DNA of 64,000 nt from Pavona decussata (taxonomy: Eukaryota), in NCBI GenBank assembly GCA_977016875.1, contig CDRNST010000056.1:62001-126000 (forward strand), in the 5' to 3' direction. The notes beneath the pieces are model-generated. The model made no database searches and was not told the DNA's origin. It worked only from the letters and a program-made list of their open reading frames with translations. This document shows positions 1-64,000 of the stretch, in pieces (position 1 is the first letter of the stretch; each line of letters begins with the position of its first letter). Made by a program: the position numbers and the translations under genes.

Positions 1-545
1 TTTTGAGGTAGTATAATTTATGTAGACAAAAGTGTAAAGCAAAATAGACTTAGACACAGGTTTATTGAATACATTGGAACAGTATGGGCGCGAAAAAAAA
101 AGAAAACCCGACATGACGAAAAGGTGGAACAGGAGAAACTCTCAAATAAAAGAAACCTAGTGCATAATACATAAAGTAAAAAAAAAAATACAAGAACCAT
201 ATTGCATTTTACCAAACACAGGTTTATTGAATACATCGTATTGTTGCGAATACAACAATGCTCATCCTCGGGGCATTTTGTGTTCTTTGATGTTGAAGTT
301 TTAAAAACATTTCGCTATAACTAGTTAATTAACAATAAGGGTTTGTTAAAATTAAAACATTTCACTTTGGAAGTAGTATATTTTATGTAGGCAAAAGTGT
401 AAAGCAAAATAGACTTAAAATAAAAAATGAAGTAACTGGAGTAGAATTGTTACAATATGGGCGCCAAAAAAACCAAAACCCAAAAATGACGAAAAGGTGG
501 AACAGGAGAAACTCTCAAATAAAAGAAACGTAGTGCATTATACAT
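1..545. repeat. AT-rich ~203 bp satellite with interspersed ~150 bp subunit (copy A, short array)
   Basis: Unit cacaggtttattgaatacat...caatgctcatcctcggggcattttgtg...aaatagactta. The second subunit with ggtggaacaggagaaactctcaaataaaagaaac occurs twice. Confidence 0.85.
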
Positions 546-839
546 CCTATATTGCAACAAAATTAGAAGACAAAAAGAGCAAAACTATGACAACAGAAAA
601 TGACGGTCTAAGATCCTCGGGATTGGCTTCTTCTCGGAGCGTGCCCTTGAAACCGGAGTATTTCTCTGACCTCATCTTGTTCCTTCTTAAAGCAACGATA
701 TTGCAAGTGGCCTGGTCGTGAAGAACCGCAGTAATAACACCGTAGCTACTTGAGGTGTGGGCGCCTATAGGGGTGCCGCTTATAACCATCGCGCTAGTAG
801 GATAACTCTCCATCCAACCTCAACGTCTTGTCCACTACT

Positions 840-1205
840 AGGGAGTTTAAGAAACGAGGCGGCAACGATAACGAGAACGCCACAAAACAATGGGCTTAAT
901 GAGCAAAAACAATCGCTCTGCACGTGCGTTTTACATTTTGGTACATTTCTTTACCGTCCTCTGAAAAACAACAACGTGAAACGACCAAATTTTAGGTTTT
1001 CTCGAGAACGGGAGCGTATGACGCAAAATCTTCTTTATTTTTCCTTACTTTGACGTCCTTCATACTAATTTATTTCCTGGAGAGTTCGCCAGCAATTTCC
1101 AAGTTAAACAAATTTAAATGATTGCGACAGAGTTACAAAAACGAGAAGTTATATTTTTAAATGACGTTCTCATTACCGTTGCCGTCCTCGTTTCTTAAAC
1201 TCCCT
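840..1205. mobile_element. MITE (non-autonomous DNA transposon)
   Basis: TIRs agggagtttaagaaacgagg / cctcgtttcttaaactccct; no coding capacity. Confidence 0.88.
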
Positions 1206-1412
1206 ATTGTCAAGATGTCGACAACCGCTTTGTCGCCAAGGAGGGCCACCAAATATTTTTTCGATTGTTCCGACATCGTTTGTTGCATCGCCAAATAAAC
1301 TGGTGAAAAGTGTAGGAGTGTTCGTGCTTTTCAGCCGACGCGGTGGCTTTTAGGTCAATATAAGAGAGCACTCGGTGTCCACAGTTGGGCGCTACCTGTT
1401 AACCTCTAACTT

Positions 1413-1668
1413 GGGGTGCTTACCATTTACATGGAAAACCCGGAAATTCCATTTGGAAAATCAAATGGTAAGCATCATTCCATTTGGAGTACTTCTGAAA
1501 TAATGGGCTTCTGGTCAAAGTGATGCATTTTTATTACTCCTTTTGGGATTTACAGCTGATGTTCATATATTTTGCATGTTATCCATCTTCTGTTAAGACA
1601 AGCTAAATCATTTCGTTTTAATGCCGAAAATTTCCATCCGGGTGGTTTGCGTAAATGGTAAGCACCCC
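1413..1668. mobile_element. MITE with GGGGTGCTTACCATTTAC TIRs
   Basis: ggggtgcttaccatttac ... gtaaatggtaagcacccc. Confidence 0.85.
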
Positions 1669-2104
1669 AGGTTATACGTCCTCTTAGGGCTGCAATCTGG
1701 TCAAAGCTTATGGAGCCTGATAGGAGAGCGGACAGCGAGAAAAGGGATTGTGAATGTTTTCACCAGGGTTATTTAACGGAATCCAAACTTCTGGTACATT
1801 GAACAGTAACGCATCTTGTTAGCCTCCAGCTTGATTATACGTCCTCGTACAGCTGCAATCTGGTCAGAGCCTGCGTAGAGTCGAAGGAGGGCAGCCAGCA
1901 ATCAAAAATTACCCCAGAAAGAAAAGGGTCTCATATCAAGAGCGAACTCTAAAAACACCACAAACAAGACAAAATCTCGCTCTAAAATCACAATAAAAGG
2001 AAACAAAGGCAAATAGCTACGTTGAGCCTTACAAAGACGTAGCACGCTTTGACATAAAACGCATACCAGTAAAGGTCGATCTGATAGTAAAAATGCACGG
2101 TGAG

Positions 2105-2835
2105 AAAGGTTTGGAGCCAACTTGGTGAGAAAATGCTGAGCTCTGACCTAAGGCTGCAGCCAATCAAAACGTCAATGTGTTTCCATCAAGCACGAGCCCT
2201 CTGGTAGAGGTCCAAAGTGAGACTCAGAATGTTCTCAACAAGCAAAACGTTTCTGAAACGGATCCAATGCCAATCAGATTCAATGCCATCTCTATCAAAA
2301 CAAAAATGTCTGACAAGGGCCTGGAGCCAATCAGAGAAACACTGCGTTTTCAGGAAAACCAAACAACATTCTGATAGCGAGAGTCCGAAGCCAAATAAAG
2401 ACCAATTACTTTTATCAAAACCAAAAACATTCTGGAAAGGGCCGGAGGCTAATCAGAGCCCAAAAGCTTTTTCACCAAAATCAACAACACTCCGACAAGG
2501 TTCCGAAGACAACCAGAGACTCAAGACGTTCGCAACGAGCAAAACGTTCTGAAAACAATTCCAAAGCCAATCAGACTCAATGTACCTTCTCAGAAAACGA
2601 AAATACCCTGAGAAAATGGCCCGAAGCCAATCAGCCTCCATGCGTTTTGAGCAAGTTAAAATAAACCACACACACTCTGACAGATGCCCGAAGCTAATCA
2701 GAGACATAACGTGACTTCTCGACAAACGAATATACCCTAGGAAGGGCCCGAAGTCAATAAGAGACTCAATGCACCTTTTCAACCAACAAAATTTAGCCAG
2801 ACAACTAAGGGCCCAAAGCCCAATCAGAGCCAGAA
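2105..2835 (+). repeat. Degenerate ~60 bp minisatellite centred on AGCCAATCAGA
   Basis: CCAAT or variant cores near 2117, 2160, 2270, 2327, 2391, 2449, 2510, 2567, 2627, 2694, 2754 and 2820. Confidence 0.75.
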
Positions 2836-3456
2836 CACAAAACACGCTAATGAAAAACATGTCCATGCCGACTTAACTGCGCGAGTTTCTAGACAAATAG
2901 AGCACCTGGCCCCAAAGCATGAAAACACGCATGAAGAAAAACAACAACAACAAGCTAACGAAATTATAACCCCAATTAAGCACTTAAAAAACTGTAAATA
3001 AAGTCAACAAACAAAGAACAAGAACGGTCTAGGTGGTCAGGCGTGAAGTCAAACAGTTAAGTCCTTACAGGAGCCTCCTATCCTTTTAAAGATAGATTCT
3101 CAGATAACCGAAACCAGGAATCAAAAATCAAAAATTACTGTACTGGCCAAACTGACCTTTTCAGAAAGAACATTCTGCGTTTTGTGTCTGTGTTAGCTAA
3201 TCTTAATGAAATCGTCAGAAAAATAGAAAAACTGATAATATCGCAGTTCCGTGGACTGTCTTAACTGATAGTAGCTTCTTCGCGGTTATAACACCCGGAG
3301 TGGGGAACACAAGTGCAATATTGACGAGCAGTACTAGTTCTGAAGGCTTCTGGCTTTGAAATTATAGAGATTGTGGTAATTTTTTTGGGCAAGGGTGGGG
3401 GGGGGGGGGGGGGGGAAGACGGAGATACAAATGTTCTGGTGACCAAAATTCCTTTG

Positions 3457-3541
3457 CAGTGAAACCCGGTTAATGCGGACACCAAGGGGACATATCAAAG
3501 TGTCCGTATTATCCGGGTGCCCGTTGAGCGGGGTTCCATTG
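3457..3541. mobile_element. Tiny Tc1/pogo-type MITE remnant (also at 27175-27259)
   Basis: Imperfect TIRs cagtgaaacccg / cggggttccattg followed by TA. Confidence 0.55.
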
Positions 3542-6500
3542 TATATGAAAATTGTTGCGAAGAGTGCACTTTTTTAGTTACGTTGGGCTGAGATTTGGGT
3601 TCCAGTTAAGCCTAATAGGACTTTTTGTGGGGTCTAACTAATTTGCTACATTTGCACCCTCTCGTCACTAGCATGTGAAGTATGCCACTGTCGGTTCTAC
3701 CGTCGGAATTGTATCTCTAGGGTTTTAAAAAATGCCACCTGAAAGTAACTTTCATCAGTTGCACTTAAGGATGTTATCCAGAGACGTAACTCACGGCACG
3801 CATATGCCAAAACACGTTTATCATTAATGTCCAAGGAATGCGCCAACAAAGCAATATTACTCTTTCGTCCTTCTTGTCAACAACATCTGTCAAATGGTTC
3901 CTTTTTAAAGAATTAAGTACTTACAAACTGCACACGAGGATTTAAGAAGGGAAACAGACTGCCTTCAGGAAATCCGGAATTTTTCGCCTCACCCAACATG
4001 CCTGCCAAGAATCCTTTACTTGAAAGTAGGAAATAGCTACTTTGGGATGATGAGATTTACAGCGCTGATGGAGTCTGGTGTACATGAAAGAGATTCAAGT
4101 TGGAAGTAATCCAAAATTGTGGCCAAAGGAGACTAATGAAGTCAGAGAAGTTGAAAACAAATATTGGTGCGCATGCTCAGCTCTGAGTTCATGTAGTTTT
4201 CAATGCGAGCAGGTCGAGACATGTTTGCAGCACGTCACAGTGTATCGGAGTGTTACTAAGTTTGTGAGTTAAGACTTTTTTGGAAGCAAATTTCGAACGA
4301 ATATATTTCACAGTGGATTGATGCCAATGATACTGCTTTCAATATAGTGGTTACGGCAGATCGTCATGAACTGAGCCATGCTTTCATCGGGGACATTCTC
4401 TTAGCAGCCACCCTTACAAAGCATACAATTGTAGAAAATTCGTACAAAACAGTGAAATTGATGGCACCTGGAACGAGAGGCTGTATGTGAACGACATTAT
4501 TTACGAAGTTTATTTGGCACTTTGTATCAGAAGAAGACTGATGAGCCTTATTAAATTTCATTATCAGATTTGAGATATAATTTGTGTTAGGAAAGGTGCA
4601 GTCGCATTTTTAAATTTTAATACGTTTGCTTCAAAAGCCAGACAAAGTTGAAAGCTCGCGGGCGATCCCCATTTTAAAGTAAACCGATAGCAGCAAATGC
4701 GAAATCACAGGTATTGGATTCGACCCTGAGTTACTATTTTCGATACGGATACAATAGTAAAAGATATCATTGTAGGTGATGAAAGGCAGCAGTTATCGAA
4801 TTTTCTATTTTTAACCGACAGCTAAACTTATTGAGCTAAACTTACTAAGCTTCCTTTTGAAGTTGATGATAGTCATAGTCTTTCCACAAGTTTGACAGGA
4901 AAAAGACTGCAAAATCCATGTAATATAGTCCCTTTTACAACTAAAGGCGAAGCCAGCAAATTTTGGACCTGTCACAAAACTCGGATCTGAGGAGAGATTC
5001 TGAGTAAACTTTGAAATGAAAGAACTCGTTGATGGACTGTTTTAGTTGTCGGAGCGAAGAGCGACACAATGACTGATCTGTTTGTTATAAATCGCTATCT
5101 TAAATTTTTAAGCCAAATTCAGACAGCATGAGAGCAACGGAGGGCCTGTAACTGTGAATCCGGCCACAGAAAATTGCCGGATTCGGCGTTTTGAAATATC
5201 ATTCCTATCAGTTCCTCTTTCAGGTATTTGATCAACCTACCTTAAAAAAATCCAGTACTTCTGAATGCCATGGATAGGTGAAATTCTATGTACAAAATAG
5301 TGAAGTAAGCTTTCAGGAGCATTGTATTGGGAGTCAAGCTTCTATATATGGTCCTCAAATTAGTTGTTAATGGGCAAAGGGATTATATGAGTCGGTCTTA
5401 ATTTTATAGGCGAGGTATTTTTTTTAAGCCTCTCAGGATTAAATCAAATCTCACTTATTGAGACTCGAGCCCAGCATGTTTGTTCTTGGTCATAACTAAA
5501 GTCAAATGGAGGGGAAGCAGTATTTGCATATCAAGTCTGGCATCACCATGAATTTATCTGTCGTTATTTCCTTTTTTTTTTAAATTTCTCATCCCGGATC
5601 GTATGCTTTCTATTTCTTCCCCACCAAGGCAACAAAAAATCCGAAAAAGGAAAAAGATTCTCCAAGCCGTATATTGTCAAATACTTGATACTATTATAAG
5701 CAGTTTAAATTTTATCTCATCAAATAATGGATACAGTTTGTCTAAAATTTGAGCACTGTCTGAAGATAAAACTGCTGATCTAAAAATCGTATGGGAAGAC
5801 AGGAAATGAAACTCGTTACATCAACTGTGATAAATCTTCAGGCGGAAAGAGAAAAGGGACTTTATGCGAACGACTTAAAAGATGCTTTCCAAAGAAAGGT
5901 ATAAAGTATATAAATCGTCAAAAATGAGCCATTAGCCTGGAAATGAAGGGATCAATAGGTGGAATTTGTCTTTTATTCATTTTATGAAATTAAAACTGTT
6001 TGATGTTTAGTATTTGGAGACATACAGCTTGAGGAATCATTTCCCTCTTACCGAGTTCGTTCACCGTATCAGACAGCTGAAAAAGTATTAAGAGACTTCC
6101 TGTGACCATAATGGCAACCCTCATCGTTAAACTAATAATCTCCTCAAAGGAACTGGAATTAAGCAAATTAAGATAGGAACATCACACACGAAAAATAGGT
6201 CGAAAAACATTGCTTTATTTTCGTTTTTTCCCATGGTACTTTAATAGAGTAATATTATCTGGTTGAAATTTCATTGTAAATCTCGGTAAGATTTAATCCT
6301 CACTTTAAACGACTAGAGCTCAGGATTAAAGAAAAGGAACCGCAAAATCTAGAAACGTTTTCTAAAATACCGTCACTTAAAATAGGCCTTTCAAAAATGA
6401 TGACACTTGGGGAACTTGTCTACCTTGGACTCATGAATACTGAAAGAGTAATTCACGTTTGCCCAAAATTCTTGAAATTCTCCTCCATGCAGACTGCCAA

Positions 6501-7150
6501 GAGGACCCAGTGTCTCACAAGATCATCGCTGCTAGCGGCTCCCGGCACAGTTGATTGATTGAACCCGGGTCGGCATTACCGTACCTAAAGATTATCCTTT
6601 TAAATATTGTTTCTCAAGAGTCAAAAGTTAGGTCATGTTCACTTGAGTGGCGCTCAGTTTTCAACCTATGAATAAACACCGACCGGTGTGACTGTTCAAA
6701 TGAAAGTAGAGAATTGAGAAGTGTTTTCTAGTAACGCGGTTCCGTTTTTCAATTAGACGTGGATACTGTAGTCAACCTCCATAATTTTATTCCAGTGTTC
6801 TTAGACGCATGATGATGGCACGTGTATTACCTTATCGAAGCCATACCGACAAACGTTTCGCATAACTTGCATGCACAGACTGTCAACTATGCCCCACAAC
6901 TGCACACTTCTGCCTTATATTCTCCCCTGAGAGCTCTGCGTTCTCTCCGAGTATTTTATAGTACTGGTTGTCTACCTCTAATTAGATAAAACTCTCTTGT
7001 TTGCTCGGTATAATCAAAAGAGTTAAGAAACCAAGCAAACCAGCTTGGAGGGCCGCTCATATCGCAATGAAGCTTACTATGCTGTAAAGGTTGATTACTT
7101 ATGAAACACCTCTTTCCCCTGGATTTAGTTCATAACGGCACAATCCAAGC

Positions 7151-7250
7151 ACAAGGATCTTTTTTTTTCCTTTTCTTGTGCTTGTGCTTACGTCGCGTTC
7201 GTTTTCACCTAAACTTATGCTTATACTTGTGCTTGCGGCTAGTGGAGGTT
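7151..7250. mobile_element. Fragment of a (GCACAA/TTGTGC)-repeat MITE
   Basis: aagcacaagg...cttgtgcttgtgcttacgtc...cttatgcttatacttgtgcttgcggctagtgga; absent from the paralogous units. Confidence 0.45.
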
Positions 7251-7545
7251 TATTAATAAATAATTCTTGATTTAACTCGAATACAGTATACTCCACATAG
7301 TTAAAAGTGAGCTGAATCACGGACCAACCACTGACTCATTTTTCTCTAACTCAGGTGTTGAAAAACTAGAGCAAAGCTGGGACTAACTGAGGAATACATT
7401 GTAGCGGGTATTTGACATATCCCTAACCCAAGTATGTTAGTTATACTAACACCGTACTGAGCTGTCAAGATGAGCCTTGAGTCCAAGCGAAATGAAAGTA
7501 TAACGGATCACCACAGAGCGTAGAAGGAGAAAGTCCAAACTCCAT

Positions 7546-8150
7546 TATTCCTCGCGAAGCGAGGGCCGAAGGCCCGAGCGTAGCGAGGTTATTAAATTTG
7601 TCGGGCCGAGCCGGCCCGAGCGGAGCTAAGCCGCGCGAATTCGAGCGAAAAATATATTTATATATATATATATATGTTTATATCTTTGAAGGTGTCCGCA
7701 CAATGACGTCAGACTGTCTGGCGTTGTCTGGAGCAAAATTTGCATACACCGAAAAACATATGCGTGCATGATCAAATTTCAACTGCAATGTTCATCAATA
7801 TTCACTGGATACAGAACTATCTCTCCAGAATCTTTTCCCTTTCTTTTAGAAATCTTTTTTTGTGAAATAGTGCATTAAAGAAATTACACGCTTTGTGGCC
7901 GCAGTAAATAATTTTCCGTGGGAAATAAATTCATCGAACACGACAGCGCTGCACGCCCGTTGTACATTACGTCGCGACAGAAATAGATTTTCAACCGCAA
8001 ACTAGCCCGTGGAACTACGAAGACACTATGCTCATAACTGAAAAAATCTTATGCGCCTTTTAATCTCCTCGTTTGATGCTACAATACGTGTAAAGAGGGC
8101 TTTCCACCCAGCCCCAGCTTCGCGAGGTTTTGCGAGTCACGTACTTCTAG
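7546..8150 (+). mobile_element. Non-autonomous Helentron/HINE (DINE-1-like) element
   Basis: Subterminal inverted repeats cctcgcgaagc (7550-7560) / gcttcgcgagg (8117-8127), GC-rich 5' palindromes, internal (TA)n, 3' end CTAG. Inserted at T^T with no TSD relative to the paralogous empty sites (tccgttatatc 15465, tctattatatc 44078). Confidence 0.7.
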
Positions 8151-9469
8151 TATATCATGTGTATAGGTCAGATGGTCAAGTGAGTAGCTGGTTTTTTATG
8201 TACTTCGAACCGCATCGAGCACTAAATGACACAAACTAAAATAACAAGAAGCAAGATTCAGCGAAATTGTACCTTACAATAGAATGAAAAAGTGCAACAT
8301 TCACTATATCGCTGTGTTTATTCCGTGCGGTGTGCTATGCGTTCTCGAAGCGAAAAAAAATCCCTGGCCCTAAGTCGCTAATCAAAATATTTAGTTTTAC
8401 TGATGTCAACTAAAATCCCTTTTTCCAGGGTTATAGCACTAGTCTGAAAGTCTCCACTAAATCCGTTTAAATGACTAATTTCCTATAAATTTTTAAGAAA
8501 AGATAAATAAGTTGTACCGGCTCAAAGTCGTCGAAGAATTATGCCATATTTCTTTTACACCAAAAAAGGAAAAAAATCCAATAACAATTAAAATTACAGG
8601 TTTCATACAATAAACGTTTTGAAGTGTCAGGGATGGATCTTGCGGTTGAAGCCGGATGAAAATATAAGTGGAGATTGAGAGGGATATGCTTTCATTTGAT
8701 GTAGGGCTGTGGGAGAGTCAGTCTGTATTATTTTTTGTCGGGATGCTGGTTAAAAACAGCAGACTATGCACACGGACTTTCGATAATCACTTTCACGAGT
8801 ACCAGGCTAAAGTTTGGTCGGGATGAAGATTTTGGCTCCATCTTTTGATGGAGGGATATGGTAAAACCCAACTGACTTAAATGAACACTGAATTGGAAAG
8901 TAAACTGAACAATTAGCGCTATATAGGGAGGGACATATCCCATATATCCCATGTCCCCTTATTTCTAAAAATCCGTAATGCTTGTTATCCCGGATTCCCT
9001 ATTACATCACTGAATCGGAGGCTGACCTGAGAAACTCGTGGTGGTGCCTGAACTGCCACACATGCGCTGTTCCTCATCTTTTTCAGTTTGACCCGGAGAG
9101 GCTATGAAATTTAAGTCTCTTAGTTGCATGTACAGTTCAGGATTTTCAACCTCAAAGACAAGACAAATGTTTCTACCGTATAAAATTATGGCGTATATGT
9201 CCATTTAGAACTAATTTGTGGATGGCATATAAAACCATTCGAGGTCCCATTATTCCTGAAATCTTATTTCAAATATCATTTGTATTTAGAATCTCACCTG
9301 TCCATGGCGCTCAGAATTATAGGAACTTTCAAAAGACAATTTTAAAATGCAAGAATCTTACAAGTGAGTCTATGGCTGGATTCCCGACGTTTGGTGCTAT
9401 TCCGCATTTATCTTTCTTATTATCGCAATTGATTATCAACATTATTAATTAAGCTTCAAAATTCATTAA

Positions 9470-9798
9470 TAATTCATAAGCCCATTGAGCTGTCAAATGG
9501 TCGATAATACATCAGGTACAGTGACTTTATATCGATAAACCTCCTCCTTATAAGTATGCGGTGTTCAGCTAATAAAACACTCTTCATTAGTATGCGGTGT
9601 TTATCTCGTATGCTAGTTTCCAAGGTTCCCAAAAGCATAATTGTTATGAACTCTATTGACACACGCTTTTCCAGGAATGTTTTTGAAGCCGTTCAAAAAA
9701 CTCGCAGCACGTGTTTTTTCGGGTCTAAAACCACTCGGCTGCGCCTCGTGGTTTTAAACCCGATAAAACACTCCTGCTCTTTTTTTAAACATTACTTA
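9470..9798 (+). mobile_element. Interspersed repeat ending in a long hairpin (family uncertain, possibly non-autonomous Crypton-like)
   Basis: gtgttttttcgggtctaaaaccac-tcggctgcgcctc-gtggttttaaacccgataaaacac stem-loop at 9711-9771. Left boundary approximate. Confidence 0.5.
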
Positions 9799-10293
9799 AG
9801 GCTGGTTTCCGCATATGATCGCAGATTGCAGATCGCAATAAGGTCTGCGATCGTCTGCGATCATATGGAAACTACTTCTGCGATCGTCTGCGATCCTGCG
9901 ATCGTGATCGCAGACGATCGCAGAAGATAGAACCATGTTCTATCTAAAGGCTGGTTTCCAGATGATCGCGGATCGCAGATCGCAAACAATCGCAATTGAT
10001 CGCAGACGATCGCAGGAGATAGAACATGGTTCTATCTTCTGCGATCGTCTGCGATCACGATCGCAGGATCGCAGACAATCGCAGTAGTTTCCATATGATC
10101 GCAGACGATCGCAGACCTTATTGCGATTGGCGATCTGCGATCCGCGATCATATGGAAACCAGCCTTTAGATAGAACATGGTTCTATCTTCTGCGATCGTC
10201 TGCGATCACGATCGCAGGATCGCAGACGATCGCAGACCTTATTGCGATCTGCGATCTGCGATCGGCGATCCGCGATCATATGGAAACCAGCCT
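9799..10293. mobile_element. Palindromic PIF/Harbinger-type MITE with nested inner copy (9948-10165)
   Basis: TIR aggctggtttcc / ggaaaccagcct with TTA TSD confirmed by the empty site attacttaaacc at ~32213-32224; internal tgcgatc repeats. Confidence 0.92.
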
Positions 10294-10749
10294 TTAAACC
10301 TTGCTTAGACAGTCTCTAATTTGCCGATAGCGATTAATAACAGAAAGAGCTGCAGCGAATTCCGTTCAAACAAATTGAAGACAAATTACGTTTTCTGAAA
10401 CCCTTATCTGTGCTTAGTAAAAGGTCTAAAATTTGCCAGCTTAAAATTGTCCCACTGCAGGAGTTTAATCGTTTTTTGTCATTGTGAAAGATGCGGTAGA
10501 AATTTGACTATCGACACCAAACTGAACAGGCTTTATTCAGCAAATTTCTTAACTACAATATTTCTTAACTACGATATAATCAAATGAATCCGCAAGGATG
10601 AACAAACCATCTTACAGAACAACTTCTGCAATTAAGACACAACCGGAGCATTCTTCTTTTGTATCCCGCCTTGAAGTTCGTTAATGGGGATATGTCTTTT
10701 TATTGGCTTAAAATATGAAAAAAATCTTAAGTTTGTTTGGTGATACTTA

Positions 10750-13720
10750 GCGCTCAAATCCTTTATTGATCTGGGAAACGTAATCCTCACTTTTCTAAAA
10801 TTTTGATGACTACATCTGAAGATTAAAGAAAAAGACCCGCAAATCTAGAAACGTCTTCTAAAATCATGTAAGTCACACTTGAGAAATTTGCCAACCTCGA
10901 ACTCACACAGAACACTGATTTGAGGCGAGAGCCATTCGACAGACATTTTTTTTTTATTGAGCTCGATTTAGGCTTTTGTTCATTCTCTACCATGAGCACT
11001 TTCAGGGAACATCATTGTGCCAAAAACGGAAGAAAAAATCTTGGTTCCAAAGATTCAAACTGTCCTAGAGAAATTTGTCAGAAAGGCGCCCTGAGATCGA
11101 CATCATCTAACAATTTATCGTTACATTGCTTTCCTCCCCGAAAAGTTAAAATTTAAAAGTGATGTTTCCTGAAGAGGTTCTTTTGGATCTGTGTGACTAT
11201 TTCAATAAAAGCTATTAATGACTGAGAAATGTTTTCTTGTTGCACGGTTCCGTTTTTCAATAGTACTTAAGTGCGGGATGCTCGGCCGACGACCGGCCCG
11301 AGCCGGGATAATTTTATTTATTTATTCTGGTATTCTTAGAGGCACAGACTAAGTTAAGGCGATTTAAAAATCAGTTTCTAGTTGATCCACTTGAATGCGC
11401 GATCCACATGACCCGTGCATGACAATTTTAAAGTCATGCCGGCATACGTTTGGAATAACTTGCATGCGTAGACTGTAAACTATTTGCCGGCACTTATATC
11501 CCTTATATCAGTGGATCCCTGAGTGTGTGGATATTCTCCAGAGTATCGTTGTCTTCGATCTTCTTATTGGGCGACGCTATATTGGAGCATTCTCCTTTTT
11601 ACTGGAGGTAACTCTTTGAATTTGTGGGTGTTTGATCCCTCGAGGGGAGTGGAGTGGTGGGAGCTATAACGCGCTAAGCCTGAAATATACTAAATTATAT
11701 GGGTTTTTTCCGATGCAGTGTTCTTCTGCTGGATAAAACAGCAACTAGATATACAGCATACTGTTTTTGACTCTCTTAAAGGTCATAATCTTTATCAGCC
11801 ACGGCTGATGAGGGTGATGTCTTGCAGTTGGCAGTTCAAGCCACTGTAAGTACTGTTTGATATTCTCTTCTATTACAGCCTCATATCATATTAGAGACCA
11901 AGGGAAGTTTGCAAACCGCTTTGAGGCCGCTCGTAAGGTAGCAAAGATTACAGAGGGAGAGGTTGGATACAATAATAATAAGTGTATTATCGTTTGTCTC
12001 ACGATGACTCTAAGATTTAAATCGCGACGTTCCGACTGCTTACTGCTAGTCTGCATCAGGCCATGAGGTCGACTGGTTACGCGGCACCATTTATGTCACA
12101 ATGGTCGGCTGTGATTGGTACATTTCGATCCCCATTGTTTGGGCGAGAAGTTGTTCCCTCCCTTTAGTTTCTCTTAGTCTTCATTGGACTGACGAAATCT
12201 CGTGTTCTCTGCAAAAAGGATTTTAACTAAACAACATTATTACTGAGTCTGGGTTCGGTGACTTTACGTAGGAAGGAACGGATGGAACTTTCAAAGCGTC
12301 CTTATAAGGATCGTTCTCCTTCTTTATGTAAGTGCCCTGCATTTAGATACAAATTGAAAACCCGATAAAATAAATTGTGTGATAAATTGCGAAGCTGACG
12401 GCATTGATTGCAAAACAAGATTAAACACTGTAACTCAGGGTTATGGGAGGGGTTGGGTGGGTGGCAAAATTCAGGAACAGTATCATCAGTATGGTACAGT
12501 ATCATCAAACTGATATTCCAAGATAAATACCCGAAAAAAAAAGTCAGAACTGTAAGTTTAGTGTCGCTTGCTCACAAATTACAAAGATTATAAACGTTAA
12601 AAGTCAGCGTTGGCAGAATCCACCCCTCTCCCCCAGATAGGGTTAGCCTCTCTTTTAAAACGACTGACAAAAAAACTCTCTCGTCGGGTTTTAAACTCCT
12701 ACTTATTATACATGCTGAACTCTCCGTGAGTGCTCACTAGTAAATTATGAGCTGTAAACCGTGACAAGGTGATCCCCTGTACAAAGTCCAAAATCCATAA
12801 TATCGGTGAGCTCACTTCGTCATTATGTGATCAGTAAGCATTCTAGAAAATTCCTGAACTTGATGCCGCTTCAGAAAATTGGGTTTCCATACCCTCCTAG
12901 AAATTGACCACTAAAATCCTTATTAATTCGCTTAGGATACAACATTTTCTTTAAATATCCTCAGCATCCCGTTAAGCGTTACAATTAAGTGAGTTTAATG
13001 AAGCAAAAATTATTACACCATTCATATTTCTTTGAATATCTTGAAAATATCCGGGAAATGCTTATCTACAAGATATCGGAAAGAAGCTTTGTATAACGAG
13101 GAAAAAGTCTGTGACTTATCTTGAGCTACGACGTTAAATGATCTAACATAAAACTGATTGCAGCCTGGTTTCAGAAGTGAAAAAATAAAGTTCTTGAGAT
13201 CGTCTGGAACAAGAAGTTGTTAATGTACCTTCTTCTCTAACAAAACTGGTCAAACCAAACATAGGAAATATTAAATTCCCTGTTAAAGAATCTGCACGTT
13301 TTAAAAGAACCACTGAAGAGGTTTTACTTCAATGACCAGAGTGTGCATTCATGAATATCTGCTGACGGAAAACTTGAGATCACGTTACAAGAGAACTAAT
13401 TTGGATGTGGGGAGAGAAATGGTTTAAAATGCAGAGAGTGAGAGTATATAACAATTAATTAACGGCTCGACAAAAGGCTGTTAAAATTCTCAACTTTCAA
13501 TTTGTTAATTTTGTAGTCAAACAAGGGACCAAATGCAGATATTCGCTAAAACACTGTCTACACAGAAATCAGTTATGTGATCTTACAAGACGGCAAACTG
13601 AGTCCTAGACAAATAATCTTGTTAGAGTAATGCAATAACTAATCGCCCAAGGTTTTACAGGTGATGGAAAATTCGGCTTTGGCAAAAAGTAAAATATTTA
13701 TGTACCTGATTGCCACAATT
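10750..13720 (+). repeat. Ancient non-coding tandem unit, copy 2 (duplicated at ~32670-35580)
   Basis: Same ordered blocks at 10781, 11245, 11437, 12782, 13000 and 13614. Confidence 0.8.
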
Positions 13721-13739
13721 GCTGTTTAAGACAACTGAA

Positions 13740-13995
13740 ATTTCACACTCCTGATTTCTCAAATAGTATAGATCCACTTTCAACTTTCCTTGAGTTCAAG
13801 CAAGAATAATGTGTTTCTATAATTGCCACTGCGGACATCTGAGAGCGAGCTAGGAAAAACCCTATATTTCATTTCCCACGTTTAGCTGCATTGAAGACTC
13901 TCGAACTCTATGAGCTAGTATTAAGTCTTTTTTCCCTTTCTGTAATTGTAAAAATTGTATTCTTGAATATTTAATAATCCGAATAAAAAAATTAA
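13740..13995 (+). mobile_element. Probable 3' end of a truncated LINE (also ~35590-35850)
   Basis: Short Cys-containing terminal frame (YNCHCGHLRAS*), T-rich UTR, then AATAAA and an A-rich tail; interrupts the unit 2/3 junction. Confidence 0.35.
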
Positions 13996-13999
13996 AAGG

Positions 14000-16900
14000 A
14001 AATGTTTCCTGTGGTGCAGTTCCGGTTTTGAATTGCTACCAAGTGGGCACTGCAGCCAACCAAAATGATTCTATTTTGGTATTCTTAGCAGACACTCTTA
14101 AGTTAAGCTGGCGATCTTAAATCGGTTTTAGTTGGTCGACTTGAATCCAAGATCAGGGCGATATTGGCGTGCCATACCGGCAAACGTTTTACATAACTTG
14201 CATGCGCAGGCTGTAAACTATGTGCCGCGTGACTGCTTATACCAATAAGGACAGCTCTTCAGCCGAGCTCCCCGTTCTTCGCGATGTGTCCGTCACACTG
14301 GTTGCCTTCCTTTATTGTAAGATACTCTTTAAGAGCACTCTCTTTTTGCAGGGGGTATCCGTAAAGTTTTGTGTCTGTGAGTACTGGGGAGGGGAGGGGA
14401 GCAGGGTAGGGTTAGGGTTGGTGAAGAAAAGCTATAACGCGCAGACCTGCAAGCAATAAGCTTATATCAGAGTCAATCTTTTGAGTTTCCCGATAAAATT
14501 TTCTATCCTCTTGCGTGATGAAACGAAAAATACATAATTATCTTCTGTTTCTAACCGTTTCGATCATTATTGTTTCTTAGCTACATAATATTTTAACCAA
14601 AAGTACCCAATTTTTTGTCTGCTTATCAACTCACATTCCTACGGGAAGTGACCCAGGACTCTNNNNNNNNNNNNNNNNNNNNNNNNNNNNNNNNNNNNNN
14701 NNNNNNNNNNNNNNNNNNNNNNNNNNNNNNNNNNNNNNNNNNNNNNNNNNNNNNNNNNNNNNNNNNNNNNNNNNNNNNNNNNNNNNNNNNNNNNNNNNNN
14801 NNNNNNNNNNNNNNNNNNNNNNNNNAAATTTAAAGAAAAGAAAAAGCATAATTTCTGTATCCATAGTTTACAAAAACCAGGATAATTATTGGCATAATTT
14901 TAGAAATATACGAGCACTGCTATACTATGCAAACTATAACTCAAACTCCCTCGGTTTTACGAAACCGTCGTTCTTGGTTATACTCGCTGGCCAGGACTCT
15001 CCCGTGACTGTGCGCTAGTATTGCAAATCACGAGGTCAGTATATCTTAACACATATGATATTACGGTTTAGTGGCACAGGAATTACTAAATCTAGCTGGC
15101 ATATGTTAGTTATTACTCGAGCGTGTTTCTCTGCTTTTAGAATCTCTGACCTCTGTTTAGTCAAACATTTTCATGTGTCTAATTTTAGTAAGGGAAAAAA
15201 TGAATTAACACTTAAAAGTGTTGAGACTGACTAACACAAAGCTGGGTTATTTTTTCAATTTCACTGGTACCAAAAACTATATTGAAATACATATTTAACG
15301 TATCTATGACTCATACACTGATCCACACAATGTTTATGACACTGAACTGAATTGTCAAGATGACAGGCATTAACATGTACCAGCCTCTGGCTGCAAAGTA
15401 TAGTATCAATAAAGTATATATCTACCTATCTATACGCTAAATTGAGAAAGTACAAAGTCCAAAATCCGTTATATCCATGAACTGTGTTTGAGTTAAGTGA
15501 TGTGAATAAACCCTGACCCTAATATCCTTGACTTCAAAATATTGGGTTTACCATGTCCACTAAATCATTTTATCCAGGCTTATATTTCCATTTTTGTTAT
15601 ATAGCTTTATTCTTTGACCAAATCCCCTTGAACTGACTAATTCCCTACAGTTTTCAAGAGGGATAACGAAATTGCACCGGCTAAAAGCCGCCTAAAGAAT
15701 AATATCGAAATTTTCTCAGACCAAAAAGGAGATTTTTTTTTGCACCCATTTTACTGGTTCCACAGAATCAAGGTTTTGTTTTTGCATCTTGAAAGTGAAG
15801 CAGAATGAAAACGATAGTTTAACTGAACCGGTATGGCATTTGATCCTTTGTGGTAAGGCTGGTAAGATCTATGACCAGTTGTTTCTCCACCAGACGCGAA
15901 GAAAGCACTGCTGACAGGGTATACTTGTGGGAAGCGGCTGACAAACAGCCACCGATGAGTACCTTGCCAAAACCGGTAGGTCGAGACAAACACTTAGCTG
16001 GCAAAGTGGCGGAAAGTAACAAACGTCAACTTCGGAAATAGCGAGATTGGAAAGTAAAACCAAACAAAAAACCTCAAAATGTTAGGGAAGTGTATATCTG
16101 TAACCTAACTGAAAATGCACGACAGGAACTTGACACTGTAAAATTACTAATAGCTAGGCCGGAACGCCCCACTTTTGAGACTGCGGAAATGATCCCTTGG
16201 TCTTCAATCTACACACAACGGAAATTTTGGAGGAAACAACTATTGAAAAATTCCTGAAGCAAAATTATTTATAACATTCATGTTCTATATTTATTTAATG
16301 GTTTTAAAAAACAACACCGTTTAATGATCTGTTATTTACATATTGATCAAAGGCAGCCGGAACAGAAACTTTTATATCTTCTTTGTTGGCAAGAGATTTG
16401 AAAATCAAGGAAGAAATCTTTCCGCAATAATAAAACAGCACTATTGGGAAGAACTGTTGAAGAGCTATGACAAAACATCCTACTGGTCTTGGTCTACTGC
16501 TGACCCAAAAGTTAGGATCACATTACAACAGTAAATTTGGATATGGGAGTGACCGGCTTAAAAGTGAAAAAGTGTGAGTATTTAAGGCTGGTATATGTTA
16601 TTCTCAACTTTGAATTTGCTAATTTCGTGCTCAGACAAGCGACGAAATGTGGTTATTTGCTACAACGTCAGAAAATATGTGATCTCAGAAGACGTCAAAC
16701 TGAATTCTAGAAAAATTTAATCTTGTTGGAATAATTCAGTAACTAATCGCGCAAAGGTTACAGGTAGAGGAAATTAGACGCAAACGCACAGCTTGTAAAA
16801 TTCTTTAACAGTGGCCAAGGATGTTTATTTACCTGAGCACCGCAAAAATCTAATTCCTGCTTCAAGTGACAGCGTGTCTTTGAATAGCCGAGAAATATAT

Positions 16901-18700
16901 TTGTATCGATGAAAAACGTTAAAATAATTCCCAAGTTTTGTTAAAAAATGAACTTTACTAGTGCACCGAAACTAGTATTTATAATCTTTGGCTGCAGATG
17001 GTTAGAATAGGAATGGATTGCAGCTTGAAACAATTGGCCATTTTTTTAAATTCAATTCTTCTGATTTGCACTGGAAAATTTTGCTTTAATCGTTATGGTT
17101 TCTTGCTTTAGAAATCCCGCTTGAAATGCTCGTCTTGGCACTCTAAGAGCAGTTTGATGTTTGAGCAAAGTTACCAACTCGTCAAATATTTTGTCCAATT
17201 TGGCCACACACAACAAAATCCCCGTGACATTGACAAAGCTGAACTTTTACAGCTACCTTACTTCTTAAATACCGTCCCTTACTGCCTGACAAATACATGC
17301 AAACAGTCGCACGAAGCGCAAGGACAGCTCGTGCTCGCGAGTTCATTTAACTGAAGAAATGGCCTCATTTTTTCTTTTACTTAATTTGAAAAAAAAAAAG
17401 AAAAAATCCCGCAAAATCCACTTTCATAACCAGCCTTGCCAGGACTCAGACAACTTCTTACGGCGCCGCAAGCCGAGAGCATGCAGCGAGTGTCGATGTC
17501 GGATGATTCCATGAAAACGGACTTTGAGCTAAAAGTCTCAGTATTACATAACCTGATTTTTGAACTTGAGAGAGAGTCAGAGTGACTCCCTAGACTGCTT
17601 CACGTAAGCCATCCTCATGCAGATAGTTCCATTAGCATAGACCAACTGACTCGACAAAAGATATAGGTTTTTGCGCGCACTGATTGCTTGACAATTCAAA
17701 CTCGGGATAGTATTTGCTATTCTCCTTAGGAAATCGACCTAGACTTAACGCGCGAGTTGTTTTGAATATGGTCAGAAATAAATGAGTCACTATGGGACTA
17801 GCTATGCACTTGTTTGGTATCTACTAAAACAAGTGTCCATAGATGTCAGTAAATAATTGTTAGTTGTTTACTGCTTTTACACTCAGCAAAGAATACCAAG
17901 TGTTACCTTTCAATATCTGAGTTCCTTATAATCTGATGATCTAGACTGGTTTCGCAAAATTGCATTTTCATATATTGACATTTTTCCCCACGTTTCTGTA
18001 TCTACCGGGTCTGTCTTGAATTACGTCGTGATTAATTTGATCTCCTCGGGCCGTCCAGGTTACTTTTCTCGTTTCTTTTAAGGCAGATGCCTTAGTAGAA
18101 AAGGTTGACTTCTCTCTAACTGTACAATACCACAAAGGAAGGGATAAGATCAGAAAAACGTCTCACTTTTCCGGATATAAAGTTTTATCTCAGTGTACTG
18201 TTGGGAATTTGCTGGTTAATTTTATTTCCTGGCGTCGCAAAAGTGGAGCTGCGCTTAAGTCACTGCAGACTATAAGAACTTGTCACCGATCGTAGGTAAG
18301 TAGCATTTTCAATTAACAGAACGCGAAACTCATTACTGACACGCATGCAGGCGTCTCGTCTACCTTCATTTATCACTACGTCCTCTTTTTCCTGGCCTCT
18401 AGATAAATGCCAGTTTTTCATTCAGCTTAGAGTAAAAATTACTTCTGATTACTTAGGATGAAGTTACTTTTCCTGTTTAGGTAGTTTAACACAAAGGTGA
18501 TCCCTCTGTTTGTTGCTGTTTTAACAGCAGGAACTATTTTAAAAAAACTCTGATCGGTCAGGAAATCGTTCTATTTTTATTTTTAATCGAGAGAAACGTT
18601 TATCTCCAGGAGTTTGCATTTCCTGTCTTCTCCTGTGCACTCGCTGTAGCGTAGAACTCTCAATTGATACACTATTTGCTTATCTGTTCATGCTGTGGCC
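14000..18700 (+). repeat. Ancient non-coding tandem unit, copy 3 (duplicated at ~35850-40700)
   Basis: Blocks at 14018, 14171, 15453, 16252, 16718 and 18420-18650. Confidence 0.8.
14663..14825. other. Assembly gap (163 N)
   Basis: Run of N. The paralogous sequence is 36516-36827, which contains a (TTA)n tract. Confidence 0.99.
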
Positions 18701-19392
18701 TGGCATATTGTTTCTACACTTATAGCTTTGCGGCAGATCTTATCCAAAGACTTGTTGAGGCATATAGTTACTGAATAAAAGGATGGTTATGAGCCAGACA
18801 AACGTCTTTGTTATATATTTTTGTTAGCATTTTTGGCCTTGACCGCGCACAGACCATAATAGATTTTGAAATGTGTAAAGCAACTGACCAATAGAAACGT
18901 TCCTGTTAAGATATTCAAATGTAGGGCGGTGGATATTAAAACAAAGGATAGTGTACGGTCGAGGCCCTTCCAACACTAAATTTGCAGCACCATTGTTGCC
19001 ATGGCAAGGTTAACGATAACCAGCACCTCGATTAACTCTTGGGGCTATTTCCAGAGATTGGTTTGTCCCACGAATTCACTGAAACAGGTTCGAAGTGAAG
19101 GAAAAATTTATCCCTTAGAAATTTCGGTCAGTGTCACTTTGCGGGAAATTTTCGTGGGACACGTCTAGTCCTAGGGACTTGCGTGTTGACCTTTTATCCA
19201 CGGAACCCTAATTGGATGCATTATAAATAAACGTAAATTCCTTTCAAATGACCTCAACACAATTTTCGGTTTCCTATATAATACAGAAGCACTTGTTTTA
19301 CAAATTCTACATTTTGGGCGTGCTGTATTTGTTGTGCTATTAATTCCCCCAAAAGGAAACCTGAAGGTACTGTATCAAAAATGCCTTATTTT

Positions 19393-20112
19393 ATAAACCC
19401 CTTATGAAGTGAAAAATAAGCATGCTTATTTGAAAAGCCTTTCAAAGTGTCTAATACTGTAGTGGCGTTTTCGTCTCTGAAATATCTCGTTCAAAAACTA
19501 GTGACGTCATAAATAATTTCGTACAAAAATAAATCACAAAATCAAGAATATCTCGGGAAATTTGGAGTGCTTCTGTTCAAACTTGGCACCAATAATGTAC
19601 GCCAGGTAAGAAACAAAATGACGACCATTTTGACGTTTCCATGTTATTACTCTCGGCCCCAGTCCCTTTTTGCTGTGAACCAAACCAGTCTCCATTTTCG
19701 ACCAGTAAAGGAGAGGCAGACAGTCCTACTTGAAACGCACGAAGTGTCCATATTGCCCTGCGTCTCCACCTCACCAGCTCATTGGGAGTAAATGATATCT
19801 GATTAAGGCAAAAAATGAGAACTTCTAGCATAAAATAGACCCGAAAGCAAAGTTGGTGTCATTTTGTGTCTTACTTGAGGTACATTACTAGTGCCAAGTT
19901 TGGGCAGCATCACTCCAACATTTTTCGAGATATTCTTGATTTTGAGATATATATTTGTACTGTAACTATTTGTGACGTCATCAGTTCCGAACAGAAACTT
20001 GAATACCTCTGGATCAAGGGAGGATATTTCAGAGACGAAAATGCCATTATTCGTTACTTTGAAAGGCCTTTCAAATAACCATAAGTTATTTTTTACTTCG
20101 CACTCACTTTAA
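19393..20112. mobile_element. Long-TIR non-autonomous DNA transposon, Kolobok-like
   Basis: Imperfect ~200 bp inverted arms: gaagtgaaaaataa..ttatttgaaaagcctttcaaagt..ttttcgtctctgaaatatc..tgacgtca..aaaatcaagaatatctcg..aaacttggcac, with their reverse complements at 19890-20100. Right end cact-TTAA. Confidence 0.75.
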
Positions 20113-20609
20113 GAAGCGGACAGAGAAAAACTTTCATTTGCCTTTCTAATCCACAGGTGGTCATACGGAATTGTGCTCTATGAAATATTCACCATTGGTC
20201 AGTAAATCTTCCAGTGATCTTTTATATTAATGAATTAAGAAATAATATTTTTAATAACATGTATACGTTACAATTAACACATTGACAAAGAGAGAAGAGG
20301 ATTATTTTCAAAAGAAACTGTGGTGGGTCGACTGTGGGGAAGTGGAGACGAATGCGTTGTTTTTTCGAGCGTTAGTCCTTTTCTCTAACGAACGGCTCAA
20401 CCTCGAAAGGTTTTGACAAAGAGACCTTAGTGCTGATACCATATAAAAACAAAAATTTGATCTTAGAAGGGCGAGGTGTGTAAGGATTGAACAGACATTA
20501 AACGGAGAACTTGTTGGCCGACCTTGACGGAAAGGGAAGTATGCCATTGTAGCGATGGGGGAGGATTATAATTGTCGATCGTGGTTAAACACATCAGGGA
20601 CAGTCTGTT

Positions 20610-21436
20610 TTAATTTGACAAATATTTGCATCTGGATTTCTGGTCCCCAAGACCTTCTAGATGTTTTGACGAATGTGCCGTGAGTAGATCGCACATGGGA
20701 ACTTGAATGTTACCAAAAACGTACGAAAGACGAAGTCCACTCAGCTGGCCTGTGCGCTGATTTCGATAGTGTTTAAGCAGACGAATACGGAAATCATGCA
20801 ATAAATGCTTGCTTGGTATGAAAAGAAATAAATGACAATGTAATAGTGATAACGAGATAACTTTGTTTCATAGTTAACCAGGCTATTTTAAGTTAATATG
20901 TTCTTTAAACAGCAATGCTAAGGCTGGAAATGTCTTTTATATTTTGGGACAACGTCTAGTACTGAACACTGAACCTGCCATTTTTATCACGTGCGAGAAT
21001 CTGCACAACAATTGCTCCAAAATTCTAGTAATGGGCTTATACCCCAGCCATACCGGTTCACAGTACAGCGGTAAACACATTCCTTTCTTTGCCCTAGTGT
21101 TCCGTTGCAGACCGATCTTTTCGAGCTAGTGGTATGAAAACGTGGTGTACATGCTTCAGCACTATTGATAAAATTAACAAGTTCTGATCTGAAAGCTTTT
21201 CTTTCATCTCTTAACAACTGCCTTCAAACCGCTATTTGCAGTGATACTTTGTACTTGTCCCTATTCCATGCGTTCGATTTTGCCCTCTCAGCAGCAGTTC
21301 AGTTCGTCGAGTTTACTTTGCTGGCATCCGAGTCTTTCGAGATGTGTTTCGACCTCTGCAAGTGTTTGGTCTTTATTTTTTTTAAGAGAAGAATGCCATC
21401 TGCCGATAGTGTCTTGGCATTTTTTTTGGATAACCT
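20610..21436 (-). pseudogene. Decayed coding-like sequence of unknown family (possibly transposon- or virus-derived)
   Basis: Polypyrimidine+CAG acceptor-like site at ~21436 on the minus strand, then a ~150-codon K/R/E-rich frame broken by two TGA codons (plausible CGA deamination). No recognisable domain. Confidence 0.3.
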
Positions 21437-22934
21437 GGTGAGAAAAAAGAATACAAGAAAATAAATAAAGAGCTAGCCTTACGTGATTTGTTTTAGAAAT
21501 TTTGTATTAAAAAAAATTTGGACAATGCTATCATTGTTCAGTTGTTCTGATGAAGTAATAAAGCCAAAATTGTGCACGTGGCTTTCCATTTCTTTTCTTT
21601 TTCTTTTTTTTTTTTTTTTTTTTCGATTTTAAAAAGGATTTAATTTTTTTTGACACGCGAGAATATCGGTGACTTATGAATGCAATCAATAATTAATCGA
21701 CAGCATGACAAATCGAACAGGATGTTCCATCCGATGAACCAGCAAAAACACCATTTGCCAAAAGGAAATGGACAAGTCTTCGAAATTAGAACAATGTCAT
21801 CATTAGTAGGGCGTGAAAGACAAGAACTTTGCTAATTACTTATACTGCAAGATCGTTACTCTTAAAAATGAAATTAAGGTTGAATAACATTGGATACAAT
21901 GAATGAGTAAGATCACCATGTGCTCAAGTTAAATTCAGTCAGCTTTAAAATTTGCGAGGTCCAATTGGGTAACTACTTTTTGTAAGACTAATAAAATTCA
22001 TTTTATTGCGACAATTTAAGTGCAATGATAAAATTAATTAATTCATTAATTTAGTCATTAATTAATTAATTAATTTATTTATTTCTATAGTGATTTTCTC
22101 CAGCTTGTTTAAGGATGATAATTTTTTCTTATGTTGATACTCCTAAATAATAGATTTTGTAATAATTTAACTGACAAACTGATCATAGGGTCACCGAATT
22201 TGTTGAAGTGATTATATGGCGCAAAGAAACCCTTTTGGTCCGTTGGCTGTTGACTGGTGACTGGGATATCAATGCTACTGCCTGTAGTTTTCTCTCATCG
22301 TGAGTTTAATAGGATCTCTTTTGTCAATGCCTTTGCCGAGTCGTATTGGGATAGTACTTAAAGTTAGTTAAAGAACTTCCATTGGATATGAGACGATAGG
22401 TAGCTTATCCCATACCCAACGAGTGTGACTGTAATAATGGCTTCATTTAAAAAAATAACAAGACACATTGCTGCTCTTGCTGATTTCATCATCAAAGAAC
22501 GACCAGAGGACGATTTAATGGCCACTATTTCTTGGCATGGCATGATGCTTGATATCTCATGGCCCGGCGCTAAGCCAATCAAAACTTTAGAATTGTATTA
22601 TTACATGTCATATTCACTGCTACGTCTTTCAGCTTATTTGGTATTTGTTGTAAGAAGAAAAAAAATCTTTTTTTTTATTATATTAGACCAATTTTAATTT
22701 TGGTAACGTGATCAAATCAGGAACAGGAAATCAAATAATTAAATAGGTTGTAAGTTATTTATTTTGATAGTAGCATTTTTATTAAGCCTAATTTAAAAAA
22801 CTTGCATCACTCGAGCTGTGTTAATAGTTACAAGGGTAAACGCTCTCAATCTCCTCACATCTGGTGAGTTTCGATTATGATTTTCATTTTTGTAGAGTTT
22901 TCATAGTTGATGAATTAAAATAAGTCAAAAATTA

Positions 22935-24260
22935 AATATACAAGAACCATATTGCATTTTACTTAACACAGGTTTATTGAATACGTTGTATTTTTGCGAA
23001 TACAACAATGCTCATCCTCGGGGCATTTTGTGTTCCTTGATGTTAAAGTTTTAAAAACATTTCGCTATAACTAGTTAATTAACAATAAGGGCTTGTTAAA
23101 ATTTATTTAAAACATTTCACTTTGGAAGTAGTATATTTTATGTAGGCAAAAAGGTAAAGCAAAATAGACTTAGACACAGGTTTATTGAATACATTGTATT
23201 GTTGCGAATACAACAATGCTCATCCTCGGGGCATTTTGTGTTCTTTGATGTTGAAGTTTTAAAACATTTCGCTATTAAACTAGTTAATTAATAATAAGGA
23301 TTTGTTAAAATTAAAACTTTTCACTTTTGAGGTAGTATAATTTATGTAGGCAAAAGTGTAAAGCACAATAGACTTAGACACAGGTTTACTGAAAACATTG
23401 GAACAGTATAGGCGCGAAAAAAAAACGAAAACCCGACATGAAGAAAAGGTGGAACAGGAGAAACTCTCAAATAAAAGAAACCTAGTGCATAATACATAAA
23501 GTAAAAAGATATATTGCATTTTACTAAACACAGGTTTATTGAATACATTGTATTGTTGCGAATACAACAATGCTCATCCTCGGGGCATTTTGTGTTCTTT
23601 GATGTTGAAGTTTTAAAAACATTTCGCTATAACTAGTTAATTAACAATAGGGGTTTGTTAAAATTAAAACGTTTCACTTTTCAAGTAGTATATTTTACGT
23701 AGGAACCAGTGTAAAGCAAAATAGACTCAGACAGGTTTATCGAATACATTGTATTGTTGCGAATACAACAATGCTCATCCTCATGGCATTTTGTGTTCTT
23801 TGATGTTGAAGTTTTAAAAACATTTCGCTATAACTAGTTAATTAACAATAAGGGTTTGTTAAAATTAAAACATTCCACTTTGGAAGTAGTATATTTTATG
23901 TAGGCAAAAATGTAAAGCAAAATAGACTTAGCCACACGTTTATTGAATACATTGTATTGTTGCGAATACAACAGTGCTCATCCTCGGGGCATTTTGTGTT
24001 CTTTGATGTTGAAGTTTTAAAAACATTTCGCTATAACTAGTTAATTAACAATAAGGGTTTGTTAAAATTAAAACTTTTCACTTTTGAAGTAGTATATTTT
24101 ATGTAGGCAAAAGTGTAAAGCGAAATAGACTTAAAATAAAAAATGAAGTAACTGAAGTAGAATTGTTACAATATGAGCGCCAAAAAAACGAAAACCCAAA
24201 AATGACGAAAAAGTGGAACAGGAGAAACTCTGAAATAAAAGAAACGTAGTGCATAATACA
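22935..24260. repeat. AT-rich ~203 bp tandem satellite (5 full units plus interspersed subunit)
   Basis: Unit starts near 22967, 23175, 23529, 23730 and 23933. Confidence 0.92.
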
Positions 24261-24556
24261 TCCAAAATTGCAACAAAATTAGAAGACAAAAAGAGCAAAA
24301 ATATGACAACAGAAAATGACGGTCTAAGATCCTCGGGATTTGCTTCTTCTCGGAGCATGCGCTTGAAGCCGGAGTATTTCTCTGGCCTCATCTTTCTCCT
24401 TCTTAAAGCAACGATATTGCAAGTGGCCTGGTCGTGAGGAACCGCAGTAATAACACCGTAGCTACTTGGGGTGTGGGCGCCTATAGGGGGTGCCGCTTAT
24501 AACCATCGCGCTTGTAGGATAACTCTCCATCCAACCTCAACGTCTTGTCCACTATT

Positions 24557-24889
24557 AGGGAGTTTAAGAAACGAGGACGGTAATGAGCAAAAACAATCGC
24601 TCTGCACGTGCGTTTTACATTTTGGTACATTTATTTCCCTTCCTCTGAAAAACAACAACGTGAAATGACCAAATTTTAGGTTTTGTCGAGAACGGGAGCG
24701 TGTGACGCAAAATCTTCTTTATTTTTGCTTACTTTGACGTTCTAGATACCAATTTAGTTCCTGGAGAGTTCGCCAGCATTTTCCAAGTCAAACAAATTTA
24801 AATGATTACGAAAGAGTTACAAAAACGAGAAGTTATATTTTTAAATGACGTTCTCATTACCGTTGCTGTCCTCGTTTCTTAAACTCCCT
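24557..24889. mobile_element. MITE, duplicate of 840-1205 with ~35-40 bp internal deletion
   Basis: Same TIRs; flanked by ATT...ATT (or TA...TA). Confidence 0.88.
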
Positions 24890-25105
24890 ATTGTCAAGAT
24901 GTCGACAACCGCTTTGTCGCCAAGGAGGGCCACCAAATATTTTTTCGATTGTTCTGGAGGGGCCGACATAGTTTGTTTCATCGCCAAATAAACTGGTGAA
25001 AAGTGTGGGAGTGTTCGTGCTTTTCAGTCGACGCGGTGGCTTTTAGGTCAATATAAGAAAGCACTCGGTGTCCACAGTTGGGCTCTACCTGTTAACCTCT
25101 AACTT

Positions 25106-25361
25106 GGGGTGCTTACCATTTACATGGAAAACACGGAAATTCCAGTTGGAAAATCAAATGGTAAGCATCATTCCATTTGGAGTACTTCTGAAATAATGGG
25201 CTTCTGGTCAAAGTGATGCATTTTTATTACTCCTTTTGGGATTTACAGCTGATGGTCATACATTTTGCACGTTATCCATCTTCTGTTAAGACAAGCTAAA
25301 TCATTTCGTTTTTATGCCGAAAATTTCTATCCGGGTGGTTTGCGTAAATGGCAAGCACCCC
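25106..25361. mobile_element. MITE, duplicate of 1413-1668
   Basis: Same TIRs with one substitution. Confidence 0.85.
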
Positions 25362-25819
25362 AGGTTATACGTCCTCTTAGGCCTGCAATCTGGTCAGAGC
25401 TTATGGAGCCTGAAAGGAGAGCGGACAGCGAGAAAAGGGATTGTGAATGTTTTCACCAGGGTTATTAAACTGAAGAGCGTTTTTTAACGGAATTCAAACT
25501 TCTGGTTTATTGAACAGTAACGCATCTTGTTAGCCTCCAGCTTGATTATACGTCTTCGTACAGCTGCAATCTGGTCAGAGCCTACGTAGAGTCGAAGGAG
25601 GGCAGCCAGCAATCAAACATTACCCCAGAAAGAAAAGGGTCTCATATCAAGAGCGAACTCTAAAAACACCACAGACCTGAGACAAAATCTCGCTCTAAAA
25701 TCACAATAAAAGGAAACAAAGGCAAATAGCTACGTTGAGCCTTACAAAGACGTAGCACGCTTTGACATAAAACGCATACCGGTAAAGGTCGATCTGATAG
25801 TAAAAATATACCGTGAGAA

Positions 25820-26545
25820 AGGTTTGGAACCAACTTGGTGAGAAAATGCTGAGCTCTGACCTAAGGCTGCAGCCAATCAAAACGTCAATGTGTTTCCATC
25901 AAGCACGAGCCCTCTGGTAGAGGTCCAAAGTGAGACTCAGAATGTTCTCAACAAGCAAAACGTTTCTGAAATGGGTCCAATGCCAATCAGATTCAATGCC
26001 ATCTCTATCAAAACAAAAATGTCTGACAAGGGCCTGGAGCCAATCAGAGAAACACTGCGTTTTCAGGAAAACAAACAACATTCTGATAGCGAGAGTCCGA
26101 AGCCAAATAAAGACCAATTACTTTTATCAAAACCAAAAACATTCTGGAAAGGGCCGGAGGCTAATCAGAGCCCAAAAGCTTTTTCACCAAAATCAACAAC
26201 ACTCCGACAAGGTTCCGAAGACAACCAGAGACTCAAGACGTTCGCAACGAGCAAAACGTTCTGAAAACAATTCCAAAGCCAATCAGACTCAATGTACCTT
26301 CTCAGAAAACGAAAATACCCTGAGAAAATGGCCCGAAGCCAATCAGCCTCCATGCGTTTTGAGCAAGTTAAAATAAACCACACACACTCTGACAGATGCC
26401 CGAAGCTAATCAGAGACATAACGTGACTTCTCGACAAACGAATATACCCTAGGAAGGGCCCGAAGTCAATAAGAGACTCAATGCACCTTTTCAACCAACA
26501 AAATTTAGCCAGACAACTAAGGGCCCAAAGCCCAATCAGAGCCAG
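25820..26545 (+). repeat. Duplicate of the ~60 bp CCAAT-centred minisatellite
   Basis: Near-identical to 2105-2835. Confidence 0.75.
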
Positions 26546-29500
26546 AACACAAAACACGCTAATGAAAAACATGTCCATGCCGACTAAACTGCGCGAGTTT
26601 CTAGACAAATAGAGCACCTGGCCCCAAAGCATGAAAACACACATGAAGAAAAACAACAACAACAAGCCAACGAAATGATAACCCCAATTAAGCACTTAAA
26701 AAACTGTAAATAAAGTCAACAAACAAAGAACAAGAACGGTCTAGGTGGTCAGGCGTGAAGTCAAACAGTTAAGTCCTTACAGGAGCCTCCTATCCTTTTA
26801 AAGATAGATTCTCAGATAACCGAAACCAGGAATTAAAAAAAAAAATTACTGTACTGGCCAAGCTGACCTTTTCAGAAAGAACATTCTGCGTTTTGTGTCT
26901 GTGTTAGCTAATCTTAATGAAATCGTCAGAAAAATAGAAAAACTGATAATATCGCAGTTCCGTGGACTGTCTTAACTGATAGTAGCTTCTTCGCGGTTAT
27001 AACACCCGGAGTGGGGAACACAAGTGCAATATTGACGAGCAGTACTAGTTCTGAAGGCTTCTGGCTTTGAAATTATAGAGATTGTGGTAATTTTTTTGAA
27101 TTTTTTTGGGCAAGGGTGGGGGGGGGGGGGGGGGAGACGGAGATACAAATGTTCTGGTGACCAAAATTCCTTTGCAGTGAAACCCGGTTGATGCGGACAC
27201 CAAGGGGACATATCAAAGTGTCCGTATTATCCGGGTGCCCGTTGAGCGGGGTTCCATTGTATATGAAAATTGTTGCGAAGAGTGCACTTTTTTAGTTACG
27301 TTGGGCTGAGATTTGGGTTCCAGTTAAGCCTAATAGGACTTTTTGTGGGGTCTAACTAATTTGCTACATTTGCACCCTCTCGTCACTAGCATGTGAAGTA
27401 TGCCACTGTGGGTTCTACCGTCGGAATTGTATCTCTAGGGTTTTAAAAAATGCCACATGAAAGTAACTTTCATCAGTTGCACTTAAGGATTTTATCCAGA
27501 GACGTAACTCACGGCACGCATATGCCAAAACACGTTTATCATTAATGTCCAAGGAATGCGCCAACAAAGCAATATTACTCTTTCGTCCTTCTTGTCAACA
27601 ACATCTGTCAAATGTTCCTTTTTAAAGAATTAAGTACTTACAAACTGCACACGAGGATTTAAGAAGGGAAACAGACTGCCTTCAGGAAATCCGGAATTTT
27701 TCGCCTCACCCAACATGTCTGCCAAGAATCCTTTACTTGAAAAATAGGAAATAGCTACTTTGGGATGATGAGATTTACAGCGCTGATGGAGTCTGGTGTA
27801 CGTGAAAGAGATTCAAGTTGGACGCAATCCAAAATTGTTACCAAAGGAGACTAATGAAGTCAGAGAAGTTGAAAACAAATATTGGTGCGCATGCTCAGCT
27901 CTGAGTTCATGTAGCTTTCAATGCGAGCGGGTCGAGACATGTTTGCAGCACGTCACAGTGCATCGGAGTGTTACTAAGTTTGTGAGTTGAGACGTTTTTG
28001 GAAGCAAATTTCGAACGAAAATATTTCACAGTGGATTGATGCCAATGATACTGCTCTCAAAATAGTGGTCACGGCAGATCGTCATGAACTGAGCCATCAC
28101 GGCTTTCATCGGGGACATTGTCTTAGCAGCCACCCTTACAGAGCATACAATTGTAGAAATTCGTACAAAACAGTGAAATTGATGGCACCTGGAACGAGAG
28201 GCTGTATGTGAACGACACTATTTACGAAGTTTATTTGGCACTTTGTATCAGAAGAAGACTGATGAGCCTTAAATTCCATTATCAGATTTGAGATATAATT
28301 TGTGTTAGGAAAGGTGCAGTCGCATAATACGTTTGCTTCAAAAGCCAGACAAAGTTGAAAGCTCGCGGGCGACCCCCATTTTAAAGTAAACCGATAGCGG
28401 CAAATGCGAAATCACAGGTATTGGATTCGACTGTGAGTTACTATTTTCGATAGGGATACAATAGTAAAAGATATCATTGTAAGTGATGAAAGGCAGCAGT
28501 TATCGAATTTTCTATTTTTTTTACCGACAGCTAAACTTATTGAGCTAAACTTACTAAGCTTCCTTTTGATGTTGATGATAGTCATAGTCTTCCCACAAGT
28601 TTGACAGGAAAAAGACTGCAAAATCCATGTAATATAGTCCCTTTTACAACTAAAGGCGAAGCCAGCAAATTTTGGACCTGTCACAAAACTCAGATCTGAG
28701 GAGAGATTCTGAGTAAACTTTGAAATGAAAGAACTCGTTGATGGACTGTTTTAGTTGTCGGAGCGAAGAGCGACACAATGACTGATCTGTTTGTTATAAA
28801 TCGCTATCTTAATTTTTTAAGCCAAATTCAGACAGCATGAGAGCAACGGAGGGCCTGTAACTGTGAATCCGGCCACAGAAAATTGCCGGATTCGGCGTTT
28901 TGAAATATCATTCCTATCAGTTCCTCTTTCGGGTATTTGATCAATCTACCTTAAAAAATTTCCTGTACTTCTGAATGCCATGGATAGGTGAAATTCTATG
29001 TACAAAATAGTGAAGTAAGCTTTCAGGAGCATTCTGTTGGGAGTCAAGCTTCTATATATCGTCCTTAAATTAGTTGTCGATGGGCAAAGGGATTATTTGT
29101 TAATTTTATAGGCGAGGTGTTTTTTTCAAGCCTCTCAGGATGAAATCAAATCTCACTTATAGAGACTCGAGCCCAGCATGTTTGTTTGTATATTTTGGTC
29201 ATAACTAAAGTCAAATGGAGGGGAAGCAGTATATGCATATCAAGTCTGGCATCACCATGAATTAATTTATTTGTCGTTATTTCCTTTTTTTTAAAGAATT
29301 TTTCATCCCAGATCGTATGCTTTCTAATTCTTCCCGACCAAGCCAACAAAAAATCCGAAAAAGGAAAAAGGTTCCCCAAGCCGTATATTGTCAAATACTT
29401 GATATTATTATAAGTAGTTTAAATTTTATCTTATCAAATAATGGATACATGCAGTTTGTCTAAAATTCGAGCACTGTCTGAAGATAAAACTACTGATCTT

Positions 29501-29817
29501 AAAATCGTATGGGAAGACAGGAAATGAAACTCGTTACATCAACTGTGATAAATCTTCAGGCGGAAAGACGAAAAGGGACTTTATGTGAACGACTTAAAAG
29601 ATGCTTTCCAAAGAAAGGTATAAAGTATATAAATCGTCAAAAATGAGCCATTAGCCTGGAAATGAAGGGATCAATAGGTGGAATTTGTCCTTTATTCATT
29701 TTATGAAATTAAAACTGTTTGATGTTTAGTATTTGGAGACATACAGCTTGAGGAATCATTTCCCTCTTACCGAGTTCGTTCACCGTATCAGACAGCTGAA
29801 AAAGTATTAAGAGACTT

Positions 29818-31868
29818 TGTTCTGTCGCACTTTGTAATAATCATCGCACTTTGTAATACCTGTCGCACTTTGTAATAAAACTGTCACACTTTGTAATACC
29901 TGTCGCACTTTGTAATAAATGAAGCTGTCACACTTTGTAATAACAAGTTGTCGCACTTTGTAATAAGCTTTTAAATTACTTTTGAATAAGATGTTTGGTG
30001 GAAAATAAGTGAACTAACTAATCACCTAGGGTACAAATATGTTCTTCTTTTGTATTTTACTTTCCACACTAAACTGAGGGGATGAAAAAGGAAAAACTCC
30101 TTATCCTCCACGATTCTCGCAACCGTTAATTGTCTAGATCTTGACTACGATGTATCGTGACTTTCTCATCATGAGTAAAGACTTTTAAAAATCGGTTTTG
30201 TTAAGCCGCTCCATTGACTCGGTACTAGTCTAATTTACCGTGCAAATGACCCTATTGCATGTTTAATTTGTAAATGATAGCTTAATTCAGGTGTCAAAAA
30301 AGGTATTTATTAACCGGTCTTAAGATCTTAAATAAAGATCCGAATTTGAAATATAATGGCATCTCCTGCGGATGAAAATAAAAAGGGCTTGTCTCCTTGG
30401 GGTTTTAGAGAGGAAGAAACTGGAAAGCAACCTGTGATGATGCTCAGCTGGCGCAGGACAGAAGGAGAGATTTGGTGTTCTCGTGCAAATCCCGGGCAAA
30501 ACGTTTTTCTCTGCTCCCAACCAAGTGGTTAAAGACATGCTAGTCTAACTACTATGCCCACACTTCAAAGTGACTTCATCGATCTAGGGCAGGAGGCATT
30601 TGTACATCTCACACAATGGTTTCGACTAATGCTCGAAGAGAAAGGCTGTCACATTGCATCCATTCCACCCCAGTGGATCCTTTTGAAGGTTCTGGTTAAT
30701 ACTCAGTTCAAGGGGTAAGCATACCCAGATCTGTGGACCACCCTTCTAACAAAGAAACGCGAGAAAGATGATCTCGAAGATGGACTCCACTTGGTAGAAA
30801 TCGTATTGGTTCTTCATATCTCCGCTGCTCAGCTTGGAAAGGGCATAATCAGCCCAAAACAGATTCAAGAATGATTCACATTCCTCCCTTGGTGGAGAAA
30901 CCCTTGCAGATCTCATGGGAATTTCACTGAAGGGTTCATCAGTTCTGGATTTTGATCCAGAGGCAACAGTGAGAAAATGAGTTTCTTCATCAAAAAGGCA
31001 CGAGGACCATTCCTCCAAGCTTGAGGATATAATGCATCAGATATTCAGTATATAGATAGAACCTATCCAGTCTTTTCTTTCTTGGCCCACCCCTCACTGC
31101 AACTCCCATCTACTAATACCTCAGCACACACCAAGCGAAGAACGATACAACTATAAATTCGATTATTTACCGTGCTTGCATCTACTGCGCAGAGCTATCG
31201 GCTATTTATACTGCGTTGCGTGTAAATTTCGAAGAACTGTGGTATTTGTCTTGTAATGGCGTCCAAGGTATCCCGACTTTTAGCCACGATTGTAGCACCT
31301 ATTTAAAATCTTGTGACTACCCTCCCAAAAAAAAACCTCATATAGAACAAGTAGCGAGTCACTTGAAGCCTCCGTCTCCCTTGCTTACCCTTGGACTCAA
31401 CCCTCTCGCTCATCTTTTTATTTTTACCTGGAGCTATTTCCCCTCTGTTCAGTTATTACACTCCATCGTTGCTAAACAAGCTATGTGATCTCCAAAATAA
31501 CAATTGGGAGAAGCGTGGAGTAGAACGGGTTCGTCCCCTCAGTTAAGTATGCAGAGTAAAATATCAAGGAAGAACGTATTTGTGCCCCGGGGGGATTAGT
31601 TAAGTCATATATTTTCTACCAAATATCCTATTCAAAGGAAATTTGAAAGCTTATTACAAAGTGCGACAACTTGTTATTACAAAGTGTGACAGCTTCATTT
31701 ATTACAAAGTGCGACAACTTGTTATTACAAAGTGCGACAGCTATTTTATTACAAAGTGTGACAAGTGTTATTACAAAGTGCGACAGGTATTACAAAGTTT
31801 GACAGTTTTATTACAAAGTGCGACAGGTATTACAAAGTGCGATGATTATTACAAAGTGCGACAGAACA
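29818..31868. mobile_element. 2.05 kb non-autonomous foldback DNA transposon, TGT...ACA ends, 5 bp TSD (Ginger-like)
   Basis: GACTT TSD (29813-29817, 31869-31873) with empty site gagacttcctg at 6092. TIRs of ~265-335 bp carry tandem gtcgcactttgtaat subrepeats. Confidence 0.9.
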
Positions 31869-34800
31869 GACTTCCTGTGACCATAATGGCAACCCTCATC
31901 GTTAAACTAATAATCTCCTCAAAGGAACTGGAATTAAGCAAATTAAGACAGGAACATCACACACGAAAAATAGGTCGAAAAACATTGCTTTATTTTCGTT
32001 TTTTCCCATGGTACTTTAATAGAGTAATATTATCTGGTTGAAATTTCATTGTAAATCTCGGTAAGATTTAATCCTCACTTTAAACGAGTCAAGTGAGCTC
32101 AGGATTAAAGAAAAGGAAACGTAAAATCTAGAAACATTTTTTAAACTACCGTCACTTAAAATAGGCCTCGTGGTTTTAAACCCGATAAAACACTCCTGCT
32201 CTTTTTTTAAACATTACTTAAACCTTGCTTAGCCAGTCTCTAATTTGCCGATAGCGATTAATAACAGAAAGAGCTGGAGCGAGTTCCGTTCAAATAAATT
32301 GAAGACAAATTACGTTTTCTGAAACCCTTATCTGTGCTTAGTAAAAGGTCGAAAATTTGCCAGCTTAAAATTGTCCCACTGCAGGAGTTTAATCGTTTTT
32401 TTGTCATTGTGAAAAATGTGGTAGAAATTTGACTATCGACGCCAAACTGAATAGGCTTTATTCAGCAAATTTCTTAACTACAATATTTCTTAACTACGAT
32501 ATCATCAAATGAATCCGCGAGGATGAACAAACCATCTTACAGAACAACTTCTGCAATAAAGACACAACTGGAGCATTCTTCTTTTGTATCCTTCGTTAAT
32601 GGGAATATGTCTTTTTATTGGCTTAAAATATGAAAAAAATCTTAAGTTTGTTTGGTGATACTTAGCGCTCAAATCCTTCATTGATCTCGGCAACGTAATC
32701 CTCACTTCGTTCTAAAATTTTGATGACCACATTTGAAGATTAAAGAAAAAGACCCGCAAATCTAGAAACGTCTTCTAAAATCACGTAAGTCACACTTGAG
32801 AAATTTGCCAACCTTGAACTCACACAGAACACTAATTTGAGGCGAGAGCCATTCGACAGACATTTTATTTATTGAGCTTGATTTAGGCTTTTGTTCATTC
32901 TTTACCATGAGCACTTTCAGGGAACATCATTGTAGCAAAAACTGAAGAAAAAATCTTGGTTCCAAAGATTCAAACTGCCCTAGAGAAATTTGTCAGAAAG
33001 GCGCCCTGAGATCATCTAACAATTTATCGTTACATTGCTTTCCTCCCGAAGAGTTAAAATTTAAAAGTCATGTTTCCTGAACAGGTTCTTTTGAATCTGT
33101 GAATTAAAACCTACCGGTGTGACTATTTTAATAAAAGCTATTAATGACTGAGAAATGTTTTCTTGTTGCACGGTTCCGTTTTTCAATTGTAATCAAGTGT
33201 GGGATGCTGCCGACGACCGGTCCGAGCCGTGATAATTTTATTTAATTATTCTGGTATTCTTAGAGGCCACAGACTAATTTAAGGCGATTTTAAATCAGTC
33301 TCTAGTTGATCCACTTGAATGCGCGATCCACATGACACGTGCATGATAATTTTAAAGCCGTGCCGGCAAACGTTTGGAATAACTTGCATGTATAGACTGT
33401 AAACTATTTGCCGGCACTTGTATCACTTGTATCAGTGGTTCCTTGAGTGTGTGGATATTCTCCAGAGTACCGTTGTCTTCGATCCTCTTATTGGGCGACG
33501 CTATATTGGAGCATTCTCCTTTTTACTGGAGGTAACCCTTTGAATATTGGGTGTTTGATCGAGGGGAGTGGAGTGACGGAGAGCTATCAGGGCTCTTAGC
33601 CTATATTACTCTAAATAATATGGCTTTTCCCGATGCAGTGTTCCTTCTGCTGGATAAAACATCAACTGAACATACATTATACTGTTTTTGACTCTACTAA
33701 AGGTCATAATCTTTATCAGCCACGGCTGATGAGGGTGATGCCTTGCAGTTGGCTTTTCAAGCCACTGTAAGTATTGTACCTGATATTCCCTTCTATCCCA
33801 GCCTCAAATCATATTAGGGACCAAGGGAAGTTTGCAAACCGCTTTGAGGCCGCTCGTAACGTGCAAAGATTACGGAGGGAGAGGTTGGATACAATAATAA
33901 TAAGTGTATTATCGTTTGTCTCACGATGACTCTAAGATTTAAATCGCGACGTTTCGACTGCTTACTGCTAGTCTGCATCAGGCCATGACGGTCGACTGGT
34001 TACGCGGCACCATTTATATCACGATGTTCGACTGTGATTGGTACATTTCGATCCTCATTGTTCGGGCAAGAAGTTGTTCCTTCCCTTTAGTTTCTCTTAG
34101 TCTTCATTGGACTGACGAAAACTCGTGTTCACTGAGTCTGGATGCGGTGACTTTACGTAGGAAGGAACGGATGGAACTTTCAAAGCGTCCTCATAAGGAT
34201 TGTTCTCCTTCTATATGTAAGTGCCTTGCATGTAGATTCAAATTGAAAACCCGATAAAATAAAAAGTGTGTGATAAATTGCAAAGCTGACTGTATTGATT
34301 GCAAAAAAAGATTGAGCAATGTAACTCAGGGTTATGGGAGGGGTGCATGGGGGCAAAATTTAGTTTTATGGTACAGTATCATCAAATTGACATTCCAAGA
34401 TAAATACCCGAAAAAAAGTCCCAACTGAAAGTTTAATGTCGCTTGCTCACTACAAAGATTATAAACGTTAAAAGTCAGCGTTGGCAGAATCTACCCCTCT
34501 CCCTCAGATAGGGTTAGCCTCTGTTTTAAAACGACTGACAAGAAGACTCTCACCTCTTTATACATGCTGAACTCTCCGTGAGTGCTCACTAGTAAATTAT
34601 GAGCTGTAAACCGTGACAAAGTGATCCCCTGTACAAAGTCCAAAATCAATAACATCGTTGAGTTCACTTTATTGTGCGATCAGTAAGCATTCTTGAAATT
34701 TCCTGAACTTGATGCCGCCTCAGAATATTGGGCTTCCATACCCTCCTAGAAATTGACCGCTAAAATCCTTATTAATTCGCTAAGGATACAACATTTTCCT

Positions 34801-36725
34801 TAAATATCCCCAGCATCCCGTTAAGCGTTACAATTAAGTGAGTTTAGTGAAGCAAAAATTATTACACCATTCATGTTTCTTTGAATATTTTGAAAATATC
34901 CGGGAAATGCTTATCTACAGGATATCGGAAAGAAGCTTTGTATATTAAATGAGGAAAACGTCTGTGACTTATCTTGAGCTACGACGTTAAATGATCTAAC
35001 ATAAAACTGATTGCAGCCTGACTTTAGTAGTGAAAAATTAAAGTGTTGAGATCATCTGGAACAAGAAGTTGTTAATGTACCTTCTTCTCTTACAAAACTG
35101 GTCAAAAGAAGCATAGGAAATAGGACATTCCTTATTAAAGAATCTGCACTTTTAGAAAGAACCACTGAAGAGCTTTCACTTCAATGACCAGGGTGTGGAA
35201 TTCACATCTACTGACAGAAAACTTAGGATCACGTTACAATAGAACTGATTTGGATATGGGGAGAGAAATGGTTTAAAATGCAGAGAGTGAGAGTATATAA
35301 CAATTAATTAACGGCTCGACAAAAGGCTGTTAAACGTTATTCTCAACTTTCAATTTGTTAATTTTGTAGTCAAACAAGCGACCAAATGCAGTTATTCGCT
35401 ATAACACTGTCTACACAGAAATAAGTTATGTGATCTTACAAGAAGGCAAACAAGTAATCTTGTTAGAGTAACGCAATTTAACTAATCGCAAAAGGTGATG
35501 GAAAAATCAGACGCAAAAGGAAAAATTCGGCTTTTGCAAAAAGTAAAATATTTATGATTTTTGATTGCCACAATTCCTGTTTAAGTCAACTGAAATTTCA
35601 CACTCCTGATTTCTCAAATAGTATATATCCACTTTCAACTTTCCTTGAGTTCAAGCAAGAATAATGTGTTTCTATAATTGCCACTGCGGACATCTGAGAG
35701 CGAGTTAGGAAAAACCCTATATTTCATTTCCCACGTTTAGCTGCATTGAAGACTCTCGAACTCTATGTGCTAGTATTAAGACTTTTTTCCCTTTCTGTAA
35801 TTGTAAAAATTGTATTCTTGAATATTTACTAATCCGAATAAAAAATTTAAAATAAAATGTTTTCCTGTGGTGCGGTTCCGTTTTTCAATTGCTACCAAGT
35901 GGGCACTGCAGCCAACCAAAATGATTCTATTCTGGTATTCTTAGCAGACACTCTTAAAGTTAAGCTGGCGATCTTAAATCGGTTTTAGTTGGTCGACTTG
36001 AATCCAAGATCCAGGCGATATTGGCGTGCCATACCGGCAAACGTTTTACATAACTTGCATGCGCGGACTGTAAACTATGTGCCGCGTGACTGCTTATACC
36101 AGTAAGGACAGCTCTCCAGCCGAGTTCCCCGTTCTTTGCGTTGTGTCCGTCACACTGGTTGCCTTCCTTTATTGGACCATGCTCTCTTTTTGCATGGGGT
36201 ACCCCTAAAGTTTTGCGTCTGTGAGTGCTGGGGAGGGGAGGGGAGCAGGGTAGGGCTAGGGTTGGTGAAGAAAAGCTATTAGGCGCAGACTGCAAGCAAT
36301 AAGCTTATTTCAGAGTCAATCTCATGAGTTTCCCGATCAAATTTTCTATCCTTTTGCATGATGAAACGAAAAATACATAATTATTTTCTGTTTCTCACCG
36401 TTTCGATCATTATTATTTCTTAGCCCCAAGCGTCCCGCTACATAATATTTTAGACCAAATACCCAATTTTTGTCTTCTTGTTGTCACATTCCTACATAAA
36501 GTGACCCAGGACTCTTTCCACAGGACTCAACGCAATTTTTAATTTATTATGCGCAGTAAAACTATCTGTATGCACAGTCTCAGAAAGCACCACACGGCGC
36601 GTAGCGTAACCTGTGAGCCAAGCGAAACTTAAAATAGCACGTGAATAAATCAATAAAATATATATACATATATAAAAGTCATAGTCTAGATGTCTGAAAG
36701 TCTAAAACTCTAAAACTCATACAAA

Positions 36726-36753
36726 TTATTATTATTACAAATTATTATTATTA

Positions 36754-36791
<38 letters not shown>

Positions 36792-36812
36792 GTTATTATT
36801 ATTATTATTAAT
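36726..36812. repeat. (TTA)n microsatellite
   Basis: Imperfect tta/ttg trinucleotide run. Confidence 0.95.
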
Positions 36813-39800
36813 TGAGGTGTTTTTACCAAATTTAAAGAAAATAAAAAGCATAATTTCTGTATCTTTTGCTAAAATGACCATAATTCACAAAAACCAGGAT
36901 AATTATTGGCATAATTTTAGAAATATACGAGCACTGCTATACTAGGCAAACTATAACTCAAACTCCCTCGGTTTTACGAAACCGTCGTTTTTGGTTATAC
37001 TCGCTGGCCAGGACTCTCCCTTGACTGTGCGCTAGTATTGCAAAACACGAGGTCAGTATATCTTAACACATACGATATTACAGTTATTATGGTTTAGTGG
37101 CACAGGAATTACTAAATCTAGCTGGCATATGTTCGTTATTACCAGAGCGTGTTTCTCTACATTTAGAATCTCTGACCTCTGTTTAGTCAAACATTTTCAT
37201 GTGTCTAATTTTAGTAAGCGAAAAAATGAATTAACACTTAAAAGTGTTGAGACTGACTAACACAAAGCTGGGTTATTTTTTCAATTTCACTGGTACCAAA
37301 AATTATATTGAAATACGTATTTAACGTATCTATGACTCATACATCCCCACAATGCTTATGACACTAAACTGAATTGTCAAGATGACAGGCATTAACATGT
37401 ACCAGCCTCTGGCTGCAAAGTAAAGTATCAATAAAGTATATATCTATCTATCTATACGCTAAATTGAGAAAGTACAAAGTTCAAAATCCGTTATATCCAT
37501 GAACTGTGTTTGAGTTAAGTGTTGTGAATAAACCCTGACCCTAATATCCCTGACTTCAAAATATTGGGTTTACTATGTCCACTAAATCATTTTATCCAGG
37601 CTTATATTTCCATTTTTGTTATATAGCTTTATTCTTTGACCAAATCCCCTTGAACTGACTAATTCCCTACAGTTTTCAAGGGGGATAACGACATTGCACC
37701 GGCTAAAAGTCGCCTAAAGAATAATATAGAAATTTTCTCAGACCAAAAAGGAGATTTTTTTTTTGCACCCATTTTACTGGTTCCACAGAATCAAGGTTTT
37801 GTTTTTGCATCTTGAAAGTGAAGCAGAATGAAAACGATAGTTTAACTGAACCGGTATGGCATTTGATCCTTTGTGGTAAGGCTGGTAAGATCTACGAGCA
37901 GTTGTTTCTCCACCAGACGCGAAGAAAGCACTGCTGACAGGGTATACTTGTGGGAAGCGGCTGACAAACAGCCACCGATGAGTACCTTGCCAAAACCGGT
38001 AGGTCGAGACAAACACTTAGCTGGCAAAGTGGCGGAAAGTAACAAAAGTCAACTTCGGAAATAGCGAGATTGGAAAGTAAAACCAAACAAAAAACCTCAT
38101 AATGTTAGGGACGGGTATATCTGTAACCTAACTGAAAATGCACAACAGGAACTTGACACTGTAAAATTACTAATAGCTAGGCCGGGACGCCCCACTTTTG
38201 AGACTGCGGAAATGATCCCTTGGTCTTCAATCTACACACAACGGAAATTTTGGAGGAAACAACTATTGTAAAATTCCTGAAGCAAAATTATTTATAACAT
38301 TCATGTTCTATATTTATCTAATGGTTTTAAAAAAACAACACCGTTTAATGATCTGTTATTAACATATTGATCAAAGGCGGCCGGAACAGAAACTTTTATA
38401 TCTTCTTTGTTGGCAGGAGATTTGAAAATCAAGGAAGAAATCTTTCCCCAATAATAAAACAGCACTATTGGGAAGAACTGTTGAAGAGCTATGACAAAAC
38501 ATCCTACTGGTCTTGGTCTACTGCTGGCCCAAAAGTTAGGATCACATTACAACAGTAAATTTGGATATGGGAGTGACCGGCTTAAAAGTGAAAAAGTGTG
38601 AGTATTTAAGGCTGGTATATGTTATTCTCAACTTTGAATTTGCTAATTTCGTGCTCAGACAAGCGACGAAATGTGGTTATTTGCTACAACGTCAGAAAAT
38701 ATGTGATCTCAGAAGACGTCAAACTGAATTCTAGAAAAATTTAATCTTGTTGGAATAATTCAGTAACTAATCGCGCAAAGGTTACAGGTGAAGGAAATTA
38801 GACGCAAACGCACAGCTTGTAAAATTCTTTGACAGTAGCCAAGGATGTTTATTTACCTGAGCACCGCAAAAATCTAATTCCTGCTTCAAGTGACAGCGTG
38901 TCTTTGAATAGCCGAGAAATATATTTGTATCGATGAAAAACGTTAAAATAATTCCCAAGTTTTGTTAAAAAATGAACTTTACTAGTGCACCGAAACTAGT
39001 ATTTATAATCTTTGGCTGCAGATGGTTAGAATAGGAATGGATTGCAGCTTGAAACAATTGGCCATTTTTTTAAATTCAATTCTTCTGATTTGCACTGGAA
39101 AATTTTGCTTTAATCGTTATGGTTTCTTGCTTTAGAAATCCCGCTTGAAATGCTCGTCTTGGCACTCTAAGAGCAGTTTGATGTTTGAGCAAAGTTACCA
39201 ACTCGTCAAATATTTTGTCCAATTTGGCCACACACAACAAAATCCCCGTGACATTGACAAAGCTGAACTTTTACAGCTACCTTAATTCTTAAATACCGTC
39301 CCTTACTGCCTGACAAATACATGCAAACAGTCGCACGAAGCGCAAGGACAGCTCGTGCTCGCGAGTTCATTTAACTGAAGAAATGGCCTCATTTTTTCTT
39401 TTACTTAATTTGAAAAAAAAAAAGAAAAAATCCCGCAAAATCCACTTTCATAACCAGCCTTGTCAGGACTCAGACAACTTCTTACGGCGCCGCAAGCCGA
39501 GAGCATGCAGCGAGTGTCGATGTCGGATGATTCCACGAAAACGGACTTTGAGCTAAAAGTCTCAGTATTACATAACCTGATTTTTGAACTTGAGAGAGAG
39601 TCAGAGTGACTCCCTAGACTGCTTCACGTAAGCCATCCTCATGCAGATATTTCCATTAGCATAGACCAACTGACTCGACAAAAGATATAGGTTTTTGCGC
39701 GCACTGATTGCTTGACAATTCAAACTCGGGATAGTATTTGCTATTCTCCTTAGGAAATCGACCTAGACTTAACGCGCGAGTTGTTTTGAATATGGTCAGA

Positions 39801-42774
39801 AATAAATGGGTCACTATGGGACTAGCTATGCACTTGTTTGGTATCTACTAAAACAAGTGTCCATAGATGTCAGTAAATAATTGTTAGTTGTTTACTGCTT
39901 TTACACTCAGCAAAGAATACCAAGTGTTACCTTTCAATATCTGAGTTCCTTATAATCTGATGATCTAGACTGGTTTCGCAAAATTGCATTTTCATATATT
40001 GACATTTTTCCCCACGTTTCTGTATCTACCGGGTCTGTCTTGAATTACGTCGTGATTAATTTGATCTCCTCGGGCCATCCAGGTTACTTTTTTCGTTTCT
40101 TTTAAGGCAGATGCCTTAGTAGAAAAGGTTGACTTCTCTCTAACTGTACAATACCACAAAGGAAGGGATAAGATCAGAAAAACGTCTCACTTTTCCGGAT
40201 ATAAAGTTTTATCTCAGTGTACTGTTGGGAATTTGCTGGTTAATTTTATTTCCTGGCGTCGCAAAAGTGGAGCTGCGCTTAAGTCACTGCAGACTATAAG
40301 AACTTGTCACCGATCGTAGGTAAGTAGCATTTTCAATTAACAGAACGCGAAACTCATTACTGACACGCATGCAGGCGTCTCGTCTACCTTCATTTATCAC
40401 TACGTCCTCTTTTTCCTGGCCTCTAGATAAATGCCAGTTTTTCATTCAGCTTAGAGCAAAACTTACTTCTGATTACTTAGGATGAAGTTACTTTTCCTGT
40501 TTAGGTGGTTTAACACAAAGGTGATCCCTCTGTTTGTTGCTGTTTTAACAGCAGGAACTATTTAAAAAAAAACTCTTATCGGTCAGGAAATCGTTCTATT
40601 TTTATTTTTTATTTTTAATCGAGAGAAACGTTTATCTCCAGGAGTTTGCATTTCCTGTCTTCTCCCGTGCACTCGCTGTAGCGTAGAACTCTCAATTGAT
40701 ACACTATTTGCATTGTTTTGCTGTTCATGCTGTGGCCAGGCATATTGTTTCTACACTTATAGCTTTGCGGCAGATCTTATCCAAAGACTTGTTGAGGCAT
40801 ATAGTTATTGAATAAAAGGATGGTTATGAGCCAGACAAACGTCTTTGTTATATGTTTTTGTTAGCATTTTTGGCCTTGACCGCGCACAGACCATAAGAGA
40901 TTTTGAAATGTGTTAAAGCAACTGACCAATAGAAACGTTCCTGTCAAGATATTCAAATGTAGGGCGGTGGATATTAAAACAAAAGACAGTGCACGGTCGC
41001 GGCCCTTCCAACACTAAATTTGCAGCACCATTGTTGCCATGGCAAGGTTAACGATAACCAGTTCCTCGATTTACTGTTGGGGCTATTTCCAGAGATTGGT
41101 TTGTCCCACGAATTCACTGAAACAGGTTCGAAGCGAAGGAAAAATTATCCCTTAGAAATTTAAGTCAGTGTCACTTTGCGGGAAATTTTCGTGGGACACT
41201 TCTTGTCCTAGGGATTTGCGTGTTGACCTTTTATCCACGGAACCCTAATTGGATGCATTATAATTAACGTAAATTCCTTTCAAATGACTTCAACACAATT
41301 TTCGGTTTCCTAAAATATTCCCTAGTGTCGGCTTTGACTCACAGCCTACACTCTGGAAGAATTTGAATCCGCCGGGTCTAGAATTTGTCGGCTTCTGTTC
41401 GATCTATCACAGCCATTTTGTCGTTCTTGTGTCTCTGCTATGACTCGGAGTCAACGCAAAAAGTGGATTCCCAAAGGAGGAGCAAGCCACCTTAGCGACT
41501 TCTACAGGTACAACTGGACCATAGTTTTTTTACTTTTTCCATAAAAGGCGACATGGAGTCTTTCGGCTTAAAAAAGAAAACAAATCTTAAATCAAAATTG
41601 TTGTCATTAAATTGAATTCAACACATCAATACTTTAATAGTGCTTAACGATCCTTTGTATCGGCCGCTATCGGGATGAAATTTCATTGTTTAATAATCTC
41701 AGCAAGATAATCCTCACAAAAGAAAGACCCGCAAAATCTAGAAACTTCTTCTCAAATTATCGCTGACTTTAAATGCTGATCACTCTTGAGGAATTTGTTT
41801 GCCTTCATTTCACAAAGAACAGTTGAGACAAATTCATTTAATTTGCTTGAATATTTGGTTGCTGTACTTGATGTAGACCGCAGTTCATGGTTTTCCATGA
41901 CTGGGAATTGAAAATACGACTATGATCATCGAAGCTTGATCGTTGTGGCGAGAATAAAGGCCAACATCAAGGCTGAACGCACTTGAAACTGCTTTAAAGA
42001 CAGGCTAAACTAACAGTTGGGGTGTGTCCTCTCAAGAGGTGCTTAGGTTTGAATCTATGGTTTAAACCTACCAGAGTGCAGACTATTTCAATATGAGCTG
42101 TTAATAATCGAGAAGTGTTTTCCGGTGGTACAGTTCCGTTTTTCAACTGCTACCAAGTGGATACTCTAGTAGAGCTATGTGATGCTATTTTCCTATGGTG
42201 CGGTTCCCGTTTTTCAATTGCTACCGAGTGGATACTGCAGTAGAGCTATGCATGATGCTATCCTGGTAGTCCGTTTGGAGGTACTCACAGAGTTAAGGCG
42301 ATCATAAAACGGTTTTAGTAGTTGATCCACTTGAAACCACAATCAAAGCGGTACATGCATTACATTATAAAAGCCATACCGGCAAACGTTTTGCATAACT
42401 TGCATGCATAGACTGCCGTAACTACAGACTCAGTCTATCTTATTTCAGTGGCCATTTTGCAGAGCTCTTTGTTCTCCGGGGCGTGTTCTCCAGTTCTGGT
42501 TGTCTTTCACTTATTGGACCACGCAACTGATAGGAGCATTCTCCTTTTGGCTTGGGCTACCCCTTAACCCACAAGCGAAAAACCCGTTTGTTGACCATAG
42601 TTTAGACCCAAAGCACCCAAATGGTCGTTAGGAAGGAACTATTCAAACCGCCTTTTGGGTCGCAAATACCGTCAGTAAAGTTCATTGTGGATTGCTTGCA
42701 TCATCCCGATAGTTTTTATTATACCTATAAACATTGCCTTCAATTATGACTGACGACACTATTCACACACATTA

Positions 42775-43086
42775 AGGCCCGTTTAAACGGTTTCAACATT
42801 TGCCCAACATTTTGTTGAACGGATGTTGGGCAAATGTTGGACGAACGGAGTGTTCAAACGGTTTTAACACCATTCAACATTTTCAAGAACAAAAGAAATG
42901 TTGAAGCGATGTTGAATGAAAGTTTAAACCAGTTTAAATTTGACTCAACACACTTTCAACAAGCTTTCAACATTTTTTTGGCTCTTTCAACAATGTTGGA
43001 CGACCTGTTCAAATGCCTCCGACATTTGGTTCAACAAAGTGTTGAATGCATGTTGAAGCAAACATTGAAACCGTTTAAACGGGCCT
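42775..43086. mobile_element. PIF/Harbinger-type (Tourist-like) MITE
   Basis: TIR aggcccgtttaaacggtttcaa / ttgaaaccgtttaaacgggcct, TTA TSD on both sides, internal caaca/tgttg repeats. Confidence 0.92.
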
Positions 43087-43550
43087 TTAGTTCCTCCAAA
43101 TCGTAACCAAACGGACGAAAACTAGGGTTCTAAGAGCATAAGAGTTTTCCTCTTCAGTGAGATTGCCGCGACAACAGGCAGGGACAATAACGCCCTTCGA
43201 AGGCTTCTCAAAAAGGACTTTATCGTGCTTTCAGCCGATTGCAAGAGCTTTAATTTGAAGGCAAATAAAAATTCAGGAAAGCCGATTACGGTAAAAAGCT
43301 CACAAAGTTTGCAAAGAAGAATTTTGAGTTTCAAAATATAATTTTGAACCGTTTTTATTGATCAGTCTCCTTCTCACTCGCCGGGTTTTAGAACCTTTTG
43401 TATAGTTGCTGGACTCCCCACCAGACTGCATGACACTGATAATTACGATATCTCAAAACATGGGATATTATAACATAATGGACCATAGAATATTACATTT
43501 TTAGTGTGTGTTCGTTGAATACTTAGTTGAGTTTTCTCCTCTTGTATTTA

Positions 43551-43787
43551 CAATGCGACGCGCCTTACCGTGGCCACCCAACAATTTTTTTTACAAGTTA
43601 GCCAATCAGGATACGCGAATTTTATTAACGGGCACATCTCCTTGAAAAGTCTAACAGGCAAGTGACGCAACAACGAATTATTGAAAACATGTCGGTTTGT
43701 ATTTTATGAACAAGGAGGGAGATATCCTGATTGGCTAACTTGTAAAAAACCGTTTGTTGGGTGGCCACGGTAAGGCGCTTCGCACTG
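43551..43787. mobile_element. Tc1/mariner-type MITE
   Basis: ~62 bp TIRs caatgcgacgcgccttaccgtggccacccaaca...agccaatcaggata and its reverse complement; TA on both flanks. Confidence 0.88.
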
Positions 43788-44659
43788 TAAAAGAAACTGA
43801 CTGGGAATCACTGACATTTGGACAATTAAATATTCACTAATTTTGGCGGGTAACGAACAAGTGAATAAAAGTTGACAAGGATAGAACAAAGTTATCTTAA
43901 TTGCCCAAATTTCGTGCACTAGTGAATACATTATATCATAGGTTTTTAATGTATTTGTAATTACGCACGCAACAAAACACATATGACAAGGAATTAACTT
44001 GTCCAGATAAGCAAGAGCTAGCGAAACTAATGTAGGACAGCACCATACGACGGAACTAGAAAGTCCAAAGTCCAAATTCTATTATATCTAGTGGTTGAGC
44101 TTTGATAATACTTTGTATAAGTGTGATGTGTGCTAAGTACTCTTAAAAAAACCTCACCCCAATGTCACTTCAAAATAGTAGGTTTACCATGCACTAAAAT
44201 CTTTTTATCGGTTCTTTGGAGAGCTCTACTTCCACCAAATCCGTTGGAACTGACTAATTCCCTTTAAATTTCAAGAGAGATAAATAAGTTGCACCGCCTC
44301 AAAGTCTCCTGAAATAATTGACATTTTATCAGACCAAAAAGGCAAAAGCTTTTGCAAGCATTTTACAGGTTTCCTGACATACTCAAGGTTTGTGTTGGGA
44401 TCTTGAAAGTGAAGCTTGATGAAAAGCGATGACGGAACTGAGCGAGATAAATGGCCTTTCTTTGGGGGTACTGCGGCCAGGAGTTAGTCAGAAACAGTAC
44501 GTAGACATCAAACAGGTGGGCTCTGGACATTCTCACTGACGTGAACTTTACCAAAGCGTGGGTCGAGACAAACATTTAGCTAGCAAGACGGAGATGGAAA
44601 AATGTGGCAAGAGTCAACTTTGGACTACGTGACTGAAAAGGAAAAACAAACAAGAGGCC

Positions 44660-44890
44660 CAATATATAGGGACTGGTACTATACCCTGTCTACTTAATTT
44701 TTGGACAGCCTAAACTTGATCCCAAGCCCCTAATTATAGATTATTGTTGTATCTCAACTCCAATTCTCGATTTCCCGGATTCCCTACTTTCACAGTATCC
44801 TGTATCTCTAATGATCCCTTCACATATCCGGTATCCCTAGAACTTTTTCCCCAGCATTCCCTGTCCCGATAAGCACTAAGATGGCCTCAA
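44660..44890. mobile_element. Old ATCCC-rich repeat remnant (related piece at ~8920-9000)
   Basis: tataggga... followed by multiple atccc/atccgg motifs, at the same position in units 1 and 4. Confidence 0.4.
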
Positions 44891-44897
44891 AAACCGT

Positions 44898-45452
44898 GTT
44901 GAGTGTCCATCGTCAAGAAGATCTTAAGTTGAACACTCATGTCGAAAATATTACAAAGAACGCCAGTAAGAGGCTATTTCATTTACGTGATTGCAGAGAG
45001 GCTGTCCTATCTATGGAGGTGGGGCTCACAATGTACTGCTCTTGTTGTAAGCATCGCTCACATGGGCGTTTTACCTGTACCTAGATAATGAGTTTGAACG
45101 TGTGCAGAAAAACCTCGTGGCTGTTATTGGCGCTCAACAGAATATGTTTGATAAGCTAAGCGTGGACTAGTATACTAGCGAACGAACCACATCCATGTAA
45201 TACGTACATACAACACTGCACACAAATAAGCTCAAATACAACATGAGAACCAAATGCACATGTATCGACTTTTCCACCATAATTCGTGGCTTAATTCCGC
45301 GGTTGCATCCATCATTTACATTTTTTGTTGCATATGTTTTTACTAATTAATTTTACTTACTTTTTTATTAATTTTTTTTACTTCTTATTTTTCCATTTGT
45401 ACAATTATTGCAAATTTTAATCTAAACGTGGTTTCATTAAAGATTTACTTAC
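44898..45452 (+). mobile_element. 5'-truncated non-LTR retrotransposon (CR1/L2-group) 3' fragment
   Basis: Translation LSVHRQEDLKLNTHVENITKNASKRLFHLRDCREA..LTMYCS matches the post-RT pattern LGVxxxxDLxWxxHVxxIxxKAxKRL. T-rich 3' UTR ends in attaaagatttacttac. Confidence 0.85.
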
Positions 45453-48319
45453 AAACACGGGAACAAACAACTCAAAAACGTTCATGCTGCAATTGACACT
45501 TTCCTTTGCACCTTGCCATAAAAGTTTATTAAGTGTACTAGGGTACCACCGTACAATATGATAACTGTGTGTTTGTAACCTGACTGGAAATGCGTAACAG
45601 GATCTTAAAACTCTGAAGATTATAGGAAAGCTGCACTTTTAGACTTTCAGACTTCACTGCGGAAATGAACCCTTAAGGTCAATCTACACTCAACGGAAGT
45701 CTGGAGGATACAACTGTTAAATGAATTCCTGAAGCAAAAATTAATATACCATTCGTGTTCCTTTGAATATCGGAAATGTCTATATCTATCTACATCGAAA
45801 ATGCATTGAACATAACGAAGAAAGTTAGCAACGCCGTTTAATGATCTGCCATCTATGTATATATATTGATCAGTATACTGCATCAATGTTCAAAGTTACA
45901 ACAGTTAACTAAGGGCTCCGGGAACAAGAAATTGTTCTTTGGTCGATGACAAGAGAGGCGCCAAAGGCATAGAAAAGTAAATCATCCCCTGATTAAAAAA
46001 CTGCACGTTTGAAAAGAACCAGTGGAGAGCTTTCATTTCAATGACAAAACACCGTATTTTTTCATCCACTGACTAAATTAAAAGTCAAGAGTGAATTTTC
46101 GATATGTGAGTGGCCGGGGTAGAAGTGCAGAAGTGTAAGTACCCAAGGCTGGCATATGTTATTCTCACAAGTTTGAATTTGTTCAAACACGCGGCGACGA
46201 AATGTAGCTATGTGCAATAACACCCTGTACAGAAATTGAATGTGTGATCTCATAAGATGGCAAACTAAATCCTAGACAAATAATCTTGTTAAAGTAATTC
46301 AGTAAGCAATCGAGCAAAGGTTACAAGGCGAAGCCTGAAATATCAGACAAAAAAGCACAGCTTGTAAAGTTCTCTGGCTGACTACCTCAGTCTTGAGACT
46401 TTACGTAACCAACGCCATGTCCTTGGGCTACCGCTCTTTAGCTTTTCCTGTCAGTTTATTTCAAGGCAGCTCTTTTCGTAGGAAATGGATAACCTCTTTC
46501 AAACTGTGCACTATTTCACAGCGAGAGAAAGGCCAGAAACGGGCTTCTCATTATTTGTTAAAAATTAAAGTTCTCCGGCATCGTAATAGTGGAACGCCAC
46601 CTGCTTTAGTTTTAAATGAGTGATTGCAACAATGAAAAGAAACTTTCGTAAAATTATATAAGATAGACCCGAATGTCATACTTATGCAGATGCCCATACG
46701 TAAATGTTCATTTTAATTTACGTTGCGTCCATTTGCAGACGTAAACGGACTTTGAGGAGACTGTAGTCTTTTTAGAGTCTAACCAGATCGCAAAAAGAGA
46801 GAGAGAGGCTGTTCGCTTTATCGGAATTTTTGAATCGCACAGCCCCGATTAGCTAATGACCTAATCAATAGTCAAACACCAGGGAGCCAAGTTCATACTC
46901 AAACTCACTGTAGCAAGTATAAGTATTGTAAACTAGCAAAATTGTAGGTAGGGAACATGATCTCAGAGCGGGCAATTGACTACTGCTGTCTCTTACGAAA
47001 ATTTCCATTTACCAATACCTCTTCTTCTGGTCTCTTGATGTTATTTTACCATTCAGCTTAAGATAGAGTTACTTTTCCTGTTTGGGTCGTTAAACAGAAT
47101 ATGAGCTGTCTTTTCGTTACTATTTTAACAGTAAGAACTAATTGAAACAGCTCAGATCGGTCAGGAAATCTCTTTTTACATTTTGGAGAAATGTTTATCT
47201 TCATGCAGTTCCTTTATATACTGAAGTTACGTTTCCTGTCGTCTCCTGTACATTCTCTGATTTCATGTACTGATTCCGTGTAGTATCTTTGAGGTCGGAA
47301 AAGTGTAGCTTATCTGCATGCGTTGTTGTGCCATTCATGTTACTGTATTTTCGATTGTTTGTGAACGTTTAGCTTAATCACAGAATATCTCAGTTATCGT
47401 CAGACTTCTTTGTTTCCCTCTGACTGCCCTTTGTGCATAGTTAGACAGAGGGAAGGATGTACATATGCGTTTTTCAGGCTGGAGGTAGATAAAAGAGTCG
47501 GGATTTCACACTGAGTTGAGCTACAGAAAAGGTGAAAAGGCGTGTCAAAATATCTCGAACAGGATCAACGGTAGGAGATGCACCATTTTCTATGAAGAAA
47601 GGGTCACCTTTTCTTTCAATAACGGTATCATCAACACCCATTCCTGGATGTAGATCAGTTTAGGCTATAGTGTTAATTATAAAGTCGTTTGAATGAAAAT
47701 ATAAACTTAGATCTAAGTGTTTTTGTGGCTCCAGTTTAATCCCTCTTCTAGCAAAATGTTTTACTGGTTCTTCAGACTTCTGGCTGTTCCTTGCATGCCC
47801 TAATTTAAGCGACTTAATCGAAAGTCTATCAACCAAGAAAACTAAAACATTCCAGAATTTCCTTTTCCAAAATCAGGAAAATATCGAACAAAGACCTTCC
47901 ATTAAAGTACTTACTGTTGTAGTGAGCAGCGCTCATCACAGTGGCCGGATCACGCTGGCTCCGAAAACTTAGCAGCATCAATTACCAAGGGAAAGCCGAG
48001 TTTACTCTGGCAGTTTGAGTTAACCGGCTTGATTACAGGGAACATTGCGTGGTCTGATGGCTCTCTTCATGTCTCTGTAAACAGACAGTTCGAGCACATC
48101 ATACTAAGTACTAATACAGACATACAGGGACTTAGCCTTTAGGCTATTACTTATCATTTGGATCCACAGCAGGATATACTGAAGAACCTGCTGTAGCTTT
48201 AAAACTGAAACAGGTTCTAAATCCTGAGGATAATGTTTGAGTTAAACTCAGGATCAGTCATACTTGAGTGATAGGTCCCCATCAGACTTAGAGAATGTTT
48301 TCGAGAAACAATTCGATTA

Positions 48320-48490
48320 CGTAAAGAAATGGCCTTAGCTCCCACTTGTCTAGTCTCCTGTAGCTAGCTCAGTGGTAGAGTATCCGAACTAATAATCGGA
48401 AGGTCGTAGGTTTGACTCCAGTTGGGAGAACTGGGATTTTCTTTTTAAGTTCACAGTATCTTGTCAAAATACGTACCGTATTTCTATTGA
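48320..48490 (+). mobile_element. tRNA-derived SINE-like repeat / tRNA pseudogene
   Basis: A box tagctcagtggtagag (48365-48380), anticodon-like stem tccga..tcgga with an 8 nt loop, degenerate B box ggtttgactcc; no proper acceptor stem. Confidence 0.7.
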
Positions 48491-48569
48491 CCATTTATAA
48501 ATTTAAGCTACTTCGATCTCGAAGTAGACTCTCGAGAGTCCCAGAATGGGATAATTTTAGTCCGTGGAA

Positions 48570-50890
48570 TTTTAAGACTGGGCCATTTAGAGTTATAACG
48601 TCGACATTGATCAGTCATTTTTAGGTGATTGTACTCCACTTGAATCCGCGAGCTACGAAGTCATGATGCCCTCACATTCTTGTATCCTCGCTGACTTTCA
48701 GTACTATCTGCAGGTTCTGGCCTATATTTTCTGCCGTGATCTATTAGCATAAGACGACATCAGTTTGCAACAGGAGTTTCATTTTCCTTTGTCACCAATT
48801 CACGACTGGGCATTGTAAGACTTAGAATGAGCAACCTCTCAAAACCTTTTCCAGAACTTCATTCCCATTTTTCAATCCAAATTGTCAACTGGTGACTTTA
48901 GAACAAGGCTTAGTTATCAGTTGGAAAAATTCCTGTTTTTCTAGTTGAGCCTCTCCATTTGAACTTGCAGCTTGAAAACAACCAAAGAGTCAAAATGCTT
49001 TTAAAAGCAGCTGAACACGATTTACAGGATCCTATATACATTATGAGCTCCCATGATACCAGAATTCAAACTGACTGGTTAGGTTACCCTATTACTGTAT
49101 AGGCTTGCTCTTGATGCTCTTGCTTAGGCTAAGGAGCTTGTTGACTTCTATCTTGCAATGAGGATAGCCTTGATTCAGAGGAGCTATTTAAAAAAGAATA
49201 ACCGACAAAGCCAAGGTGACACGATGCATGTGTATGGAGGTTTTGGTTTGAAATCGGGCATTGTTTGCCTATAGTGCCCTTCTTGATTTCCTCAGTTAAT
49301 TGTATGAAACGTCCGACTATGTTATGTCTTTATAGTCTTACCACCGTATGTTAAAAAATTTAAATACAATGTCTTTACTAGTCTTACAGTCCTAACATAT
49401 CTCCGAGGAGACCTCTCAGTATAAGCCCAGGGGTTTCTTGAGGTCTCCTCGTCACTTCTAACTTCTTCTAAATTACTATTATCATTCACTGTAGACTTAT
49501 GTAACATCCTAGTCTATTATTCACTGTAATTTTTTACGAATGTATGTCGTGGTGAATAAAATAAATAAATAAAAATAAATTGCTCTAAGCAGTGTCTACA
49601 CACATCCTCCTCGTTTCCAACAATATCGTTCGTTGTATTTACGTTAATTAAGCTTCAACTGCATGCGCCAGAAACTTGGAAATTTTCTTTTCCATCGACA
49701 CGAAGTATTTTTCTTTTACTCAATCGTTACAAAACGAAATGACCAAACATTACTCTGTCTAGCTCTCTCAAAAATTGTCGGCAACACAGGAGCAATGTTG
49801 TCTTGTTAAGTCAGTGCCTGCTTGTTAAAGGTCAGGATGACGTGTGTAATGTATAAGGGATTCTTCACCTTGTCTGGAGTAAACTTCTTATATATTTCGA
49901 CTTCAGGAATGTGATGAGCAGTTAAGGTTACCAGATTGTATTAATTAATACACTTTTCGGACTGAAAAAAGCGGAATAAGATTGAACGTAGAGAGACAGT
50001 GTATCATGCCCTCGATTGGCCTATTTTAGGACAAAGCAACCGATAACCGCGGTTTGGTGTGAAGTAACACTTAACTTACAGAGTCTCGCTATACCACATA
50101 GTCATGTCAAAACAGGCATGTGCAACATGACAGAAAATGCTTAAGCGCCTACATTTGTCAAACTTTCAGAGTGAAGTAGGGGAGTCGCAACCTAGCATAA
50201 ACTAGACGCAACTGACGAAAGTTTGGAGGATGTAAAATTTTAATGAATACCTGAAGAAAAAATTATTGACCATTCATGTGTTAAATATCGGAAATCGGTC
50301 TTGAGTGTAGTTAAGAAAATGCCCAGACAGGAACAACTTTTAATTATCAATAACAATCATTAGCGCCAAATAAGTAATTACTGCGGACAAGGGAACATGA
50401 GCCTTAAACAAGAGCCCCTTTTTATTGGCGGGGGCCAAAATTAAAATAAGATTTTTTTTTTTCAGAAAAGCAAACAGCACTAATTAAAAAGTAATGTTGA
50501 AAAGCTTTTATTCGATCGCTTACGAAATTATCACCGTCAAACTAAAAACTTAGAATAACATTACAAGAGTTAAGTTTTAGTTGTGCAATATCGGTTGTAA
50601 GTCTGCCGATGCAAAATGTTGAGGCTAATGCAAGGCTGATATAAATAATTGTTAGAATTTGTTAATTCAGTATACAAGAAAGTGATGAAATCTGCTACTG
50701 TGCTATATATAGCACGTTGTACAGAAACTTTGTGATCTCACACAGCAGACGAACACGCTGAGACTGCAAATAATCTCGTTAGAGTAATTCAGTAAGCTAA
50801 TCGCGCAAAGGTTACAGGTGAAGGAAATATCAGACGCAAACGCACAGCTTGCAAAGTTCTTTTGCAGTACTTAAGATGTTTATTTACGTC
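48570..50890 (+). repeat. Ancient non-coding tandem unit, copy 5 (partial, nearest SoxF)
   Basis: ccacttgaatcc block at ~48636, cctgaagaaaaaattattgaccattcatg at 50250, and a strongly conserved block at 50771-50888. Confidence 0.65.
49325..49579 (+). mobile_element. Probable LINE 3' end with (TAAA)n tail
   Basis: Ends tgtatgtcgtggtgaataaaataaataaataaaaataaa. Confidence 0.5.
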
Positions 50891-51344
50891 ATCCGTGGTT
50901 TTCCACCAGCCACTTTGCGGGTTTTACTTTTCTGTGAGTGCCATATACGATTGATACGTGCGGGATTACACTCTTATATTTCTGAGACTTGCTTTCTTTC
51001 ATGTAAATGATTCAGAGGCCGTGAGAACTCGCGCGATTCCACACGAGTTTGCGCAATGTTTTTATCTTTCGACTTGTCATGCACAAGAGCAAGTTCAAAA
51101 CCTTTTCCTCTACAGATTACCCTTGTTTAGTCTGTGTGGTTTGAACCATGGCCATCAGCCCATCGACTCTTGTTTGAACGTGTTTTCGAATGCAGCGTTT
51201 ACAATCAAACCGTTTCTGTTGTTTCTTCGCTGAAATTTTACAGCTCATTCCTAAAAATTTAGCCTTTTTTTAACTTATCCCAATTTACTAACTGTTTGCG
51301 CTTTTCATGTTACCGGTATGCCAGAATATACACTAGCTACTAGC

Positions 51345-51753
51345 TCAGTGGAGTTCCGTTATCTCAAACCCTTACAAGTACGGTTCGAGATAACGAATAC
51401 GGTGTCATATTACAAACTTTTTTTATTAACAAATATTGAAGGTTTATACTTGTTTCTAGACTACCACACTATCCATAAGCCACACTGTACGTCAGCCTTG
51501 TCACGAGCTTGCTTCTACAGTGCCTTTAAACGGTCACAGATCTGGGGGGTTAAACTGTGGGAAATCATTATTTTTAAGTGCGGCTAACCCCCCAAATGTT
51601 TGTCGATTAAATAAATTATCTTATCATTTGCAGCATTTCCTCGAGATATCGGAGTCTCGAAATAGCAGCACAACGACGCAAAGCCTAGCGTTGAGTTCGA
51701 GAAAACGGGAAGTTCTAGATAAGCTAGATTCGAGACCACAGAGCTCAATTGTA
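51345..51753. mobile_element. Degenerate Tc1/pogo-type MITE
   Basis: cagtggagttccgttatctc at the left, repeated ttcgagata-type motifs, right end gagctcaattg-TA. Confidence 0.45.
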
Positions 51754-53839
51754 CAAACACAGGTGATTTTTCTTTAACGGAACTGAGGCAAATTCGGATA
51801 GAGAAAAGACATGCAAGCGCACGCGTTTTCGCTTGTTGCACTTCCCCCCCCCCCCCCCCCTGCCCCGACTAAAATTTGACATGGGCTGCAAATGCTCCCG
51901 CAAGCGGCGAGCTCACGCGCACGCAGCAGTGATCGAGCCACAAACAAAAAGCCATTTTTCCTTCGATTATTTACACGATTTATTTTAAAGGAAGAAAAAC
52001 AAAACCTGAGCTGATCGTGTACAGATGAGAAATCCGCCCTATCTGTCAGCTTGACTTGCCGATTTTTGAGTACTTTTCATGTAACCGGAACTGTCTAAAT
52101 AAGAAGTGTAAAGGAATAAGTGTAAATATTAGCCCAAGTCTACGCCAAGGATTTACGTGTCAGCTGTACCTTTCGGCGCCTGCCCGTCTGTTATCTTGTG
52201 ACTGCTAAAAATTGCTTCGTAAGCGCTTGAGTTTGAACGACGAGTTTATTTTTCCAAGCTTGCCTTGTTGAAAAATATTTCGAAATTGCACGTGTTAACA
52301 AAAGTAGCTTGGCGCCACAACAGACGGAGTTCATTTTCGGGCGGATTTAGTTATGTCAACACCCTTTCATACAGTTTAAGAACACGGTCATGAAATGCAA
52401 AATCTACAACAATATGGCGACGGTGATCGGATGCAATTATCAGAGACTTTCCTTCCTTTAAATTCCATGGTTTGTCGTAATGGCGACAGTCAACGGCAGG
52501 CGCAAAACTTGAAGAAAACGCAAAGACGCGCACGACTTCACAATTTTCCCCGCGGTTAATGTTATTTTTTTATTTATTTTTTATTTTTTTTTAACCCAGA
52601 TTAAAATTCTGTCAACACAAGAGCACTGAACCTCGTACCCTTCATCTTTGTCGGCTGACACGGTCGGTTTTCTTTTTGAAGCTCTTGTAAATCAGCTTTT
52701 GCCATGTCTTATCTTATATGTCGGCTCATCTTTTGATATTTTAGCACGGTGTGTAACGGTTTCATATCAGATTATACTAATTTATCGCATTTTGAAGGCT
52801 AAAAGAATGTAAATATTGTTGCACACTGCCGTTTTTTAGCAGTTTCGCGCCAATGGCTCTCCTATTAGAGCTCCCGCAGCGTTAAACACACCATGATTTT
52901 TTTCTCTTTCGTTTTATTTATTGGAAAAACTCATTTTCGTGCATGCTGTCAGTAAAATCTCTTAACTTACAATTTAATACTTGAAATTGAGCTGCAGAAA
53001 AAAAAGCCGGCAGAAAAAAACAAAACAAAAACGAGTGCAGCTGTCCTTATACTATAAGAGCCAACCTTGAAAACGCGTAGAAACCCACGCGGCCACGCGG
53101 AGTATGGCACCCAGCTCAGTTTTGCTACCAGTAATACCGAACCGAGACATATTGCATACCACAAAAACCTTAAACTTTAAAAGCACTGACCAGAAATTTC
53201 TCGAATTTGATGCATTCTAGAAATGTCACCTCCACCAGACTAAACAAATGACCTTTGGTAGACCAACACAAGCTTCGGCCGGCGGCCCGGTTAACTGAAG
53301 CGGTGTGAAGTAAAAAGTGGTCTCGATATATTGCCGAAGAAGTTTTTTGTATTTCCGGTCAAGTCTAAAAGTTTTCAAGAAAGTGAAGAAAGTTGAAACC
53401 GGCTATGTGACCGGTTCCAGTATTTGAAGCCTCAAGGTTGTGACATGATTCTTCAATTAGCACTTTAAGATGGACAATGCTGTCTACATGTATTTTCCAA
53501 TTTCCCACCGAAATTTAGGAATTTGCCTTGTTTCGATCACAGCCACTTTCAAGAGTAAAACAGCCGAGTTAGAAAGATAAAACGTGTTCATGACTCCCAA
53601 GTTTTAATCCCAAAGTCAATATTATGGTCACGTCCAGCTGCAGCCTGTATAAATTTGTTTGAAGTTTGTGTTGACTTTTCGCCAGTGGACACAAGAAAGG
53701 CCAGGGGCGAGAGAACAAAACTCGCAGTATCTTCATCTAAAGTCCTCATCACATTTCGTTACATGACATTTACTAGGAAGTCCATTTAAATACTTTAGCC
53801 GAGTTCCGAGATTTCGACCTTAAAAACTCGAGCCAGTGG

Positions 53840-53990
53840 ATCTAACTTCTGAGTCTGGGGATGAAATCTTAAGTGTGACCATCCAAAGGAAACTTTTTGG
53901 GCACAACGATCATATGGCGCTTTTGTTATTTGAAAATTTTGCGATGTGATCGGCGGATTTTTTTTTCTAACTTGGGAATTTTGGGAGGTG
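53840..53990 (+). repeat. Remnant of a satellite-like interspersed repeat
   Basis: aacttctgagtctggggatgaaatcttaagtgtgaccatccaaaggaaac; older relatives are embedded in the ancient units (6665-6750, 42050-42170; reverse at 13300-13390, 46010-46090). Confidence 0.5.
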
Positions 53991-54334
53991 AATGGCAGTT
54001 GTTTGGTAAAAATAGGTTGGGCCTTGTCGCGGTTGAATCGGACGGAAACAACCTTATCTTTTCAGTTCCGCTTTCCGTGGAACACTTGACGACATAAACG
54101 GTTACGAGAATCTTACGTCTTGCTGGCGCTATAACTGGCAGAGATTTTGTGGGTTGGAGCCAAAACGTCACATTTCCTGATTTCTCGGCTGCTTCTTGAC
54201 CTCAGGGTTATTTCATAGTAACCCGATATTTCGGTAAAATACCCTGAAATATACAGCCACAAATCCCTTCAAAGAACAGTCACTCTGGCACCAGATCGAT
54301 TACTTTGTGTCCTCCAATACTTGACACCTGTCAA

Positions 54335-54460
54335 AATATAAATGCCATGATTGGTCAATTAGCTGATTACATAAACTTGTCTCCATTTTGCCCACGTGAT
54401 AAAATAGCTTATTTCAACTGTCCTCCTGTCACATCTATCACACGTGTTCATGCATATCAA
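54335..54460 (+). promoter_or_regulatory. Putative SoxF proximal promoter
   Basis: TATAAA ~54337, reverse CCAAT box TGATTGG ~54348, CACGTG E-boxes at 54393 and ~54441, GATA-like sites, all 100-230 bp upstream of the ATG. Motif match only. Confidence 0.4.
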
Positions 54461-54566
54461 GCGGCAGCATATCAGCGGGGAGTTTTGCCTGTGAAATTTT
54501 TACCAGAAGAAATTTTATTCCGCTGCAAGTTGGTCACGGACGTGAACGAGCGCAAAGTCCAGAGTG

Positions 54567-55673
54567 ATGCGTCAAAGTGATAGAATGCTTCTCTCCGACC
54601 GCAGGACAGTGCGAAATAAAAGGATCCCAGCACCTCTGCCTTCGATGCAAATATTAAACCCCTTGGGGTTTAATAATTCGATCGCTTGTCACCCAGCTCA
54701 GCCAGAGCAGAACCAAGGCTATGCTAAGCTAATCGCGGCGCAAGGGCAAGGTGCTGCTCCTAAAAAGGATCTAAACATGGACGGCGATTCTGACAGAATT
54801 AAGAGACCCATGAACGCTTTCATGGTTTGGGCGCAAGTGGAGCGAAGGCGACTGGCGGATGCAAACCCAGAGCTTCACAACGCAGAGCTCAGTAAAATCT
54901 TGGGACAAGCTTGGAGAGCACTCAACGGTTCGCAGAAAAGACCATTCGTGGAGGAGGCTGAACGTTTGCGACAGCAACACATTAAAGATCACCCTGATTA
55001 TAAATACCGGCCGCGGAGGAGAAAACATCCCAAGAGAGTTTGCAAGAAAATGACATCTACGACACCCCCGGTCTGCGCAATGGTACGCAATCCTAAAGAA
55101 CCACCATCAAATATCTCGCGTGTAAATTCAGGCGCGGATTGCGGACAACTCTCGTTCAACTCCCCAGAGGAAACTACAATGAATTTTGGGCCTGTTCCTA
55201 CACAGACAGGGCTTCCCAATGGAGAACTAAGGTTGTCCCATCTTGGTAGTCCTCCCGCCTTGCCTAATTTGTCCGAGATAAGCCTCCCCACACCGGAGAC
55301 AAGTCCTGGTTCGAGCGAGTTTGGTAGCGCGTTCAACTTCCCCACGAGCTGGCATGACCTTCAAAATGCGCTGCTAAATCTGCAACCGAAGTCGCAACCC
55401 AGTTCGCCACCGCCTTACATCGGTGTATCCGCCTCAAATTCGGCGCCAGTCAGCCCGCTTTATTTCTCGAACGGAAATGTGCAAGCGCAAACGCTGAGCC
55501 TACAGATGGCTGGCAACATGAACACAACTCATCTTCAACACAGTGATACCAGCGCGAACCAGCTCTTCTCGTTCGCACACATCACAGAGCTAATACCTGA
55601 AGAGGATTTTAACAGAGAAGAGTTCGATCAATACCTCGACGGGACAGAAACAATTAACATTGCGTGGATGTAA
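54567..55673 (+). CDS. SoxF: SoxF-group (Sox7/17/18-like) HMG-box transcription factor, uninterrupted ORF, ~368 aa
   Basis: HMG box [43 protein letters not shown]...[29 protein letters not shown] (~54795-55025). SoxF-typical LPTPETSP motif (55284-55307) and C-terminal [12 protein letters not shown] (DxxEFxQYL-type motif, EFDQYL at 55620-55637). The ORF track starts at GTG 54564; the first ATG is at 54567, and the true start could be a downstream ATG. Confidence 0.93.
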
Positions 55674-56060
55674 AGCTGCAGGATGACAGCTTCGAGGGAG
55701 AACGAACTCGCCTTGATTACAAAAAATTCCATTTAGGGGCAATCTTGGTGTAGAGACTATTTTGTCAATATTTTAAGAGACAGATTTTGTATGCCATCAA
55801 GGTTGATGGAAATGAACATTTTTGTTTTACAATTCGGTGTTGTTGTGTCTATATATTTTCATACGCAATGCGTAGACATGGATTTTTTTTTTCAATGTAC
55901 AGTTTACATAAGGGGTCAATCGCTCGGGATGTACACAGATGATAGTTAGAAAACTGCGAACGGTTCCCGCAGAGTTGCAAATTCCATTTATCAAATTTAT
56001 ACGTGGTGGAGCATTTCCGTAGTTTGTCTTTGGATGTAAATTTTTTCGGGTGGCTTTCAA

Positions 56061-56112
56061 AATAAAGAGTTTTCAATGCGCTCTATCAGTGTTGTAATTC
56101 GTGCGTTTGTTT
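56061..56112 (+). terminator. Putative SoxF polyadenylation signal
   Basis: AATAAA at 56061-56066, ~390 nt after the stop, followed by a GT/T-rich element (gtgttgtaattcgtgcgtttgttt). Confidence 0.55.
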
Positions 56113-59100
56113 CGACCATCAGGGCTTAGCCTTGTTTAGGCCGGCTAGCAAGAAAAATTTACCTTGAACCCAAGATGAGTTATGCATCCTGATTTGACAG
56201 CTCATAAAAGCAGCTTACATAGAGATTGTTATCTTCGATGAAAATGATTGGCCCATTCCAGTCAAAGTACACAAAGAGACTTGTCAACACTTGTCAAAAC
56301 CGTGCAGAAAGATCTACTTTTTCCCCTGTTAAGCGCATACTGTAATTTGTGCGGTTTAGTTTGACCTTCCGAAATCACTAACCAGAAGCGCGTTAAAGTT
56401 GATTCAAAGCTGTGTTTCCCGAAATTGGAACGAAAACACCAAATTGCTTCTTCAATGCGATAATTCTGGGCTGCGCGTGTAGGAAATATCAACTCCGTGA
56501 CTTAATCTCTAAACCGCATTCTGGTTTTGTCTTGTTCTGTAAGCAATTCGCTTTTCTTTGACGTCACATGACTAGACTCGAGCAAACCTCTATCAAAGGT
56601 TCTTTATTCTCCCAGAATGGCCCTAGCGTCCGGAAGGGTTTTCTCAGCGAAAATTTGTTTGAGACAGTTAAAGGCTCTCTTGACTCCTAGTGTTAATCTC
56701 TTTCCACACCGGAAACTGGACTTGTTCGAACATCACTCTTAACAAAGAAACAGCGATCAGTGCTAATTATTCATTAACACGCCTAGGGTAATATGTCTGT
56801 CTTGCCTTGCTTGCTAAATATTGACATTACGTTTGCTTGGATCGACGGACTTGGAATGGGCGAATTCTTTACAACGTTCCTTAATTTTGGCTTTCAGCGG
56901 CTGGGCAAGCGAGATATCAGATCTCGAACGTGTTTGTTTAAACAGAAAAAGGGAGTTTTTTAGGTTTATTATCTGGCCAATGTTATCAGAATAAACTACA
57001 GCGGTTACTAATTATAGACATCAAGCTGGGACCTTCAACCCTTCTCTTATCATCTTCTTGAAGATTCTTAACGAGTGATTTAACGACTTCGAGTTGCAGC
57101 CTGTGAGAACGACACGTGTAAAGCGGGACTGTTTTGAGCGGCGATATAGCAGTTTTTAGAGGTTTATAGGTTTAACACGAGAACGGATAACAACTAGATG
57201 ACATCTGTAATCATATGAAAAACGGATAAAATCCGGCTTTTCTGACTCAGGAATTTCACCCAAATTCTTGCCACAAAAATGTGCTCCAACATCCTTCACT
57301 GTTTGAGAAATCGTTTGGGAATATGATAATTATTCAACCTAAATCAGTTTTACAGTTAGGAACACATCTTCGCTCTTTAACTTTTCCTTTTTCAAGTGGG
57401 GCCGGGAGTTCTCGAAGATGCCGACTCAGGGGTTCAGTTCCGCGGGCTGTTAAGGAATTCCAATTTTACCTCTCTATTCTAGAGCTGCGCGCAGACGAAA
57501 TTAGACGAAATTACCTGCAATCTTATTAAAACCCTGGTTATAAGCACCGACAAAGATCTGAAGGAGAAAGGAAAAATCGAAAAGCATTTGTCGAGAATTT
57601 GAATCATCCAAAACGTGAAATATCCAACATGTTTTTATAGTCCAGAATGCCCGGAGCAGGTAAGAACATATTTAGCTTTATTGCAACAATCGTTGTATGA
57701 CAAAATCATTCAAGAAGGTTTCTCTGGATGCAAACAAATTATAAGGTCTTAACAGTTCATTCTGAAAGTCGTTCTGCATGGAACCGGCAATTGCCGATTC
57801 CAGAAACAGTTAAGTTCGGCCTCGGCTCTTATACCCCCATCATCAGTTGATTCCGCAGAATGTGTCCTCCGAGACCCGATAAATTAGGGAAGAGAATAAC
57901 GCTAAGTCTAAAAGGAAAACACGTGCATAAAATATGTACTATCTCGTTAAAAGATCAGCCTTATCAGACTTATAATTGACTGGCTGATGCGTGGGCACTC
58001 TGTTCGAACACGTTTATTTTTTCCCACACCGCGACGGGATATTAATTATAAGGCATCACATTCAAGTGCTTACCTTTCCTTAACCTTGCTACTATCCATT
58101 TTCCAATGCTCCTCTCATTACAAGGAAGATTCTGCCCCTAAAATAACTAAAAATTAATATATCCCCTTTACCGCTTTCTCACAATTTGAAGTAGCGCGTT
58201 ATCAGTAAAGATATCATGAAGAGGTTCGATCGTGAACTCGGAACAAGTTTCCATAGGAAGTAGATTGACTTCCATATGGAAAAAGTCACGGCAGGCAAGC
58301 AAAATAGGGTGTATTTATTTATATTTATTCACCACTGAGTTCAACTAAAAGTTTGTATTCTGACATTTCAAAGGATGCTTCTTGTGTTTTGTGTACATGT
58401 TCTTAAATATAATTTGTACAGAGAGCTTGAAACAATTCGGTTTTTATTTTCAATTACATCACTCTCAATAATAATGAAAGATAGAGTTTGAAATTAATCT
58501 TTTTCTGAAGAGTTAATCTCTTGGTTCTAGAATGCGTGTACTTTTCTTGCAAATATTTGCACTCTCAATTGCTCATTTAATTTTAAATTCCAAAACAACC
58601 TAAGCGGATTGACTGGATTTATCACCATGAGGTTTTCTATTTGCCAGCATATGTTACAATTCGGCTTCAGTGAAGAAGATTTGGGGAAGAAACGTGCCAC
58701 AAAGATAGTCTGGAATAAAAAGGTCATTTTTTAATTAAGTGAAAGGCTGACATTGTCTACCTGAGCTTGTACATACTGTTTCCAGCCTCGAGCTAGTTAC
58801 TAACCGGGGGATTTGTTCAAAACAAATCTGACGTCTCACTGGCAACCTTGTCAAGGTCACCGCGAAGCCGGACGGGAGCCTCAACTCTGCCAACTGCTAA
58901 AAAAAAAGCGCAAGATGACATCACATGTAAAGGATTTTGAAAGTTCTCCAGGAAGACTAACAGCTGTGCAAGGCTAATAAGACCTTGTTTAACCATTAAT
59001 AAAGGAAATCGGCCTAAAGATAATTGTTTAATTGCAATTTTATGAAGCTTCGGTGATTGGTCGAACCTACTCTGAAAGTAAAAGTTTTCCTGAGTAAGGT

Positions 59101-60841
59101 TTGAGTTCATGTTTTTGTAAGGAAACAATGACAGCGGTTGTGCGCGTGGCCACGTGGGGGCCGGCAAAAACTCTGCCAACGTTGCCAAAAATCACACGCT
59201 CACATGATCGCAGCTAGAGGGACCTAGCCGTTCAGAATTATGCTTTAGTTGTGTAGTTGCTTTTGAAAGGCCATCGCTGGCGAGGCGACACATTTATCAG
59301 AGGGGATTAAGGCTGAGTCCAAGAAGATTACTATTGGTCGAAACTTGCTCATTCGCAGTTCAATCTTCTTCAGTTACATATCGGATAATAATTTCTGGTT
59401 AATCTTTTAAGGTTTATTTCCACTACGAGGAAACGCCTGATGGTTAAGTCTGTCATAATACCCCTTCAGGCCATTACTGTACATAGTTAATAAGGGAAAT
59501 CTGGATGAAGAGTACTCTTGAGTTTTAGACATTACGGTTGCTCGAACGTGCTAGATCTACATGTCTTACGCCCAAATTAAGTAGGGATTGATATTCCAAC
59601 TTTTTCACAAGAAACAAGTGACTCTTAACCTAAAAGCATATCCAGCAGCGATTGTTTTGTTTTCATTCTATGAACTGGTATGGAGGCTGATCCGCCTCAA
59701 AACACAACACCGTGATCAAAGTTCTGTGTTGCTGAACTATAATAGAAGGGTTTGAGGATCCACGAATAGTTTTGTGAAATAAATTCTTACTAACTCAGAA
59801 TAGGACAAATTTCGAGCCTTGGCCGGCCAAGTTTTGTTAATCTACTGAAACAATGGAATTCGTATACTAGCTGTACATATGTAGGCAGTAGAACTGACAT
59901 CAGTCTGAGTGGCTAACTACAGTGTAGATCAAGCCGCAAAGGTTTTCTTCCTTAATTCATTCTTCACGGTCCTCGAAGATAGACTGCTCAGATAGGTTCA
60001 GGCGCCATATCTGTTATGTGCCATAACACGTAGTTCAAGTAGGATGGAGTTGTTTGCAATGACAGTAGCACGGCGTCTAAATATTTTTTTTTTTTCGACA
60101 GATTAAGCTCGTCGTACCCATTTCACGTTCCCAGGCCTAATTTAATATACAATACAGGTAGGAGACGTCTGCCTCCCAAGTCTTGAGTTTTTCTTGACTG
60201 TTTGAGTTATCAGGGGATTAAATTCACTGTGAGTACTGACAACTAGACCTTTCTGCATACAGCCTTGAACCCAGTACGAGTCCTCCTTAGCTTTCAACAC
60301 GAAGGTTCCTTATTTAACAGGGCCGGAGTTCAGTTCAAATCAATACATCTGGAGCAGTTAGATATAGTTTTCATTTCATTTTATTTTACTTTCATTTTAT
60401 TCGGTTTGAAAATGAGGCTACAGCTTACCGATGAAAAGAAGAAAGGTAGTAAGACTAGCGGTAGAGATAATAATACTTAAACACACGTTCAAGGAGATAA
60501 CAGACAACATGCAGACGAGTTACTCTAACTCAAACGTCATAGCTAAAAATGCAACGAGAAATTCAGCATTTTAAAAACAGTTTTCAAGTTTTAAATTCCT
60601 CCAGGAAATTGCGTAGACGAAAGGGCGAAAAATTCCGGATTTCCTGAAGACAGCCTTTTCCTCGACCTTTTATCAGTGCTGCGGTTTGTGTGGTTTCCAC
60701 AAGAGGCAAAGCTTGGGTATTAAGTGACTCACTTTACTGTCCTAATTCTTAAATTGAAAAATATCGTTAGCTTCGTCATTAAATGAAAGTCACCTAACAG
60801 AACTTCCATCTGGTGGTCAGGGGTTTGGTTTGCACGTATGC

Positions 60842-60872
<31 letters not shown>

Positions 60873-62109
60873 GTACTTTTTAAGGATTGGGATTAATCAC
60901 ATGCCGCTTTGTAAAAACGTGGAGATATCCAGACCCCTTGTTATTTTATTGAGCATGTGTTCACTTCTTGGGTTAAAGAGCAGATGAAGAGTTATTTCGG
61001 TACTTCCGATATTTCTGTACATCACGTACAAGATATATCGATAGGGATACTGCAAATGTTTCACGCTGATTTTTAAGGTATCTTAAGCACATGATGTGGC
61101 TATCAGGTGACAACCATACACATTTGACAAAGTTTCAAAAATCTCTTCTCCTGAGAGGCGGAAAACAGGAAAGACTTCAATTGTGTTGTGAATGAACTTC
61201 AAAAACAAAGTGCTTATCTGCTTAAAAGGTTTTAGCCAGTGTTAATTTAAATTTCACCCACGTTCAGTCCATTGCCAAAACCTCATTACGGACATAATAC
61301 TTAGAGAGAAAAGGTTCACATTCCTTGATGTCAACGTTTGACGTTATTTTTAACTTTTTTCTGCGGTGTCTTTCCCCGAAGAAAAACTACAAACAGACTA
61401 CTAAACAGGAGTCAAAGAGACTTGAAAATCAGGAGAACAGTTATTCGTTTTACTAAAAAACAAAAAAAAGCTCTCCGCAGCAAACGTCTGCTTGCAGCAA
61501 CAAAATTCTGATTTCCGAAAAGACGGAGAAAATGACCAAAACAGGTTATTTATATTGGCAACCAACACTTTCCTTGTTGAGTAATCAAAAAGAAGAAACC
61601 TCTGCTAGCTGCTTCGCATCTTCAGTTTCATTAGCTATGAGACTTGACCTATGAAGATAAAACTAAGATGCTCAAATCGCCGTTGCCGGGTTTTCCACTA
61701 TACTGCCGGTTCCTCCCTCCTTTATTAATTCTTCCCTTCTGATTTCTTCAGGGGAAACAACGGTCCGAAAACGCCTCAGAAATTCTGCTTTAGTTTTAAA
61801 GAACATCTAAAGTTTTCTTCGGCAAAAAGTCAAGTCAAAAATCCGTAGCACTGGAAAAGTAATTCCTTTGGTTTTTGGAGGGGCAAACATCACACAAGTA
61901 GGGTCATGGTCAGCTATAGTAATTGGGCAACACTGACAGCTCGTAAATTCCATTTCTGTAAAACTTTCTGCAACTTAAATTTTTTGCTAAGGCATAACAG
62001 TTCAAACTGTATTATCTTAAACAAATATGTCTTTAAAAGGATACAAAACAGGAGACATCATTTTAAGTGTTTTTATTTGGTGCCCCTGATTTTTCACTTG
62101 CCCTTAGCA

Positions 62110-63235
62110 GTCAGATTATGTTATCTGCAGATGAGGAAAAATACGTATGAGCACGTTTGCTTTGAAAATAAAGCGCATTTACTAAATTATTTAAAACAGA
62201 GCGAGGTTATTGGCAAATTGGATAAGCCAAAGACATTTTCGACGTTTTTCTCGTGCTCCTTCCCTAAACTTTACCTTGATTTACTATGATAATGTTCTTA
62301 TCTGCAGAAGGAAAAAACACTAAAGTCTAAGCGCCTTTAACGGATATACTAAATTATTTAAAACCAAGGTCACTTTCAAAATGGACAAGTCAAAGACGTT
62401 TTCGAGATTTCCTCGTGCTCCTCTCCAAAATTCAAGGCTTGATTTTAAATGCTGAGATTATGTTCTTATCTGTAAAAGGAAAAACAAGTCTACGAGCCGC
62501 TGCTATATCAACAAAACGCATATACTAAGTTACTTAAAGCATAGCTTGTGTTAAAAACTTGCAAGGCCCAGACCATTTATTGGCGAGACTCTTGCCCCTT
62601 TCCTAAATTATCGCCTATCTTGTACGTTCTTGTAAAATTTAATCTGCACTGAGAAGGAAAAAAAACTCTAAGAACCTTTGTAATAAAAAACAAAACGGGG
62701 TTCACTAACTTACGTAGATGTTTCTTACTGCAAGACAAAGACGGGTCGAGATTTCTTCGTGATCACCTCTCCTAAATTCTTACCTTGCCTTTAGCTAGAT
62801 TATTTTCTTATCTGCCGAAGGAAAACAAGTCTGAGAGCCTTAGCTTTAAAACCAAAAGGGATATTACTAAATTACTTTAAGCGTACTTTGGGCTTTGTTT
62901 AAAATGGAGGACGCAAAGACATTTTCGAGAGTTCCTCGTCGCCATCTGTTAAATCATTACCTTGCCTTCACCGAGATTATCTTCTTATCTACGCGGCTGG
63001 CAGAAATAAACAAGTCCAAGAGTCCTTGCTTTAAAAACAAAACGGATACATTAAATTACTTAAAACATTAGTTCCTTTCAAGATGGAGAAGAGCCAAAGA
63101 TATTTTCCAGATTTCCTCGTGCCGCTATCCTAAATTTCTGCATTGCCTTGAACGAGATTATATTCTTATCTGCCAAGAAGGGAAAAAACAAGTCTAAGAG
63201 CCTTTGCTTTAAAGAATAAAACGGATGCACTAAAT
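62110..63235 (+). repeat. Degenerate ~175 bp tandem repeat, ~6.5 copies
   Basis: Units start near 62114, 62288, 62456, 62630, 62798, 62975 and 63156, with shared gattatgttcttatctg..gaaggaaaa..aagtct..gagcc..actaaatta.ttaaa..caaagac.ttttcgagatttcctcgtg. Confidence 0.88.
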
Positions 63236-63429
63236 AATATAAGTATACTTAAATTTTTAATCTTTTCAACCATTAAAACCTTGCAGCAGCAAATATTAAA
63301 CAGGCGCCATTAACAAAATTCCAAAGTAGAAACCACAGCCGAGGAAACTGATAAATTTTAAGCCGAGTTAAGTATAAAACTTTTGCTTCCGGAAAGTTAC
63401 TGCGGTTTTTGGCCCCATATGCGGAATAC

Positions 63430-63690
63430 ATTAGAACCAGATCATTGTATAATGCAATTCCAGGGATCCGATTGGCTTAGCGGCCATGGCATATGTCTGA
63501 GCCATTATACCACGCCCGACAAATCAGAAGCGAGCATTTAATTGTCTTCTGGCTGTTCTTGTAAAGCGAAATCAAAAGATCTAGCAATATTTTCTTGATT
63601 GTTTTTAGCAAAACAATTATTCCACTCACCCATAAGGCTTCAGTTGGAAATGACATGATTATAGCTAACTCGGTGCTACTCGCAACTAGC
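63430..63690 (+). mobile_element. Truncated interspersed repeat (hairpin-terminated family)
   Basis: gattggcttagcggccatggcatat..gagccattatacca...aaaacaattattccactc...gattatagctaactcggtgcta; recalled as a common anthozoan repeat, family not established. Confidence 0.5.
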
Positions 63691-64000
63691 GAACGAACCA
63701 GTTTTTTGTTTTGCTTTGTTCTTTTTTTTTTTTTTTTCGTTGTTGTTAGTTTGTTTTTTCCAATTGCAACTGAAAGTTGGACGTGACATCTTAAAGCAGG
63801 ATCACATTTATTCGTTGGCTAACTGGCTGGTCATCATTGCATCGGATTTCTTTCATGTGTAAATTATCTTTATTACACTGTAAATCTGCACAGAAACCGG
63901 CATTTTATCTCTATTTGATAGTTGAAGTGGCAAGCATGCCTGTCTGCGGGCAGGAAACGTTGGGCACGTTTTTTAGTTTTTATTTTATCTTAATCTAAGA

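What the first reader, a model, noticed from the sequence alone, without database searches (positions are those of the whole stretch)
6260..50890. Hidden ancient head-to-tail array of 3-5 kb non-coding units upstream of SoxF: candidate serially amplified enhancer array
Seen: below the recent duplication and the TE insertions, the same ordered series of blocks recurs in the same orientation at ~6.3, 10.8, 14.0, 41.7 and 48.6 kb, and again at 32.7 and 35.9 kb through the recent duplication. The last copy ends ~3.7 kb before the SoxF ATG. The units are heavily diverged and have no shared ORF or TIRs, yet keep short islands of much higher identity. Inference: repeated tandem duplication of a SoxF cis-regulatory module under selection on the cores, giving a dosage-tuned or shadow-enhancer array of about 7 copies. 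Alternatives are a ncRNA gene cluster or a decayed macrosatellite.
Basis: partly seen in the sequence, partly recalled or inferred. Interest (0 to 1): 0.78.

Follow-up and report, generated by a model that had tools for sequence, protein, structure and literature searches.

The report
Decayed non-coding repeats upstream of SoxF
The DNA between a receptor-kinase gene and the SoxF gene of a stony coral has been copied head-to-tail again and again; the oldest copies are real, occur nowhere else in the genome and share short better-kept cores, but nothing shows that they work as an enhancer array.

Summary
Seven ordered blocks (a-g), all on the + strand, recur at 6.27, 10.76, 13.98 and 41.68 kb. 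A last fragment lies at 50.15-50.89 kb and ends 3.68 kb before the SoxF ATG. Younger duplicates sit at 32.7 and 35.8 kb. The "48.6 kb" start is only a faint trace. The units are 56-71 % identical (K2P 0.37-0.67), with no ORF, TIR, Rfam hit or RNA fold. In the 602-Mb genome they occur only at C56:33.6-112.9 kb. The host is a scleractinian coral, not Nematostella.

The locus reaches beyond the window: three 24-36 kb segments, with B 2-7 % from A and C, and A about 1 % from C. Short cores are 74-86 % alike in nearly all unit pairs against 53-71 % around them. In the recent duplicates, however, the cores diverge as fast as their flanks (5.0 % against 4.1 %).

Best reading: serial tandem duplication of intergenic DNA, a process pervasive in corals. 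The cores are probably copies of ancestral cis-regulatory elements, now redundant and decaying. An actively selected, dosage-tuned enhancer array is not shown, and neither chromatin nor orthologous loci could be examined. The scan holds two similar notes on other DNA of this genome. It is a new member of a known kind.

The parts
6268..8923 (+). Ancient unit U1 (blocks a, b, c, d). It carries a young 0.6-kb dispersed element at 7544-8168 and is followed by a 10-bp minisatellite at 9795-10296. Its interior, 6390-9742, is missing from the paralogous copies A and C.
10757..13671 (+). Ancient unit U2 (blocks a, b, c, partial d, e)
13983..18646 (+). Ancient unit U3 (blocks b, c, d, e, f, g). The assembly gap 14663-14825 lies between c and d.
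32672..35527 (+). U2c, the younger duplicate of U2 (K2P 0.068 to U2)
35835..40678 (+). U3c, the younger duplicate of U3 (K2P 0.019 to U3)
41682..47259 (+). Ancient unit U4, the most complete (blocks a-g). Inserted in it are MITE/SINE copies at 42772-43089 and 43548-43792 and an old TE fragment at 45048-45452.
50152..50889 (+). Unit fragment U5 (block e only), the copy nearest SoxF. A faint trace of block bc lies at 48522-48654.
42350..42415 (+). Island I1 in block c. Its paralogues are at 6817-6882, 11410-11475 and 14160-14213. All pairs are 74-86 % identical against 57-66 % in the rest of the block. The 28-nt core pattern occurs 9 times in the genome, always in this locus and always on the + strand.
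50767..50888 (+). Island I2 at the end of block e. Its paralogues are at 13612-13671, 16714-16832, 38742-38856 and 46279-46405. U5 is 80-86 % identical to the others here against 53-57 % in the rest of the block.
44231..44306 (+). Island I3 in block d (paralogues 8453-8529 and 15614-15689)
47057..47203 (+). Island I5 in block g (paralogue 18452-18608)
54567..55673 (+). SoxF coding sequence in a single exon. RNA contigs cover about 54460-56085 without any joint.
1..19276 (+). The part of younger segment B that lies in the window (C56:45586-81276 in full). It is paralogous to 23325-41312.
19286..43697 (+). Younger segment C (C56:81286-105697). It is 98-99.5 % identical to segment A, which lies upstream of the window at C56:19800-45228.
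29818..31868 (.). A 2-kb element with terminal inverted repeats built of 19-23-bp sub-repeats. It is inserted in segment C only.

Best explanation
The region is a record of serial tandem duplication of intergenic DNA between an Ig-domain receptor tyrosine kinase gene (upstream, + strand) and SoxF. An ancestral stretch of about 5 kb upstream of SoxF was duplicated head-to-tail several times long ago, giving four units and a fragment. Unequal exchange or replication-based duplication is the likely mechanism. The units then decayed through substitution, TE insertion and loss of different blocks. Once direct repeats were present, two later rounds re-duplicated 24-36 kb segments that carry two or three units each. 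The short cores that stayed more alike (I1, I2 and three weaker ones) are most simply copies of ancestral cis-regulatory elements that were held under constraint for a long time. The copy nearest SoxF (U5, 3.6 kb before the transcript) is the best candidate for one still in use. The distal, recently re-duplicated copies now evolve at the neutral rate, so they are redundant or dead. Shown: the structure, the restriction to this locus, the non-coding nature, the layers and the core pattern. Inferred: the mechanism of duplication, the regulatory nature of the cores, and SoxF as their target.
For: The blocks are collinear and all on the + strand. In the non-redundant 26 kb, 21 of 21 old HSPs are + strand, against mixed strands in control windows C38 and C93. 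Blocks a-e hit only C56:34-113 kb, and every candidate of the first look was scored. The I1 core has 9 matches in the genome, all in the locus. There are three age layers: K2P 0.37-0.67, then 0.019-0.068, then about 0.01. The two segment junctions differ. Adjacent units U3 and U4 are the closest pair in blocks bc, d and e, as tandem duplication of neighbours predicts. Nothing coding was found: no Pfam domain, no frame-specific tblastx signal, no Sox pseudogene. Peaks of windowed identity reach 0.85 against means of 0.62-0.65, and 0 of 2000 column shuffles reach them for blocks bc and e. Identity is raised in every unit pair at I1 and I2. In a related coral about 5-9 % diverged, one contig has 25 of its 26 mismatches left of 50767 and at most one in the first 58 bp of I2. 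Tandem duplication is pervasive and ongoing in coral genomes (PMC10236652). One of four arbitrary 50-kb control windows also holds a large diverged direct array.
Against: Between the recent duplicates the cores show no constraint: 35/697 sites differ against 187/4556 outside the blocks, Fisher p 0.27. In copy A of U4, one otherwise invariant I1 core position has already changed. The order of pairwise identities inside the islands differs from that in the flanks, as patchy gene conversion would also produce. No chromatin, reporter or cross-species data were available. The cores could equally serve the upstream kinase gene. Poor alignment in the low-identity stretches inflates the contrast between peaks and mean.
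Confidence: 0.55

Rival explanations
1. An actively selected array of shadow enhancers. All or most units would be working SoxF enhancers, with copy number tuned for dosage or robustness.
For: The array faces the 5' end of a developmental transcription factor gene. The cores are shared by all ancient units. The array keeps expanding, in three layers. Enhancer sets that grew by serial duplication are known, for example at mouse Gata4 (PMC13345019) and as the duplicated Sox9 enhancer of the spiny rat (PMC9894122).
Against: The cores evolve at the neutral rate in the recent copies. Units have lost different blocks. U1's interior was deleted from segments A and C. There are no functional data. Tandem arrays are common in this genome regardless of the neighbouring gene (PMC10236652).
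Confidence: 0.15
2. A wholly neutral decayed tandem repeat of macrosatellite type. The islands would come from short-tract gene conversion or uneven mutation rate, not from any function.
For: There is no recent constraint in the islands. The order of identities in the islands does not match the order in the flanks. Divergence between B and C is itself patchy, 1.9 % against 6.8 %, which suggests conversion in this locus.
Against: The same 60-120 bp stretches are raised in nearly all pairs among four units, which would need repeated conversions at the same spots. CpG-containing core motifs are kept. In the related coral, I2 seems better kept than its left flank (weak evidence).
Confidence: 0.22
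3. A cluster of non-coding RNA genes, with the cores as the mature RNAs.
For: The conserved cores are short, share one orientation and sit in a regular order.
Against: There is no Rfam family or tRNA. The consensus fold of I2 is only -2.7 kcal/mol, with its long helix unvaried. The two RNA-type runs of the same organism (X1 and X6, whose RNA label is the tool's guess) have zero depth over I2 in U5, while SoxF reaches 52-133.
Confidence: 0.03
4. Remnants of a long non-autonomous transposable element that inserted repeatedly in this region.
For: The genome is rich in MITE/SINE copies, several of them inside the units.
Against: No copy of any block lies outside C56:33.6-112.9 kb, although the search finds hits of 68-75 % identity within the locus. 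There are no terminal repeats and no coding remnants, and the orientation is strictly uniform.
Confidence: 0.03
5. This concerns the youngest layer only. The 98-99.5 % identical segments A and C would be an assembly artefact, such as haplotypes placed in tandem near the contig start, and not a real duplication.
For: Identity is very high. The locus lies 19-113 kb from a contig end. Segment B contains a scaffold gap.
Against: A and C are separated by the clearly different segment B. The A/B and B/C junctions differ. C alone carries a 2-kb TE.
Confidence: 0.2

Closest known systems
Shadow or redundant enhancer sets that grew by local duplication, such as mouse Gata4 and fly CG6325 (PMC13345019)
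   Same: Several homologous non-coding modules lie in one regulatory landscape of a developmental transcription factor gene. They were made by serial local duplication and retain sequence to varying degrees.
   Different: In those cases the modules are defined by enhancer assays or chromatin marks. Here no activity is known, and the recent copies evolve neutrally.
The 17-kb duplication carrying Sox9 enhancer Enh14 in the Amami spiny rat (PMC9894122)
   Same: A tandem duplication of non-coding DNA upstream of a Sox gene, of tens of kb, with a short conserved core inside a larger unit.
   Different: That is a single recent duplication whose effect on Sox9 was shown. Here there are many layers, a much older origin, and no functional test.
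Pervasive tandem duplication in coral genomes (tandemly duplicated genes, about 30 % of genes in Porites lobata and Pocillopora; PMC10236652)
   Same: The same host group, the same head-to-tail mode, and the same picture of old and still continuing duplication (birth and death).
   Different: Those arrays are defined by genes. This one contains no gene apart from one duplicated terminal kinase exon at the edge of the younger segments.
Macrosatellites such as D4Z4 and DXZ4 (from my own knowledge, not tested here)
   Same: Kilobase-scale units lie head to tail at a single locus.
   Different: Macrosatellite units are kept highly alike and vary in copy number. These units are only 56-71 % alike and differ in composition.

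Membership tests
Tandem segmental duplication (locus-restricted low-copy repeat array) | Copies in direct orientation with the same internal order | tested here: met
   All block hits are on the + strand and collinear. 21 of 21 old HSPs are + strand.
Tandem segmental duplication (locus-restricted low-copy repeat array) | Copies confined to one locus | tested here: met
   Blocks a-e and the I1 core occur only at C56:33.6-112.9 kb in 602 Mb.
Tandem segmental duplication (locus-restricted low-copy repeat array) | The array is real in the organism and not made by the assembly | tested here: inconclusive
   The ancient units lie within single segments and are far too diverged to be alleles. The youngest pair, A and C, could not be checked by read depth.
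Duplicated (shadow) enhancer array | Sequence homology among the members | tested here: met
Duplicated (shadow) enhancer array | Purifying selection on the cores | tested here: inconclusive
   Identity is raised in the ancient comparisons, but the rate is neutral between the recent copies. The cross-species hint is weak.
Duplicated (shadow) enhancer array | Enhancer activity or open chromatin, and contact with the same target promoter | not testable with these tools
   No ATAC, ChIP, Hi-C or reporter data were within reach.
Macrosatellite | Units kept highly alike across the array | tested here: not met
   Ancient units are 56-71 % identical within the alignable blocks.
Transposable element family | Dispersed copies, terminal repeats or coding remnants | tested here: not met
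Non-coding RNA gene cluster | A known family, a conserved structure or transcripts | tested here: not met
   There is no Rfam or tRNA hit, no supported fold, and no RNA contig over I2 of U5 (where contigs show presence only).
SoxF group (Sox7/17/18) for the downstream gene | An HMG box closest to the SoxF members, with full-length relatives named Sox7/17/18 | tested here: met
   HMG_box scores 5.6e-24. The best solved structure is SOX-17. Relatives include Desmophyllum SOX-7 at 79 % and Exaiptasia Sox-7. The C-terminal EEFDQYL is seen; that this motif marks the SoxF group is from my own knowledge.

The most novel reading that the evidence does not exclude
The cores I1 and I2 are working SoxF enhancers, and the locus is a copy-number-expanding enhancer array: three rounds of amplification, the last about 1 % old. 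On this reading, serial duplication of regulatory DNA, and not only of genes, would be a regular way for corals to adjust developmental regulators. Similar cryptic arrays were noted near FoxL2 and in a NOX-like gene of the same genome.
Probability: 0.12. Interest if true: 0.65.

Novelty: new member of a known kind. Interest (0 to 1): 0.3.

Why it matters
If the cores prove regulatory, this locus would be a clear natural example of an enhancer landscape built by repeated local duplication in an early-branching animal. Its copies of several ages would allow retention, divergence and decay of duplicated enhancers to be read side by side. As it stands, it mainly shows that the tandem duplication known for coral genes also reshapes the intergenic DNA around a key developmental gene. 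It also gives two precise elements of 60-120 bp (I1 and I2) to test.

Tried and rejected
2. Scans of metagenome contigs for the I2 and I1 core patterns each gave 0 hits. This is uninformative, because close coral DNA may simply be absent from that collection.
3. The idea that I2 is a 5' non-coding exon or the promoter of SoxF is rejected. RNA contigs of two runs cover 54460-56085 with no joint, and nothing covers I2.
4. The idea that the units carry decayed SoxF copies is rejected by tblastn.
5. An RNA structure for I2 is rejected. Rfam and tRNA searches found nothing.
6. A hidden coding gene is rejected by Pfam scans of all ORFs of 80 aa or more and by tblastx.
7. I planned eight control windows.
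8. A clean genome-wide search of blocks f and g failed, because a high-copy 120-bp repeat took all the scoring slots.
9. Transcription factor motifs in the cores were not tested. Any resemblance, such as the TTGCAT in I1, is recall only.
Full report
SETTING. The window is G000:C56:62001-126000 of a 602-Mb assembly in 1180 contigs. RNA runs that hold the region are labelled coral metagenome. The ORF at 54564-55673 has an HMG box (5.6e-24). Its best solved relative is SOX-17. Its full-length relatives are named SOX-7/17/18: Desmophyllum pertusum at 79 %, Porites lobata at 74 %, Exaiptasia at 39 % and Nematostella at 42 %. The gene is therefore a SoxF of a scleractinian coral, not of Nematostella. 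Contigs of two runs of the same organism cover about 54460-56085 without any joint (the tool only guesses that these two runs are RNA). The mRNA is thus single-exon and starts about 100 bp before the ATG at 54567.

THE GAP. The only N run is 14663-14825. Its two flanks align collinearly with continuous sequence in both paralogous segments. These are window 36515/36828, 312 bp apart, and C56:38079/38374, 294 bp apart. Order and orientation across the gap therefore agree with the paralogues. The gap falls between blocks c and d of unit U3.

YOUNGER LAYERS. Self-comparison of C56:1-156000 shows three large segments. They are A (C56:18695-45228, upstream of the window), B (45586-81276) and C (81286-105697).
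- A and C are 98-99.5 % identical. B differs from both by K2P 0.019-0.068.
- The two junctions differ. The end of A at 45228 meets the start of B, which matches A at 18695. The end of B, which matches A at 42840, meets the start of C, which matches A at 19800.
- C alone carries a 2-kb TIR element at window 29818-31868.
- Whether A and C are both real could not be checked by read depth.

ANCIENT LAYER. Below these layers, a word-7 self-comparison and nhmmer profiles of five block models recover an ordered series a-b-c-d-e-f-g, always on the + strand.
- U1: 6268-8923 (a, b, c, d).
- U2: 10757-13671 (a, b, c, part of d, e).
- U3: 13983-18646 (b-g).
- U4: 41682-47259 (a-g).
- U5: 50152-50889 (e only).
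- Younger copies: U2c (32672-35527) and U3c (35835-40678).
At 48.6 kb there is only a 7.7-bit trace of block bc. Before the younger duplications U4 followed U3 directly, so the ancestral array was U1-U2-U3-U4-U5-SoxF. Identities within blocks are 56-71 % (K2P 0.37-0.67). Block a is better kept, at about 76 %. U3 and U4, which are neighbours, are the closest pair in blocks bc, d and e. In the non-redundant 26 kb all 21 old HSPs are + strand. Control windows C38 and C93 show mixed strands, from scattered TEs.

LOCUS RESTRICTION. Genome-wide searches with blocks a-c, d and e returned only C56:34-113 kb, with every candidate scored. The 28-nt I1 core pattern, with up to two mismatches allowed, has nine matches in 602 Mb. 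All are on the + strand in this locus, and the reversed control has none. What does hit elsewhere are inserted repeats: 7544-8168 (98 %, many copies), 42772-43089, 43548-43792, 49279-49580, 48328-48450 and an old fragment at 45048-45452. Blocks f and g were not searched cleanly.

NON-CODING. No ORF of 80 aa or more in the window has a Pfam domain except Sox. tblastx between units gives only short hits, in several frames and on both strands. There is no Sox pseudogene, no Rfam family or tRNA, and no supported consensus fold for I2 (-2.7 kcal/mol). The two organism-A runs have no contig over I2 of U5.

ISLANDS. Windowed identity peaks at 0.85 against block means of 0.62-0.65. For blocks bc and e, 0 of 2000 column shuffles reach the peak. 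For d the figure is 81 of 2000, and for fg 11 of 2000.
- I1 (42350-42415 and its paralogues) is 74-86 % identical in all six unit pairs, against 57-66 % elsewhere in the block.
- I2 (50767-50888 and its paralogues) is 68-86 % identical, against 53-71 %. The contrast is strongest for U5, at 80-86 % against 53-57 %.
- The spacing from I4 to I2 is 534-631 bp in four units.

The test against selection comes from the recent duplicates. Between B and C the islands differ at 35 of 697 sites, against 187 of 4556 outside the blocks. Between B and A the figures are 32/684 against 186/4547, and between A and C 7/704 against 42/4594. There is no deficit in any comparison. If the islands were still evolving about three times more slowly, as the ancient comparison implies, roughly ten differences would be expected between B and C. 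In addition, copy A of U4 has already changed a core base of I1 that is otherwise invariant.

One weak hint points the other way. In a related coral, about 5-9 % diverged in this non-coding DNA, a contig over 50452-50824 has 25 of its 26 mismatches before 50767. The list of differences in that output was truncated.

SURROUNDINGS. Upstream, on the + strand, lies a receptor tyrosine kinase gene with Ig domains. Its Ig exons are at C56:4334-6051. Its kinase exons are at 16027-16332, 17497-17694 and 24358-24519. The last of these lies inside segment A and has an intact copy, 95.7 % identical, in B at C56:51708-51869. The ancient array therefore fills much of the intergenic DNA between the 3' end of this gene and the 5' end of SoxF. 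SoxF is the gene whose promoter faces the array.

HOW ORDINARY IS THIS? Tandem duplication is pervasive, old and ongoing in coral genomes. About 30 % of genes are tandem duplicates in two species (PMC10236652). One of four arbitrary 50-kb control windows (C15) holds an even larger diverged direct array, which appears to be a gene cluster. The scan's notes list two other cryptic old non-coding arrays in this genome, one upstream of FoxL2 and one in a NOX-like gene. I did not check either.

READING. The structure is best explained as serial tandem duplication of intergenic DNA in at least three rounds, followed by decay. The cores are most simply copies of ancestral cis-regulatory elements that stayed constrained for a long time. 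The proximal copy in U5 is the best candidate for a live element. The distal, re-duplicated copies are now redundant. Patchy gene conversion remains a serious alternative for the cores, because the order of identities inside the islands differs from that in the flanks, and because B-C divergence is itself patchy. An actively selected, dosage-tuned enhancer array is possible but unsupported. Duplicated enhancer sets are already known (PMC13345019, PMC9894122), so even that reading would be a new member of a known kind.

No chromatin data were available.

Noticed in passing
C56:4334-24519 (L001-L003), upstream of the window: A receptor tyrosine kinase gene with Ig domains lies on the + strand. 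It has three Ig exons and kinase exons at 16027-16332, 17497-17694 and 24358-24519. Its last kinase-domain exon lies inside younger segment A and has an intact copy, 95.7 % identical, in segment B at C56:51708-51869. This is a partial gene duplication.
   Followed up: partly
C56:18695-45228 (L002-L005), upstream of the window: A third large segment (A) is 98-99.5 % identical to window 19286-43697, so the repeated locus spans about 95 kb and starts before the window. Whether A and C are both real or an assembly artefact is open.
   Followed up: partly
window 29818-31868: A 2-kb non-coding element has terminal inverted repeats made of tandem 19-23-bp sub-repeats. It is present only in segment C. 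Its layout recalls the Sola1-type element with phased site arrays noted elsewhere in this genome (s1-489017).
   Followed up: no
window 7544-8168; 42772-43089; 43548-43792; 49279-49580; 48328-48450: Young, high-copy dispersed short elements (MITE/SINE-like, 84-98 % identical to many copies genome-wide) are inserted in or between the ancient units. The one at 48328-48450 occurs as tandem arrays with a period of about 260 bp on other contigs.
   Followed up: partly
window 10294-14662 against 32218-36515: Divergence between segments B and C is uneven. It is K2P 0.068 over U2 but 0.019-0.027 over the neighbouring head and U3. This suggests gene conversion or a mosaic history.
   Followed up: no
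window 1-545 and 22949-24261: A 203-bp tandem repeat (three to six copies, 87-94 % alike) sits at the head of the younger segments.
   Followed up: no
window 9795-10296: A minisatellite with a 10-bp unit is expanded in segment B and absent from segments A and C.
   Followed up: no
window 62089-63250: A diverged tandem repeat (65-68 % identity, offsets of about 170, 345, 505 and 690 bp) lies 6.5 kb downstream of SoxF.
   Followed up: no
window 53836-53870: A short stretch has a very high summed contig depth and many loose ends in all four runs. It is probably a small dispersed repeat just upstream of the SoxF promoter region.
   Followed up: no
window 50400-56400, runs X2 and X3: Libraries labelled metatranscriptomic cover the whole 6 kb evenly, non-coding DNA included, at 90-95 % identity. 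This looks like DNA of a related coral species carried over into the libraries, not transcription.
   Followed up: no
L011-L015 (C15:1500001-1550000), control window: A large diverged direct-repeat array of about 33 kb of + strand alignments at 74-80 % identity, with ORFs of 311 and 329 aa repeating about every 5.5 kb. It is probably a tandem gene cluster.
   Followed up: no
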